Assembly: GCA_963662285.2 (NCBI GenBank)
Contig: CAXXMV010000008.1
Location: forward strand, 928,001-992,000
DNA: 64,000 nucleotides
Reading direction: 5' to 3'
DNA from: a bacterium
Lineage (GTDB): Bacteria > Hinthialibacterota > Hinthialibacteria > Hinthialibacterales > Hinthialibacteraceae
Position numbers and translations under genes: made by a program. Positions 1 to 64,000 of this stretch are shown here, in pieces. The notes beneath the pieces are model-generated. The model had not been told where the DNA came from. It was given only the letters and a program-made list of their open reading frames with translations, and made no database searches. Each line of letters starts with the position of its first letter. The stretch's first letter is position 1.

Positions 1-1
1 A

Positions 2-859
2 ATGATTGTCTATCCAGATGTCGAGTACGCCGGTCAAGCGGCCAGGGCTGCATTTGAAGAACTGGATCGCATCGAAAACGAATTGAGCCGCTTCATCAGT
101 AACAGCGATGTATCACGCATCAATAACCTTGCCTCTCAACAATCTACCACCGTCGGTTTGGAGACTTTCGAATGTCTCCAGCAATGCTCAATCCTATACC
201 AGCAAACCAGCGGCGCTTTTGATATCACCATCGGAACGCTGCTGCAATGCTGGATCAATCCAGACAAGTCGCCGCGTCAACCGACGCCAGCAGAGATTCA
301 GGCTGCATTAAAATGTACGGGGATGCATCTGGTTATACTCAACCAATCCACGCATACCGTTCAGTTGAAGAATGCGCCGATGATGATCGACCTGGGCGGC
401 TATGGCAAAGGATACGCGGTTGACTGCATGGCCGCGCTGCTGCGGGAATGGAGCATTGACGCGGCCTTGATCCATAGCGGAGGAAGCACGGTTCTGGCGC
501 TGAACGCGCCGCCCAAGCGTGCTGGATGGCCGGTTACTATCAGCGATCCCCAATCCGGCGAAACCATTAAACGCATAGATTTAACCAACCGCGCCGTCAG
601 TGGATCAGGCCTGAAAAAAGGTCGCCATATCATCGATCCACGCACCGGGTCTCCAGTTGAAAAACGTAGCGCTGCATGGTCTCTGGCCAATACCGCAGCG
701 CAAGCCGACGCGTTATCAACCGCCTTAATGATAATGACGCCCGATGAAACCAGGCGATGCCTGAATTCTCAAAAAGATGCACAAGCCATTGTCATTGAAG
801 AATATCTATCAGACAATAACTCTAACAAAGTAATATATTATGGATTTGATAAACCATAA
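2..859 (+). CDS. apbE: FAD:protein FMN transferase (ApbE family), probably 5'-truncated by the window edge
   Basis: ApbE motifs GAFDITIG, IDLGGYGKGYAVD, HIIDPRTG and ADALSTA. Confidence 0.9.
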   Translation: MIVYPDVEYAGQAARAAFEELDRIENELSRFISNSDVSRINNLASQQSTTVGLETFECLQQCSILYQQTSGAFDITIGTLLQCWINPDKSPRQPTPAEIQAALKCTGMHLVILNQSTHTVQLKNAPMMIDLGGYGKGYAVDCMAALLREWSIDAALIHSGGSTVLALNAPPKRAGWPVTISDPQSGETIKRIDLTNRAVSGSGLKKGRHIIDPRTGSPVEKRSAAWSLANTAAQADALSTALMIMTPDETRRCLNSQKDAQAIVIEEYLSDNNSNKVIYYGFDKP

Positions 860-930
860 TATGATGAACTATGAGACTGTATTAAAGTGGTTTTCATGAT
901 CAACGGACATGATTTTGAGAACTGCTTTAT

Positions 931-2394
931 ATGAAAGGAAATATGATGGGGAGCGAAAATATAAAAATAGGGCAAGGTTACCAGCGCCGGGATTTTTTAC
1001 GCACCGTGGGAATAGGAGCAGGCGCGTTGCTGACCTCGCAAACTCTGGCCGCTTCAGAGACAGAGAACGCTGATCAAAAGCCCAACGTCATTGTCATATT
1101 CTGTGACGATCTGGGTTATGGGGATTTGGGAACCTTTGGTCATCCTACAATCAAAACGCCCAACCTGGACCGTATGGCGCGGCAAGGACAGAAATGGACC
1201 AATTTCTACGCCGCCGCCAGCGTATGCACTCCAAGCCGCGCCGGAATCATGACCGGACGCCTGCCCATCCGCAGCGGCATGTGCAGCGATAAAAGCCGCG
1301 TGTTGTTTCCGAACTCAACGGGAGGGCTGCCCAGCAGTGAAATCACTATCGCCAAGGCATTGAAGACGCGTGGTTATACAACCGCCTGCGTGGGCAAATG
1401 GCATCTGGGGCATCTTCCCCAATACCTGCCCACCAGTCACGGTTTCGATTCATATTTCGGAATCCCCTACAGCAACGACATGGATAATGTTGCCGAAAAA
1501 GGAACGCCGGTATTCAAGGATTCCAAGATCGAGTATTTCAATGTTCCACTGATGCGTGATAAAGAGGTCATCGAACGTCCCGCCGATCAGACCACCATCA
1601 CCAAACGTTATACCAATGAAGCGATCAAGATTATTCAAGCCAATAAAGACAAGCCCTTCTTCCTCTATCTGGCGCATAACCTGCCCCATGTTCCCCTGTT
1701 CAGATCAAAAGAATTCGCGGGAACAAGCCTGCGTGGATTATACGGAGATGTGGTGGAAGAGATTGATGCGGGAGTCGGACGGATTCTGCGGACGCTGCGT
1801 AAAGAAAAACTGGATAAGAATACTATGGTGGTCTTCACCTCGGATAACGGCCCCTGGCTGACCTTCAATGAACAAGGCGGCTCAGCCGGGCTGCTACGTG
1901 AAGGCAAAGGATGCACCTACGAGGGCGGAATGCGTGAACCGACCATCTTCTGGCAGCCGGGGAAAATCAAGCCCGGCGTGGTGGCCGATATGGGTTCAAC
2001 TATGGACTTGTTCGCCACCATCTGCAATATGACCGGCGCCCAGGTTCCCGATGACCGCGTCATGGATAGTTATGATTTGAGTCCCGCATTATTCGGCGAT
2101 GGCCATAGCCCCAGAGATGAAATGATCTACTACCGGGGTCAACAAATCTTCGCCGCCCGCAAGGGATCATTTAAAGCCCATTTCATAACCCAACCAGCTT
2201 ATCGTAGGGGTGAAAGAATTGTCCATGAAACGCCGCTGTTGTATAACCTGAACCACGATCCATCTGAGAAATATGATATCGCCAAGAAGCATCCAGAGGT
2301 TATTGAAGAAATCCTCAAAGTTGTCGAACGCCATAAAACCACGGTTAAACCTGTCAAAGATCAGTTAGCCGAACGAATAACGGAGAAAAACTAA
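931..2394 (+). CDS. Tat-exported arylsulfatase (formylglycine-dependent)
   Basis: RRDFL Tat motif; PNVIVIFCDDLGYGD; CTPSRAGIMTGR sulfatase signature; GKWHLG. Confidence 0.92.
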   Translation: MKGNMMGSENIKIGQGYQRRDFLRTVGIGAGALLTSQTLAASETENADQKPNVIVIFCDDLGYGDLGTFGHPTIKTPNLDRMARQGQKWTNFYAAASVCTPSRAGIMTGRLPIRSGMCSDKSRVLFPNSTGGLPSSEITIAKALKTRGYTTACVGKWHLGHLPQYLPTSHGFDSYFGIPYSNDMDNVAEKGTPVFKDSKIEYFNVPLMRDKEVIERPADQTTITKRYTNEAIKIIQANKDKPFFLYLAHNLPHVPLFRSKEFAGTSLRGLYGDVVEEIDAGVGRILRTLRKEKLDKNTMVVFTSDNGPWLTFNEQGGSAGLLREGKGCTYEGGMREPTIFWQPGKIKPGVVADMGSTMDLFATICNMTGAQVPDDRVMDSYDLSPALFGDGHSPRDEMIYYRGQQIFAARKGSFKAHFITQPAYRRGERIVHETPLLYNLNHDPSEKYDIAKKHPEVIEEILKVVERHKTTVKPVKDQLAERITEKN

Positions 2395-2412
2395 TATAAG
2401 GGAGGCCATACG

Positions 2413-3657
2413 ATGAATAAGCTATCCATTACGCGAAGGAATTTTCTGAACAAAAGCGGCGCCTGCTGCGCGGCGTTGCCACTGGTCAATATTATTCCCC
2501 AGGCAGTCAAAGGCGCCAACGACCGCCTGGAGATCGGCGTTATCGGTTGCGGCAACCGCGGGCGTTTGGCATTGATGAAAGATATTCATAAATACGACGA
2601 AAAGAATAATGTGACCATCACTGCGGTATGCGACGTATGGCGCCAAAACCGTGAGCAGGCGGTATTGCAGACGTTGGAGTGGTATGGCAAAGCGGCGCGT
2701 CAGTTTGAAGACTATAGAGATATGCTGCCCCTCGAAAACCTGGATGCCGTGGTAATCGCCTGCCCCGATCATCTGCATTGCACTGTTCTGGAAGCCGCCG
2801 CTGAAGCAGGAAAAGACGCTTACTGCGAAAAGCCGCTGGCTATGAACATGAAAGAGCTGAACCGCACGGTAGACGCCGTTAAGAAAAATAAACGCATCGT
2901 ACAGGTTGGAACTCAATTACGCAGTTACGATTCATTCACTGGATGCCGTCAGGTGGTCAAAGATGGTTTGCTGGGGCGTTTTCTCAAAGCCAGCCAGGTG
3001 CGCAACACCTACCGCCCCTATTGGCACAGTCATGCTGTACCAGTCAAGGAATCCGATGCCAACTGGCCATTGTTTTTAGGACACAAGAAAAAACGGCCTT
3101 TCGATGCAGACCAGTTTGCGGTTTGGTATGGTTACCGTGATTTCTCATCCGGTCCCATTGGCGGTTATATGAGTCATTTCATTGATCTGGTGCATTACCT
3201 TACCGGCGCCAAGTTCCCCCATAGCGCCGTAACCCAAGGCGGAATATACGCCTGGATCGACCAGCGCACCTGTCCCGATTCGGTGCATACCCTTTTAGAA
3301 TATCCTGAAGGTTTCATGGTCAGTTACAGCACCATATTCGGTAACGCCAATGGCAGTTATATGAAATTCTTCGGCACGCGGGGCATGATCGACTCCACCG
3401 ATTGGGACAATCCATTCATGACCGGGGAAGGTTCAGAAGACCCCAACCGAATCCCGGCCAAAAAGGCCGTTACGCCTTTGCGCGTGCCGCATCACATGGA
3501 TAACTGGCTCCAATGCCTCAGAACCCGCACCCAGCCCAATGCCAACATCGATGCGGGCTATCAACATGCGGTGGCCTGCATTCTGGCTGATGAGGCAATG
3601 GTGCAAGAACGCAAGATGATCTTTAATCCCGACTCCCGGAAAATCAGGCCTGCTTGA
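2413..3657 (+). CDS. Tat-exported Gfo/Idh/MocA family oxidoreductase
   Basis: TRRNFL Tat motif; IGVIGCGNRG; YCEKPLA; VQVGTQLRS; RBS GGAGG upstream. Confidence 0.9.
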   Translation: MNKLSITRRNFLNKSGACCAALPLVNIIPQAVKGANDRLEIGVIGCGNRGRLALMKDIHKYDEKNNVTITAVCDVWRQNREQAVLQTLEWYGKAARQFEDYRDMLPLENLDAVVIACPDHLHCTVLEAAAEAGKDAYCEKPLAMNMKELNRTVDAVKKNKRIVQVGTQLRSYDSFTGCRQVVKDGLLGRFLKASQVRNTYRPYWHSHAVPVKESDANWPLFLGHKKKRPFDADQFAVWYGYRDFSSGPIGGYMSHFIDLVHYLTGAKFPHSAVTQGGIYAWIDQRTCPDSVHTLLEYPEGFMVSYSTIFGNANGSYMKFFGTRGMIDSTDWDNPFMTGEGSEDPNRIPAKKAVTPLRVPHHMDNWLQCLRTRTQPNANIDAGYQHAVACILADEAMVQERKMIFNPDSRKIRPA

Positions 3658-4264
3658 TAGGCATAGAGTAGCTCTAAAATCATAAGTTATCGCATCAAGG
3701 GCTGACCGCTTTGCGGTCTTGCCCTTGGCGCCCGCATTCTGGCTGATGAGGCAATGGTGCAAGAACGCAAGATGATCTTTAATCCCAACGCACGGAAAAT
3801 CAGGCCTGCTTGATAGGCATAGAGTGGTTCTAAAATCATAAGTTATCGCATCAAGGGCTGACCGCTTTGCGGTCTTGCCCTTGGCACCCGCTTGACCGCT
3901 TTGCGGACTTGCCCTTGGCGCCCGCTTGACCGCTTTGCGGTCTTGCCCTTGGTGCCCGTCAGGCCTGCTTGAGCGGCATAGAGCGGTTCTATAATCATAA
4001 GTTATCGCATCAAGGGCTGACCGCTTTGCGGTCTTGCCCTTGGCGCCCGCTTGACCGCTTTGCGGACTTGCCCTTGGCGCCCACCAGGCCTGCTTGAGCG
4101 GCATAGAGCGGTTCTAAAATCATAAGTTATCGCATCAAGGGCTGACCGCTTTGCGGTCTTGCCCTTGGCGCCCGCTTGACCGCTATGCGGACTTGCCCTT
4201 GGCGCCCGCCCTTACCACCCGCCGCATCAAGGGCTGGACACATTGCGGTCTTGCCCTTGGCGCC
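3578..4264. repeat. Mosaic tandem array of REP-A hairpins and duplicated flank (units 156,156,34,34,91,34,91,34,~57 bp)
   Basis: Units 3578-3733, 3734-3889, 3890-3923, 3924-3957, 3958-4048, 4049-4082, 4083-4173 and 4174-4207 all end in CTTGGYRCCC; degenerate last hairpin at 4224-4264. Confidence 0.92.
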
Positions 4265-4402
4265 TGTGATATCACGATCCTCATATACAAATATGTTAAT
4301 AAATATCATTCTACATCTCTAATCCGCTCGATTTTTTGATAACTACAAGTAGTATGTATTCATAACATTTAATAAAAATTCACAATACTTTGGAGCAACC
4401 GT

Positions 4403-5725
4403 TTGTCGAAATTTCTTTCACCCAACTTTCCCTTTAAACCAAGACGTTTGCCTTTTTTTTACGGATGGATCATACTGGCGGTAAGCACCTTTGGCATCAT
4501 CATGAGCGTGCCGGGGCAAACCATCGGCGTCAGCGCATTTATTGATGACCTGTTGGTCGCACTCGGTTTGTCGCGTATACAGCTGAGCACCGCTTACATG
4601 ATCGGCACCATCGGCAGCGCATTTCTGCTGCCCTATTGCGGACGGGTCTTCGACCGCAGGGGCGCCCGGTGGATGGTGTTGGTCTCTACTGCGTTATCAT
4701 CTGTAACTTTGTTATTTCTCAGTCAATGCGACCGTATCGCGGCATTAATTACTTTCAGCGACAATCAGGCTATTGGTACATCGATCAGTTTTTTCGTGAT
4801 AACGATGGGTTTCCTTTTTCTACGTTTTTCCGGTCAGGGGCTGCTATGCATGACGGCCCGCTCCATGCTGGGCAAATGGTTCAACCGCCGGCGGGGCTTC
4901 GCATCAGGGATCAATGGAGTAATGGTCACCTTTTCATTCTCCATCGCGCCATTAGCCTTTAACTCCATTATTAATTCATATGGCTGGCGGGGAACCTGGA
5001 TATTTCTTTCGGCCATGACGGTATTTATGGCTTTCATTGGCTGGTTGTTTTTCAGAGATAATCCAGAAGAATGCGGCTTGAAAATGGATGGCGTCAGTGA
5101 AGCAGATCATGCCGAACATGTTAAAAAAGACTTTTTCAATGTAAAAAAGGAATACACGGTTAAAGAAGCGCGCAGGACATATCCATTCTGGGCGTTTAAT
5201 CTCGGTCTGGCCGCCCAGGCCTTGATAATCACCGCTGTAACATTTCACATAGTATCACTGGGCGCCGAGATGGGATTATCCAGGAATCAATCGCTGGGGA
5301 TATTCCTTCCCATGTCCATAATCAGCATATTCAGCAACTTTCTATTCGGCTGGCTCAGCGACCGCATCGCACTTAAATATTGTCTGGCGGTTATGATGAT
5401 AATGCTGACTTTAGGAGTCGGCGGAGTTCCCTTCTTCTCTCATACTCTGGGTCGGGCGGCGGTGATCCTCGGTTTCGGCGCCAGCGGCGGCGTGTTTGGA
5501 CCATTGGTTACGGTAGTATGGCCGCGGTATTATGGGCGCAAGCATCTAGGCGCCATCAGCAGCATGAATCTGGCATCCATGGTATTCGCCAGCGCCATCG
5601 GACCATTTATATTCGGCATGTCGAAAGCGTGGTTCGGCGGTTATAACGCCGGGATTTATGCTTGTCTGGCCCTGCCGCTGATTATTTTGCTGGGATCGTT
5701 TAAGGCCAATAATCCACAAGTTTGA
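4403..5725 (+). CDS. MFS transporter
   Basis: About 12 hydrophobic segments; motif A-like GRVFDRRGAR and GWLSDRI; FFYGW N-terminus; TTG start. Confidence 0.88.
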   Translation: MSKFLSPNFPFKPRRLPFFYGWIILAVSTFGIIMSVPGQTIGVSAFIDDLLVALGLSRIQLSTAYMIGTIGSAFLLPYCGRVFDRRGARWMVLVSTALSSVTLLFLSQCDRIAALITFSDNQAIGTSISFFVITMGFLFLRFSGQGLLCMTARSMLGKWFNRRRGFASGINGVMVTFSFSIAPLAFNSIINSYGWRGTWIFLSAMTVFMAFIGWLFFRDNPEECGLKMDGVSEADHAEHVKKDFFNVKKEYTVKEARRTYPFWAFNLGLAAQALIITAVTFHIVSLGAEMGLSRNQSLGIFLPMSIISIFSNFLFGWLSDRIALKYCLAVMMIMLTLGVGGVPFFSHTLGRAAVILGFGASGGVFGPLVTVVWPRYYGRKHLGAISSMNLASMVFASAIGPFIFGMSKAWFGGYNAGIYACLALPLIILLGSFKANNPQV

Positions 5726-5769
5726 TACATTGATCAGTGGGAATGCAATGTAATATTCAATCCAAATCT

Positions 5770-6033
5770 TTAATGAACGCCAAAAGCCCAACAAGCCATT
5801 ATGCCGACTCCATAAACCAATAGGGGTATAATATTCAAACGTAGGCGTATTGATTGAACCAATAAAACTATGCCAGATATAATTGCGGCTAAATTGAACA
5901 GGCCGAATAGTATCCTATTATCAATGGCAAAACGCTGAAAAGCATGATTACTATTGGCGGTTAAGATAAGAACAAAACTGATCCAAATCAAAATCGCGGG
6001 CAGCCAGATTTTAATATCCATGTTCTCTTTCAT
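5770..6033 (-). CDS. Small hypothetical membrane protein (3 TM)
   Basis: 87-aa ORF, three hydrophobic segments, GGAG RBS upstream. Confidence 0.6.
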   Translation of the reverse strand: MKENMDIKIWLPAILIWISFVLILTANSNHAFQRFAIDNRILFGLFNLAAIISGIVLLVQSIRLRLNIIPLLVYGVGIMACWAFGVH

Positions 6034-6158
6034 CGCCTGATCTCCACTTAAAAGAGTATTTTTTTTGTTTACCTTGCAACAGTATACCTATTTTCTATAT
6101 ACTAATCAATTACTATTTTAGATATTACAGACCTCACATGAAATAAAGCTATTAAAAA

Positions 6159-6186
6159 TTGACAAGATGATATCATGCAATATAAC
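6159..6186 (+). promoter_or_regulatory. Putative sigma70 promoter
   Basis: TTGACA-16 nt-TATAAC in AT-rich intergenic DNA upstream of the 6411 ORF. Confidence 0.4.
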
Positions 6187-6310
6187 CTATGGTTTGGAAG
6201 TTCCATATAAGGGACTTTGAAGAATTTTGACTTGGATGTAATGTAAAGATCGAAATGACCTTGCCCTCTCATGGTGGGAGAGGGGATTTGGTTATCAAGG
6301 GTGGATTTTT

Positions 6311-6340
6311 GATGGGTCGGTGAAGCTGATCCATCCTACG
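6311..6340 (-). repeat. REP-C (GTAG-foot) hairpin
   Basis: GATGGGTC..GATCCATCCTACG; similar to 40419-40444, 58439-58471 and 58909-58938. Confidence 0.6.
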
Positions 6341-6410
6341 CTTTGGGGAATTAAAATATCAGGGTGATTAAAGTACCAGACCTTATACCTTTGGACTAAC
6401 TAGTAAGGAA

Positions 6411-7046
6411 ATGATTATGAACAATGAATCGAAACTCCTTTCCAGACGCACAGTGATACAGATGGGCGCCGGATTGCCGCTGTCGGCCATGCTGTTATCA
6501 TGCGGCGGCAACAGCACTCAACGCACTGGAAAAGCAGCCCCGAAATCAAAGATTAATCAAGAATCATATTGGGCCAGACGTCAGGAATGGAAGGGCGAGG
6601 AATGGGTATATGGCATCGTACAGATCAGCGACCGCACTTTGATGGTTAACCGCAACGACGGGATGGGATGGTCATTCCCCGGAGGTAGGCTAGATGCTAT
6701 TCAACATGGCGAAAAACACGAAAAGAACGATGATATTATCAATGCTGCAACTGTATTCGTTCATGACCAGACCTTAATCCCCGTTTTGGCTAAAGAAGCA
6801 ATCATCATTGCTTATGGTTATGTCATTGACGAACGTGGAGGAGAGAATAAATTAGTCCACTGGGTCAACGTCTTTTGCTTAGGCGACGACCTTCCCAGAC
6901 CACAGGCTGGTTTAAATATAGTTAAGGAAGCGCAATGGGCGGCAGGCGATGATCCGTATCTGGGCGCCTGCTTAACCCAACGCCTTAAAGAAGTAGAACA
7001 AGCCGGCGAAGGCAAAACCCTGATCATTCGCTCTTGCGGGATATAA
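6411..7046 (+). CDS. Putative Tat lipoprotein with degenerate Nudix-like domain
   Basis: SRRTVI..LLSC signal with lipobox; GWSFPGGRLD resembles the Nudix box start but the RE..EE residues are absent. Confidence 0.6.
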   Translation: MIMNNESKLLSRRTVIQMGAGLPLSAMLLSCGGNSTQRTGKAAPKSKINQESYWARRQEWKGEEWVYGIVQISDRTLMVNRNDGMGWSFPGGRLDAIQHGEKHEKNDDIINAATVFVHDQTLIPVLAKEAIIIAYGYVIDERGGENKLVHWVNVFCLGDDLPRPQAGLNIVKEAQWAAGDDPYLGACLTQRLKEVEQAGEGKTLIIRSCGI

Positions 7047-7089
7047 GACGGATTTACGGCGGTTTTACCAATGTTATTTATCCCGTTAT

Positions 7090-7392
7090 TTATCCCAATT
7101 CGCCTACCCGTTCGAAGTCGAATCCACGGAGGGAACGTTCAACGACTGAATTGCAGCCTATGGCGGAAATGTTTTTTTTACCGATCCGGGAACGTTCCAA
7201 GGCCGATATGAACAAGGGGATGCTATCCAGCGATATGGCTACAACATCGCTGCAATCCAAGACTAACTTTTTAGGACGCTTACGGGCGATTTTTTCGATT
7301 TCATCAGCTAACCGCATTCCATCAGCCTTCCTTAACATGCCGGTTATGACTAATGTGATTTGATTCTCTTCATCCAATATTTCTATTTTCAT
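7090..7392 (-). CDS. STAS domain protein (anti-anti-sigma factor-like)
   Basis: 100 aa; LVLDCSDVVAISLDSIPLFI matches the STAS pattern. Confidence 0.75.
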   Translation of the reverse strand: MKIEILDEENQITLVITGMLRKADGMRLADEIEKIARKRPKKLVLDCSDVVAISLDSIPLFISALERSRIGKKNISAIGCNSVVERSLRGFDFERVGELG

Positions 7393-7507
7393 TTTATATT
7401 CCCTATTAGAGAGATTTGCAGAATTACGGGTTTGCAGAATAATTTATTCCACAAACCCGTTCATTATAATCAATATTACTTAATCAACCTACTATTATAT
7501 TTCCAAC

Positions 7508-9058
7508 CTACTGGTTGTTCAGCGTAACGCATGGCCAATCGTCAGTGCGGAAGGGTGAAGCGGGCAGTCCTTCTTTGTTAAACAGATTGCAGACGGGGCT
7601 ATCATACCAGCCATAACGCACTGCAACCGGTTCACTGATATCATTATTCCAGACGACGATTTTGCCGCCTTCAATGCTCGCTTCAGCCGCAACGAATTTT
7701 TGATCTTCCGCAGCGATTTCAAAACCTTTCAACGGCTCATTATCCTTAGACATCAATCCACCGCCAATGCAATCAAAGGATAGAGTGATCTTGCCATTTT
7801 TGGCTTTCATGGATTTATACATCGGGCCGGAATAAACCAGTTTCTTCTCGCCATAAGTAACTTTGCGGGCCGCCAAGGCCAGACGGTATCCAACATCCTG
7901 CTTATTACGCGGGTGAATATCTTTGGGGTTGCCGATATCAATTGTCACCGCCATGCCAGTGTTGGGCAGCGACAAGGCCATGTTCTGGGCTTCGCGCAAT
8001 TCCGGCCATGTATGACCTGCGCCGGTAGATGAACCAAAATTGGCTAACTGTACAAAGAGAAAGGTGAAATCGCCCTGTCCCCATTTCTCCCGCCAATCCT
8101 GGATCATGGCGGGGAACAATTTGCGGTATTGATAAGCCCGCCCGGCGTTCGATTCGCCCTGATACCAGATAGCGCCCTGGATGGCGTAAGGAACCAACGG
8201 CGCGATCATTGCGTTATATAGCGCAGTCGAGCGGTGGTTGCTGTTACGAGCATCGCCCCAACGCGGCAGAGCTGGCGGGCCGCCTATCAAGCGTTCGCCA
8301 GCTGCTTCCAATTCGTTATTCTTTTCGCGCCAGTCATTAAAGGTCTTTGCGTAATCCGCCCATTTCTGATCGGCTTCTTTGGCGTTTTTATCAGACCGGT
8401 CCAGCATAACTTTCAATGCCGGATCGCTTTCAAGGGTTTCCCGGCTGGTCCATGCTTCAGCGGCGGAACCGCCCCAGGATGTATGAATTATCCCTATGGG
8501 AACATTTAAACTTTTGTGCAAGTCGCGTCCGAAGAAATATGCTACAGCCGAAAAACCGGGAATGGTCTCAGGGGTGCAGACGCTCCACTTGCCATCAACA
8601 TTCTTCTGAGGCAGACGGGCGGCTTTCAGTGGAACGGAAAACAAGCGGATATTCGGGTAATCAGCGTCTTTTATCTCTTGTTCCGCATTGTTACTACCAC
8701 CAAGGCCAAATTGCATATTGGATTGTCCGCTGCATACCCAGACTTCGCCGACCATCACATTTTTGATGGTGATGGTATTACGGCCCAATATCTTCATCTC
8801 ATAAGGGCCGCCCACTTTCAATTTACCCAGACGCACCATCCAGCAGCCGTCTTTAGCTGTGGTATGAGCGGTCTTGCCATTGATAGTTACCGCGACCTTC
8901 TCGCCATCATCCGCCCATCCCCATACGGGAATCTTCTTGCCCTGCTGCAACACCATGTGATCGGTGAATAATGGATGCGGTTCGACATCCGCCATTACAG
9001 TAGCAGCCAAACATACTACCAATGCTACTCCACAAAATACTGTAAACTTATTGTTCAT
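7508..9058 (-). CDS. Sialate O-acetylesterase (SASA family), secreted
   Basis: Signal peptide; GEVWVCSGQSNM, WYQGESNA, DIHPRNKQDVG, GLPASPFRTD. Confidence 0.92.
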   Translation of the reverse strand: MNNKFTVFCGVALVVCLAATVMADVEPHPLFTDHMVLQQGKKIPVWGWADDGEKVAVTINGKTAHTTAKDGCWMVRLGKLKVGGPYEMKILGRNTITIKNVMVGEVWVCSGQSNMQFGLGGSNNAEQEIKDADYPNIRLFSVPLKAARLPQKNVDGKWSVCTPETIPGFSAVAYFFGRDLHKSLNVPIGIIHTSWGGSAAEAWTSRETLESDPALKVMLDRSDKNAKEADQKWADYAKTFNDWREKNNELEAAGERLIGGPPALPRWGDARNSNHRSTALYNAMIAPLVPYAIQGAIWYQGESNAGRAYQYRKLFPAMIQDWREKWGQGDFTFLFVQLANFGSSTGAGHTWPELREAQNMALSLPNTGMAVTIDIGNPKDIHPRNKQDVGYRLALAARKVTYGEKKLVYSGPMYKSMKAKNGKITLSFDCIGGGLMSKDNEPLKGFEIAAEDQKFVAAEASIEGGKIVVWNNDISEPVAVRYGWYDSPVCNLFNKEGLPASPFRTDDWPCVTLNNQ

Positions 9059-9275
9059 TGTGTTTGTTCCTCCCTTTTGGTTTTGATAAAAGTACTTTAT
9101 TAAACTACAAATAATGTGAGATTACGAAGGATTTCTCACATTACAGTTATATCATAAACAGAGGTGATTGTTTAAGGTGAGTTACTGAAAACTATGCTAA
9201 ATACACGACATTGAAAATATGTAATAGATCAGTCAATAGGTATAGAATAACACTCACCTTATATTAGGTGGCTTG

Positions 9276-9315
9276 ATCAAGGGCTGACCGCTAAGCGGTC
9301 TTGCCCTTGGCACCC
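9276..9315 (+). repeat. REP-A hairpin copy
   Basis: ATCAAGGGCTGACCGCTAAGCGGTCTTGCCCTTGGCACCC. Confidence 0.9.
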
Positions 9316-9355
9316 ATGCAATCTCTATTGGTGTTAGTAACGAATTAGCAACATT

Positions 9356-9658
9356 TTAGTCTTGTTGGGGATTTTGTTTTTTCTTCTCTTCAAGGACGCG
9401 ATTAAGAATGTCGAACATGGTTTCAACTCTGCCTTTAGGAGGTTGAAAGGCTTTCTCGATCTGTTCTTCAGAGAAGTTTTCTTTCAAAAATTCCTCGACA
9501 TTCAGTTTGGCGCTCCAGCAATCATACATTTTACGGCAGGGCAAATTTTCATTCATCCGGCGACAATAAGAAAACGATATTACATCTCCCAATTGGGGAC
9601 AACGAAAATGCTCATATTCATCATATTTGGTAAGGGTGGATTTTTCATTTTCCGTCAT
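9356..9658 (-). CDS. Small Cys-containing hypothetical protein
   Basis: Likely start MTENEK at 9658; RCPQLG..CRR..PC..DCW; the longer ORF runs into repeat DNA. Confidence 0.7.
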   Translation of the reverse strand: MTENEKSTLTKYDEYEHFRCPQLGDVISFSYCRRMNENLPCRKMYDCWSAKLNVEEFLKENFSEEQIEKAFQPPKGRVETMFDILNRVLEEKKKQNPQQD

Positions 9659-9709
9659 AGCGCCGCATCCATTTCTATAATCGTTATCGACCGGGGCAAT
9701 ATCATTCAT

Positions 9710-9746
9710 CCCCCTCACCCTAACTCTCTCCCAGTGGGAGAGGGGA
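9710..9746 (+). repeat. REP-D (CCCTC..GGGAGAGGG) hairpin
   Basis: CCCCTCACCCTAACTCTCTCCCAGTGGGAGAGGGGA; relatives at 6264-6285, 9902-9934, 11521-11556, 26186-26227, 26288-26326 and 54478-54519. Confidence 0.75.
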
Positions 9747-9792
9747 CAATACAGCTTAAGTTAAGGTATTTCATCCTATCTTTGGTGGCTTG

Positions 9793-9904
9793 ATCAAGGG
9801 CTGAGCGCAATGCGCTCTTGCCCTTGGCACCCATCTTAATGTCATTGCCCATCTTAATGTCATTGCCCATCTTAATGTCATTGCCCATCTTAATGATATT
9901 GCCC
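9793..9904 (+). repeat. REP-A hairpin followed by 4 x 18-bp tandem repeat
   Basis: REP-A at 9793-9832, then ATCTTAATGTCATTGCCC x3 (9833-9886) plus one variant copy (9887-9904). Confidence 0.9.
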
Positions 9905-9978
9905 TCAAACTCTCCCCAAACTTGGGGGGAGAATTTTAGGCTTAATACATTCAACTTAATACTTTCAACTTAATACTA

Positions 9979-11406
9979 TCAACTAACTTTTTTAACATTT
10001 TCCCGCATACGCTGCTTGTATCCTTCAACGCCGGTCTGATTATAAGTTTCACTGTCGCCATCTTTACTTCTACCGGAGAGTGGATCGATATGTAACGACT
10101 GAAGCCTTCCTTTTAAGGCTACCATATCCATCAAAATACGCATCAAGGCAAAGACGGAGGCTGGATCACGCTCCGGGAAATATAGCGTAACATTTGGTAC
10201 TGAGCGGAAGGTGAAATCCAAAGCCGTGCCGCTTAGCGAGGCGCCCTGCAATTCTTCAAGAGTTTTTCCTTCAAAAATCTTGAGGCTGCCTTCCAGAGGA
10301 GCATCAGCCGGAACCGCCAATTGATCATTAATTTTTTTAGGAGAGAGGAAAACGATCACTTTGTCGCGCGGCCCGTTGACGATTCCATTCAATAATGAAT
10401 GGTTTCCAGTGGGTCCAGTGGTCGCCAGGATGTTCATCCCTTCGCCGCGCTCTTGCACCGATTCGGCGTAGAGTTGAACGAACCAGTCGCCTAATTTATC
10501 ATTATCAAAGTAGGGATAAAAAACCAATGAAGTTTTGTTGCAGTAATCTTCGGCCACATGTAGAAGACGGGCCAGTTGATAAGACGGATTGGTTTTGACG
10601 TCTTGAGTTAAAAACGCATCATGAGCCGCCGCATAACCTTCATAGGCTCTTTTTAGTTGCGCGAGCGGGGTATCCGGCGAAGTTACGGCCAGCAGCAATA
10701 CGCCAACGGGAGATGCGAAGGAAAAACGGCCTCCCACGCCATCAGGTACGGGAAGCATACCCAGGAACTTGCCTTTACCGTTTTTTTGCATATTGAAAAG
10801 CAGGCTGTTTTCATTGAGGCCGGTAGTGGCCACAGTACGGCTCATCCAATCATCGCCCAAGGCTTCAGCCAGCAGCATGCCGGATAAAGCAGTCTCAGCG
10901 GTGGTGCCGCTCTTGCTGACAATATTGATGTAGGTCTTATCAAGCAGGTTACGGGATTTCAACATTTCCAGCAATGCGCTTAACTTAACCGGATCAAAAG
11001 TATCGCCAGTAAAGTAAATCTCAGGAATATTGGTAATCTGTCCACTCATCACCATTTCATTATGATAGGGATGATTCAACAGGTTATGGAGCGTTCGTCC
11101 GCCTAGGTCCGAACCGCCGATGCCAACTGTGATGAAGACTTTAGCTTTGTCCCGAATCACTTGCGCCAGTTCCGCGATGCTTTCCAGTGAGACGTAATCA
11201 GGATGATCAACCGGAACCTTATGGCTCCAGGTCCAAGCCCTTAAGTGGTTGACTAAATTAAGGTATCCCTTATCGCTTTCGGCTTGGAAATCCTTTTGAA
11301 ATGCTTCAAGGTTAGAGTCGAGTTGAGCAATCCAATCGGGTGGGGTTACTTGCTCAAGCGCCTTGGCGCCAGATGAATCCAGGGTAAAACCATCAAAAAA
11401 ACTCAT
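9979..11406 (-). CDS. pgi: Glucose-6-phosphate isomerase
   Basis: VGIGGSDLG, VSKSGTTAET, VGGRFS, QLYAES, NQTGVEGYK. Confidence 0.9.
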   Translation of the reverse strand: MSFFDGFTLDSSGAKALEQVTPPDWIAQLDSNLEAFQKDFQAESDKGYLNLVNHLRAWTWSHKVPVDHPDYVSLESIAELAQVIRDKAKVFITVGIGGSDLGGRTLHNLLNHPYHNEMVMSGQITNIPEIYFTGDTFDPVKLSALLEMLKSRNLLDKTYINIVSKSGTTAETALSGMLLAEALGDDWMSRTVATTGLNENSLLFNMQKNGKGKFLGMLPVPDGVGGRFSFASPVGVLLLAVTSPDTPLAQLKRAYEGYAAAHDAFLTQDVKTNPSYQLARLLHVAEDYCNKTSLVFYPYFDNDKLGDWFVQLYAESVQERGEGMNILATTGPTGNHSLLNGIVNGPRDKVIVFLSPKKINDQLAVPADAPLEGSLKIFEGKTLEELQGASLSGTALDFTFRSVPNVTLYFPERDPASVFALMRILMDMVALKGRLQSLHIDPLSGRSKDGDSETYNQTGVEGYKQRMRENVKKVS

Positions 11407-11716
11407 GATACGGGTAATCCTTTCTATCTATACAAAATATTATGTTTTTTTTAATGGCGATTAACAATAGTTTATAATAATAGAGTGACCAATCCATTTT
11501 GCCGGTAGTTATTTAATATTCCCCTCACTCTAGGCCTCTCCCAGAGGGGGAGGGGATATTGTTACCCGACATTATTTGGTGGACAAAGAATGTTATATTG
11601 CGAATCGCTCTAAGACATAGCGCTTAATTGTATTCCTAGCACTAAAAATCACCTAGCCCTTCTATTGCAACAGAGACAAGGGCATTTTATATTGGAGAAA
11701 TGGTAGATCACTTTCA

Positions 11717-12436
11717 CTAAAATCGTTTTAAGATAAATTCCGGTATAGATTTAATCAACCAGGCGATCAGCCGCCAGCGGCGCGTTATATAAGCGTGATC
11801 CCGCTTTTTCTCTATGGCCTGATAGATCTGGAGCGCCGCTTTTTCTGATGAAGCAACCCAGAACATCCCTTCCTGTCCTTCAACCAGCGGCGTATCAACG
11901 AAACCGGGCTTAATATCGGTTATGGTAACCGGGATTTTTCTATGTATAATATTATTGCGTATGCCTTGCAGAAAATTCGAGACGTAGGCTTTGGACGCAC
12001 TATAGACTGATGAATGCCGATGACCGAATAGCGCGGCGATAGAAGAGATGCCGACCAGATGTCCGGCGCCCTGCTTGATAAAGTATTGCGTGGCCTCATC
12101 GCATATCGCCGTAAAACCCAAGACATTAACCACAATCACTTTGCGGTCTATTTCCCAGTCTGCATCAGGATTGGGGATGCCGATTCCTGCGTTTATTACC
12201 ACCAGATCAACTCCACCCAGCATTTCGATCAGTTGATGGAAGCGTTTTATCGCAAAACTAATTTGAGAAACATCCATTACTTTATACTGTATCTTATCGG
12301 GGAATTGCTGTTGTAAATCTATCAAACGATCTTCGCGGCGACCAGTTATTCCAACTATGTAATCATGTTGCACTAATTCTTTTGCCAACGCTTCACCGAT
12401 GCCCGATGTAGCGCCGATAATAATCGCTTTTTTCAT
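11717..12436 (-). CDS. Short-chain dehydrogenase/reductase (SDR)
   Basis: Start MKKAIIIGATSGIG at 12436; NAG; YSASK catalytic motif; PGFVDT. Confidence 0.9.
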   Translation of the reverse strand: MKKAIIIGATSGIGEALAKELVQHDYIVGITGRREDRLIDLQQQFPDKIQYKVMDVSQISFAIKRFHQLIEMLGGVDLVVINAGIGIPNPDADWEIDRKVIVVNVLGFTAICDEATQYFIKQGAGHLVGISSIAALFGHRHSSVYSASKAYVSNFLQGIRNNIIHRKIPVTITDIKPGFVDTPLVEGQEGMFWVASSEKAALQIYQAIEKKRDHAYITRRWRLIAWLIKSIPEFILKRF

Positions 12437-12458
12437 TAAATTATTCCTTATAAATATC

Positions 12459-13094
12459 CTAGATCCACTCGCGACCAAGAGTTTCAGGTCCCCCTTTGCG
12501 TTCACGATACCAACGCGGTAAATATGCGCCTCCAGCCCGCAAAATATCACCACTGCTGCGCAGGCCGTTGGTGGCATCATAAAACTGAAAATTTGGAGGA
12601 TGAGATGGATAATCCGGAGTCGGCTTAAATGTATCGATGCCATCCGGCCCAACGCATTCTATATTGAACATATCGAATTTCATATTTCCGCCGCTAAAAT
12701 TTCTTCTCGCATCACCTCTTCGATTGGTTACCATAAACTCATAATAAGTATCATAGTCGTTGCCCCGGTTATTTACATATTTAGTTTCAAACGGATCCAT
12801 CAGAAATGCATGAAGATACGGTATTGGAGTAGTCAGATACCGGTATCCCTCATAATAATTGGCGCTGGTTGCGGTTGTGGGAGGATACGTTCCACAATCA
12901 GCAAAGTAACTCTCGAAAGCATTGGCAAGAGTACGTTGCTCGCTATGCGCTTTAGCCACCTTGGCGCGAATCCGGGCATTAAGAAAATTGGGAAGCGCAA
13001 TGGCCGCCAAAATCCCGATAATCGCGACAACAATCAGCAGTTCGATGAGAGTAAACGCGAATAAATTGTTATGTCTCATTTTCACGTCCTTCAC
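12459..13094 (-). CDS. Prepilin-type N-terminal cleavage/methylation protein (GspG-like pseudopilin)
   Basis: AFTLIELLIVVAIIGILAAIALPNF; start may be 13079 (MRHNN). Confidence 0.88.
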   Translation of the reverse strand: MKDVKMRHNNLFAFTLIELLIVVAIIGILAAIALPNFLNARIRAKVAKAHSEQRTLANAFESYFADCGTYPPTTATSANYYEGYRYLTTPIPYLHAFLMDPFETKYVNNRGNDYDTYYEFMVTNRRGDARRNFSGGNMKFDMFNIECVGPDGIDTFKPTPDYPSHPPNFQFYDATNGLRSSGDILRAGGAYLPRWYRERKGGPETLGREWI

Positions 13095-13340
13095 CGGAAT
13101 AGATTATATAAAAACATTAGCGTGCGCTATCCCCCCATATTGAACTTTAAAATTAATCCAGTCCCGCTATCATTGCTCTTACTATTTCTCAGGCAAGGAT
13201 GAGAATCATGTTAATCCATCCAGCAAATAGCACTATGTCACTCACAGGCATAAGCATTTCGATGTATCCTACCACAAAATAACGTTGTTATGTCAGCGAC
13301 ATAGTTTTTTTTTACATTTCAAGACATAGGAAGAGATTTA

Positions 13341-14696
13341 ATGAGTCATACATTTCAATACCCACGCATCACTATTTCAGGGGCGCGCGGCATAGTCGGC
13401 CAGGACCTGACGGTCGATAATGTGCAGCGCATGGCATGGGCTTACGCCCGTTTCATCGGCGGCGGCGCCATCGTTCTAGCCCGTGATTCCCGGCCCAGCG
13501 GGCCAATGGTGCGCAGCGCCGTCGAGTCTGGACTGCTGGCTGGTGGATGCAGCGTCATCGATATCGGACTGGCCCCGACACCTTCGGTTGGCATCATGAT
13601 CCGCAAACTGAACGCCAAGGGAGGGGTTAACATCACCGCCAGCCATAATCCATCCCCCTGGAACGCTCTTAAACTGTTTGGCTCAGACGGTACATTTCCC
13701 TCAGACCAATTCGTGCAGGACTATATCAAATTTCTTAATCAGGAGACGCTGCAACACGCCGTATGGGATGAGATCGGCGAAGCCCGGCAAGACCACACGG
13801 CTCTTGAGGTTCACTCTCAATTAGTCGAAGACGCTATTGATTGCTCCAGAATCCGTGAGAAAAAATACCGCGTGGTGGTTGATGGATGCCGTTCCGTAGG
13901 TGGAGTTTTTCTGCCGCCATTCCTTGAACGATTGGGATGCGACGTTATCCAGCTGGATTGTCAACCCGACGGCGATTTTCAACGCATCCTCGAACCAACC
14001 CCGGAAAACCTGGGCGCCCTGTGCGAACTGGTGAAGAAAGAGAAGGCTGATATTGGCATCGCCGCCGATCCCGACGCCGACCGGCTGGCTATCGTCTCCG
14101 AAGAGGGCAAGGCCATCGGTGAAGAATTCACCCTGGCATTTGCGACCTACGCCGCTCTGCATCAAGCGGGAGGCGGCATATCGGTCGCCAATCTATCAAC
14201 ATCAATGTTGACTGATTACGCCGCCAAGATTTGCGGCGGCAGCGTAATCCGCACTGCTATCGGCGAAGCCAATGTAGCCGACGGCATCCGCGCTAACAAT
14301 GCGGTTATCGGCGGAGAAGGCAATGGCGGAGTGATGTATCCCGCAGTGCACAACGGACGCGACTCTCTAACCGCAGCTGCTTTGACGCTCAAACTTATGG
14401 CTGATTCAGGCAAGACGGTCAGCGCCCTGGCTGCTGAGTTCCCCGACTATGTCATATTGAAAGACAAGGTCACTATCGACCTTGCTAAAGCCGGCGCCCG
14501 GTTGGATGAGATTGCTGCCAATCCCCCTGATGGCGAAGTGGATACCCAGGACGGCGTAAAGATTATCCGCGAAGATGCATGGCTCCACCTGCGTTGCTCT
14601 AACACTGAACCCATCGTGCGCATTATCGCTGAAGCCTGCGGTGAAGAGCAAACCCGTGAACTGATAGAAGAAGGCAAGCGGTTGCTGAATATTTGA
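13341..14696 (+). CDS. glmM: Phosphoglucosamine mutase / phosphomannomutase (alpha-D-phosphohexomutase)
   Basis: TASHNP phosphoserine loop, DPDADR metal loop, GEGNGG, RCSNTEPIVR; substrate specificity uncertain. Confidence 0.82.
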   Translation: MSHTFQYPRITISGARGIVGQDLTVDNVQRMAWAYARFIGGGAIVLARDSRPSGPMVRSAVESGLLAGGCSVIDIGLAPTPSVGIMIRKLNAKGGVNITASHNPSPWNALKLFGSDGTFPSDQFVQDYIKFLNQETLQHAVWDEIGEARQDHTALEVHSQLVEDAIDCSRIREKKYRVVVDGCRSVGGVFLPPFLERLGCDVIQLDCQPDGDFQRILEPTPENLGALCELVKKEKADIGIAADPDADRLAIVSEEGKAIGEEFTLAFATYAALHQAGGGISVANLSTSMLTDYAAKICGGSVIRTAIGEANVADGIRANNAVIGGEGNGGVMYPAVHNGRDSLTAAALTLKLMADSGKTVSALAAEFPDYVILKDKVTIDLAKAGARLDEIAANPPDGEVDTQDGVKIIREDAWLHLRCSNTEPIVRIIAEACGEEQTRELIEEGKRLLNI

Positions 14697-14706
14697 AGTG
14701 GACTCA

Positions 14707-14745
14707 ATCAAGGGCTGAGCGCGATGCGCTCTTGCCCTTGGCGCC
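14707..14745 (+). repeat. REP-A hairpin copy
   Basis: ATCAAGGGCTGAGCGCGATGCGCTCTTGCCCTTGGCGCC directly after the mutase stop. Confidence 0.9.
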
Positions 14746-14759
14746 TACTCTTGGCTATC

Positions 14760-14860
14760 CTATTTGACACACCGGCTAGAAGCCGATGCTCCCCAGTCTA
14801 TGATACTTCCCGTCTCATTCTCATCTCCCGATTTGTGTCCTGAGAGTAGCGGGAGAGGGG
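14760..14860 (+). repeat. Composite REP-B element, copy 1 (2 x 17-bp internal repeats)
   Basis: CACCGGCTAGAAGCCGATGCTCCCC core at 14770-14794; tail GATTTGTGT..GAGAGTAGC..GGGAGAGGGG shared with the 19.3 kb and 40.7 kb copies. Confidence 0.85.
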
Positions 14861-14959
14861 ACGACGCTTCTCAACTTAATCACATTTACCAAACTCAAAA
14901 GAGAACCGCAGCCTTCAAACTCAGGGATGAAGAATCCTTGAATTACCTACATTTCCCCC

Positions 14960-15018
14960 TTGACTCTACGATAAACGTAGTAGATACTAGAACCATAGTA
15001 ACTACTATAAACCCAGTA
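14960..15018 (+). promoter_or_regulatory. Putative promoter overlapped by BlaI-type operator palindromes
   Basis: TTGACT-17-GATACT; CTACG-ataaa-CGTAG at 14966-14980, TACTA-gaacca-TAGTA at 14985-15000, weaker third copy at 15003-15018. Confidence 0.55.
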
Positions 15019-15038
15019 TCACGATATGGATTTTGATA

Positions 15039-15437
15039 ATGAAAGAAAATATTCAACAACCATCCAACCTCGAAATGCAGGTGCTTTCGGTTCTGTGGGA
15101 TAACGGGCCGTCGACCGCCCGGCAGGTGCTTGAAGCCATGCCCGATGGCAAGAAGCGGGCTTATACCACGGTGCTCTCCGTGCTGCAAATGCTGGAGAAG
15201 AAAACGCTGGTTACACATGATGCTCAGGGCAACGCCCATGTCTACAAACCCTGCGTGAGCAAGCGCAAGGTGCTGCGGCCCTATTTGCGGGATATGGTGC
15301 GCAATGTATTCGGGGGCAGCCCTTCGGAAGCCATGCAGTTTTTGCTGCAAGAGACCACCGTAAGCGATGATGAGTATAACGAAATCCGCAAAACAGTTGA
15401 CGAGTTCAATCAGCAGTCAGGCAAAAAACCTAAGTGA
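15039..15437 (+). CDS. BlaI/MecI/CopY family transcriptional repressor
   Basis: PSNLEMQVLSVLW, AYTTVLSVLQMLEKK, VFGGS; directly upstream of an M56 gene. Confidence 0.92.
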   Translation: MKENIQQPSNLEMQVLSVLWDNGPSTARQVLEAMPDGKKRAYTTVLSVLQMLEKKTLVTHDAQGNAHVYKPCVSKRKVLRPYLRDMVRNVFGGSPSEAMQFLLQETTVSDDEYNEIRKTVDEFNQQSGKKPK

Positions 15438-15448
15438 GGCGATGAACT

Positions 15449-18400
15449 GTGCATTTATTTATTGATTTTCTAAGTAATGAATCCTGCGCTAATCTGGCGT
15501 TGGCTTTGTTGCATAGTTTGTGGCAGGGGGCGTTGGTTGGTTTGGTTTTGTTTGGGCTGTTGAAGATGCTGCCCGCTCGAGTTTCGAGGCTGCGTTATAG
15601 CGCTTCGTTGTTGGCGCAGTTTTCTATTGTGTTTGTGTGTCTGGTTACCTGGTCGTTTTTGAATTACCAACCTTTTGCTGAGTCCACTGCGGCTCAGGTT
15701 GAAACGCCCGATTTAGGGTATTCAATCCATCAGGCTTTATCGGCGCCTAAGGTTTTGATTGAAGTTGGCGATGAGGCATCAGCGACGTCATATACTTATC
15801 TTGAATCGCCTTCCCTGCCCTGGACGGTTTGGATAATTGTGATTTGGATGATTGGCGTTGCAACTATGCTGGTTAGGATGTCGGTGACTATCGCTAAAGT
15901 TAACGCCATTCGTCTGCAATGCCGCCCGGTTACAGATCAAGCCATTCTTGCGTTAGTCGAACAGGTATCCAAATCGTTCCGTTTGCTTCGACCCATAAAA
16001 GTCATGCTATCCGATACCCTCCAGTCGCCAGCGGTGATGGGGATTATGTGGCCGGTGATACTGCTGCCTGTTTCTATGGTTAGTGGATTATCGATGGATG
16101 CCCTACGGGCCATATTGGCTCATGAGATGGCTCATATACGGCGCTGGGATTATCTGGTGAATCTGGCGCAGATGCTGATTGAAGCGCTGCTCTTCTTTAA
16201 TCCATTGGTCTGGTGGATCAACCGTCAAATCCGTCTGGAGCGTGAGGCCTGTTGCGACGCCCTGGCTATCAGCGCTACTGGAGACCGTAAGCAATACCTC
16301 AACGCATTGGCCCTGGTTATAGAGCAGTTCCGCGCACAATCAATCCAGTTGCAGCCAGCGCCATCATTCAGCCATGAAGCAAAACCCGGTGATATGCTGG
16401 ACCGCATCAAACGAATATCCCACCCAGACAGGCGCCCCAACCTCTGGGCGCCCTGGCCCGGCTTCATAGCCTTCCTGCTGATCAGCGCCCTGATGATCGG
16501 CTGTATGCAACGCGGGGCCGACTATTTCGTCGAGTCGGCTTCTGAATGGATGATTACTGAAGAGCAGGTTGAGCAAATTGCTGCGATTGAGAAATCGCAT
16601 GATATGAACAACCCAGCTAATAGTCAGAACAGAACTAAAGTAAAAATCTCAGGAACCATTAGGACATGGGATGGATCACCGTTGCCGGAAAGAGTGAATG
16701 CTTTAATTGAAACCAATGGAGCAGGAGGAACCTATACCAATCTCCATGTAGAGGATGGAGAATTTTCAGTTGATTGCCGTCATGGGAAAATATATCTATT
16801 CACCGATGCCAAGGGGTATGCAACTACTGCGGCAGGGCCATTCATCGTCGAACCGAGTGGAGAACTGAAAGATGTTGAACTGGTTCTCAAACCTGGTATT
16901 GAAGGACGCATCAAGTTCGTCGATCCAGATAAGAATCCTATTCCGGATATGACGTTGGGGTCAATGGGATGGTGGTCAAGTAATGACGGCAGCGCATCAT
17001 CAATCGGCGGCAGCGATAAATATCAAGGAGATGCAAATGGCATCGTAACTATCTTGGTTTCAAGCGATATATCTGAAAAGATTGAAACCAATACCCCTGG
17101 GTATCAACACGATGAGAAAGTAATCAAGTTTAAGCAGGATGAGACGCATGTCTGGGAACTTAAACCAGCGCAAAAAACCACTGGCGTTGTTGTATCGAAA
17201 GATTCAGGAGAGCCAATACCGTTTGCTGAACTTAGATTTTTTTGCTGGGAGAAACTCAAAAGCACTAGTTACTATGGCAACACCCCCGGCTATAACAAAA
17301 ATAAGGCTAACATGCTATCAACTCATTCCGATGAGAATGGTCAATTCACGCTGCCCTTTTTACGGGATGACACGGTATATACTTATATTGTCTATTCGCC
17401 AGATAATGGCAAGGGACATTTAGATAACATAAGAGCGGGTGATAAAAACCTGCTCATTGCTATCGGCGATCCGATTTCTGTAAAAGGGAAAATTATTGGT
17501 TCGCTTGATGAACTGCCTAATAAAAAACAGATTTCTTATGATCAATACTACCAGCTAGGTCAGCGTGAAAATCAAACTAATAACAACTCAATTCTTAAAC
17601 TTAATGATGGCATCGGATATTTTGAAATAAACGACCTATGGCCGGGCAAGTTGACATTTAATATTGCTGATCGTACGTTTGATTATGACATTCAATCATC
17701 GACCGACCAGCTGGTGATCGATCTATCAAAGCCCGTTCCAATACAACCATCAATCCAGAGCGCAACACGGACGGTGATTATGACCTTCAAGGTTCCCCCT
17801 GACGCCGCGCCTGCCAAGGGTTCGCTGGAGATAAATTATTCCGTACCCGATTATACAAAATATACCGCTCAACATCATTATTACAAACACGCTGGCAAAA
17901 AGACGTGCGAGATCGTTGATGGTAAGATACAACTTGATATTCCCGTGCCGGGATATATTAACATCCATAATCCGCGATTAACTGGTTATTGGATTCAAAA
18001 TCATTTTTCAAAATCAGTAGTAGAATTGGATTTTCCCGAAGAGATCACCATTCCCCTGGTTCCATCCGGTTCGATTTACGGTCAGATCAACAATAATCCC
18101 GCAGATGAATTCAAGGCAAGGATTATCGAATTGAAGCATTCTCCATTTTTAGAAGAGATTCAACATAATTTGAATTTCAATGAGCAACATAAAATCAGAG
18201 ATAAATTCGCCTTTCATCCATTGCCCTTCGGCGGAGTGTACGCCATTGCGCTATATAATGAAAACACAGTTATAACCAGCCAGCCGATTGCAGTTACTTC
18301 ATCCAACCCGACAGTTGAATGGAATCCAGTAATACCAAAAGGCATAACAGTCAGCGGCCAGGTATTAAAACCGGATGGCTCGCCATTGGCTAATGCAGAG

Positions 18401-18895
18401 TTGTCATTGCGCTTTACCACCGGATATTCATTGGATAGCCGGAATTTCATGCAGATGCAGGATTTTGAAGCAAACAGTGAAGGAAGATTTCAGATCGATG
18501 GAATTAATCCGGATGTGAGCGGCCATTATACATTAGCCTATGCAGGGAAAAGCGGCTATCAGGTAATGCGCGACACAATTTCTCTCAATGGTGAAAACAT
18601 AACATTACGCCTGAAAGATGGACTCACCGCCAAGGGAGTTGTGTTATTTACTGATACAGGGGCGCCCGCTCAAGGAGTTACAGTATACGGATATACCAAC
18701 CACTGGGAAAAATATGAGAATGCCTACTGTGAACTGCCAACCAACAGCAAGGGCGAATTTATATTCAGCAACCTGGAAGCATTGGAATATACCTTGGGCG
18801 CCAGCGGAGTACAAATCAATGATTACCGCTCCGCTCCTAAGATTACCGGGGGACAGGTGGAATCGGTAACAGTTTGGGTAAAACCTTATGAGTAG
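15449..18895 (+). CDS. M56 family metallopeptidase (BlaR1-like) with a large extracytoplasmic region of carboxypeptidase-regulatory-like repeats
   Basis: N-terminal TMs (LLHSLWQG), HEMAH zinc motif, FFNPLVWW, REACCD; repeated SG.V..PDG.P units in the C-terminal part. Confidence 0.9.
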   Translation: MHLFIDFLSNESCANLALALLHSLWQGALVGLVLFGLLKMLPARVSRLRYSASLLAQFSIVFVCLVTWSFLNYQPFAESTAAQVETPDLGYSIHQALSAPKVLIEVGDEASATSYTYLESPSLPWTVWIIVIWMIGVATMLVRMSVTIAKVNAIRLQCRPVTDQAILALVEQVSKSFRLLRPIKVMLSDTLQSPAVMGIMWPVILLPVSMVSGLSMDALRAILAHEMAHIRRWDYLVNLAQMLIEALLFFNPLVWWINRQIRLEREACCDALAISATGDRKQYLNALALVIEQFRAQSIQLQPAPSFSHEAKPGDMLDRIKRISHPDRRPNLWAPWPGFIAFLLISALMIGCMQRGADYFVESASEWMITEEQVEQIAAIEKSHDMNNPANSQNRTKVKISGTIRTWDGSPLPERVNALIETNGAGGTYTNLHVEDGEFSVDCRHGKIYLFTDAKGYATTAAGPFIVEPSGELKDVELVLKPGIEGRIKFVDPDKNPIPDMTLGSMGWWSSNDGSASSIGGSDKYQGDANGIVTILVSSDISEKIETNTPGYQHDEKVIKFKQDETHVWELKPAQKTTGVVVSKDSGEPIPFAELRFFCWEKLKSTSYYGNTPGYNKNKANMLSTHSDENGQFTLPFLRDDTVYTYIVYSPDNGKGHLDNIRAGDKNLLIAIGDPISVKGKIIGSLDELPNKKQISYDQYYQLGQRENQTNNNSILKLNDGIGYFEINDLWPGKLTFNIADRTFDYDIQSSTDQLVIDLSKPVPIQPSIQSATRTVIMTFKVPPDAAPAKGSLEINYSVPDYTKYTAQHHYYKHAGKKTCEIVDGKIQLDIPVPGYINIHNPRLTGYWIQNHFSKSVVELDFPEEITIPLVPSGSIYGQINNNPADEFKARIIELKHSPFLEEIQHNLNFNEQHKIRDKFAFHPLPFGGVYAIALYNENTVITSQPIAVTSSNPTVEWNPVIPKGITVSGQVLKPDGSPLANAELSLRFTTGYSLDSRNFMQMQDFEANSEGRFQIDGINPDVSGHYTLAYAGKSGYQVMRDTISLNGENITLRLKDGLTAKGVVLFTDTGAPAQGVTVYGYTNHWEKYENAYCELPTNSKGEFIFSNLEALEYTLGASGVQINDYRSAPKITGGQVESVTVWVKPYE

Positions 18896-18981
18896 TCGAA
18901 CTGTTACCCATAAATATTGTGATAAACTGAAAAAACACTCTATCAATAACCAGAGAGCATCAAAAAGGAGAATATCAAAAA

Positions 18982-19005
18982 GGGTAGCATCGGCTTCTAG
19001 CCGGT
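18982..19005 (-). repeat. REP-B hairpin (inverted copy, GTAG foot)
   Basis: GGGTAGCATCGGCTTCTAGCCGGT is the near reverse complement of the REP-B core. Confidence 0.85.
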
Positions 19006-19022
19006 ACGCCAATCCCGTCGGT

Positions 19023-19205
19023 TATCTTCACACAAAAAAGGATACTCTTCCACGATTTCAACCAATCCCTTCCTAACCGGTTTGCTTCTATTGATGAATA
19101 ACTTTTAATGCTATGAAGTATTGTTGTGATCGAATGATATCCAAAGTTTGGAATTTCCAATAGCGTAAGGAGGATGTACACGTGATCCGGCATCACAACA
19201 TAAAT
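19023..19205 (-). pseudogene. Remnant of a REP-associated tyrosine transposase (RAYT / Y1 HUH family) with internal deletion
   Basis: Minus-strand YVVMPDHVYILL (HUH region) and ILHSIKSYSS..ANR; in another frame the C-terminal GLVEIVEEYPF; N-terminus and catalytic Tyr segment missing; flanked by REP-B copies. Confidence 0.75.
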
Positions 19206-19232
19206 CGGTTATTCATTTTTCATCCCTCTATT

Positions 19233-19397
19233 TCCATGGAAATGATTATGCGTAATGGGGCTCATTCTATTCTATTTGACACACCGGCTAGAAGCCGATG
19301 CTCCCCATTTTATGATGCTCCCCATTCTATGATGCGTCCCATTCTACCTCTTTTGATTTGTGTACGGAGAGTAGCCCGCGGGGAGAGGGGGCTTGGG
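19233..19397 (+). repeat. Composite REP-B element, copy 2 (3 x 17-bp internal repeats)
   Basis: Core at 19282-19306; ATGCTCCCCATTYTATG-like repeats at 19298-19346; leader and tail shared with 40625-40867. Confidence 0.85.
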
Positions 19398-20786
19398 AAA
19401 GTCGCGTGTTACTAAGGGGATTTTTTTTGTTAATGGGAAGAGCTGTTGGTAATCAGAGCCATCCCATTTGATGCTCCAGAAGGTTCCTTCTCCATAGCCC
19501 AGTAAATGCTCATCATCTATCGGCATATAAGAAATCTCACTGATAGGCTCAGGTAAAATATACTGTTTGATTTGCCGGTCTTTTTCAAAGTTTAGATTCT
19601 GTGGAAGATCATTTACATCCAATATTGAAAAAGCATGCGAAATGATGCTGCTTTTATGAAAGTTTTCCCTACCTACTCCACGTGATAGTATAAATTGATT
19701 ATCATCAAACGCCATGAAAAGTCTACACTGCTTACCATAGCCTAAGAATTTAACTGATTGATCAACGGTTTGATTATTCAATTCAACAAGGTCAATTTCG
19801 AAGATTGGAAAAGCCGGCATATCCAGATAAAAAAGACATTTATTCTGGTTAGAAAATGTAAGCGGAATAGCAGACGTGTTTTTGGGAAGAGGCTTAATAT
19901 CAGGTAATAATTTTTGATATTTAATTGAAATTGTTTGAGACAATGCAGGCTTTATAATATCCAGACTCTTTGCATTCCATTGATTGAGTAAATATCCACC
20001 GCCGGGAAGTCCGAAAGTGGGAGTTACAACGCTAATTTCATCATTCAGGTACTTTACATCTCCAAATTTACTATCCCTGATGCCATATTGATATAATCCA
20101 CTACTGAATCCAAAGCATTTTGTTAGTAATTTCGAGAAATCACGAGGCCTGTATTTATATTGATCAAAGATAAACATGATGGGAGCGTTTTTAATTTTAT
20201 TAACATTGCCTTGCAGATCAACAGTCCATACTTCTTTTTTGGGATTAATGCCATAATTTAATAATCCATGAGGAATAAACCATAGTTTTTTAAAAATATG
20301 CGGTACAACGCGTTCCTGGCGCGTAAAAACAAATACCGGCTTATCGCCGCTAAGCAAGACGCCTTTATCCTCAAGCATTTTTGAACTTTGCGCGGCATCC
20401 ATAGAACGATATGTATTGATCCACCTGATGGATGCGACGCGTTTTGCTTTCTTAATGTCGATCAAGCAATTTAAGTGACCTTGCGTCTTCAGGTGTTGTT
20501 CATTTCTTATAGGAAGAAAATCGCAAAAAACATAAGGAGTATTAGTGATAGGATAAAAAGAAGTCAGATAATGTGATCCTTCATCAGAACGACTTGAATC
20601 GATCAATAAATCTCCAAAATCATCCAATTGCTCTACAGAGACGCTATCGAACGTTAAGGGAGACAGGGTGCTTAAATACATGCGCATAAGACCCAATACC
20701 ATCAGTATTACAGATAGTATTGTGCATGCTTTAGCAATTTTTCTTCTTCTTGGAGATATTTCCTGCTTCATAGGCGTGGAGACCAT
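19344..20786 (-). CDS. Hypothetical membrane-anchored protein
   Basis: 480-aa AT-rich ORF, N-terminal TM, GGAGG RBS; last ~18 codons lie inside the REP-B element. Confidence 0.7.
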   Translation of the reverse strand: MVSTPMKQEISPRRRKIAKACTILSVILMVLGLMRMYLSTLSPLTFDSVSVEQLDDFGDLLIDSSRSDEGSHYLTSFYPITNTPYVFCDFLPIRNEQHLKTQGHLNCLIDIKKAKRVASIRWINTYRSMDAAQSSKMLEDKGVLLSGDKPVFVFTRQERVVPHIFKKLWFIPHGLLNYGINPKKEVWTVDLQGNVNKIKNAPIMFIFDQYKYRPRDFSKLLTKCFGFSSGLYQYGIRDSKFGDVKYLNDEISVVTPTFGLPGGGYLLNQWNAKSLDIIKPALSQTISIKYQKLLPDIKPLPKNTSAIPLTFSNQNKCLFYLDMPAFPIFEIDLVELNNQTVDQSVKFLGYGKQCRLFMAFDDNQFILSRGVGRENFHKSSIISHAFSILDVNDLPQNLNFEKDRQIKQYILPEPISEISYMPIDDEHLLGYGEGTFWSIKWDGSDYQQLFPLTKKIPLVTRDFPKPPLPAGYSPYTNQKR

Positions 20787-20803
20787 GTTGGAGGATTAGT
20801 AGG

Positions 20804-21328
20804 TTACTTGGAATTTTCCTTGCGTAATTTACGCGCTTCATCCAGAGTGGCCTTGAAGCGGTTGGCTACTTTTTGGCGGGTGGTATGTTCAATATGAGCA
20901 ATCTCGTCGGCGAGGGCTTGTATGGCGCCCTGGTATATTTCATTTTCGGCTTTAGGAATATCTACAATTTTGACTTTATAAAAAAGAGTTTTTATCAATT
21001 CGGCCAGAACTTCCGGATCGCGCTGCTTAACCTGCTCTTTGGCATCTTCCAGTTTTAAGGGGTAATGTTCCGGAGACTCGCGCTCGTCTTTAGGTATATG
21101 GATGGGCTGGCTGAGCAACTCAAAGATTTTCTCAGTCCCCTCTTCATCCAAAAGTTCGCGCAATCCTCCCGCATGGGCGTAGGAAAATGGAACCATAACT
21201 TTCACGTCGCCGGATTGTAGAACATAGAAAGTCTGATCTTTACCCTCGACCTGCATTTTCCGTACGGCCTTGATTTTACAGATGCCAAGGCCGGGTTTTA
21301 TTACCGTGTCGCCAACATTAAAACTCAT
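20804..21328 (-). CDS. CarD/TRCF-RID family transcriptional regulator
   Basis: MSFNVGDTVIKPGLGICKI..KVMVP..GLREL matches the CarD N-terminal domain. Confidence 0.82.
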   Translation of the reverse strand: MSFNVGDTVIKPGLGICKIKAVRKMQVEGKDQTFYVLQSGDVKVMVPFSYAHAGGLRELLDEEGTEKIFELLSQPIHIPKDERESPEHYPLKLEDAKEQVKQRDPEVLAELIKTLFYKVKIVDIPKAENEIYQGAIQALADEIAHIEHTTRQKVANRFKATLDEARKLRKENSK

Positions 21329-21445
21329 AAGCGTTCGCCTGTACATATATTTAGGATTTGGAAAGAATCGTCCTCAACCATTTTTAAACCAGATACAAAA
21401 ATCATCAAAAGATGAACGCCTAAAACAAGACTTATTAATCGAAAA

Positions 21446-22702
21446 TTAAGCGGTTTCAACCTGATCTTCAAAAACCAGAAGTGGATCAGACATTTCGGTG
21501 ATAACTTCTTTAGTGACAATGCATTTTGATACGCCGGACATGGATGGAATTTCATACATAACATCCATCATCGATTTTTCCAGAATGGCGCGCAATCCAC
21601 GGGCGCCGGTTTTTCTTTCAACGGTTTTTTCGGCGATGGCATCAAGTGCATCCGGAGAAAATTCCAATTCAACGCCTTCCAGTTCAAACAATTTCTGGTA
21701 TTGCTTGCATACAGCGTTTTTGGGTACGGTAAGAATGGTCTTTAGCGCTTCTTTGTTCAATTCGTCGAGAGCGGTCAGACAAGAGAACCGGCCAACAAAT
21801 TCGGGGATCAAACCGAATTTAATAAGGTCTTCCGGCTCGACGCGGTTTAAGACTTTATCTTCATCAATAGCGACAGGGCCTTCTTCATCGGTAGTGAATC
21901 CAATAACCCGTTTACCGATGCGCCGTTCAATAAGTTTATCCAATCCGACAAAAGCGCCGCCGCAGATGAAAAGGATATCGGTGGTATTAACCTGGATAAA
22001 TTCCTGATGAGGATGCTTTCGACCGCCTTGCGGAGGAACATTGCAAACCGTGCCTTCAACAATCTTGAGCAGGGCTTGTTGAACGCCTTCACCGGAGACG
22101 TCACGCGTAATGGAGACGTTCTGGGTGGTGCGGGCGATTTTATCAATTTCGTCGATATAGATGATGCCGCGTTCAGCTTTCTCAACATGATAGCTGGTGG
22201 CCATCAATAGTTTGAGAATAATATTTTCAACATCCTCGCCAACATAGCCCGCTTCGGTCAACGTGGTAGCGTCAACAATAGTGAAGGGCACATTGAGAAT
22301 GCGGGCCATGGTCTGGGCGATATAGGTCTTGCCCGAACCGGTTGGTCCCATCATTAGAATATTGCTTTTTTGCAGTTCGACATCGTTGTTGATTGTTTCG
22401 TGATAGCGCACCCGTTTCAGATGGTTGTGTACTGCCACAGAAACGGTTTTCTTGGTATATTCCTGACCGATGATGTATTGATCCAGGGCTTCTTTAATCT
22501 CTTTTGGTTTAAGGAATTCGCGCAGTTCGACTTCGATCTCTTCTTCCAAAACGCTGTTGCACAAACGAACGCACTCATCGCAGATATACGCTGGCTGCGA
22601 TGTATGTTTTTGCGGGGGACCAGCGATCAATTTCTTGACTTCGTCCTGGTGCTTCCCGCAAAACGAACAATAAAGCGGCTTATTCTTCACTCCATAATCC
22701 AT
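21446..22702 (-). CDS. clpX: ATP-dependent Clp protease ATP-binding subunit ClpX
   Basis: CSFCGK..ICDECV zinc finger, [25 protein letters not shown] loop. Confidence 0.97.
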
Positions 22703-22809
22703 AAAAAGCCCCTGTCTACTTCATTTAATCAAGATAATTCCAAAAAACGCAACGATCAATTAAATAATTGATCGTTAATATAAATATAATTGTAAACCTA
22801 AAAAAAATT

Positions 22810-23430
22810 CTAGGAATCTTTTTTTTCTGCTTCGCTTTTATCGTATGCCTGTCTCGGTTCAAAGACGCTGTCGATTAATCCATATTTCATGGCTTCATCC
22901 GGTGACATAAAGAAATCACGGTCAGAATCTTTTTCGATCTGTTCGATGGTTTTCCCGGAATGATAAGAAATGATGCCGTTCAAGCGTTTCTTGAGTTGCA
23001 TTATTTCCCGTGCGCGGATTTCAATATCAGAGGCCTGACCCTGGAAGCCGCCCATAGGTTGATGAATCATGATACGGGCATTGGGTAAAGCATGCCGTTT
23101 CCCGGCGCATCCTGCGGTAAGCAGGACAGCGGCCATACTGGCAGCTAATCCCATGCAGGTTGTGGCGACATCGGGTTTAACGTATAGCATGGTATCGTAA
23201 ATCGCCATTCCGGCGGAAACCGAACCGCCGGGGCTATTGATGTAGAGTTGAATATCTTTATCAGGATCTTCAGCTTGTAAAAAGAGCAGCTGGGCGATAA
23301 TCAAATTCGCCATATGATCCTCAATCGGATCACCAATAAAAATGATTCTATCTTTGAGTAGACGCGAGTAGATATCGTAGGCGCGTTCGCCCCGACTGGT
23401 CTGCTCAACAACCATAGGAATCATAACCAC
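22810..23430 (-). CDS. clpP: ATP-dependent Clp protease proteolytic subunit ClpP
   Basis: [31 protein letters not shown]. Confidence 0.97.
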
Positions 23431-23433
23431 AGT

Positions 23434-24774
23434 TTATTCCTCCGTTTTATCTTCGCTGCTAGAGTCGTCTTCAGTTTCAGGAGTTGCGCTTTCCATTGAA
23501 AGTTCTGACATATCCTGGAGGTAATCGAGCACTTTTTCTTCCAAGGCTTCACGACGATAGTAAGATTCGATCCCTTGCGATTCAATGCGTTTAGCATATT
23601 GCGCGGCATCATGTCCAGATTGCTTAGCTAACTCAGCGATATAGGCGTTGTAGTCATTGTCGTCGACTTCGATGCCTTCTTTTTCGGCGATCTGGTTGAG
23701 AATCAGCGACACGCGTACTTCGCGATCAGCCGTCTCTTCATTACGGGAGAGAATACTTGCATCTTTAGCGGCTTCAGCGTCAAGCGTAGTGCCGGAACGA
23801 CGCAGTTCCATATCATGCAAAGCGTTGATGTAATTATAACGGGCTTTAACCATACTTTGAGGAACATCGAAAGTATTCCGTTTGAGAAGTTCTTCACGGA
23901 TGCCGTTGCGAAGTTCCTGCTTACGGCGCTCTTCCAAGCTACGGCCCAAGTCTTCGCGGATGCGTTCTTTCAAATCGTCGAGAGAATCGAAATTGCCCAT
24001 ATCTTTGGCAAATTCATCATCAAGATCGGGTAAAGCTTTTTCGCGAATCTGTTTTAATTCGAGATTAAACAAAGCTTCTTTGCCGCGATTCTCTGCGGTG
24101 GGATAATCATCAGGAAGAGTGATCTTAACTTCTTTGGAATCACCAACGCTTAATCCAATAAGCGCATCTTCCAGACCTGGTAGATATCGTTTTGATCCGA
24201 TCTCAATTACGATCTCATCATGGGTAGCTTCGGCAAAAGGTTCACCATCGATAGAAGCAGTGCTTTTAACCATTGCGAAATCTTTTTCAGCCGCTGGCCG
24301 ATCATCAATAGTTTTAAACATGGCCTGGTTTTCGCGCAGATGGGTTAAAGTATCAACTACCTCTTTTTCGGTTACTTCATTGGGAGGCAGTTCAGGCTGA
24401 ATACCTTTATATTCAGCAAGGTCAATCTCAGGCTGATATTCGAATTTGGCTTCGAAGATGATTGGCTCATCTTTGTTATCCTCATCAATATCGGAGAATT
24501 CAGGAGAAGATACCGGCTTGAGGTTTAACTCTTCCATCGCTTTCTTAAAAGCGTTTTCAACAGTTTTACTTCTTGCTTCATCTTCAAGATGTTTACCGAA
24601 TTTCATCTTAACAATATGGCGAGGGGCTTTACCCTTGCGGAAGCCAGGCACCACGGCATGTTCCACAAATTCTTTATAAACCCCGTCGAGTTCCGTGGAA
24701 ATATCCTCGCACGGGACCTCGATCTTCACAGTTTTGGTACATGTACCGGTGTCTTGTTGCTCCAGTATCTTCAA
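23434..24774 (-). CDS. tig: Trigger factor
   Basis: VPGFRKGKAP ribosome-binding motif, FKBP-like middle domain, LPDLDDEFAK; tig-clpP-clpX synteny. Confidence 0.95.
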   Translation of the reverse strand: MKILEQQDTGTCTKTVKIEVPCEDISTELDGVYKEFVEHAVVPGFRKGKAPRHIVKMKFGKHLEDEARSKTVENAFKKAMEELNLKPVSSPEFSDIDEDNKDEPIIFEAKFEYQPEIDLAEYKGIQPELPPNEVTEKEVVDTLTHLRENQAMFKTIDDRPAAEKDFAMVKSTASIDGEPFAEATHDEIVIEIGSKRYLPGLEDALIGLSVGDSKEVKITLPDDYPTAENRGKEALFNLELKQIREKALPDLDDEFAKDMGNFDSLDDLKERIREDLGRSLEERRKQELRNGIREELLKRNTFDVPQSMVKARYNYINALHDMELRRSGTTLDAEAAKDASILSRNEETADREVRVSLILNQIAEKEGIEVDDNDYNAYIAELAKQSGHDAAQYAKRIESQGIESYYRREALEEKVLDYLQDMSELSMESATPETEDDSSSEDKTEE

Positions 24775-24975
24775 GGTCGTCGATGCTCCTTATTTAAATC
24801 ATTAAGCGTAGTGATTAAAGATGGTTCGGGCATGTTATAAAGCCAAAACCATAGCGCTTTTCATTACCTTCAAATATATGAAGGATCAAGCTATTAAGCC
24901 TAACTTCTTGCAGGTCAACTGTCAAGAACTAGGCAATAAAGAACAAATGCTTAAAAAGATTAATATTGGAAAATA

Positions 24976-26148
24976 TCAAGAATGATTTGGATTATTTTGA
25001 GCGGCGGATTCATACGATTTAATTAAAGTATCGGCGCCCCTATCCCAGGTAAAATGCTCCAAGGCGCGATGGCGCGCTCTCTCACCATCAGAAATTCGTC
25101 TATCCGGATTTGCGGCGTATTGCAGAATTCCTTGGGCGATAGCGTCAGAATCTCCCGGATCGACCAAGATGCCGCAGTCTTGGATCATCCAGGGAACCTC
25201 GCCCACCCGGCTGGCGACGACCGGCTTGCCGGAAGCAAGATATTCAGCGATTTTAAGTGGACTTTTAGCGCGACTGGCTGCGCTATCTTCAAAACTGGCG
25301 ATACAGATGTCGGCTGCGCCAACCAGTTCAGGAATAACATCGGCGTTGACATATCCCGTCATATAAATGGAATCTCTCACCGTTGATTGTTCAACTATTT
25401 TACGTAAATTATCTTCCTGCTCTCCACCACCGGCAATCAGAAACTGGATATCGTGATGCTGCGCGATGACATGGGGCGCTGCATCAACCAACAAGTTGGC
25501 GTGCGCCGCTCCTTCCAATTGCCCGATATACAAGACAGTAAGTTTATCTGGATCGAGATTCCATTGTTTTAGAATGTCTTTGGATCGATTATCAGGGGTG
25601 AAACGATTTATATCCGCTCCTACCGGAAGATGCCATAGCCGCTCTTCGGGAAAACCGAGTTTGAGCGCCCGGTCGCGGATAGCCTTGCTGGCATAGGTCA
25701 GGGTTGAAGCGAAATTTGGAAGCATCCGTTCGTAAATCGATAACTGCCAACGCGAAAAGATGCGCTTCTCGACGATGCGGCTGATGGCGGTCTCGTCGTC
25801 ATCCCAATCGTAATGCAACGGTTTCCCTGTTAGACGGGAAATCCATAACAAGGGCAGCGCTGTGGCCGCAAAACATTTCTGCAAATGTATAACATCGCAA
25901 TCCACTGCTAATCGCTTCATTAAACGATAGTTATGTATCACATGCTGCTGACGGGGTTTAAGGTCATGACATGCTGGATCATTGTCGCAGAGTTCCCTCA
26001 AAGGAGCGTGAGCCGGAGCATCGCGACGCGGAAGATGAACCAATTGCACTGAATGTCCACGATCTTGCAGGCATCGAGCTAAAGCCAGTATACGGATGGT
26101 CCAGGGATCATACCGGATGTCGTGGGGATGGACCATTAGGATATTCAA
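24976..26148 (-). CDS. Glycosyltransferase family 4
   Basis: GT-B motifs SPLKIAEYLASGKPVVASRVG, GILVDPGD and FTWD. Confidence 0.88.
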   Translation of the reverse strand: MNILMVHPHDIRYDPWTIRILALARCLQDRGHSVQLVHLPRRDAPAHAPLRELCDNDPACHDLKPRQQHVIHNYRLMKRLAVDCDVIHLQKCFAATALPLLWISRLTGKPLHYDWDDDETAISRIVEKRIFSRWQLSIYERMLPNFASTLTYASKAIRDRALKLGFPEERLWHLPVGADINRFTPDNRSKDILKQWNLDPDKLTVLYIGQLEGAAHANLLVDAAPHVIAQHHDIQFLIAGGGEQEDNLRKIVEQSTVRDSIYMTGYVNADVIPELVGAADICIASFEDSAASRAKSPLKIAEYLASGKPVVASRVGEVPWMIQDCGILVDPGDSDAIAQGILQYAANPDRRISDGERARHRALEHFTWDRGADTLIKSYESAAQNNPNHS

Positions 26149-26185
26149 GAAGGTAGCCTTTCAACTTATGCGAGGGTGGTCGCTA

Positions 26186-26227
26186 TCAACCCTCTCCTAA
26201 CCTCTCCCAGTCTTGGGAGAGGAATGT
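26186..26227 (+). repeat. REP-D copy, near-identical to 54478-54519
   Basis: TCAACCCTCTCCTA(A/G)CCTCTCCCA(G/A)TCTTGGGAGAGGAATGT; two mismatches in 42 nt. Confidence 0.85.
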
Positions 26228-26420
26228 TTATCTACAGTATTATGTATAACTAAGTCTAAACAATATAACTAGTTAAATCTCCAAAATCCCTCTCCCCCAA
26301 GTTTGGGAGAGAATTCAAGAGGGGGTTATTTTCTATAACCAAGTTTCTGGTTACACCGCTTCACCAACCCTATTCCAAATGGAACTTAGTTACTCGACAT
26401 TAATTTTTATATCGCTGTTA

Positions 26421-27230
26421 TTACTCGATGCGAATGAACACTGGCGCATCGAAACCTAGGCCGGTTATGTGTGAAGCGCTGCCGCCGTTGATAGCAATTT
26501 CCAGGCGGTCGTAACCATCAAAAACGGCAAGCATATCACCCGGTTTTTTAGTTCCGTAGGCTTGCGTAATGCCCTCAATGCAATAGTCATGAGACTGAAC
26601 AATGATCTTATCCTGGTTGATTTTGTTATCTTTAAGCCATTGTAGGAATGTTGGTTGATCCAGGTTGGTTATCAAATTACCAAAGCGGTCTATATGACAG
26701 ACGCGGCATTCAATGTAATTGCCTTCAACGATGGGCAGTTTAAAACTCATTTTGACAGGATCGCTAATTTCCTCACCCATTTCGTCGATGGCGACGCCAT
26801 TGGCAATATGGGCTGCCAGGGGTGCGAAAATATCCCGTCCGTGAAATGTATGGCTGATTTTATCCATCCAATAGCGCTGGTTAACAGCATGGATTATGCG
26901 AACCGGTTCCTGTCTTTCGAAGATTGGAGTTAATAATCCATTATCGGGCGCCACGAATATATGACCGCAAGTTTCGACGATCAGGATGCGCCGGTCAGTT
27001 CCAACGCCGGGATCGACCAGACAAAGATGAACCGATCCCACGGGGAAATAGCCAAAAGACCATTCGTTGAGAAAGGCTGCGGATCTTAGGGAGAAGGGCG
27101 GAATATCGTGAGTAACATCGATCATGCGACAGGAAGGCGCGATCTGAAGAATCACTCCCTTCATGACTCCTACGAAGCCGTCTACAACTCCAAAGTCCGT
27201 CATCAGAGTAATAACCGTTTGATTATTCAT
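26421..27230 (-). CDS. SAM hydroxide adenosyltransferase / DUF62 (chlorinase-fluorinase-like family)
   Basis: ITLMTDFG, VDPGVGTDRR, APDNGLL, TFHGRDIFAP, DRFGNLITN; likely start MNNQTV at 27230. Confidence 0.9.
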   Translation of the reverse strand: MNNQTVITLMTDFGVVDGFVGVMKGVILQIAPSCRMIDVTHDIPPFSLRSAAFLNEWSFGYFPVGSVHLCLVDPGVGTDRRILIVETCGHIFVAPDNGLLTPIFERQEPVRIIHAVNQRYWMDKISHTFHGRDIFAPLAAHIANGVAIDEMGEEISDPVKMSFKLPIVEGNYIECRVCHIDRFGNLITNLDQPTFLQWLKDNKINQDKIIVQSHDYCIEGITQAYGTKKPGDMLAVFDGYDRLEIAINGGSASHITGLGFDAPVFIRIE

Positions 27231-27258
27231 GGCCGTTCCTTTCAAGAAATCCAAGAAT

Positions 27259-28476
27259 TCATGATTCATGATTTGATTCACGGTGGGAAGATTCGTGTTC
27301 TATAAGACGAAGGCTTTCTGCTGCAACAGGCAGTTTAATAGCGATCCGGGTGCCTTTGCCCGGCTGACTTTTAGCGGAAATGGTTCCCTCGTGTTCACGG
27401 ATTATCTGTTCAACGATCATTAGCCCCAGTCCCGTACCTTTGGCCTTGGTAGTGAAATATGGTTCGAAGATATGGGATAGATCATCTTCATCTATGCCTT
27501 TACCCGTATCAGAGAATATCAGATTCACATAATCATGTTCACATGCCATAGTGATTAAAATCCGGTCATGAATATCTGATCTTTCTTCATCGGTTTTATT
27601 GGCAATAGCGTCAATGGCATTATGAAGGATATTGATGATCGCCTGCTTAATCTGACCTTCGTCAGCTTCGATAAAAGGCCAATCGCCCTTTTCGTGTAAT
27701 GAAAGTTCTATATTGTTTTCGAGGAATTCAGGTTCCATTAAGGTTATCGAGTCGGTCACCAAAGGATACAGACGAACCAGGCGTTTTTGAGGACGCATGG
27801 GTTTAACCGCAGAAAGAAACGTTTCGATAACCCCATTGAGACGTTTTATTTCAGTGGAGAGGATATCAACCGTTTCGTTGGTTTCATCATCTTCGATGCC
27901 TTGCTTCTTTAATCCACGCTTCAAGAGTTGCAGATGAATGGAAAGCGAATTGAGTGGATTGCGGATTTCGTGTGACATCCCTGCGCTGAGCGTAGTCAGC
28001 GCGGCCAGTTTTTCCGCTTCGCGCAATTTCTTTTCCTGTTCGATCTGTTCGGTCATATCCATGAAAAGAAAAAGTGAGCCTATGCGCTGATGGCGGTTTT
28101 CCAGGGGAACCATATTTACAGAGAGAAACCGTTCCCCGGTTGATAGTTCCAAATGGAATTTGCGCATAAGGATAGGTTCAATACTTTGCATGCATTCCCG
28201 ACACAGATCCAACAGCACCGCAGAATCAATCAGCCGGTCCAAGGGTAAATCAGGAACGGTCGAACCGTCGCCCAGATCAAGAATATTACGTGCGGATTGG
28301 TTGATGTAAACCACATTCTCTTCCGCATCGATTACGATCATCCCCTCGATCATGCTTTCGAAGATCAAAACCAGTTGATCGCGCTCCTGGGCGATTTCGC
28401 GCATAAAATCGACGATCTGTTCTTTATCGATCTTCTCCGCACGATCCAATATGCGTTTCAGAAAACCATGCTTCAT
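27259..28476 (-). CDS. PAS-domain sensor histidine kinase
   Basis: H-box SHEIRNPLNS, N-box NAIDA, DTGKGI, FEPYFTTK, GTGLGL. Confidence 0.92.
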   Translation of the reverse strand: MKHGFLKRILDRAEKIDKEQIVDFMREIAQERDQLVLIFESMIEGMIVIDAEENVVYINQSARNILDLGDGSTVPDLPLDRLIDSAVLLDLCRECMQSIEPILMRKFHLELSTGERFLSVNMVPLENRHQRIGSLFLFMDMTEQIEQEKKLREAEKLAALTTLSAGMSHEIRNPLNSLSIHLQLLKRGLKKQGIEDDETNETVDILSTEIKRLNGVIETFLSAVKPMRPQKRLVRLYPLVTDSITLMEPEFLENNIELSLHEKGDWPFIEADEGQIKQAIINILHNAIDAIANKTDEERSDIHDRILITMACEHDYVNLIFSDTGKGIDEDDLSHIFEPYFTTKAKGTGLGLMIVEQIIREHEGTISAKSQPGKGTRIAIKLPVAAESLRLIEHESSHRESNHES

Positions 28477-28622
28477 GATGAGACGAACCTTTCTATATAA
28501 AGCATAGATTGATAAAAGGAAGATGGAATGTCAATAAGCTATTGATATTTTATTGCAGATAAAATGCGCTGGAGATTCTCTTAATATTGAACTATGCGAA
28601 AAAGGATGAACGAATCTTGATC

Positions 28623-29786
28623 CTAATATGAATCAACATATCGTCCCAACTGTTCAATACGCTTTGAGAAAGTGTGGTTATCAGCCACCAACTGGGACGC
28701 ATGATCCGCCATATCCCTGCGCTCAGCGTCATGTTCAAGGTAGTACCGCACTCCTTGCTGCATGTCAGAGGGTTGGTCATATTCCGGCGGGAAAGGAAAC
28801 TGATCCATCTTATAAAGGTTCAAGGGATCATATTCATTCCAATCGACATCTGTACGATACCTTCTGGTAGACAGTTGAAATCCCCCCAGGCGCATGACCA
28901 GAAAATCACGGAACGAAGGCGCCACAAAACCTTGCAGGCTACGCAAGTTTATATTTATTTTGGTTGAAACGATTTGATCTGGATACTGAGTGAATGGATC
29001 GAGCCGCCCCTTAAAACATTGCTCCAACGGATTGCCGCGAATTTCTGACGCCCACAGGCGGTTGCCGTAGAATTTTAAACCTTCTGCAGCCAAGGCTTCT
29101 AAAAAGCGAAGCCGGTATAAACGGTTTGCTTCGGTATATAAGTAATAATGCATTTGTTGATAATATTTGACTCTTGAACCATCCGCCATCGGGTATTTAT
29201 TTAACAAGAACTCAAATTCCAAGTCAGGATTTTTAACTTTGAGATCGACAATTTTATACAGATAAGATTGAACCGACAGGGGAATCTTCTGCCGCGCCTC
29301 TCTATGGATATAAATAGAACCCACATAGGAAACGTTTGATGAATATTCATCCTGAGAATTACCACACACGCTATCAGGAGCGGCTACCGGCCAGAATATA
29401 ATTTTTTGAGCGCCTCGCTGGATTACGATTTCTCTGAAATATGGATTGGAGATTAAGACAATCTCATCTTTGCTGAATAATGAATTCCCCATAAGAAATG
29501 GATCATCAAACACAAGAGTAAAAAAATGGCAGGGTAATTCTTTCAGTTTAAGTTGATCAAGAAAAACGGAAGAAGGATGGTTGGCCAGGAAAATGGCATC
29601 CGGTTTGAATTCATTAATATCATCAATGATTTTCTTAACAGTCTGTGGGTCTTTTATGTCTAACAGAAATTCTCGAACTTCTTTGCCATTTATCCGCAGC
29701 CCGGCAACTACCGCTTTCATAGCCAGACGGGCGCCCATCGAACTGATATCATCCATCACCCAAATTTTCTTAATAGAATTCCACAT
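28623..29786 (-). CDS. CgeB-like glycosyltransferase (GT-B fold)
   Basis: VSYVGS, STKININL, RDF..GGF, HTFSKRIEQL C-terminus typical of CgeB/Glyco_trans_1_2. Confidence 0.72.
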   Translation of the reverse strand: MWNSIKKIWVMDDISSMGARLAMKAVVAGLRINGKEVREFLLDIKDPQTVKKIIDDINEFKPDAIFLANHPSSVFLDQLKLKELPCHFFTLVFDDPFLMGNSLFSKDEIVLISNPYFREIVIQRGAQKIIFWPVAAPDSVCGNSQDEYSSNVSYVGSIYIHREARQKIPLSVQSYLYKIVDLKVKNPDLEFEFLLNKYPMADGSRVKYYQQMHYYLYTEANRLYRLRFLEALAAEGLKFYGNRLWASEIRGNPLEQCFKGRLDPFTQYPDQIVSTKININLRSLQGFVAPSFRDFLVMRLGGFQLSTRRYRTDVDWNEYDPLNLYKMDQFPFPPEYDQPSDMQQGVRYYLEHDAERRDMADHASQLVADNHTFSKRIEQLGRYVDSY

Positions 29787-29965
29787 TATTATAATCGATT
29801 CATTTGAGATTCAGGTCATGCAACATTACCTGATCAACGATAAGGCTTATCGAACAATAATATAACGAACACTCCTACAAATTTACATCCGGCGCAGGCT
29901 ACCATCAACCGCCCTATTCGAGTAATCTTTAGCGTATCCAATGCCTATTAAGGAATATCATTACT

Positions 29966-30928
29966 ATGTCAGAACAACTGAATGCCGTTGTATTTGGAGT
30001 TGGCGCTTTAGGACAGCATCACGCCAGAGTATACGCCAATCATGAGAAGACCCGCTTGGCGGCGGTTGTCGACTTAGATGAAAAATCGCGCACCGAGCAC
30101 GCTGATAAATGGGGCTGCCTCAGCGCCGCCTCTTTAGATGATATAAGCGAACGCATTGATCTGGCCAGCGTTGTGACGCCCACTGTCTCGCATTTCAAAA
30201 TCGCCGCTCAGTTAATCGAACGGGGCATCCCGGTGTTGATTGAGAAACCAATTACCCTGACTGTCGCTCAGGGTGAAGAGTTGATAAAATTAGCTGAAGA
30301 AAAAAATACCGCAATCCAGGTGGGTCATATAGAACGCTTTAATCCAGCGGTTTTGGCTTTAGGCGATTATCTGGATAAACCATTGTTTATTGAATCGCAC
30401 CGCTTAGGCCCCCCCACTCCCAGAGTGACAGACGTGGGAGTCATCCTGGACTTAATGATTCACGATCTTGATCTGATCCTGTCACTGGTTAAGAGCGATA
30501 TTAAATTCATAGACGCCGTCGGCGTGCCAATTCTGACGCCGCAAGAAGACATCGCCAACGCCCGGATCCGCTTCAACAGCGGCTGCGTAGCCAATGTAAC
30601 CGTCAGCCGCGTTACTCCTGAACGTCAGAGGAAAATACGCTTTTTCCAACGGGATACTTACATATCCATCGATTTCATGAAACCGGAAATTCAGATATAC
30701 CGAAAAGTGCAAGATGGCGGCGGCCCGATCAAGATTGAACATGAGACGCCGACTCTATCCAATAAAGAGCCATTGGTTTCAGAGATTGATGCATTTATTA
30801 ACAGCGTACAAACCGGATCAACGCCAGTTGTAACTGGCAGGGATGGAGTCCGGGCGCTTGATCTGGCCAGGGAAATCACCGACCAGGTGGATCTGGTATC
30901 CGATAAAGTATTCAATGGCGATATTTAA
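29966..30928 (+). CDS. Gfo/Idh/MocA oxidoreductase, GnnA-like (UDP-GlcNAc 3-dehydrogenase-like)
   Basis: GVGALGQHHAR, LIEKPI, VGHIERFNPA, DLMIHDLD, DIANARIRF. Confidence 0.82.
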   Translation: MSEQLNAVVFGVGALGQHHARVYANHEKTRLAAVVDLDEKSRTEHADKWGCLSAASLDDISERIDLASVVTPTVSHFKIAAQLIERGIPVLIEKPITLTVAQGEELIKLAEEKNTAIQVGHIERFNPAVLALGDYLDKPLFIESHRLGPPTPRVTDVGVILDLMIHDLDLILSLVKSDIKFIDAVGVPILTPQEDIANARIRFNSGCVANVTVSRVTPERQRKIRFFQRDTYISIDFMKPEIQIYRKVQDGGGPIKIEHETPTLSNKEPLVSEIDAFINSVQTGSTPVVTGRDGVRALDLAREITDQVDLVSDKVFNGDI

Positions 30929-30962
30929 GTAAATTTCTAATATTGCAAATCAAAACTTCAAG

Positions 30963-32840
30963 GTGGAATTGCGAATGCCTGACCAGGAATGGTATTCACT
31001 TGATATTTCTAAATCATTGCATTTTCAGAAAAACCTGCAATTGTTCCGTGAAAGTCAGCCGGAATTGGCGCTGGCAGTCGAATCCAGTATTGAAGGTTTA
31101 TGCGAATATCAGTTTAGCAAATTAGAAGAAGGACAATACATTTGCCGTAATGAAGCCCGCAATGAAATCTTTTACGAACCAGTAAATTTCCGCAGCAACT
31201 TACAAAGCAAACTGGACAGAATATTAAATTATTATCAAAGAGAATTGGAACTGGCTATCATAGCGGGAACCGGATTAGGATACCTTGCCTCGCATACCGA
31301 AGACGCCATACGCGGTAATCTGGCGCGGGGCATACTGCTGTTAGAGAATCGACCCGAATTGATAGCGGCGCAATTCACTCTGTTCGATTGCCAGACGCTA
31401 ATTGAATCAGAACAGGTTTTTTGGGCGATTGGCGACTGTATGACCTCAGCTTTAGAGAATTGTTTTAACAAACACCGGCTCGACTTGATTCCGTTTGATC
31501 GTATCGGTCCCATTCAGGAAAGGTGGTTCTCCGATCAAGAACGCTTAGCAATGCAACAAACCGGAGCATGGATCGCTGGAAATTGGAAAAAAACCAATGA
31601 ACGAATCAAACAACTGGAAATTAAATACAATACTTGCATCAAAAAACCATGTACTCTGGATGGCGGCTGCATCTGGGGATTCGCAACGCCCCAAGCCTAT
31701 GCTCATACGCCTCTGATCCGCACTTTTATGCAGGGATTTGAAGACCTGGGCTGGACCAAGAAACTGTTAGAGATGAAAGACAGTTTCGCAACCCGTTATT
31801 GCGTAGTCGAAAACCTGTTTGAAACATGTCCCGATCTATTTTTTATTTGCAATACCGCATCAAGTACTTTCTCATGCTTATCCGAAGATATAAATCGTCC
31901 ACGCATAACATGGATACTTGATCACCCCCGTTATTTCTCGTCGGTTCAAATGCAAGATTATTTATTCTCCAAAGATTTCGTCTTTTATATCGACCGTATG
32001 TTTGGAGCTGAGTTGGAAAATAACAATGCTGCTGTTTGCCAGTTTATGCCAGCTACAGCTTCATTCACCAAAAAAGGAGTTCCTCACAATAAATACGCCG
32101 CCCCTATTCTGTTCGTCGGTTCATATCAAGATACAATCCAGGTCATGAATAACACAACATCTAAAAACCGTGAAGAGATCAATGCAATGATGGAATACCT
32201 CATTCAGAATCCGACCAAAACAGGCCGCGATGCAATCACCAGTCTCTGTATAACCGATGAAACCCAAAAGTTATTGCTTAGGAAAGCGCTGCTTTATACC
32301 GATTCAATCAAAAACCGACTGAAAGACGATGAACGAAGAATTGATTATTTGCTCTATTCAATATCCAATAGTAAAAAACGCGAACGGGTGGTCCGTCAAT
32401 TACTTGATTTAGGACTGGTTCTTTATGGACCGAAATCATGGATAAACCTCACTGGAGAAAAATACGCTTCCCAATACCGGGGGTGGCTCGATTCGGATGA
32501 TCTGGCCGACGCTTACGCTTCGGCGGATCTGGTGTTGAATATCCATAGCCTGCAATGTCCAACCTGTTTGAATCCACGGGATTTCGATGTGTTAGCGGCG
32601 GGAGGATGTCTGGTATGCGATTGGGTGGACGACCTGGATCAAGGCATCATTACACAGGGAGAAGATTGCTTCACCACCCGGCGGATAGACGATCTACCTG
32701 CTTTAGTGAAAAAGTTATTAAATGATCCAGAAAAACGGGAAGAAGTTCGTAGGCGCGGACATCAAACCTACCTCGACCGGCATACCCCGAAACACCGGGC
32801 GCAGGAAGTGGTTGATATAATAAAAGCAAAGTTCAAATGA
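30963..32840 (+). CDS. CgeB-like glycosyltransferase with extended N-terminal (MAF-like) domain
   Basis: GTGLGY N-terminal motif; C-terminal LFVGS, VLNIH, LNPRDFDVLAAGG and HTPKHRA. Confidence 0.75.
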   Translation: MELRMPDQEWYSLDISKSLHFQKNLQLFRESQPELALAVESSIEGLCEYQFSKLEEGQYICRNEARNEIFYEPVNFRSNLQSKLDRILNYYQRELELAIIAGTGLGYLASHTEDAIRGNLARGILLLENRPELIAAQFTLFDCQTLIESEQVFWAIGDCMTSALENCFNKHRLDLIPFDRIGPIQERWFSDQERLAMQQTGAWIAGNWKKTNERIKQLEIKYNTCIKKPCTLDGGCIWGFATPQAYAHTPLIRTFMQGFEDLGWTKKLLEMKDSFATRYCVVENLFETCPDLFFICNTASSTFSCLSEDINRPRITWILDHPRYFSSVQMQDYLFSKDFVFYIDRMFGAELENNNAAVCQFMPATASFTKKGVPHNKYAAPILFVGSYQDTIQVMNNTTSKNREEINAMMEYLIQNPTKTGRDAITSLCITDETQKLLLRKALLYTDSIKNRLKDDERRIDYLLYSISNSKKRERVVRQLLDLGLVLYGPKSWINLTGEKYASQYRGWLDSDDLADAYASADLVLNIHSLQCPTCLNPRDFDVLAAGGCLVCDWVDDLDQGIITQGEDCFTTRRIDDLPALVKKLLNDPEKREEVRRRGHQTYLDRHTPKHRAQEVVDIIKAKFK

Positions 32841-32871
32841 ATTTGACTCAATCTTCACTGACCTCAATACC

Positions 32872-33801
32872 TCAACCCGGACTTATAATCTGACACGCCA
32901 TCCCGGCAAAGATAGACCACACAATGCTTAATGTAACATAGGCGATAGTGGTAGTAGTTCCCACCGTCAATCGAAGAGCAACCAGGGTGGATAGTTTGGT
33001 GGCTGGTCCGGCGATGAAAAAGGCCAGGGCGGCGCCGTTCGACATGCCCATGCTCATCATCACCTGAATCAATGGTATGGTCCCGCCGCCGCAGGCATAG
33101 AGCGGCACGCCCAATAATGCGCCCGCCAAAACTCCATGACCGTACTGTTTCCCCACCGCCGCTTCGATCCAACTTATGGGAATCAGTTCCTTGACTACTG
33201 ATGCGATAACGATGCCCAGCATAACATATTTTAATGCGAACCATCCCAAATGCAGAAACGACTTACGCCATCGGCGGGTGAATGCTTCATCTTGTTTGTG
33301 ATGCATGAAGTCAACCGGATTATCCGGAGATTGCTGTTTTATATAATGGATTAAGTTAGTGGAATAACGTGATGCCAGAAAGCCGCCCAGTACACCGAAA
33401 CCCAACGCCGCAATCACTCTGGCTATAGCGAGCGGAAAACCCAGGGCGCTCCAGGTCATAGCGAAGAGGGATGGATTCATCAGTGGGGTGGAACATAAAA
33501 AGGCGAATACCGGACCGGGCCGCACGCCGCCTAGAATCAACGCCGCAGCTATAGGTATGGCCAGATAAGAGCAGAATGGGGAAACAACGCCAATACAGGC
33601 CATGATAAACACAGCCCAATATCCATCCATAAAACGCCATGAGCGGACTTGCTCCAAGGGACGCCATGCCACCATCCATGATGAAACCGCAATGCCAATC
33701 ACCAATCCGGGAAAGATGGAATAAAAAATAGCGTAACTTTCCCTTATTACCCGGAAGGTATAGGAATCATGGAAAAGATCAAGCCATCCGCTTATTGGCA
33801 T
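32872..33801 (-). CDS. Predicted permease (DUF318/ArsP-like)
   Basis: Multi-TM; SPFCS, FL.STPLMNP, GVPLYAC..GTIP, FFIAGPAT. Confidence 0.85.
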   Translation of the reverse strand: MPISGWLDLFHDSYTFRVIRESYAIFYSIFPGLVIGIAVSSWMVAWRPLEQVRSWRFMDGYWAVFIMACIGVVSPFCSYLAIPIAAALILGGVRPGPVFAFLCSTPLMNPSLFAMTWSALGFPLAIARVIAALGFGVLGGFLASRYSTNLIHYIKQQSPDNPVDFMHHKQDEAFTRRWRKSFLHLGWFALKYVMLGIVIASVVKELIPISWIEAAVGKQYGHGVLAGALLGVPLYACGGGTIPLIQVMMSMGMSNGAALAFFIAGPATKLSTLVALRLTVGTTTTIAYVTLSIVWSIFAGMACQIISPG

Positions 33802-33821
33802 AATAAAATTATTCTCAACAT

Positions 33822-33853
33822 TTCAAAAAGCCCGTAAAGACGGGCTTTTTGAA
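33822..33853. terminator. Intrinsic terminator-like palindrome, near-identical to 39063-39100
   Basis: TTCAAAAAGCCCGT-aaag-ACGGGCTTTTTGAA. Confidence 0.7.
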
Positions 33854-33941
33854 GATGAAATATGATAATAAAACAAGATTATGGAGAACTAGAGCGATTC
33901 TCAAAACAACGCACGTCTATGCGGTTTTTAACCGCTCTAAT

Positions 33942-35762
33942 CTAATAAGTTTTCCATTGGTGAACGCCCGATTCCTGCCCCACTGCGGAGAATTGCAATC
34001 CCAGAATGCGCGTTCCTTCATAGCGCTGGTAATTTTTCGAAGACCTAAGATCGGTATATGTCGCCTGCCCTGTAGGCAGGTGAGTGGGAAGGATGCGGCA
34101 CAGGTTCATGGCGAAAGGCGCGGTACGATTTCTATCCACCAGTTTAACCAGCAACGGTTGCCGTCCGGCTTTCAAATGTATCTTTTTAGTTGGTCCGCCC
34201 GGCAGTCCGAAATTTTGATAGGAAGAATCATTATGATAAACCTGTTCGCCGTCAATCCAGACCGCGCAGGCCTCATCATGAGCAATCCATAATTCAGCAT
34301 CCTGTTCCTGAGGAACCGTCAGCCAGCAGAAAGCATAGTACACGCCGCTGTTGGCGGCGCCGTAATAGCCTTCAAAATCTATGATATCATCTGAGAAATA
34401 GATGGGTTCCGTCCAACCACTTTGCTGCGGCGTTGCAATCACATCTTTATCAGGTACATCAAAATATTGTCCGTCGATATCAATGCCATCGAATTTATTA
34501 ACCAACCATACGCGGTTGCTAGTTCCGAAATGCCCCCGGTTGCCCGAGTCGCCGCTTTTGGTTCGCTCAAAATAAAAGAGCGACTCTTTAAGCGAGTGCT
34601 CACTCAGCACTTCGATTTTATCTAAATCCATGGTTCCAAAACCTTCACGGGCAGCGGTATGCAGGTGAGATACGTCTTCCGGGTTCAAACCCATCAACAA
34701 AGCGCAGACGCTATCCAAAGCCACCATGTCAGTTCCAGCCAGAACCATATTGCGCCGCACAGATGGAGAATCTTTGGTTTTAGCGCGTTCTTTACAAATC
34801 GTCGCGTCAATCAGGCAGTAATCAGCTGGAGCAATGGAGGCCAAATCAATTATTTCATGTTCCACCGAATTCTGTTCAGGATAATTCTGGTGTAATCCAG
34901 GCGGGTCGCCGGGAGCGGGTCCGCCAATTCCTTTATAAGTACCGTATTTCGCTCCGGCTGCGGTTCCGATATAATTCTTGAGGCAGACAGTGATATTGGT
35001 ATTATGGATTTTCATGACGGGCACATTAATCAAGACATCCGCGTCGAGTATCGCTTCATGAACCCAATAAGAGGGATATTCGGGGAAGTCGATCCATTCA
35101 GGAGTCTGCACCAAACGTATGCCTTCGAGCGGTTCATCTGGCGTTCCGAAGTTGGCGTCAAGCAATACCACATCAACTCCTTTAGCAGCGAGCCGCTGTT
35201 GCATAGCTTTGTAACCTGCTAGCGCCAAACCATCACCGACCGTCGCGCCGCCGGTATTAAATCTGGTATTACGCATAGCGCTGGAGAGCCAACCGCCCGC
35301 CGCTTCAGCAACGGTATAGTTCAAATCGCCGGGACCGTTGTCTTCCATCCACATAATTAATCCTTCAATAATCCGTGGATCGGTATTGACTCCATTTTCT
35401 AATGGCGCCATTTCAACGATATTCGGTTTGATAACCACGTTAGCGCCGGGGAACAAAAGATCATCCAGCCCGCCATGTAGGTCCAGCGCACGATAAGCCA
35501 GTTCTATTATTTGCTCTGAACTTAGTTCCTGATCCAAAGCAACCGGATTATCCATGACGCTATCATCAGAGCGCATCAGCGCAATTTTGGTGGTATAGTC
35601 TGGAGATATACCGTCATTTTTCAGTTGAGAAACGGGGACCGCTTCGACGTGCGATGGAGATTGCAGAGTTGAAGCCAGGTCGAAACCTACGAGAATAAGT
35701 AATCCTATAATTGCTATTACGCGAAGTTTTAAGAATGAACGAATATGTCTTGGCTGAATCAT
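33942..35762 (-). CDS. Exported DUF362-domain protein with a C-terminal beta-sandwich (PA14-like) domain and terminal V-x-x-W-x-x-Y motif
   Basis: N-terminal hydrophobic signal; VVIKPN, TDPRII, INVPVMKIH, CLKNYIG, DMVALD; ends SGVHQWKTY. Confidence 0.82.
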   Translation of the reverse strand: MIQPRHIRSFLKLRVIAIIGLLILVGFDLASTLQSPSHVEAVPVSQLKNDGISPDYTTKIALMRSDDSVMDNPVALDQELSSEQIIELAYRALDLHGGLDDLLFPGANVVIKPNIVEMAPLENGVNTDPRIIEGLIMWMEDNGPGDLNYTVAEAAGGWLSSAMRNTRFNTGGATVGDGLALAGYKAMQQRLAAKGVDVVLLDANFGTPDEPLEGIRLVQTPEWIDFPEYPSYWVHEAILDADVLINVPVMKIHNTNITVCLKNYIGTAAGAKYGTYKGIGGPAPGDPPGLHQNYPEQNSVEHEIIDLASIAPADYCLIDATICKERAKTKDSPSVRRNMVLAGTDMVALDSVCALLMGLNPEDVSHLHTAAREGFGTMDLDKIEVLSEHSLKESLFYFERTKSGDSGNRGHFGTSNRVWLVNKFDGIDIDGQYFDVPDKDVIATPQQSGWTEPIYFSDDIIDFEGYYGAANSGVYYAFCWLTVPQEQDAELWIAHDEACAVWIDGEQVYHNDSSYQNFGLPGGPTKKIHLKAGRQPLLVKLVDRNRTAPFAMNLCRILPTHLPTGQATYTDLRSSKNYQRYEGTRILGLQFSAVGQESGVHQWKTY

Positions 35763-35904
35763 GGTGAAATTCCTTGCTATGCTTTTGATTAAAATTTGAG
35801 CTAATCATCAGGCTTCTTTATATTAATACAATATAGCAGAATCATATTATTGTAACTGTAAATATTTATTCTTGAACAGCCATCGATAAAACAATAAATT
35901 AAAA

Positions 35905-37308
35905 CTACTTATAATCCATTCCAGCATTACTATGTTTACATGATTCACACCATGCAAGTAAATGCTGTTTCATCTTCTCAACAATTTTCGGTTTCTTGTG
36001 AGCAATATCATGCTTCTCGCCTGGATCAGCAAGGATGTCATAGAGTTCAAAAGGTATGTTATTGTTGGATCGATAGATTTTGTATTGATTATCGATCAAA
36101 GCTAATTGGTCTCTGGACTGGAATGCGATAGGAGAAGGCCGCTGCCTGGTTTGTCCTTTGAGAAGAGGCTTCAGACTAACTCCATCCAATGGTTCAGGCT
36201 TCCCTTCCCTTTGGTATCCCAGTATATCCAGCACGGTTGGTAAATAGTCGCTGGTCGAACAGGGAGCATCAATAGTTTCTGGACGTTTAATCATTGCAGG
36301 ATACGTCAAAAGCGCTGGAACGCGAATGCCGCCTTCGTATAGGCTGCGTTTTCGTCCACGCAGATATTTGGCTGATCCATTATGATCGTTCTTCGTCTTA
36401 CCTTCCGGGCCATTATCGCTGCAGAACCACATCATGGTATCATCATATGCGTCAAGTGATTTCAATTGATCCCGCAGCCGCCCGACTTGCTCATCCATAG
36501 CTGATATGCAGCCATAGTAATGCTGCGCCGCTTCATTTTGATCTTTATACAATGCGCGATGCTGCAAACCCGCCACTACAGGCAAATGAGGCGCGTGAAA
36601 CCATACCACAGCAAAGAAAGGCTTATCTTGATTCACCGCATTCTCTATAAAAGGGATCACCCGGTCCATGATGATGCGCGAATCATCGCCCTCCAAATTA
36701 TCTTCCACCCGCTGATCAGGCCCCGTCCAATAATAAGTTCCATAGGGATCATTGGTTCCTGGTTTTCGCATTGGATTATATGTCGGAACCTTGGCTTCAG
36801 TGGAAAAACAGACGTCAAAACCATTGCGCCAGGGAGGCGAGAAATGATCTTTGCCCCGTGGGCCGCCTCTGTTGCTTTCATTAATTTTAGTGTTTAGCGT
36901 TCCAAGATGCCATTTACCGAAATGGCCAGTTGTATAACCAAGAGATTGCAACGCTTCAGCCAGGGTGAATTCTTGAGGCTTCATAAAACCAGCGTTGGCG
37001 AAGTATACGCCGTACCGATAGGGATGGCGACCAGTAAGACAACTGCCGCGAGTAGGAGAACAGACCGGCGCTCCGGAATACCAACGTTCAAAGCGGATGC
37101 CTTCGCGACTCATAGCATCTAAATGAGGCGTCTTTAAAATGGGGTGACCATTATAAGCGACATCTCCCCAACCCTGGTCATCGGTCATGCAAAGTATAAT
37201 GTTGGGCTTGCGCTTGAATTCTTTCGCCGCCAGCAACAGTTTGGTATGGTAGAATGAAATAACGCCAAGCCCCAGTATTTGAAGTAGATCGCGACGATTG
37301 ATCATCAT
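35905..37308 (-). CDS. Sulfatase (Tat-type signal)
   Basis: NRRDLL; PNIILCMTDDQGWGD; CSPTRGSCLTGR; GKWHLG. Confidence 0.92.
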   Translation of the reverse strand: MMINRRDLLQILGLGVISFYHTKLLLAAKEFKRKPNIILCMTDDQGWGDVAYNGHPILKTPHLDAMSREGIRFERWYSGAPVCSPTRGSCLTGRHPYRYGVYFANAGFMKPQEFTLAEALQSLGYTTGHFGKWHLGTLNTKINESNRGGPRGKDHFSPPWRNGFDVCFSTEAKVPTYNPMRKPGTNDPYGTYYWTGPDQRVEDNLEGDDSRIIMDRVIPFIENAVNQDKPFFAVVWFHAPHLPVVAGLQHRALYKDQNEAAQHYYGCISAMDEQVGRLRDQLKSLDAYDDTMMWFCSDNGPEGKTKNDHNGSAKYLRGRKRSLYEGGIRVPALLTYPAMIKRPETIDAPCSTSDYLPTVLDILGYQREGKPEPLDGVSLKPLLKGQTRQRPSPIAFQSRDQLALIDNQYKIYRSNNNIPFELYDILADPGEKHDIAHKKPKIVEKMKQHLLAWCESCKHSNAGMDYK

Positions 37309-37535
37309 TAACCTCTCTATACTTTGGTTTTATCTTATCATTTAATCTGGCTCAATTATTACTCATTTTTAAGAAGACTATTATCTATTATAAGCAAAGA
37401 CATTTTTCAATTAATTCCATATTTCCTATTTCACACTATTCTAAGATATACTTAACTCTATAATAAATTATAGATAATTATTATTCGCCTATAAATACAT
37501 AAAACACAATATAATTATACACAACCAGGTGCTTA

Positions 37536-38933
37536 ATGAAAAAATATCATGTATTAATTGCTGATGACGATCCTTCAGTCCATATAATTCTTGATAGAGT
37601 CTGTAAAATTATGGACTGGACAGTAGATCACGCAACGACAGGCGAAGAAGCGCTCAAGTTAATCAGCGAGAAACTCCATCATATCTACATTCTTGATGTT
37701 AAAATGCCCGGGCCAGCCGGAGTTGAACTGGCTAGAATAATTCTTAAAGAGCAAGAAGCGCCAGCAATTTTAATTCTGACTGGATACGCTGAAATCAAAC
37801 AAGCTGTTGAAGCAATGAAAGAAGGAGTTTTCGATTATATACAAAAAGACTCCCTCAGAGTTGCAGAACTACAAAAAATATTAAAACATGCCGCGATGTT
37901 CCACGAAAACCGGTTATGGAGTTTTCAAATCAGAAAAGACCGTGAAAAAACCTTTAACAATATTGATTTAGCGAATAAACAATTCCAAGCTATCCTTGAA
38001 TTAAGCAGCGACCTGATATTCATCTTCAATTCAAAAACCGGAAAAATGATAGATTGCAACGCTTCAGCATGCAGATACCTGGATTATTCTCACAACGAAT
38101 TATTGACTTTTCAAATGAGTGATATCTGCGTAGATTTTTCTCAATCAGAATGGAATGAAATAATTCAACGTGGATTAATAAACAGACAAATAGTGATTGA
38201 GAAATCGTTAAAAACCAAAGATGGCGCAACTGTTCTGGTTGAAATGTCGCTTGCATTCGTATATCTGGACTCAGAAGGATACATCACCGCTATTGCAAGA
38301 GATATTTCTGAACGAAAACGCATGGAACTCAAAAGCCGTGAATATTATGATCAACAACAAAAAACATTAACTCAGACTATAGAAATGATGGCTCTGGCAT
38401 TTGAAAAGCGCGATATCTATACAGCAGGTCATCAGCTTCGAGTCGCGCAATTAGCGGAGAAAATTGGCAGAAAACTAACATTAAGCAATCAGCGTATTGA
38501 AGGACTCTATCTTGGAGGCTTAATTCACGACATAGGAAAAATCAGCATTCCCACCGATATTCTGAATAAACCAGGCAGAATAACCGATGAAGAACTTGAA
38601 CTGATCAAGACGCATTCCCAAATTGGTTATGACATTGTCAAAGAGATCAAGTTCCCATGGCCCATATCAGAAATGATAATTCAACACCATGAAAAATTAG
38701 ATGGAAGCGGATACCCCAACAACCTTTGCGGTGATGATATATTACTTGAAGCCAAGATACTCTGCGTTTCAGACGTAGTAGAAGCGATGGCTTCCCATAG
38801 ACCATATCGGCCTGCGTTAGGCCTCGAAAAAGCCTTGGATGAAATTTCATCTAAAAAATCAACCCTGTATGATCCAGATGTAGTTGAAACTTGCCTGTGC
38901 ATCTTCAGGGATGATGAATTCAAATTCCAGTGA
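37536..38933 (+). CDS. Response regulator with REC, PAS and HD-GYP phosphodiesterase domains
   Basis: VLIADDD..LDVKMP receiver; PAS; IHDIGKI, HHEKLDGSGYP, HRPYRPA. Confidence 0.92.
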   Translation: MKKYHVLIADDDPSVHIILDRVCKIMDWTVDHATTGEEALKLISEKLHHIYILDVKMPGPAGVELARIILKEQEAPAILILTGYAEIKQAVEAMKEGVFDYIQKDSLRVAELQKILKHAAMFHENRLWSFQIRKDREKTFNNIDLANKQFQAILELSSDLIFIFNSKTGKMIDCNASACRYLDYSHNELLTFQMSDICVDFSQSEWNEIIQRGLINRQIVIEKSLKTKDGATVLVEMSLAFVYLDSEGYITAIARDISERKRMELKSREYYDQQQKTLTQTIEMMALAFEKRDIYTAGHQLRVAQLAEKIGRKLTLSNQRIEGLYLGGLIHDIGKISIPTDILNKPGRITDEELELIKTHSQIGYDIVKEIKFPWPISEMIIQHHEKLDGSGYPNNLCGDDILLEAKILCVSDVVEAMASHRPYRPALGLEKALDEISSKKSTLYDPDVVETCLCIFRDDEFKFQ

Positions 38934-39062
38934 GAGTAGTTTTCACAATAATGTTCTGATTGGCGATTCGAAAAAGCCATAAAAGATTGGTTTTTCGAAG
39001 ACCAAAGGTGATAATAAACGAACATCATTTTGATAATCGCTCTATCTTCATAAAATTAAAAA

Positions 39063-39100
39063 TCTTCAAAAAAGCCCGTAAAATGGGCTTTTTTGAAGAT
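39063..39100. terminator. Bidirectional terminator between convergent genes
   Basis: TCTTCAAAAAAGCCCGT-aaa-ATGGGCTTTTTTGAAGA. Confidence 0.75.
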
Positions 39101-39131
39101 AAAATATACTGTTGAGCAATACTCTTCATCC

Positions 39132-40265
39132 TTAATCGTGGAATAATTGCGGAATAAACTCCGCCAAATATCCTCTCCACACGCTCCACATATGACTGCC
39201 TTCAGTCTCCTTGTAGATATGCTTGATCTTCTTTTCGTTCAACAAGGCGATCATCTTATGATTACCGTCAAGCAAAAAGTCATCCTTGCCAATTGCTATC
39301 CATAGCAGTTTGATGCGTTGGTTAGTTTCCTGAGGATTCTTGCCTAACTCATTGATAACAGCATCAACTCTTCTGGTTGATGAACTGAATCCACCAATCC
39401 AGGCGAATCGATCCAGATTTTTCAAACCAACGCTAAGCGATTGCCCGCCGCCCATTGATAAACCAACAATAGCGCAATTATCTCTACCTTTTTTGATTCG
39501 GTAATTTGATTCAACCAATGGCGTAACGCAATCGATCAGGTCACGCTCGAAACTATCAGGCGAGCTCTGACCACCGGGGGCGTTGACATGGCCGTCAGGC
39601 ATTACAATCAACATGGGGACAGTTTTGCCATCCGCAAGCAGATTATCCATTATGGTATTGGCTCTTCCCATCCACATCCAATGCGAATCATTATCGCCGC
39701 TGCCATGCAACAGATATAAAACGGGATACTCTTTATCCAGATTATTGGAGTATCCCGGAGGAGCATATACATGAATGCGTCTTCTGGCGCCATTGGCGGC
39801 GGAAGATTCATACCAATGCATAGTCACTGTTCCATGTGGAACGTCCCGCCATTCATCATGCCGCGGTTTGCCATCCTGCCGTGGAATTTCAACATAGCCC
39901 CGTGATCCGTTTCTATTTTCAAAAACCGATGGATTAGCTGGATCGGTATTATTAACGCCATCAATATTGAAGGTATAATCATAGATGCCAGCAGGTAAAG
40001 GACCGAGAGTTACCTGCCAGAGGCCTTGATCATCTTTGGTCATTTTCATAGATGATTCATCAACCAGCGACTGGATTTCCCAACAATTTACTTTCACGCT
40101 ATCCGCTTTCGGGGCGCTGATGCGAAAAGAAACCCGTCCATCTTTGTGGACTTCTGGAGATACAATCCTCTTCTCACGTTCTCTCGATTCACTAGTTTGA
40201 ATTCCAGCAATAAGTAACGCCATAACAGATAAGGCAACCGCTATCCTTTTAACATGGTTCATCAT
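39132..40265 (-). CDS. Secreted esterase (CBM48-like domain + alpha/beta hydrolase, CE1-like)
   Basis: Signal peptide; SPEV..DGRVSFR; YPVLYLLHG; GLSMGG nucleophile elbow; H.WSVWR. Confidence 0.88.
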   Translation of the reverse strand: MMNHVKRIAVALSVMALLIAGIQTSESREREKRIVSPEVHKDGRVSFRISAPKADSVKVNCWEIQSLVDESSMKMTKDDQGLWQVTLGPLPAGIYDYTFNIDGVNNTDPANPSVFENRNGSRGYVEIPRQDGKPRHDEWRDVPHGTVTMHWYESSAANGARRRIHVYAPPGYSNNLDKEYPVLYLLHGSGDNDSHWMWMGRANTIMDNLLADGKTVPMLIVMPDGHVNAPGGQSSPDSFERDLIDCVTPLVESNYRIKKGRDNCAIVGLSMGGGQSLSVGLKNLDRFAWIGGFSSSTRRVDAVINELGKNPQETNQRIKLLWIAIGKDDFLLDGNHKMIALLNEKKIKHIYKETEGSHMWSVWRGYLAEFIPQLFHD

Positions 40266-40624
40266 ATTCTCCTCCTAGGATAATATTATAAAAAAACTTG
40301 TAACTATGCGTTAAAACTAATCATACAATCCATATATTAATAATAAGTCTTTTGATAATTAAGGTTACTGAAGGATTTAAGTTCTCTCCAAGGTATACTA
40401 ATTGACCTGTGGGTTTATGGTGGGTCGATAAGGCTAACCCTACGCTTGAGTGATTATTCTTCTTTGGTGGATTATTTGTCTGAATCTGGATGCTCTGGAT
40501 TTATTGGATTTTCAGGATTTTATGTGAATAGATGGATTTGGGTATTGTATTGTTTATTTGCGTGTTTTTTGCAGAGACATCCTTTATGGACAATGTCATT
40601 ATGTTAACCGAGTTATCCCCTTTC

Positions 40625-40867
40625 TCCATGGAAATTTTTATGCCTAATGGGGTCATTCTATTTTATTTGGCACACCGGCTAGAAGCCGATGCTCCCCGAT
40701 CTATAATGCTCCCCGATCTATAATGTCCCCCGCTATATAATGTCCCCCGCTATATAATGTCCCCCGATCTATAATGCTCTCCGCTCTATGATGTTCCCCA
40801 CTCTATTCTCTCCTCTCCTGATTTGTGTGCTGAGAGTAGCCCTGAGGGAGAGTACTAGGGTGAGGGG
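40625..40867 (+). repeat. Composite REP-B element, copy 3 (7 x 17-bp internal repeats)
   Basis: Core at 40673-40697; ATGCTCCCCGATCTATA-like units at 40689-40807; shared leader and tail. Confidence 0.88.
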
Positions 40868-40900
40868 TATATTTCAATAACTTAAGTTAATGACATTACT

Positions 40901-40932
40901 GGGTACCAAGGGTAAGACCACAATGTGGTCAG
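40901..40932 (-). repeat. Partial inverted REP-A copy
   Basis: Reverse complement reads CTGACCACATTGTGGTCTTACCCTTGGTACCC. Confidence 0.75.
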
Positions 40933-41142
40933 TGATTGGTATTCATGAGTTGATTTTTGGTGAGTCTGGAAAGTTGACAACCCTACGAATAGGTGGATTT
41001 TAATCACCACAAAAGTTCGGAGCACCGAACAAAGAATTAACCAAGCAATATATTGATCAGTATAGATTTACCAGACATTGCTCAACGTTAGTCTCGATAT
41101 AAAATAACATAATTTCCGGAGTAATTTATCTAAATATATTTG

Positions 41143-41186
41143 AAAAAATTGCCAAGTCCGAATATTTTAGGACTTGGCAATTTTTA
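41143..41186 (-). terminator. Intrinsic terminator downstream of the YqaA gene
   Basis: AAAAAATTGCCAAGTCC..GGACTTGGCAATTTTTT. Confidence 0.8.
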
Positions 41187-41190
41187 ACGA

Positions 41191-41826
41191 TTAGCTTACG
41201 GATTCTTTTTTGGCTGGCTTCAGAAAACGAAGAGATAAAAAACCAAGAAGAACCAGAACCAGCATTCCAGCCAGAAAGAGATCAAACCTTTTGACCAGGA
41301 ATTGAGCGTGTTCTCCAAAGTAATATAGGATTGTTCCAACCAGGAAGAAGCGGCCTGATCTTCCCACCAGGGATACCAGCATAAAACGCCAGAAATTGAT
41401 GCGGCATAAGCCTCCGCCAATAGTGAATATCTTGTATGGAAGCGGGGTAAAAGCGGCTATGAGGACTGCCCAGAAATCATATTTTTGATAATACGATTCA
41501 ACTATTTCAAATTTTTCATGGCTGAATATTCGTCCTACAAAGCGGTTGGCTATTAACCATTCAACCAGTGGACGGCCTCCGAAATAGCCTATGGCATAAC
41601 CCATTGCTCCTCCTATGACTGAACCACAAGTCAGAATCAGAGCCAAGAATAAAGCTGATGTTGGTTTGGCTATCCCCATTAAAATGAAGGGTATATCCGG
41701 AGGAATAGGAAAGAATGATGATTCGGCGAATGCTATGAACCAAAGAGCGATGAATGCATTCTGGGTAAATTCCTGGTTTTCGGTCAGAACCAAAGCAATG
41801 GTCCAGTTTTTAAGATCAGTTATCAC
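41191..41826 (-). CDS. YqaA/DedA (VTT domain) membrane protein
   Basis: AFAESSFFPIPPD, FTPLPYKIFTI, GRSGRFF; downstream of surE as is common. Confidence 0.9.
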   Translation of the reverse strand: MITDLKNWTIALVLTENQEFTQNAFIALWFIAFAESSFFPIPPDIPFILMGIAKPTSALFLALILTCGSVIGGAMGYAIGYFGGRPLVEWLIANRFVGRIFSHEKFEIVESYYQKYDFWAVLIAAFTPLPYKIFTIGGGLCRINFWRFMLVSLVGRSGRFFLVGTILYYFGEHAQFLVKRFDLFLAGMLVLVLLGFLSLRFLKPAKKESVS

Positions 41827-41880
41827 AAAAGCCTCCTAGTTTGGTTTACATAATGAACAATAAAGAATCAATCAGGTGAG

Positions 41881-42657
41881 CTATTCAAGAGACATGTTCC
41901 ACAAATCAAGTTCAGGAATAGCATGGAATTGAGTGAAATCCTCTCCCAGGGGAGTAACGGAAATTTTATCTTCTTCCAAGGCGTGGAAATCGGTTCCCTC
42001 AGATTTGACCCAGGTTGGCGTTTCACCGCCGATCCAATAGTAATCCTTACCCTGTGGATCGACGCGGCGGATGATTTTATCCCGGTAAATACGCTGACCC
42101 AAGCGGGTCACGGCAATTCCCTTGATCTCTTCCCAGGGCATATTGGGAATATTGACATTCAAGAACGAACCATCCGGCATGTGCTTGGAAAGGATAGACT
42201 TAGCCAGAATAGCGGCGAAACGCGCCCCCGATTCGAAATGATATTCCCCGCCCTCTTGAGGGACATCCATCGAAATAGCGAACGATGGTTTGCCATGCAG
42301 ATGGCCTTCATGAGCAGCGGCGACAGTGCCGGAATAGACTGTGTCGATTCCAAGATTAGGGCCGCGGTTAATGCCGGAAGCAACCAGATCAGGCGGTTCA
42401 TCCAGGAATCCGCGCGTGCCGAACATGACGCAGTCCGCCGGAGTGCCATCAATTACATAGGTATTGTCACCCAAATCCTGTAATCGAATAGGGTGATTCA
42501 TGGTAAAAGAATGGGAAACAGCGCTTCGTTCCCGGTCAGGAGCGATGATATAGACCTCGCCCAATTTACGCATAGCATCAGCTAAAGCAGAGAGACCGGG
42601 GGAATGTATTCCATCATCGTTGGTTACTAGAATTCTAGGTTTTTTTTTGGTAGACAT
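41881..42657 (-). CDS. surE: 5'/3'-nucleotidase SurE
   Basis: ILVTNDDGIHSPG, GTPADCV, SGINRGPNLG, YSGTVAAA. Confidence 0.96.
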   Translation of the reverse strand: MSTKKKPRILVTNDDGIHSPGLSALADAMRKLGEVYIIAPDRERSAVSHSFTMNHPIRLQDLGDNTYVIDGTPADCVMFGTRGFLDEPPDLVASGINRGPNLGIDTVYSGTVAAAHEGHLHGKPSFAISMDVPQEGGEYHFESGARFAAILAKSILSKHMPDGSFLNVNIPNMPWEEIKGIAVTRLGQRIYRDKIIRRVDPQGKDYYWIGGETPTWVKSEGTDFHALEEDKISVTPLGEDFTQFHAIPELDLWNMSLE

Positions 42658-42801
42658 TTTACTCTCAATGTTTATTGTAGTAGAGATACGACAATCATCG
42701 GTCAGGAAATAACCAAGTAGATATGTTAGCCTTGATCAAAGCAAGCGAACAAGGAGGGTAAGCGGGCGCCAGATAGGAACTTTACATGCAACAGATAAAA
42801 A

Positions 42802-44379
42802 TCATGCGCTGTTTTCGGCCAAGGCGGCAAAAGGCGAGGCCGATAAAAGTGAATCAAGAATGATAGTAAAGTATTGAGAACGCTGACGTTTTGAGTTGCT
42901 GCTGTTACCAAGAAAATCCACATCTCCATAGGAATCACAATTTATTGGAATATATGAATTAAAAGGGCCATTGCGAAACACGCCAAATACTTCAACATTC
43001 TGTTCTTCCCAGGGAAAATCAATCAGCCATCCTTTTTGATCAGCGATATCCTCATCGATTTTTCGCTTCTCTATGCTCCGGTCTTTCTTTTTATCAACAA
43101 TTGCCTGAATCGAATTGCGGGCTATGGCAATAACATCCATACCTTTGCCTTTAAGAATATCGCCCTTGCTGCTGGAAGCAATTTCTTTACGTTTATTATC
43201 TATCTCGGTTTCAGTAAGAGTTATTAGTCCTGGAGCGCCTGGTTCCTGTTGAGCAAAGCGGGAGAAGATTTCATAAAACCTTTCCAAATGCAGATGGTAT
43301 TGATCTGCTGCATAGGCGCGAGCAAAACCATTTTTTCCATAAAAAACCACATTGCGGGGCAACGAATTCATAAGAGAAGCCAATGAATCAAAACTGGATT
43401 TAATATGAGATAACACATAAAAACGAAATTTAATAGATAAATCATTCCGTGAAATAAACTGACGTACACGGCTATGATCTGTATTATTGAATCGATGCTC
43501 GCTGGAAAACTGCCACGTATATAAAAATGATTCCAATTCTTCAAGACTCTCCATTTTTATATTCGTATTCTTGCTATCAATCTGCTTATCCATAGATTCA
43601 ATAAATGACCGGTATGCCTGGATATCCTGCTCGTAATCTTTGAGCAGGCCAGATCGAATAGTAGCAGATACAGCATCTAATAAAACATGATTGGAAGAAT
43701 TTGCGTTTCGTGCAATTTCAGTTTGAAGAGTGTGCTTATAAATGGTTAACCAGCGCTCCCAGCCTTCCATACCTTTTATGTTGTTGACCGCTTTCAAAGC
43801 CTCAGCGTTGGTATTTCGTCCCAGCATGGCGAATCCGATCAAGTCCGCCTGGCGGCGTATTTCATGAGAGGCATACCGTTGTAAAATTCTATCTTTTCCC
43901 TCTAGATTGATGCCTGAATCTTGCAGGTGCTTCTTCGCTTCACTTTCAGATATGGAGATAATACGATTCAGAATATCTTTGACTTGAGACTCAATTTTGT
44001 TTTCCAGTTCTTCAGTTCGCTTGATAATCTGAGATATACGATCAATTATTGGTTCATCATTAACTTTATGATTTTTCTGAAATTCCAGGCATTTCTGTTC
44101 AAAATAAGATAAATCATCATTATTCAACCAGATTTTAGCTTTTTTGAATGCTTCTTTTACATTTCTTTCTCCCCACACCCGTTCTTTACTGGTTTTACGC
44201 CATGACCATTTATAAAAAGCTGTAGTTTTACCACCCCATTGTTTGTTTGCCAAACCAAGGTCAGTTAATATAGATTTCTGTTTATTTTGTGAAGATGCTC
44301 CGCTAAAGAGCAACATAATCACGCCAATAAAAGAAACAGCTATCACGGGAATTAAAATCATGTAAAGCATTGTTAACAT
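42802..44379 (-). CDS. Hypothetical protein with N-terminal TM anchor
   Basis: 525-aa AT-rich ORF, one N-terminal hydrophobic helix, no recognised motif. Confidence 0.7.
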   Translation of the reverse strand: MLTMLYMILIPVIAVSFIGVIMLLFSGASSQNKQKSILTDLGLANKQWGGKTTAFYKWSWRKTSKERVWGERNVKEAFKKAKIWLNNDDLSYFEQKCLEFQKNHKVNDEPIIDRISQIIKRTEELENKIESQVKDILNRIISISESEAKKHLQDSGINLEGKDRILQRYASHEIRRQADLIGFAMLGRNTNAEALKAVNNIKGMEGWERWLTIYKHTLQTEIARNANSSNHVLLDAVSATIRSGLLKDYEQDIQAYRSFIESMDKQIDSKNTNIKMESLEELESFLYTWQFSSEHRFNNTDHSRVRQFISRNDLSIKFRFYVLSHIKSSFDSLASLMNSLPRNVVFYGKNGFARAYAADQYHLHLERFYEIFSRFAQQEPGAPGLITLTETEIDNKRKEIASSSKGDILKGKGMDVIAIARNSIQAIVDKKKDRSIEKRKIDEDIADQKGWLIDFPWEEQNVEVFGVFRNGPFNSYIPINCDSYGDVDFLGNSSNSKRQRSQYFTIILDSLLSASPFAALAENSA

Positions 44380-44658
44380 CGCATCCTAAAACAGAATAAG
44401 TTATATACCAAATAATTAATATTTTGTAAAATATTAATATATATTATATAACACTTTACGAGATATACAAACGATTTATTTTTAACTCTATCCTTATTCC
44501 ATTTTTGTTTATAGAATTAATTATCTTTCTAAATTATATAAAACGATCTTAATATAATCGACATGTATTCATAACACATGTAGTTTAAATAATTAAATAT
44601 TGTATACAGATTATTTATGTTTTTTCATTATATCATAACATTTATTTCATGAGGACGA

Positions 44659-46887
44659 ATGACAGCTAATCCACGCTTCGTAGAAGTCGCTTTTCCAATG
44701 CCGCCCCGAACCCTCTTCACCTATCGAATACCAGAAGAGATGCAGGAGAAAGTGAAGCCCGGTTGTCGTATTTATGCTCCATTAGGAAAACGAAAGGTTC
44801 TGGGATATGCCATTAATCTGACAGAAGAGCCGTCTTTCGATCTAAAATCCATCAAACCAATCTACCAGCTTATCGATGATGAATCACTTTTCGGCGATGA
44901 GCTTATCCGTTTTCTACATTGGGTATCCGACTACTATCTCGCATCATTAGGAGATACTTTCTCAGCGGCGTATCCATTCGCCCCATCAGTCAAGACAAGA
45001 ATGATAAAGGTAGTAGTGCTGGATGACGGCATCCAATCCAGCAGTGCAATTCCCGATGATATTCGTCATGAGAATCAACGTCGCGTGATTGAATTCCTCA
45101 TCAACCGCAAAGCTTTATTATCTCCATCCGATATAGTACGGGAGGTCGGCGTTTCGCCTTCCACCATCAAGACGCTGCAACAAAAAGGCGTACTGCGATT
45201 GGAATCACGCGAGTCGTTGAGAATACCAATATTTTCTCAAAACGAGATAAATTCATCAAATTTAACGTTGACGGATGAACAGGAAAACGCACTAAAACTG
45301 ATTGATGAATCATTAAGCAAGAAGACGCCCAAAGCGATTCTGCTGCATGGCGTAACCGGCAGCGGCAAAACTGAAGTCTATTTACAAGCTATAGAACACT
45401 GCCTGGAGATGGGAAGAACCGCGCTGGTTCTTATCCCGGAAATTTCATTGACGCCACAAACCATGGATCGATTCCGTTCGCGGTTCGGCGCCGAGGTGGG
45501 CATCCTGCATAGCGGATTAGGTCAGGGCGAGCGTTATGATGAATGGCGCATGACCAAGAAAGGCAAGCGCCGCATCGTGGTCGGAACCCGCTCCGCCATT
45601 TTTGCTCCTCTCGATAAACCGGGCATCATCATTGTCGATGAAGAGCATGATGGATCATATAAACAATCCGATCCCAGTCCGCGATATCATGCGCGCGACC
45701 TGGCTGTCGCCCGTGCGCACATGACTGGCGCCTTATGCATACTGGGTTCAGCCACTCCAGCCACCGAATCAACCCATAACGCCCGTACGGGAAAGTATCA
45801 ATACGTCCCCATGAGAAAGCGGATTTCCACTCATGGATTGCCTACCGTCAAACTGGTCGATATGCGCGGACGGGGAGAGGACGAAGAGGTTTTAAGCCAG
45901 GAAACATTGGAAGCGCTTTGGGAACGTTGTGAAAAAAAGCAGCAATCCATTCTCTTTCTCAACCGCAGGGGATTCGCAACCACGCTGTCCTGTAACAAAT
46001 GCGGTCATATATTAACCTGCTCCCATTGCAGCGTAGCAATGGTTTATCACCGCAAGCAAAACCAATTGGTCTGCCACCATTGCGACTCGCGCATTCCCTT
46101 ACCAGACAACTGCCCGGCTTGCAATGAGCATTTTATCCGTCAAAGGGGATTCGGAACCGAGCGGGTAGTTCACGAGATAGAAAAGAAGATTCCCCATGCC
46201 CGTATAATCCGCATCGACCGGGATACCACCACGAAAAAAGGAGACCACGACCGTCTGTTGACCCCCTTCCGCAATGGTGAAGCCGATATCCTGGTCGGCA
46301 CTCAGATGATCGCCAAGGGTTTGGATTTCCCAAACGTGACCCTGGTTGGCGTTATCAATGCGGATTACTCGCTGTCGCTGCCCGATTTCCGCGCGTCTGA
46401 ACGCACCTTCTTTTTGTTGACTCAGGTGGCGGGACGCTCCGGCCGGGGAGACCAGGCTGGTGAAGTTTTGATTCAGACGTATTGCCCGGATCATTACAGC
46501 GTTCAGTTGGCATTGAAACAGGATTACGACGCCTTTTTCGAGAAGGAAATCCGCTACCGCAGGTTGATAGCGTTCCCTCCATTTTCCCGGTTGGTGTTAT
46601 GGCGCATTGAAGCAGCCAACGAGGACGTGGCGCGGGGTAAATCATGGGAATTATATAACATCCTATGCGAAGGCTTAAAAACCCAGAGCGGCATAACTCT
46701 GCTGCCTCCAGTAGAAGCCCCGCTATACCGCCTGCGCGACTACTACCGCTGGCAAGTAGCGCTCAAAAGCCGCGACCATCGAGCCTTCCGCCCGCTGCTG
46801 ACCAGCAAGGAACTGCAAAAGTTTATGTCGCAACGCAAGCAGGATTTACGGATTGTGCAGGATGTTGATCCTTTTGATATGCTTTAG
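44659..46887 (+). CDS. priA: Primosomal protein N' (replication restart helicase)
   Basis: GVTGSGKTEVY, DEEH, YHARD, two CxxC pairs, GTQMIAKGLDFP, QVAGRSGR. Confidence 0.97.
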   Translation: MTANPRFVEVAFPMPPRTLFTYRIPEEMQEKVKPGCRIYAPLGKRKVLGYAINLTEEPSFDLKSIKPIYQLIDDESLFGDELIRFLHWVSDYYLASLGDTFSAAYPFAPSVKTRMIKVVVLDDGIQSSSAIPDDIRHENQRRVIEFLINRKALLSPSDIVREVGVSPSTIKTLQQKGVLRLESRESLRIPIFSQNEINSSNLTLTDEQENALKLIDESLSKKTPKAILLHGVTGSGKTEVYLQAIEHCLEMGRTALVLIPEISLTPQTMDRFRSRFGAEVGILHSGLGQGERYDEWRMTKKGKRRIVVGTRSAIFAPLDKPGIIIVDEEHDGSYKQSDPSPRYHARDLAVARAHMTGALCILGSATPATESTHNARTGKYQYVPMRKRISTHGLPTVKLVDMRGRGEDEEVLSQETLEALWERCEKKQQSILFLNRRGFATTLSCNKCGHILTCSHCSVAMVYHRKQNQLVCHHCDSRIPLPDNCPACNEHFIRQRGFGTERVVHEIEKKIPHARIIRIDRDTTTKKGDHDRLLTPFRNGEADILVGTQMIAKGLDFPNVTLVGVINADYSLSLPDFRASERTFFLLTQVAGRSGRGDQAGEVLIQTYCPDHYSVQLALKQDYDAFFEKEIRYRRLIAFPPFSRLVLWRIEAANEDVARGKSWELYNILCEGLKTQSGITLLPPVEAPLYRLRDYYRWQVALKSRDHRAFRPLLTSKELQKFMSQRKQDLRIVQDVDPFDML

Positions 46888-46917
46888 ATACGCTAATTTA
46901 ATCCACCCAATCGTTGT

Positions 46918-47802
46918 TTATTCCTCTGTTCGAAGGTATCCGTACTTTGCAGATAGTTTCTGAGCATCTGTCAGGTTGTAGTCGTAATTATACAGTGCTT
47001 TTTCAAAGGTCCCATATATAGGATTTGAAAGGATAAACCACTGCGTTCCCCATCGTGATTGATGTGCAGAGGCTTTCTCTATCCGTTCAGCCGGTGTAGC
47101 TTTTCCAAAAAAGGCGAAGTCGTTGTAGTCATCACCCACTAGCAATATAACTCTGTGCGTCTTGACGATTTCAGCCCTACGGGAAGTCTTGTCTGAATCC
47201 CATTCAGGCCTCTCTTTCTTGCATAGAACATCATTTGCGGTGATTTTCGAATCGATAGCCACTTGGAGATTCTTAACCGTCGGAGCTTCTAACTCCCTGT
47301 TGGTGATATAGAACACATGGACGCCGCGTTCACGTACACTTGCTATGAATTCTTTTGCGCCTGGCATTGGGATGGCTTTGGTTTCTTGAACCCAATCCCT
47401 CCACAGAGCCTGGTCATAGTCAACGCCCTTGCTAACGAGTCTTGCCTGGAATGGGGAGTTGTCTAGGATTGTTTCGTCAACATCAACAATAATTGCCGGT
47501 GGAAGGCTTTGATACCTCTCTGTCTGCTCAATTGCAGCGGTCCAGTTGGCGTCCGATAATCCTTGCTCTAAACTTTTAAGCGCATTAGAAAAGACCTGAT
47601 AACAGGAAAACCGATACTCAACTGACGTCTGCACCCAGGAGACTCCACGGAGTATCTCATGGGATTTACGACAATTACTCAGCCGAGCAGAATCATCGGA
47701 TTGATTACGCGTTGACGCACATCCACCAAATATAAAAACAATCATTACAAAGGATGCAAGTACTTTCATTGGAGTGCTCTTAGTTCTTATTGATGTAATC
47801 AT
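46918..47802 (-). CDS. Class C acid phosphatase / 5'-nucleotidase lipoprotein, e(P4) family
   Basis: Lipobox FGGC; DVDETILDNSP; YITNR; GDDYNDF; NPIYG. Confidence 0.9.
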   Translation of the reverse strand: MITSIRTKSTPMKVLASFVMIVFIFGGCASTRNQSDDSARLSNCRKSHEILRGVSWVQTSVEYRFSCYQVFSNALKSLEQGLSDANWTAAIEQTERYQSLPPAIIVDVDETILDNSPFQARLVSKGVDYDQALWRDWVQETKAIPMPGAKEFIASVRERGVHVFYITNRELEAPTVKNLQVAIDSKITANDVLCKKERPEWDSDKTSRRAEIVKTHRVILLVGDDYNDFAFFGKATPAERIEKASAHQSRWGTQWFILSNPIYGTFEKALYNYDYNLTDAQKLSAKYGYLRTEE

Positions 47803-48152
47803 TAATGTATACCTAATATCAAAGAATAGTGATGCAGATTTGTTGCATCGGCATCAATCATGTTGTTATTCAAATTTGTCCAAAATATTCATATAACACT
47901 AAAACTATCACTACTTGAAGTCAAGATAATTATGGTAAAATTTACTATCTTTGATTATTTGTATACCAATAAATCAGTTTTTATTCTTACGTTATTACAT
48001 CACCATCAAATTCAGCACTATAAGCGACAGCAAAATATTGATCCTCTCGGAATGCTGTAGAATAATTTGTATAAAAATGTTATCATTCAAACAACTAATA
48101 TTCCGTAGATTTATTCTATGGGTCAAACCAGCGTGAGGACTACATTATCGTT

Positions 48153-51100
48153 ATGAGAAACTACTGTATTGATTTGTGTTTAATTGGATTACTAATTATT
48201 TGCGCTCTTCCGGCAGGTTCAGACGTCGTCATCAATGAGATCATGTATCACCCTGAATCGGATCAAGATGATGATGAGTATATAGAGTTAGTCAACACTG
48301 GATCAGAAACGGTGAATCTGTCGGATTGGTCTATCAAAGGTATAAATTATAAGTTCCCGGCGGGAAGCGAAATTAATTCCGGCCAGTATTTGGTGGTGGC
48401 CAAGAATCCCGCCCGGTTCCAATCTACTTACAGCATCGAACCGTATGGGCCTTATGATGGGATATTGAGAGACAGCGGCGAGTCGTTGCGTCTGGTGGAT
48501 GCCAACGAGCAGGAAATTGATAGTGTGGAATATGATGATGAAAATCCCTGGCCGATCGCCGCTGATGGATTAGGAGCATCGCTGGAATGCATCAATCCAT
48601 CTTTTGATAATGCTCATCCCCGTAACTGGCGCGCTGCGGGTCAGGGATCGGAGTGGCAATACGTTGAAATTACTGATCAAGCCACAGCCACGCGGCTCTA
48701 TTTTTATTTGTAGGGCGCGGGCGAGTGCCTGATTGACGATGTTCAACTAATTAGTCATGAGACGTCAATCCAGGCGGGTTCATATCAAAGCATCGCTCAT
48801 CCAATGCAGTACCGGCACACGCCGGGAGGAGCGCAATACCTGGATATGCATTTGTCGAATACGGCAATTTTATTCGACGATACTATCAATCCACAAACAA
48901 TAAAGCTGCCTGATAATCCCAAGATCATGATTTTCGCTATAACTTTAACGACTTCGGAGGGCGAAGTCCAACTGGATTTATCGGAGGCTTTCAATCTCGA
49001 CGGCATCTCATGGTCAGATAATATTACAGACGGAAACCTGGATGGCGGAGGCTGCAGCTACGCGGCTGAACTGCTGCCGGAGGATCATATAATTACATCC
49101 GATGACGAACTGCCACAGGTTAATTGGACTATGGGATCGTACACGGATGGAGACCTTAACTGCATACGCTGTGAAGGTCAGAGCATTACTGTACCATCCG
49201 GTATGTATACCGGAATATACCTGCTGGCCAGCGCGGTTAACACAAGCACCGAAGAGGAACTGCTTACAGCCTCTAGTCCCAGTATGCAGCGCCAATTTCC
49301 AATTTCAGTTACTGATTGGGCTGTTGCTTTACCGGAAGGCGTCACAGGACCAGCAAACCTCGTACCCAATGGCAATTTCGAACAGAGCAGCGGACGATGG
49401 AATACATTGGGCGCTTACGCCGGTTCGTATATCTGGTCGGGCGATGCGCATGAGGGATCGTACTGCATGCACGTCGTGGGTACGGATGCAGGTTTGGATC
49501 ACAGATCGAGCGTTTGGCAAACTATAGCCGCAGCACAGATCGGCGAGACATATACTTTATCATTCTGGGCCAAGGGATTATCAGGCAACAGTACGCTGGT
49601 CAGCCGGTTCTATGGCGACAGTCATCTCACCGAGACGCAATTATCGGCCAAGGGATCTCCGGGATTACTCAATAGCGTTTTTTCCGTAGATATACCTCCA
49701 TTCATTACTGAAGTTTCGCAATCACCTGAAGAACCTTCCTCAGATGATCCACTGCTGATAACTGCTCGTATTGAGGATATCGAGGGACTTACGTCAACCG
49801 TTTTGACCTACCAGGTTGGTAATGGTTTGCGGCAGGATATTGCGATGTCGGATGACGGTTTCGACGGTGATGCTGCTGCGGGAGACGGAATATACTCCGC
49901 GCAGATACCCGCCGCTCCATCGCAGAGCATCATTCGCTATAAAATACTGGCGACCGATAACGCCGGGCAAGTTACTTCAGCGCCGCTGAAAAATGAACCA
50001 ACCGAAGTTTTCGGCGCGTTTGTCTATGACGGTGAACTGCAATCCAAGACGCCAATTTATTGGCTTTTCCTGAGTAATGAGGTTTATCAAAACCTTTTGA
50101 GGTATCCGCAAAGCAATGATTTCGTAAAAGGAACCGTGGCCATAGGTGGAAGAGCGTATGATAACGTAGGCATAAGGTTCCGGGGTCAATGGGCCAGATC
50201 GTGGCCTAAGAAAAGTTGGAAACTCCGCTTCAATAAAGATAACTATTTTGATGGTAGACGCACAGTCAACCTGAATTCTGGATATCATGACCGCGCTTAT
50301 ATCCGCGAATACCTCTGTTACCGTTTCTACCGTGAAGCCGGATGCCGGGCCTGTAAGGCTCAGATGGTTCAAGTATATCTAAACGGAGAATTCTATGGGA
50401 TTGAGGTGGATGTCGAGCAGGTCAATGAGCAGTTTCTCGAAGCAAACGGCCTTGACGCTGATGGTAATATTTATAAGAGCAAACAGGGCGGAGATCTACG
50501 AAAACTTTCATCAGAAAGTGCATATCATGGTCCTTATGAGAAAAAGACCAACGAAAATGAGGATTGGAGCGACCTGAAAGAATTCGCTGACGGATTGGCT
50601 GATACGCCCTCAAGCGAGATACATGCCTTCTTGCATCAAAATGTTCCAGTAGACGAAATACTGCGTTACTGGGCGGCGACTACCATCTTGCAGAATTGGG
50701 ATTCGATCATTAAAAACCATTATCTATACCATGATACCAATGATACGGGACTCTGGTATATGATTCCCTGGGATCTCGACCGAACCTGGGGAGAGTATGC
50801 CAATTGGAATCTAGGCGCTGAGCAGGATATTCTGGCGGGTATGCGTCAGCATCCACCCGGATTCGGATTGCCCAGCGACTGGTGGAACCGGCTGATTGAC
50901 GCCATGCTCAAACAACCGGATATGCTGGAACAATACTATGGTCACATTCGCTACCAGCTCGATAATATTTTCACTGAAGAGAATATAAACCAATGGATCA
51001 GCGAACAGTATCAGAACATCTATGATCTTGTACCCGCCGACCAACAGCAATGGGGAACGCATGGCGCGTGGCAGCCTTTCAGGCAGGAGATCGAGAATTG

Positions 51101-51179
51101 CAAGGATTTCGTGCGAGACCGCCGCGCATTTCTTTACCAGTTTCTACCTGTGGATGTTGCGGATTGGCAGGTTTATTAA
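48153..51179 (+). CDS. Secreted lamin-tail-domain + carbohydrate-binding + CotH kinase protein, interrupted by one in-frame TAG (48711-48713)
   Basis: ORFs 48153-48713 and 48804-51179 are in the same frame with no other stop between (YFYL*GAGECLIDDVQL); VVINEIMYHP..EYIEL LTD; RFRGQ..KKSWK, KNHYLY, IPWDLDRTWG CotH; ends DVADWQVY. Confidence 0.82.
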
Positions 51180-51196
51180 TATTGCATACATAGTAT

Positions 51197-51233
51197 ACAG
51201 TTCAAAGTCCCTATTTGAGGGACTTTGAACTGT
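51197..51233. terminator. Bidirectional terminator-like palindrome between convergent genes
   Basis: ACAGTTCAAAGTCCC..GGGACTTTGAACTGT. Confidence 0.75.
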
Positions 51234-51243
51234 CATCATTATG

Positions 51244-54200
51244 CTAAAAGGTTCTCTCCTGCAACGCCATCCAGGCTTTGATCGGGTAACTACAGGCGCA
51301 TTTGGATGCCCCGTCAGGAATCAAGACCATTCCTCCGGCGGGTATGGCGTTAAACCAGCAGCCTACCCTTATGCCGCCGAAATTTTCAGTATCCGTGGCA
51401 TCACGGCTTAAATCCCAATACCCCAGCGTCGCTGAACGATACAGCAGAAGATTGGAACTTGCGCAAATTTGACCGCAGCCATAAGAACGCTTAAATTTAA
51501 ATGGTTGTGGTTGACCGGTTTTTAATTTCCACGCCCCGCCTTCGGCGTAAATGATATCATCGTTGATCATGGGACGGGTGACGTATTGCGCCTTAATATC
51601 CCACAAGCATTGGCCGTCGAGCATAGAAAAGGCCGCCATTCTTCCTCCTATTTCGGAAGGCAATTCGAAAAAATTGTGTTTCACTGCTTTAAAATTCATC
51701 AGTGCGATTCCGTATTTTTCACTTAGGGCAAGTTGAGTACCATAGATGCCTTGATCTTGACGCCAAAGTATATCGCCGCGCTTGGCATCCAGAGCAATCA
51801 ATTCGCCGAAAGGGTGCTCGCCGAATTTTAATTTGGGGCCATGCTTCTTGACCAAACGCGGATCAGTAATTCGACCTTGATTATCACTTGATGGATTATT
51901 AATTCGATCTTGCTGCGCAATTGGTCGATCAATCAACAAAATTTTTCCATCAGTGACCGCGATTGCGTTATTACGGATGGAATGTTCGGGTTTGTATTGC
52001 CATTTAATCTCTCCGCTATCGACATCCAAACCGAATAATAAGACGGATTCGGTGTAAAGATGGATATTTGAATAACGGGGACTGACTTTATGATCCTGGT
52101 TGGATACTGTGCCAAAAATCATGCCATCGTGGTAGGCCAAATATCCCCATGCCCGGTTCTGGTTATCCTGCTCCAATAAAGGCGTTTTATATTCGCGGAT
52201 CAGTTTTCCGGTGGCTATATCAATGCGAATACATTTATCAGCGTAACATACATAAACGCTGTCATCGCTCAGGCAGTAATTCCCGCCAGTGTCGCCGATG
52301 GCGACATCGTGATGGATTCCATCATAATCTTTGAGAACGCCTTCGATCTCATAGGTCCATAAGCGGCGTCCGTTATAGGCGTCGAGAGCGCAAAGACCGT
52401 TGACGCCTTCTACAACCAGGTATCCCTGATTACTCAACGGCGCCGGTCCCTGTCCGTGGCGATTGGCCAGTTCGAAATCGACGTCACGATACCACAGCGG
52501 GGTAAACGGCGCTCTAACCTCATCAATAGAACAGATGGTATTGGCGGCGTTGGCGTTTTGATGGGTCCACGAACCGTCGCCATCCAAAGCCCCGCGCGTG
52601 TGAACTTTCATTGCTTGGGATGCGCCGATGCATACCTTACCTCCATAGGGACGTTGCAAACGGCGCATTTCCGCAACCGTTTTATCCGATAGATCATGCA
52701 TCAATGAATGAGAGGAGATAACCAGATTAGCGAAACGTCCGGGATAGCCTGAGTTTTCTGGATCGGCATTATGGACCGTAACGCGCGCGCCGTACAAGTT
52801 GGCTCGATCTAATTTCTTTCGCGCTTGGGATGCTTTGTCCGCGTCTGGCTCGACGATGTAGATTTGCAGTTTAGTGCGCTTAGCCATTGCGAGCGCCAGG
52901 TCACCGCTGTCGCCGCCTAGATCGACGCATATACCTTCCGTTACTCCAGTTTTTCGTATGATCTCTTCCGCAGCGGCTTTGTAATCGAACGCTGCGCCTG
53001 AATTATGTTCGATGGTCTTGGCAATATTCTCTGTAATTGGTTGTACCGCATCAGCGCCAAAGCAATATATCCAACCTTGATCCGTACTTACGATCAGCCG
53101 ACCATCAGAGACCGCCAATCCAAGGGCATTTCCTTCAACTGCTATTGATCCAATTTCCGTTTTCGCGTCCAGATGATAAAGGCAAACACGATTTTCTTCA
53201 GCGAGCACAACGGTTGAAGCCGCAACAATAATATCGTTCGCTTCACCTTCCCGCTTGATTTCCATCAATGACTCTAATCCGGTATAGGATATCACTGTTC
53301 CTTTACGGTCGTTCTTTTGTTTCTGTTTCCAATGATGAACCATAAAACGATTGCCCAATGATTGAACCAGCCCTTGCGGAATAGCTGCCAGCACGCCTCC
53401 ACCGTAGCGCTCGGTTGCGGCGCCGTTTTGCATGTCGAACAGGCATCCCGCATTGAGAAAATATCCTCCTGCGGACATAGTTCTCACTCCGCCCCTCCAT
53501 TGGTTCTCTTGCAGATGATAGTATTTAAGTTTCCCCGTATCGCGTTGAAATACGGCTGGCACGGAACGGCCATTGGGAACTATCAAACATTCAACCGTAA
53601 CGGCCATATAACCTTGAGGCGTAACGCCGCTTCTAGCCATGGCGCCAGGGTGAGGCTGAGGCATCATCAGGCAGCCCGCTTGATCGTTACGCCAGATTTC
53701 CTCGCCCGTTGCTGCATTCAACGCCAGGATGAAAATTCCATCGTTAGGCCAAATCCCCGCACTGCAATATACGATATCATCATAAACCACCGGGCCGCCC
53801 CGCATGGGCCAATGGGAAATCATCCGGTCGTTGCCTAAACACTTATAATCGTTCGGGCCGCCGCGTACTTTCCATAACAGACGCCCATCTGTTATTTTGA
53901 TGGCGTATAGCCATCCATCATCGCTGCCTGCAAATATCCGGTCGCGCCAGGCAACCGGAGCAAAACGCACTGGACCTTCAGTGAAGAAGGTCCAAAGTTC
54001 GACACCGGTTTTCAAGTCGATAGCCCTGATTTGATCATCCGATGAACTGCCAAAAATTACTGTATTTTGAACTATGACAGGATGGAATGCATCATCAATG
54101 CGCATCCGGTTCAAATCACGGTCGCCAGGCATTTTGGGCATCTCACCCGAAAAAAGTTCGTCATTTGGCCAAGCCGGTTTGGGAGCATGAGTCGACTTGT

Positions 54201-54354
54201 ATATCCAATTCAATGATAAGTTATGCGGGATAGTTTCCTTGGTATATCCATCCCGCTCTGGATTAGCGCGATACATGGGCCAATCAGCTCTGCTGGTAAT
54301 AGCGGATGCTACCCAAGCGATGAGTATTACATTTATATAAATACTTTTTTTCAT
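51244..54354 (-). CDS. PQQ-binding-like beta-propeller repeat protein with central SAM-methyltransferase-like domain
   Basis: Signal peptide then DWPMYRAN; repeated A.D..TG..LW; central GICVDLGG segment; RSYGCG and RVGCW..PAGG C-terminus. Confidence 0.82.
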   Translation of the reverse strand: MKKSIYINVILIAWVASAITSRADWPMYRANPERDGYTKETIPHNLSLNWIYKSTHAPKPAWPNDELFSGEMPKMPGDRDLNRMRIDDAFHPVIVQNTVIFGSSSDDQIRAIDLKTGVELWTFFTEGPVRFAPVAWRDRIFAGSDDGWLYAIKITDGRLLWKVRGGPNDYKCLGNDRMISHWPMRGGPVVYDDIVYCSAGIWPNDGIFILALNAATGEEIWRNDQAGCLMMPQPHPGAMARSGVTPQGYMAVTVECLIVPNGRSVPAVFQRDTGKLKYYHLQENQWRGGVRTMSAGGYFLNAGCLFDMQNGAATERYGGGVLAAIPQGLVQSLGNRFMVHHWKQKQKNDRKGTVISYTGLESLMEIKREGEANDIIVAASTVVLAEENRVCLYHLDAKTEIGSIAVEGNALGLAVSDGRLIVSTDQGWIYCFGADAVQPITENIAKTIEHNSGAAFDYKAAAEEIIRKTGVTEGICVDLGGDSGDLALAMAKRTKLQIYIVEPDADKASQARKKLDRANLYGARVTVHNADPENSGYPGRFANLVISSHSLMHDLSDKTVAEMRRLQRPYGGKVCIGASQAMKVHTRGALDGDGSWTHQNANAANTICSIDEVRAPFTPLWYRDVDFELANRHGQGPAPLSNQGYLVVEGVNGLCALDAYNGRRLWTYEIEGVLKDYDGIHHDVAIGDTGGNYCLSDDSVYVCYADKCIRIDIATGKLIREYKTPLLEQDNQNRAWGYLAYHDGMIFGTVSNQDHKVSPRYSNIHLYTESVLLFGLDVDSGEIKWQYKPEHSIRNNAIAVTDGKILLIDRPIAQQDRINNPSSDNQGRITDPRLVKKHGPKLKFGEHPFGELIALDAKRGDILWRQDQGIYGTQLALSEKYGIALMNFKAVKHNFFELPSEIGGRMAAFSMLDGQCLWDIKAQYVTRPMINDDIIYAEGGAWKLKTGQPQPFKFKRSYGCGQICASSNLLLYRSATLGYWDLSRDATDTENFGGIRVGCWFNAIPAGGMVLIPDGASKCACSYPIKAWMALQERTF

Positions 54355-54477
54355 ATTTTCGAATCTCCACGTTTATCCAAGTATGCAATAATCAAAGGCT
54401 ATCATACCACTGAGAACAGGAAAAGCCCGGTATTATTGCAATTTAACACAATAAATGAAATTAAAAGGAGGCTATCT

Positions 54478-54519
54478 TCAACCCTCTCCTAGCCTCTCCC
54501 AATCTTGGGAGAGGAATGT
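54478..54519 (+). repeat. REP-D copy, near-identical to 26186-26227
   Basis: Direct comparison, 40 of 42 identical. Confidence 0.85.
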
Positions 54520-54605
54520 ATGCTTCATTATGAGAATTATGCAAACCTCTCCAGCGTCAGCTCTATCTGTGAGAGAGTAGTGGTGTTAGAATTCAACAAA
54601 ACTAT

Positions 54606-55208
54606 ATGGACAATAACATAACCAATATGTCTGAATCTATCGGCGAAGTAATTGTTACCAATACCAGCGAAATTATCGGGCAATGCCACCGGGGCGTTCC
54701 GACATTTGAGTATGGCAGTTTCATTATGGCTGGAAAGACGGCGCAATGCGTTGGCGTGGTTTATAACGTTGAAACTGCCAGCGTTGACCCTAACCGGCGG
54801 GCCACTGCTATCGAAGTTGATGAAGACAACCTGGACGCGGTTCATCCCCATCTCAAAGCGCTGCTGCGCAATCAGTTCTATGCGCTGTTGATCGGTACTA
54901 TGAAAGACGGCAAATTCCAATACGGCCTGCCGCCTACGCCGCCGGGGCTTCATGCTCAAGTAGTTCCCTGCTCTGACGACGACATACGCGAACTACGTAA
55001 GCAACCCGGTTTTCTACGCATTATTCACGATTCGGGCAAGTCATCATCTGAAGAGTTGATCCTGAATTGCTGCCGACATTTGTTATATAGTTTTGAACGC
55101 AGTGAAAAAGCATTATCCATCGGCAAAGCCCTGTCAGACATCTACCGCGACGACTACGACGCGCTGCGGCGCATAATAAATCGATTGGAATCATGGCAAA
55201 ACGCATAG
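54606..55208 (+). CDS. HAS-barrel domain protein
   Basis: IGEVI..PTFEYGSF..GVVYNV.T.SVDPNRR..LPPTPP.LH; overlaps the herA start. Confidence 0.75.
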   Translation: MDNNITNMSESIGEVIVTNTSEIIGQCHRGVPTFEYGSFIMAGKTAQCVGVVYNVETASVDPNRRATAIEVDEDNLDAVHPHLKALLRNQFYALLIGTMKDGKFQYGLPPTPPGLHAQVVPCSDDDIRELRKQPGFLRIIHDSGKSSSEELILNCCRHLLYSFERSEKALSIGKALSDIYRDDYDALRRIINRLESWQNA

Positions 55209-56950
55209 ACGATATAAAATCTCTTGGTGTTATAACATCCGGTTCCCTGGCTGAAGGCTTGGAGATGCGTCTCGATCCTTCCTATTCAGTGGAACAGGTT
55301 CGCGCTGGAAAATTCGTGGTTGTCGAAGGAAGTGAATTCGATTTCTTCTGCATGATAACCGACGTAATGCTTGATGCCTCATCGGCCTCGATTCTGCGCG
55401 ACCCGCCGCCGCGCTCTTCGCTGTTGAGCGACGTGCTGGCTGGCGACCATACCTATGCCACCGTATCGCTCAAACCGATGTTAATGCTGGAACGCAAAAT
55501 CGCAGAGAAGGATTTCGACCGAGAAGAAGATCTGCGCCCGGTTAAAAGCATCCCGGCTCATTTTTCTCCGGTGCGCGAAGCGAGCAATGCGGATATCGCC
55601 AAAGTCTTCGGCGAGGAAGAAAAGAAGCGTTATTTCAATCTGGGAACCCCGTTGGATATGGATAACGTCGACGTCTGTCTTGACCTGGACCGTTTCATTG
55701 AACGATCCAACGGAATCTTCGGCAAAACCGGCACGGGCAAAACCTTCCTGACCCGTCTGGTGCTGGCCGGTATGATCCGCAGCAATAAGGCGGTCAACCT
55801 GATCTTTGACATGCATAGCGAATATGGCTGGGAAACACGTTCTGAATCGGGCGCCGGTAAAGATTCATTCGTTAAGGGTCTGAAGAATATCTTCCAAGAA
55901 AAAGTCTTGATCTGCACGCTTGATCCTGAATCGGCCAGTCAGAGGAATGTGGGCGTTGATTTTGAGATCGAGATTCCACTTAACTCGATTGAAGTGGAAG
56001 ATATCGAACCGCTGCAAGATGAACTGAAACTGCACCCCACCGCTATTGAAACCGCCTATATCCTGCGCAACCGTTTTGGCAAGAGCTGGCTGCAACGCCT
56101 GATCGAGCAGGACGCGGCTGACCTTAAAGACTGGGCTGATGAAATCGGCGCCAACAAAGAGAGCCTGGCCGCGCTATACCGCAAACTGGGCAAGATCAAA
56201 AACCTTAAGTTTGTGGTTGAAAAAAGCGAAAAGCAGATCGAAGGCGCATCATCCAACAAAGCCTCAATCAATAAACTGGTGCAGGAACTGCGCTCCGGCA
56301 AGCATATCGATCTGGAGTTCGGGCGGGTATCCAACATGCTGGCTTATCTGCTGGTGGCTAACCTGATCAGCCGCCGCATCCATCAGGCATGGGTCGATGA
56401 CGCCGAAAAATATATGTCTACCCAAAAACTGGAAGATAGACCGCGACCCTTGATGATTACCATCGAAGAAGCCCATAAGTTCCTGAATCCCTCAGCGGCG
56501 CGTCAGACCATATTCGGAACCATCGCCCGCGAATTGCGCAAGTATTTCGTCTCGCTGCTGGTGGTCGATCAACGGCCATCCGGCATTGATGATGAGATCA
56601 TATCGCAGTTGGGCACGCGCATTACATCGCTGCTCAACGACGAGAAGGATATCCAGGCCGTCTTCACCGGAGTCTCCGGCGCTTCGGCGCTGCGCAACGT
56701 TCTGGCTTCGCTTGATTCCAAGCAACAGGCGCTGATTCTGGGACACGCCACGCCTATGCCTATCGTAGTAAAAACCCGGTTCTATGGACCGGATTTCTAC
56801 GCCGCTATGGGAATGCAATCCAAAGAAGAAAAAGCCGAAAGCAGCGCGAAGATAACATCACTCTTTCCACCGGGAATAATTTATCCCCAATCACCCTTAT
56901 TAAATATATCCTCATGTGATAAATTGGATATTCTGAAAAGAATCTTGTGA
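55193..56950 (+). CDS. herA: HerA-family DNA translocase/helicase ATPase
   Basis: N-terminal HAS barrel; Walker A GKTGTGKT; FDMHSEYG; Walker B IEEAH; DQRPS; true stop may be 56877-56879 if one G is spurious. Confidence 0.85.
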   Translation: MAKRIDDIKSLGVITSGSLAEGLEMRLDPSYSVEQVRAGKFVVVEGSEFDFFCMITDVMLDASSASILRDPPPRSSLLSDVLAGDHTYATVSLKPMLMLERKIAEKDFDREEDLRPVKSIPAHFSPVREASNADIAKVFGEEEKKRYFNLGTPLDMDNVDVCLDLDRFIERSNGIFGKTGTGKTFLTRLVLAGMIRSNKAVNLIFDMHSEYGWETRSESGAGKDSFVKGLKNIFQEKVLICTLDPESASQRNVGVDFEIEIPLNSIEVEDIEPLQDELKLHPTAIETAYILRNRFGKSWLQRLIEQDAADLKDWADEIGANKESLAALYRKLGKIKNLKFVVEKSEKQIEGASSNKASINKLVQELRSGKHIDLEFGRVSNMLAYLLVANLISRRIHQAWVDDAEKYMSTQKLEDRPRPLMITIEEAHKFLNPSAARQTIFGTIARELRKYFVSLLVVDQRPSGIDDEIISQLGTRITSLLNDEKDIQAVFTGVSGASALRNVLASLDSKQQALILGHATPMPIVVKTRFYGPDFYAAMGMQSKEEKAESSAKITSLFPPGIIYPQSPLLNISSCDKLDILKRIL

Positions 56951-56976
56951 ATTTCACAATGCTACAGGAGGATATT

Positions 56977-58424
56977 ATGCAAAAATTTGTATTTCTAATG
57001 TTGGTCAGCCTTTTATTCATTTCATTTACGTCTTCTCCTTATTGCGCAACTCTCATCGTAAAACAAGATGGTTCGGGCGATGCAAGCACTATCCAGGCGG
57101 CGTTTAATGCAGCCGGCGGATGGCGATATAATCGAGATCGGCGACGATGGAACATACAATGAAGATGTAACCGTCAGCCCCTTTCTAGCTGCGGTGGGGC
57201 ATCCCCGCCGCCCCTCTGGTCTCATTCACTCTGCAAGCCGCGGAAGGCAAGCATCCGGTGATTCAAGCGGCTAATGCAGAGTCATCCCAACGCATGAGCG
57301 CATTAGGCGTACCCGGGCGCGACATGCTGGGATTCAGCATCTGGGGATGTCAACATGTTGTTGTAAAAGGCCTGGAAATCGCCAATTTCGAAAATGTAGT
57401 CAATGAGTTCGGCGTCCAGTCATCATTGGTTATTGCTGATTGCGATGATGTCATTATTGAGGATTGCACAATCCGCGGCCCCAATGAACGATCAGCAGGC
57501 GAAGGCAATGCCATTCTCATTGCCGGCGTACAGGCCAATCCATTCCGCGCGGATAATATAACTGTCCGCAATTGCCTGATTACAGAATCGCATTACGGCA
57601 TCATATCAGCCATGTTCCAAAAAGGCTCTGGAGTCGACCCGATCAATGTAACCATCGAGGATTGCCAGTTTATCAATGGTTTTGAATCGGGCGTAGACGT
57701 CGACAACGCCGAAAACATGGTTATCCGCAATTGCCTGTTTGATAATTATCACCACGGCATTCATTTCGCTGGAGGCAGTTCGCTGGTGGAAGATTGCATA
57801 ATCAAGAACTCAAAGGGAGAAGGGCTGGAGTGTCAGGTTGATACCAACTGGAACGAATCCATAACCAACGTTATCGTGCTCCGCTGCGCCATCCTCGGCA
57901 ACGGATTAGAGACGGATGATGCTCCAGGCGTGGAATGCACCGATGGACCGTTACTGTTTGAGAACTGCATAATCGCAGGCAACACCGGACCGGGCATTAA
58001 AGTTGCTACCGACTCAAACTCCGCGGTTAACGCAGTATTCGACCATTGCGATATATATGAAAACTATGGCTTGGCGGAAATCATGATTTTCGGCGGAGGG
58101 GATCAGACCGCTAAACTGACCGTAACCAACAGCAACATTGTCAGTTCCGGCGGCGGCTTCGAGAATGAGTTGGATCCATCAGTGGTCACCGCGCATCATA
58201 ACAATGTCGCCGTATCCTTCGACGCCTATTACAATGTAGACGCCACTGACAGCGTCGCCAATGATCCCCTGTATGAATCACCCACCAACAATCCGGATGA
58301 TTTCTCGTGGGATGGCTTCAAACTTAAAACCGGCTCACCATCGTTGAACGCTGGTGAAGATGGATCGACTATTGGATATACCGGGTCGTCTGTGACATTG
58401 ATTAATGCTTGGGAGATATTTTAG
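56977..58424 (+). pseudogene. Secreted right-handed parallel beta-helix (pectin-lyase-like) protein, apparently frameshifted twice
   Basis: AGGAGG RBS + signal peptide; VKQDGSGDASTIQAA continues in +1 frame (ADGDIIEIGDDGTYNE) at ~57115 and again +1 (IPAAPLVSFTLQAA) at ~57197; beta-helix repeats; ends TLINAWEIF. Confidence 0.75.
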
Positions 58425-58438
58425 ATTAGGCGGCTTGT

Positions 58439-58513
58439 GGTGGGCTACGCTTCGCTTTTAGCCCACCCTACCTGCCACTCACAGGCGCCAAGGCGAATCT
58501 AACCCTTGGCGCC
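58439..58513. repeat. REP-C hairpin plus palindrome of two REP-A feet
   Basis: GGTGGGCTA..TAGCCCACCCTAC at 58439-58471; GGCGCCAAGG..CCTTGGCGCC at 58484-58513. Confidence 0.75.
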
Positions 58514-58543
58514 AGAAAAATTATATTAATAGAGAAAAAATTA

Positions 58544-58870
58544 ATGGACATTGTAACCTGGACGCCTTTTCAATCAGAAGAAACCAAACAAATATACGCT
58601 CACATGACGGATGATGAAAAGAAACGCGGCATGATTCGTGGATGCTGTTTTGGTTTATGGGTTGGATTATTTCTTACTCCTCTGGCTAATGAGTACATCA
58701 TAAGAAATTTAAATATATCAACGACGACAGCAATCGTCTTCATCATTTTAAACATTATATTCATCCCATCATGGTTCAAGAGTCAAAAAAGGTTTTTATG
58801 CTCCACGAAATGGGCTAAATCTCAAGGTTACAACTCTGATCAAATCGCATTGTACAAATTCAGAAAATAA
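58544..58870 (+). CDS. Small hypothetical membrane protein (2 TM)
   Basis: 108-aa AT-rich ORF with two hydrophobic segments. Confidence 0.65.
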   Translation: MDIVTWTPFQSEETKQIYAHMTDDEKKRGMIRGCCFGLWVGLFLTPLANEYIIRNLNISTTTAIVFIILNIIFIPSWFKSQKRFLCSTKWAKSQGYNSDQIALYKFRK

Positions 58871-58908
58871 CAATACCCACCCAATATTATTGATTAATTG
58901 CATGATCC

Positions 58909-58951
58909 GGTGGGTCATAAAGCGCGACCCACCCTACGGGGCTTGGCGCCC
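58909..58951. repeat. REP-C hairpin plus REP-A foot
   Basis: GGTGGGTC..GACCCACCCTACG then CTTGGCGCCC. Confidence 0.75.
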
Positions 58952-58969
58952 ATCTTATATATAAAGTCA

Positions 58970-60388
58970 CTAGCAATTCGGTAGATACGCTCCGATTTTT
59001 TTTAGGCGTTGCTGCAAATTCTTGATCGAAATACTGCGGGTGTCTGTTTTGTTTTCGATAGCCATGGCGGCGGCCATAGCTGTTGCCTGTCCAGTGATGA
59101 AACACCCCGGCATCACCCGGAGAGAACCTTGCATATAACGGTCGGTACTGACGCACCGCCCGGCAACCAATACGTTCGATAATTTCAACGGCGTCAATGA
59201 GCGGTAGGGAATCCCGTAACTTTCGCCTTTACCATATCGAAGATTCTTGAAATCCTGGGCATATTTTTTATAATCGTTATCGCCCGGTTTGGCGGCATGG
59301 ATATCAACCGGATATGAATAGCGTCCAATTTCATCATCAAACACGGCCCGCGTCTTGAAATCATTCAAATTCAAAACATAATCGCCCATGATGCGCCGGG
59401 TTTCACGGATGCCCAGCATTGACCCCATGGTAACCAGTTCCATATCAGAAAAACCTTCGAGGTACTCTTTGTAATAACGCTCGTATTCAAGAATCATTTT
59501 ACGCGCCCAAAGCAGGGCTTTAGTAACCGAACGTTCGTCGGAACCATCCACGCCGAATGTATGCCCGATATTGCCGCCGCCCAGGTGTTTTCCAATTCTC
59601 CACATCCCGGGCAGATGCCGGTCTTCCTGGCTGAAAACACCATCCGCAATTGCTTTGGGTAAGAGGGCTTCCTGTTTATGCATCCCAAATTTACGCGCTT
59701 TATCCCAATCGATATCAGCCCAGACGCTGCACAGCGTCCCGGCCATCATATTGCCCTCTTCATCACCTTTTTCAAAAGGCGCTCCCGACCAGACGGCCAG
59801 GTCGCCATCCCCCGTGCAATCAATAAACATCTTGGCTTTGACGGCGAAAATTCCGCTTTTGGCCGCCAGAATAGCGCATTGGGTTTGATCGCCATCAGTT
59901 TGAACATCGATCAACCTGGTTTCAAAAGTGAAATCGACTTTGGCCTCCAGCATCATTTCATCGTATAACCGCTTGAGGACTTCCGCTTTGATCGTCACGT
60001 TGCTATCCGGACCGTTGCCGCCTTTTTTATTCAATCGTTTTGCAATTTCTTGTCCGATTCCACCAGCCAGAAAATTCTCTCCATCGGTAAATTGCATAAA
60101 AAGCGGCAAGAGACCTCCCGTCCCCATTCCCCCGAAAGAATTCTGCCGTTCAGCCACAAAAACCGTCTTATTCTGGCGGGCCGCCGTGATGGCCGCTGCA
60201 ACACCGGACGGCCCTCCTCCAGCAACAAACACATCCACTTCATGCCGGATAGGAATTGTTCTTTGGATGGTGATGCTTTTCTGATTTGACAAATTACCGG
60301 CATTGGCTTGTACGCCGGGCGCCATCAATCCACTCACGCTTGTTGCGGCCAACGATTTAATAACAAAATCACGACGATTCAGCGACAT
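58970..60388 (-). CDS. Tat-exported FAD-dependent oxidoreductase (FAD_oxidored family)
   Basis: NRRDFV; VAGGGPSG; IDCTGDGDL; GIRETRRI.G; IPYRSL.P; VAGRC. Confidence 0.9.
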   Translation of the reverse strand: MSLNRRDFVIKSLAATSVSGLMAPGVQANAGNLSNQKSITIQRTIPIRHEVDVFVAGGGPSGVAAAITAARQNKTVFVAERQNSFGGMGTGGLLPLFMQFTDGENFLAGGIGQEIAKRLNKKGGNGPDSNVTIKAEVLKRLYDEMMLEAKVDFTFETRLIDVQTDGDQTQCAILAAKSGIFAVKAKMFIDCTGDGDLAVWSGAPFEKGDEEGNMMAGTLCSVWADIDWDKARKFGMHKQEALLPKAIADGVFSQEDRHLPGMWRIGKHLGGGNIGHTFGVDGSDERSVTKALLWARKMILEYERYYKEYLEGFSDMELVTMGSMLGIRETRRIMGDYVLNLNDFKTRAVFDDEIGRYSYPVDIHAAKPGDNDYKKYAQDFKNLRYGKGESYGIPYRSLTPLKLSNVLVAGRCVSTDRYMQGSLRVMPGCFITGQATAMAAAMAIENKTDTRSISIKNLQQRLKKIGAYLPNC

Positions 60389-60540
60389 GGTAATCCTCCA
60401 TCATAGAGTTATCTCAATAGGCAATAGCCATAAAACCAAGATAACCCGGTAGAATAGATAATCTAGCCTAATTTCATTTTTATTTCCGATTTGATCATAA
60501 AATATTATGGTTTTTCACTTAATTTGTTTTATAGAATAGT

Positions 60541-60694
60541 CCCATTGGTTTTGTTTATCAAATATCGTAGGTGATCGCATCAAGGGCTGACCGCATTGCG
60601 GTCTTGCCCTTGGCGCCCGTGTACCATCGCTTTGGTCTATCCAATATCATGGGTGATCGCATCAAGGGCAGAAAGAACGCTGCCCTTGCCACCC
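60541..60694 (+). repeat. Degenerate tandem duplication (period 82 bp) of flank + REP-A hairpin
   Basis: 60541-60578 vs 60623-60660 match at 30 of 38 positions, each followed by ATCAAGGGC..GCCCTTG. Confidence 0.8.
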
Positions 60695-60843
60695 TCCACT
60701 ATCCGCTAGTTTCTATAAAATTGATTTGCCAAAAACCATAATTCATGCTATACATACTTAAGTAAAGGATATCCCATATCCGATGATTCATCGTATCTCT
60801 GGGAGCAGACAATCGAAAGAATAATTTTATATAGGTTATTACC

Positions 60844-61341
60844 ATGTTCCCATTCAAGAAAAAGAAAAACCGATTAAGTCCTCAGCAGGAAAAAGCTGAA
60901 CAAGAAGCCATAAATATCTTGAACCGTGCAATCAAAATGCTGGAAAAAGACCCGCGGAATGCAGAAGAAGCAAAGCGTTTGCGTTTCGAGGTTACTAATG
61001 ATCTGTTGCCCAAGAACAAGATGTATATCATTGGCAAACATCCCCGCAGCCTGCTTAAAGAGTTGGATATAACCATCCAACACGCCTATTTCAAGCAGAT
61101 TACCAATAATGGCCAATTGCATAAAGACGAAGTTCCTGTAGTTCTAAGCGCAGCAACCCAAAAAGCATGCGATTGGTGGACCAACCGGTATGGAACATTA
61201 AAAAAGAATACTCAATATAAATTATATTGGACTATCGGCATTTTCCTGGTTTTAACAGTCTTTATAGTGATACTGTTATTCCTGATGGGATCGCTAGGGG
61301 GCAATAGTTCATATACTAACTCTTTCAAGTGGATGTCATAA
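60844..61341 (+). CDS. Hypothetical protein with C-terminal TM helix
   Basis: 165-aa ORF; TTGCCA-17-TATACA promoter-like sequence at 60726-60754. Confidence 0.65.
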   Translation: MFPFKKKKNRLSPQQEKAEQEAINILNRAIKMLEKDPRNAEEAKRLRFEVTNDLLPKNKMYIIGKHPRSLLKELDITIQHAYFKQITNNGQLHKDEVPVVLSAATQKACDWWTNRYGTLKKNTQYKLYWTIGIFLVLTVFIVILLFLMGSLGGNSSYTNSFKWMS

Positions 61342-61539
61342 AAACAAGTAATAATTCAAGAAGAATAATCTAAACAACCAAAACCTCAAAAACCTTTGCA
61401 CTTAATACTTTCAAGACTCATTCAGTTAAGTTAAATACAATCGGGTATATAGCAGAAGGATAAATTCCTATTGACATTTGACTAAGAAGATAGATAAAAT
61501 TGATTTCACCATAGATCGACGATTTGCGAGGGAACAATC

Positions 61540-63486
61540 ATGAACCAAGAAAATATTTCAGTTCAGATATGTAATCCTAGGTGCACTTTATCGAATTGCA
61601 TGGATATTTTATGCTTGACTCAGCTTTGGTCGGGAAAATACCTCTATCTGACAGGGCTTACGCTGATTCTGCTTTTGCTTGCCATTCCTCTGAACAGTTA
61701 TACTGAAGACGATGCTCCAATACAGCAATTCGGTGAAGGAAGCGCCGTCTTTGCCGCTTACTCATCGACCGGTAAGTATATTATCACCGCCAGCGAAGCG
61801 GGTCATGCAATCCTGTGGAATGCGGAAACAGCTGAGGTTTTGAAACGCTTTACCGGGCATACAGGCGCTATCAGCATGGCAATCCTGTCTCCAGATGAGA
61901 GTAAACTGCTCACGGGAAGTACAGACGGCGCAGCGAAATTGTGGGATATTGAAAGCGGTCAGGCAATTCAAACTTTCAGTGGACATGGTGGAACTGTGGA
62001 ATCGGTCGCCTTTTCGCCGGATATGATGCGGATATTGACCGGATGCGCTGATGATACGGCCCGGCTTTGGGATGCCGCGACAGGGGAATTGATCCGCACC
62101 TTCAGTGGAAGAAGTCCGGCGTTGTTTACGCTGGATGGAATGAAAGTACTGACATTAATCAATCTATGGAATGCAGAAACAGGCGAAATGATCCACACGT
62201 TTCCTGCTGACGGATACAGTATGGGAGCGTCGATATCTCCTGATGACACGCGAGTTCTATCTGGAGGAGGCGTCACTGAATCCGATTACGGCAAAGCCAG
62301 GATGTGGGATATCGAAACAGGCGCCCTGCTGAGATCGTTTTCAGATACTTCCACTTATCAGATTACTGCTGTCGCATTCTCAGGTGATAGTACAAACATA
62401 CTCACAGGAAATCTGGATGGGGACGTTAAACTTTGGGATGCCGAAACAGGTGCACTTATTCGTAAGTTTTCTGGTGATTCGGGAGAGATTCTCTCTGTTG
62501 ATATGTCACCGGATAATTCGACAATTATGGCTTGTACTAAAGATGGCGTAGTACAACTATGGAAAACAGATACTGGTGAAGCAAGCAGTACGCTACCAGG
62601 ACATTCGACGACCGCTTATACAGCCGCATATTCTCCCGATGGAATGAGCATACTTATTGCAGGATGGGGATATGACGCCATACTATTTGATGTTAAGACA
62701 AGCAGGGAAATCCGAAAGTATTCCGGCCACTCCAATCGCGTCATATCTGCGGCCTTCTCTAAAGATGGAACTAAAATACTGACCACAAGTTGGGATAATA
62801 CGGCAAAGATATGGGATGCCAATACAGGCGCCGAAATTCGTTCGTTTCCCATGTCAGCGCTTGCTTTCAATAAATCAGCCTATTTCTCACCCGATGGAAT
62901 GCAAGTCTTAATTGCCAGTAGTTCTTCAGCGAATCTATTCAATGCATTGACAGGAGAAAAAATCCGCACATTTGATGGCGCCGCCCCGGTAGCATTCTCA
63001 CCGGATGGGAAATCATTGTTAATAGGACCGGGCGATGAAGCCGCATTGCTTGATATACAAACTGGCGATGTCATCCGAACTTTCAGCGGACATCCGGGAT
63101 ATTTCCTGAGTTGCCTGGCGTTCTCGGCGGACGGGCAATGGGCGCTAACCGGAGCTGATACTGCGAAAATCTGGGATGTGGAGACAGGTAAGGAACTTAG
63201 AACATTTAGCAGCGCAACGCATAGTGTAGGTCGTGCGGTTTTTTCGCCTGACAAACGTTTTTTGCTAACAGGAAGTTTAATTAATCAAAACGCGATATTG
63301 TGGAATGCGGTGATGGGTAATAAAATCCGGATGTTTGAGGCGCATAATGGAGCGGTGGAATCCGTTGCTTTTTCTCCGGACGGACTTCACATCCTGACAG
63401 GATGCACCGACGGCATAGCGCGGATATGGGATATTTCCGACATTGCTTCTACCTCGGAAATAAGTGATTTTACGTTGTATAAGTAA
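61540..63486 (+). CDS. Exported WD40-repeat protein with terminal I-x-x-F-x-x-Y motif
   Basis: Hydrophobic signal segment; many GH..V.SVAFSPDG..LTG..D.TA.LWD repeats; ends TSEISDFTLYK. Confidence 0.92.
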   Translation: MNQENISVQICNPRCTLSNCMDILCLTQLWSGKYLYLTGLTLILLLLAIPLNSYTEDDAPIQQFGEGSAVFAAYSSTGKYIITASEAGHAILWNAETAEVLKRFTGHTGAISMAILSPDESKLLTGSTDGAAKLWDIESGQAIQTFSGHGGTVESVAFSPDMMRILTGCADDTARLWDAATGELIRTFSGRSPALFTLDGMKVLTLINLWNAETGEMIHTFPADGYSMGASISPDDTRVLSGGGVTESDYGKARMWDIETGALLRSFSDTSTYQITAVAFSGDSTNILTGNLDGDVKLWDAETGALIRKFSGDSGEILSVDMSPDNSTIMACTKDGVVQLWKTDTGEASSTLPGHSTTAYTAAYSPDGMSILIAGWGYDAILFDVKTSREIRKYSGHSNRVISAAFSKDGTKILTTSWDNTAKIWDANTGAEIRSFPMSALAFNKSAYFSPDGMQVLIASSSSANLFNALTGEKIRTFDGAAPVAFSPDGKSLLIGPGDEAALLDIQTGDVIRTFSGHPGYFLSCLAFSADGQWALTGADTAKIWDVETGKELRTFSSATHSVGRAVFSPDKRFLLTGSLINQNAILWNAVMGNKIRMFEAHNGAVESVAFSPDGLHILTGCTDGIARIWDISDIASTSEISDFTLYK

Positions 63487-63505
63487 GATTATGCAGTGGT
63501 GAAAT

Positions 63506-64000
63506 TTATGAAACCAAAGGTAATTTAATAATAAATTTCGTTCCAATACCGGGAGTAGATTCTACATCTATATAGCCATGGTGATTCTCGGTAATAATGA
63601 AATAAGAGATCGACAACCCTAATCCCGTGCCAATACCGGGTTTCTTTGTAGTAAAGAAAGGCTCGAAGGCGTGCTTCATCGTTGTTTCATTCATCCCCAT
63701 GCCATTATCTTCAATTTCTATTACTGCAAAATTTCCCTCTTTTTTTGTGCGGATAATAAAACAGTGCATTTCTATAGATTGATCTTTTTCTGCCATAGAT
63801 TGCGCTCCATTTTTTAATAAATTCAAAATTACTTGTTGAATTTTTGTAATTTCGCATTTAACGTATGGCATATTTTCTTCATATTCACGTATTATTTCTA
63901 TCTTCCGGAAATCATATTTCTTTTTAAGATCATAATCATTCGATGCAAGTTCAATAGTATCATCAAGTAATTCAGAAATATTAATTGGAACAAACAGGGA
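63506..64000 (-). CDS. Sensor histidine kinase, C-terminal HATPase_c part (gene extends beyond the window)
   Basis: Frame open to the window end; QQVILNLLKNGAQ, DNGMGM, FEPFFTTK..GTGLGL. Confidence 0.88.
   Translation of the reverse strand, partial: SLFVPINISELLDDTIELASNDYDLKKKYDFRKIEIIREYEENMPYVKCEITKIQQVILNLLKNGAQSMAEKDQSIEMHCFIIRTKKEGNFAVIEIEDNGMGMNETTMKHAFEPFFTTKKPGIGTGLGLSISYFIITENHHGYIDVESTPGIGTKFIIKLPLVS

Follow-up and report, generated by a model that had tools for sequence, protein, structure and literature searches.

The window, i.e. the whole stretch of 64,000 nucleotides that was analysed, contains four genes whose products end in a related C-terminal tail, referred to as the tag in the following (Table 1). 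The original prediction, which proposed these C-termini as a new protein-sorting signal, had quoted all four correctly, and its statement that the cytoplasmic proteins, sulfatases and esterases of the window lack the motif likewise holds: the remaining 46 called ORFs score −5.2 bits or less in the PSSM used here, which has 14 columns and was trained on the host genome itself. A hydrophobic N-terminal signal segment had been attributed to all four proteins. The start of the DUF362 protein is indeed signal-peptide-like and the WD40 protein has a hydrophobic segment at residues 36–50, whereas the beta-helix ORF as called (57258–58424, plus strand) has no signal peptide. The ORF that had been listed as LTD/CotH is tagged, but in fact forms one gene with a second ORF, with a TAG codon between the two.

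Table 1. Tagged genes of the window and their C-terminal tags.
Feature	Position	Strand	Basis
Gene for exported DUF362 protein, 606 aa, tagged	33942..35762	-	Pfam DUF362 5e-26; signal-peptide-like start; 12.8 bits
Tag of DUF362 protein, SGVHQWKTY (last 9 codons)	33945..33971	-	C-terminus read; 12.8 bits
LTD-CBM-CotH gene, tagged, single gene with in-frame TAG at 48711-48713	48153..51179	+	Pfam, shared frame
Tag of CotH protein, VDVADWQVY	51150..51176	+	20.9 bits; beyond CotH profile match (residues 457-777 of 791)
Right-handed beta-helix gene, tagged; 5' part in other frames	56923..58424	+	Pfam Beta_helix 3e-20
Tag of beta-helix protein, TLINAWEIF	58395..58421	+	14.3 bits
WD40 beta-propeller gene, weaker tag	61540..63486	+	Pfam WD40, 7 stretches, last at residues 594-631 of 648
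Tag of WD40 protein, SEISDFTLY plus additional K; F in place of W	63454..63483	+	11.1 bits at offset 1

After iteration, the PSSM assigned at least 12 bits to the C-termini of 181 and at least 8 bits to those of 199 of the 5191 predicted proteins of the 7.29-Mb genome, i.e. about one protein in 25 (~4%) carries the tag, as compared to none of 14490 random internal windows reaching 8 bits. The consensus reads T-x-[VI]-x-[DNE]-W-x-[LI]-[YFH]-COOH and tolerates one additional polar residue. Thus, the motif of the original prediction is real, but the conserved columns, namely T at −9, V/I at −7, D/N/E at −5, W at −4, L/I at −2 and Y/F/H at −1, are sharper than had been written. Even the looser regular expression proposed there matches 149 of the 5191 C-termini versus 5.9 expected from its internal frequency, and W.[VILT][YF]$ gives 103 matches in the same proteins versus 1.6 expected. 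The nine-residue core at 14 bits or more occurs 145 times at the exact end, 28 times one residue and once two residues off, as compared to seven occurrences at all other sites (2.11 million positions). Among the 181 carriers, 150 end with the motif, 30 have one residue beyond it and one has two; 144 have Y or F and 25 have His as the final motif residue, W at −4 is replaced by F in 10, and position −3 is S, M or E. At the DNA level the pattern has 56 matches in the host genome versus 0 for the reversed control, and copies of the tag differ in synonymous codons. The gene calls are crude (codon log-odds and greedy removal of overlaps); nonetheless, C-termini are set by stop codons.

The carriers are diverse. 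A signal-peptide-like N-terminus is present in 173 of 181 carriers as compared to 45% of the other proteins (crude rule for both; Fisher p = 3e-47), that is, cytoplasmic proteins do not carry the tag as often. By similarly crude rules, a lipobox was assigned to 3 and a Tat-like signal to 5 of 190 carriers; Q follows the signal peptide in 41% of the carriers versus 18%. The 199 carriers fall into 96 homology components, 75 of which are singletons, and the Pfam domains found in the 40 carriers scanned include CBM9, FG-GAP, beta-helix, WD40, S15 peptidase, LamG and LRR, besides others. One of these 40 has a periplasmic-binding-protein domain, which fits secretion less well. The sequence preceding the tag does not allow alignment between carriers. 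In the AF2 model of one carrier (mean pLDDT 86.8), the last eight residues have pLDDT values below 50, lack secondary structure and form a disordered tail attached to beta-sandwich domains. As judged from this model, the tag is predicted to be a free disordered tail, a nine-mer outside any domain.

The tag is conserved at the ends of orthologs. For one carrier, 20 of 20 orthologs (38–72% identity, from three families) retain the tag positions, with variation at the x positions. An ortholog of the window's DUF362 protein with 68% identity (L001) likewise ends in the tag pattern, and the CotH tag is retained in most close homologs (P0002, P0004, P0006, P0007 and P0009; with an extension in P0005 and P0008). 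The DNA pattern exceeds the control in families f1, f2, f3 and f5, a variant W-E-L-Y-R has 8 matches versus 0 for the control in f6, and variant forms also occur in f4; each of the six families examined from this phylum thus has the tag, repeats which are not independent because the genomes of one phylum are kin. Beyond the phylum, with 366 genomes compared, the pattern stands out in G064 (12 versus 0) and G383 (8 versus 0) alone, and both belong to one outside family. Searches of 44 C-terminal 40-mers against the Pfam and NCBIfam models gave no match to the tag, and the literature searched contained no description of it. Taken together, the tag exists, is strictly C-terminal, restricted to exported proteins, under selection and widespread in the lineage. 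Since all three outcomes named in the original prediction as contrary, i.e. equal frequency in cytoplasmic proteins, loss at ortholog ends and a match to a described sorting HMM, were checked and none was seen, a lineage-specific new sorting tag still stands as the best reading.

The genome harbours 116 paralogous GspG-like pseudopilin genes. Such a gene directly adjoins 29 of the 199 tagged genes as compared to 8.7 ± 2.8 in 500 permutations, none of which exceeded 20, which is about three times chance; 170 tagged genes have no adjoining pilin gene, and this applies to all four tagged genes of the window. The surplus is highest at offsets −1 and +1, largely on the same strand. Of note, 16 of 78 same-strand genes immediately upstream of a pilin gene are tagged versus a genome share of 3.8%, whereas untagged signal-peptide-like genes are not enriched at this position (30 of 78 versus 41%). 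Adjacency is also seen in G021 (8 of 20 tagged genes), G028, G026 and, weakly, f36, where 2 of 24 tagged ORFs lie directly beside a pilin gene, and in family f1 the pilin gene upstream of a tagged gene lies in conserved synteny in 10 genomes. Within the phylum these recurrences, too, are not independent. The pilin family is present in strength in only 5 of the 366 outside genomes, and both clear tag-positive outside genomes are among these. In two further genomes strong in this family, G232 and G183 (10 loci each), no tag was seen; therefore, judged by the loci examined, the pilin family is not sufficient for the tag. Thus, tag and pseudopilin genes are linked both by chromosomal position and by their joint occurrence in the genomes compared. 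The original prediction did not mention pseudopilins, and this link is new here.

Further matches in the genome comprise 8 secretins, 11 GspE/PilB-type ATPases and GspF/L/M-like genes, with at least three T2SS-like clusters. Two properties of T2SS substrates, export to the periplasm via Sec or Tat and a T2SS in the organism, are found here. The situation resembles classical T2SSs in its folded Sec-exported cargo and in the presence of secretins, GspE-type ATPases and GspF/L/M-like and GspG-like genes; however, a classical T2SS has one GspG, whereas 116 paralogs occur here. Neither a PDZ domain nor another known C-terminus-binding domain was found in ten proteins scanned from two of the T2SS-like clusters. 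The evidence that may tie the tag to a T2SS is the adjacency of GspG-like genes and the co-occurrence across genomes, and only these.

We consider the tail to be an autonomous linear C-terminal sorting tag that would act after Sec export in surface localization or secretion, most likely through a T2SS-like apparatus and GspG-like pseudopilins, and assign this reading a probability of roughly 0.5. That the tail is a real sorting or targeting tag is likely, and we infer that it directs localization; that a T2SS-like or pseudopilin apparatus serves as its reader, a step we also infer, has a somewhat less than even chance. The carriers are some 200 unrelated soluble proteins, predicted to be exported via Sec and signal peptidase I. 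Once the periplasm has been reached and the protein has folded, the free disordered tail would be read by a putative lineage-specific receptor, which would move the protein across the outer membrane or retain it there. In other phyla, the T9SS C-terminal domain (CTD) or a dockerin performs on homologous proteins the task that the tag would perform here. In line with this idea, Por_Secre_tail is among the Pfam domains of the distant CotH/LTD homologs P0041 and P0042, and P0043 has a dockerin domain, whereas the protein studied here ends in the tag, which would be their positional equivalent. As apparatus, one T2SS-like system of the organism is the likeliest candidate, in combination with the much-expanded GspG-like pseudopilins, whose genes are often putative operon partners of tagged genes. 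A more far-reaching version, which we regard as tentative and rather doubtful, holds that, with this tail, a linear and portable cargo signal would be known for a T2SS-like machine for the first time. The free C-terminal W-x-L-Y would be read by a pseudopilus of ~100 interchangeable GspG-like subunits or by some component associated with it, ~200 folded proteins would be pushed or displayed through a secretin, and cargo-adjacent pseudopilins would be cargo-specific adaptors. A linear T2SS signal would be unprecedented, because T2SS substrates elsewhere are reported to have no common sequence feature in the available part of PMC10128026, which also describes T2SS cargo recognition as unresolved.

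If the tag directs localization, the surface or secreted proteome (~4% of the genes) of a whole little-known phylum would be readable from sequence, by means of a feature that present predictors and HMM libraries overlook. T2SS cargo recognition would become directly testable in a lineage whose exported proteins bear a simple linear tag and share operons with pseudopilins, and for massive expansions of GspG-like pseudopilin paralogs the link to the tag would be a first functional handle. In such bacteria, a nine-residue tag could help to direct proteins to the surface or the medium.

Among known systems, the tripartite CTERM tags (LPXTG/sortase, PEP-CTERM/exosortase, GlyGly-CTERM/rhombosortase, MYXO-CTERM and others) are likewise short, lineage-restricted, many-to-one signals placed C-terminally on unrelated exported proteins, and were found by the same logic as motifs occurring many times per genome near the C-terminus, which parallels the 181–199 carriers in 96 homology groups reported here. 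According to the available part of bioRxiv 10.1101/2023.06.07.544157, their signature motif is followed by a transmembrane helix, with an Arg-rich cluster at the end. In contrast, tag carriers end zero to one residue, once two residues, past the motif and therefore have neither a transmembrane helix nor a basic tail; instead of an Arg-rich cluster, at most one additional R or K is found in some of them.

Alternatively, the tail could be a non-covalent docking or retention tag, which binds a fixed part of the cell surface (outer-membrane protein, lipopolysaccharide, an S-layer or a pilus-like fibre, for instance) and prevents enzymes and binding proteins from leaving the cell, like a dockerin, SLH or WxL domain, rather than being a translocation signal. 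We regard this as unlikely, albeit worth weighing: the tail is exposed, disordered, aromatic and hydrophobic, many carriers have binding modules (CBM9, LamG, FG-GAP, LRR, WD40), one distant homolog has the dockerin domain mentioned above, and display on a fibre would equally suit the pairing with pilin-like genes. However, nine residues are very short for stable anchoring, a candidate receptor was not found, and the passage of ~200 folded proteins across the outer membrane would be left unexplained. Moreover, docking is compatible with the preferred reading of a sorting tag, as the T9SS CTD combines translocation and attachment.

The C-terminal position also raises the question of a periplasmic reader of C-termini, i.e. 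a PDZ protease of the Prc/CtpA or DegP/DegS type or a chaperone, which would use the tag in maturation, quality control or regulated degradation. Ligands of PDZ domains (DegS/DegP, Prc) and outer-membrane-protein beta-signals share with the tag an aromatic residue at or beside the free C-terminus of an envelope protein, and hydrophobic or aromatic C-terminal residues are typical of PDZ ligands and DegS-activating outer-membrane-protein tails; a strictly C-terminal, accessible and disordered tail conforms to this style. Nevertheless, such a reader is improbable. Both kinds of signal differ in spacing from the tag with its W at −4, V at −7 and T at −9, and the tag is carried by soluble non-barrel proteins, allows one additional residue and can end in His. 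Known PDZ ligands use the last three to four residues, whereas conservation spans nine here, and 31 of 181 carriers have one or two residues beyond the motif. A degron on ~4% of the proteome, conserved in the phylum and placed on stable enzymes, is difficult to rationalize, the link to pseudopilin genes would be unexplained, and the ten T2SS-cluster proteins scanned have no PDZ domain.

Less probable still is a beta-signal-like motif for BAM or TAM that would couple the carriers to outer-membrane insertion or a partner barrel. The Y or F at the end of 144 of 181 carriers agrees with the terminal Y or F of outer-membrane-protein beta-signals, but the tag lacks alternating hydrophobic residues (S, M or E at −3, W at −4), resides on soluble domain proteins and, in the AF2 model, is a disordered tail on beta-sandwich domains instead of a last barrel strand.

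The suggestion in the original prediction that the tag is a minimal relic of the T9SS CTD is not supported, and we rate its chances as very slight. The T9SS CTD (Por_Secre_tail, TIGR04183/PF18962; Bacteroidota and relatives) is likewise found at the extreme C-terminus of a large mixed set of Sec-exported soluble enzymes and adhesins amounting to a few percent of the proteome, and Por_Secre_tail occurs in distant homologs, as stated above. T9SS cargo proteins in Bacteroidota are Sec/signal peptidase I substrates, often with Q after the signal peptide, and by the crude rules used here the carriers are such substrates and often have this Q. However, the CTD is a folded domain with a 72-position model, whereas the tag is a disordered nine-mer, the region preceding it is unalignable between carriers, and comparison of the 44 C-terminal 40-mers with the CTD models gave no match at E≤10. 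A six-frame search of the genome with TIGR04183/PF18962 was negative, and PF14349 (SprA_N) had no match in the genome (92.5% complete) either; these negatives are weak evidence because the controls were silent as well, including 14 control genomes for SprA_N. Finally, a product of chance, composition or gene calling, for which the crude gene calls could be cited, is refuted by the internal windows, none of the 14490 reaching the score of the 199 C-termini, by the reversed DNA pattern and by conservation in orthologs, besides the varying synonymous codons.

Two of the tagged window genes are interrupted. The beta-helix gene runs through three frames, in order 56923–57162, 57062–57274 and 57189–58424, with the 5' part that bears the signal peptide in the first two, which reflects either frameshifts or assembly errors; positions 57114–57196 are not spanned by the contigs compared. 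In the LTD-CotH gene, Pfam finds LTD in ORF 48153–48713 and CBM_4_9 and CotH in ORF 48804–51179 (plus strand), which share a common frame and are separated by a single TAG. Homologs of ~1000 aa have Q or E at the TAG position and read through without interruption. Logan contigs of runs X1 and X2 show 0 differences from this interrupted gene over 48600–49913 and beyond.

The nine-residue tail T-x-[VI]-x-[DNE]-W-x-[LI]-[YFH] is a linear motif under selection, disordered and strictly C-terminal, that is confined to Sec-exported soluble proteins and occurs phylum-wide, and it is linked on the chromosome with genes for GspG-like, prepilin-type proteins (pseudopilins). Its frequency was assessed in the whole genome (7.29 Mb, 8 contigs), for which 5191 proteins were called by a simple, heuristic codon-usage score. 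W at position -4 is 3.1-fold over-represented across all predicted proteins, and the regular expression that the original prediction had drawn from four window proteins matched 149 C-termini as compared to 5.9 expected. Scoring with an iterated 14-column PSSM revealed 181 carriers at a cut-off of at least 12 bits and 199 at a cut-off of at least 8 bits, a score reached by none of 14490 internal windows. The motif ends the protein in 150 of the 181 carriers (composition in the table) and is followed by one residue in 30 and by two in a single case. Over 2.11 million positions the nine-residue core gave 174 matches at most two residues from a protein end and seven elsewhere, and is thus in effect confined to C-termini. 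The best of the seven internal matches, at 22.4 bits, falls on residue 664 in an ORF of 803 aa (contig C2:537179-539590, minus strand) and may stem from loss of a stop codon, from gene fusion or from a miscalled ORF.

Signal-peptide-like N-termini, called heuristically by a generous hydrophobicity rule applied alike to carriers and other proteins, were found in 173/181 carriers as compared to 45% of the rest, which bears out the proposed enrichment among exported proteins; several of the eight exceptions are apparently truncated or frameshifted ORFs, including the beta-helix gene of the window. A lipobox is present in 3/190 carriers and a Tat-like motif in 5/190. The sequence x-[AGS]-Q just past the signal-peptide core occurs in 41% of tagged as compared to 18% of other signal-peptide-like proteins, an excess that recalls the 'Q-rule' of Bacteroidota, that is an N-terminal glutamine after signal peptidase I cleavage. 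The carriers are otherwise diverse: the 199 proteins make up 96 homology components, including 75 singletons, and Pfam assigned 81 families to 40 representatives (among them CBM9, FG-GAP, beta-helix, LamG, LRR, WD40 and S15 peptidase), none occurring in more than two members. Alignment of 44 C-terminal 40-mers revealed nothing shared before the final nine residues. For one carrier, AlphaFold2 gave a model based on 20 orthologs that is confident (mean pLDDT 86.8) apart from the signal peptide and the tail, whose last eight residues score below 50 and lack secondary structure; the tag is therefore predicted to be a free tail rather than part of the fold.

The commonest family adjoining tagged genes comprises 116 proteins of ~200 aa whose prepilin-type N-termini are almost the same, the first 30 residues being nearly invariant and the heads variable (e.g. 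C6:1705046-1705654 and C8:1011340-1012032). All of 22 paralogs scanned matched N_methyl and, below cut-off, GspG, and seven matched T2SSG. A pilin gene is directly adjacent to 29/199 tagged genes as compared to 8.7 +/- 2.8 in 500 permutations (maximum 20), with the excess found only at offsets -1 (13) and +1 (18), relative to about 4.4 per position; these pairs mostly share a strand and are separated by short gaps. Among same-strand genes upstream of pilin genes 16/78 (20%) are tagged, relative to a genome share of 3.8%, whereas untagged signal-peptide-like genes show no enrichment there (38% vs 41%). In a genome of another family of the phylum (G021, f3) a pilin gene adjoins 8/20 tagged genes; the pairing recurs in G026 (f4), in G028 (f6) and in f36, a family outside the phylum, and one carrier has a pilin gene upstream whose synteny extends over 10 f1 genomes. 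Every one of the 35 genomes of the phylum has the pilin family, which outside the phylum is present in strength in only 5/366 (G064, G383, G183, G232 and G337), although copy numbers are not comparable between genomes, because they were counted among the matches listed (best 93 or best 8 per genome). These five include the two clearly tag-positive outside genomes, G064 and G383; in G337 a single tagged ORF adjoins a pilin gene, in G183 a few tag-like pattern matches occur, and no tag was found in 10 loci of G232.

We propose that the tag is read after export, that this reading would send carriers to, or hold them at, a place at or beyond the outer membrane, and that the reader would most plausibly be a T2SS-like or pseudopilus apparatus. 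One of the two main rivals is that the tag serves purely for docking. Complex prediction for a tagged protein (residues 32-360) and the pseudopilin encoded next to it in the operon (27-202) gave ipSAE values of 0.01 and 0.00, which speak neither for nor against binding. The other main rival is a PDZ-type quality-control motif; a Pfam scan of 10 proteins from two T2SS-like clusters for a C-terminus-binding domain revealed no PDZ, and three of the ten have no Pfam family at all. As to a pseudopilus-type reader, the genome has eight secretin-domain hits and 11 hits to GspE/PilB/PilT-type ATPases, with at least three T2SS-like clusters, one T4P-like and one Tad-like. Several cluster proteins lack a Pfam family, e.g. 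642-aa and 266-aa proteins beside a 975-aa secretin. The 642-aa protein, considered as a component co-occurring with the tag, was rejected, as its matches were confined to f1 and, more weakly, f2; none was found in f3 and f5, both of which are tag-positive, although the protein may be too divergent to detect.

Table. Sequence features and composition of the tag (C1, C6, C7: contigs of the whole genome; other coordinates refer to the window)
Feature	Position	Strand	Content
DUF362 gene	33942-35762	-	tagged
LTD-CBM-CotH gene	48153-51179	+	tagged
In-frame TAG	48711-48713	+	splits LTD-CBM-CotH gene into two ORFs
1036-aa protein gene	51244-54354	-	untagged
Palindromic repeat, first type	54478-54519		96 genome copies (at most 4 substitutions)
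Beta-helix gene	56923-58424	+	tagged
Beta-helix 5' part	56923-57274	+	signal peptide and first turns, two other reading frames
Palindromic repeat, second type	58438-58471		50 genome copies (at most 4 substitutions)
WD40 gene	61540-63486	+	tagged
T2SS-like clusters	C1:555-567 kb; C6:875-890 kb; C7:11.8-23.8 kb
T4P-like cluster	C1:1217-1227 kb
Tad-like cluster	C6:774-784 kb
Tag residue (181 carriers)	-9		T 116, V 32, S 23
Tag residue (181 carriers)	-7		V 135, I 38
Tag residue (181 carriers)	-5		D 62, N 39, E 27
Tag residue (181 carriers)	-4		W 168, F 10
Tag residue (181 carriers)	-3		S 58, M 38, E 36
Tag residue (181 carriers)	-2		L 107, I 42
Tag residue (181 carriers)	-1		Y 108, F 36, H 25

The view that the tag matches no described sorting signal was upheld. 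Among 44 tails no common Pfam or NCBIfam model was found at E<=10, the only repeated matches being WD40 repeats in two sequences. A passage of 10.1101/2023.06.07.544157 describes known small C-terminal sorting domains as tripartite, with a motif, a transmembrane helix and an Arg cluster; in contrast, the tag has neither helix nor basic cluster. A beta-signal of outer membrane proteins fares poorly as a reading, since the alternating pattern of such signals is absent. The suggestion of the original prediction that the tag is a relic of the T9SS CTD also fares poorly. The genome gave no match to TIGR04183 or SprA_N (PF14349), although both profiles were silent in the control genomes too. Distant homologs of the CotH protein lack the tag, and some of them have a Por_Secre_tail domain (P0041, P0042) or a dockerin (P0043); that homologs carry a T9SS CTD or dockerin at the equivalent position supports a surface or extracellular destination of the carriers. 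The full texts searched, to which subscription journals largely do not belong, yielded no description of the motif, which may be mentioned in supplementary material.

The tag is conserved at the ends of orthologs. All 20 orthologs of the modelled carrier (38-72% identity; 15 f1, 1 f2 and 3 f5 genomes) keep it, with W invariant, T/V, V/I, L/I/V/M/Q and Y/F/H retained and the x positions varying freely. Among CotH homologs 41-79% identical, the tag forms the C-terminus of P0002, P0004, P0006, P0007 and P0009; P0008 and P0005 extend one and nine residues past it, respectively, and P0003 reads through a degenerate tag. A CotH homolog cluster with 42% identity bears the label 'Candidatus Omnitrophota bacterium' in one source and simply 'bacterium' in others. 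Across genomes, the tag was counted with a back-translated DNA pattern containing a built-in reversed control, giving 56 matches vs 0 in the genome studied here, 13-46 in the other 19 f1 genomes, 7-20 in f2, 3 and 15 in f3 and 4-25 in f5. No excess appeared in f4 and f6, where ORFs adjoining pilin genes bear variant tags: those of G026 end in W-E-L-Y, in some cases followed by an extra E, and those of G028 in W-E-L-Y-R-COOH, for which a dedicated pattern gave 8 vs 0, the top count in the phylum. These variants escaped the general pattern, so that its counts are too low in divergent families, and they rule out both genomes as tag-negative references for phylogenetic profiling. In f6, a high-GC family, most tags are of the sub-variant W-E-L-[YF]-R (loci L123, L131, L132 and L151 of G028), which is a minor form elsewhere (e.g. 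C1:40570, C8:275185, C8:469816 and C8:521360 in the genome studied here). Pattern and ORF reading combined thus place the tag in all six families examined (35 genomes, one class), which as kin within one phylum are not independent repeats. Outside the phylum, G064 (12 vs 0) and G383 (8 vs 0), both f36, are the only ones of 366 genomes to stand out, and their loci hold 24 tagged ORFs with the same consensus. Passages on Poribacteria (PMC3909097) and Hinthialibacterota (PMC9324843) describe similar lifestyles. The reading of the tag as an artefact likewise fares poorly.

The four window C-termini read exactly as first quoted, and Pfam confirms unrelated folds (DUF362, LTD/CBM/CotH, right-handed beta-helix and WD40). 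Since the CotH profile and the last WD40 repeat stop 14 and 17 residues before the protein end, respectively, these tags lie outside the domains. A search of genome contigs for loci related to the DUF362 protein gave only two, one of which is an ortholog; the tag pattern is kept in the ortholog L001 (68% identical). For the CotH gene the predicted tag holds and the boundaries do not: an LTD ORF (48153-48713) and a CotH ORF (48804-51179) form one gene in one frame, with Q or E in homologs at the position of the intervening TAG. For 48600-58500 no RNA run was listed, and the sequence was checked against the only contig-level runs available, three from one study, the best of which is probably the source sample. 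Independently built contigs of two runs (X1 and X2) had the same letters including the TAG, which reflects either a nonsense mutation (in a pseudogene or with read-through) or an assembly feature that they share. Likewise, the beta-helix tag stands, whereas the N-terminal signal claimed for it is missing from the called ORF; the 5' part lies upstream in other frames, which implies two frameshifts or indel errors, and 57114-57196 is without cover by run contigs.

A gene between these two encodes an exported protein of 1036 aa that has both PQQ/BamB-like beta-propeller repeats and a class I methyltransferase domain. The window also contains two different short palindromic intergenic repeats, each a predicted hairpin with very high depth of run contigs at its site, which look like REP-type elements.
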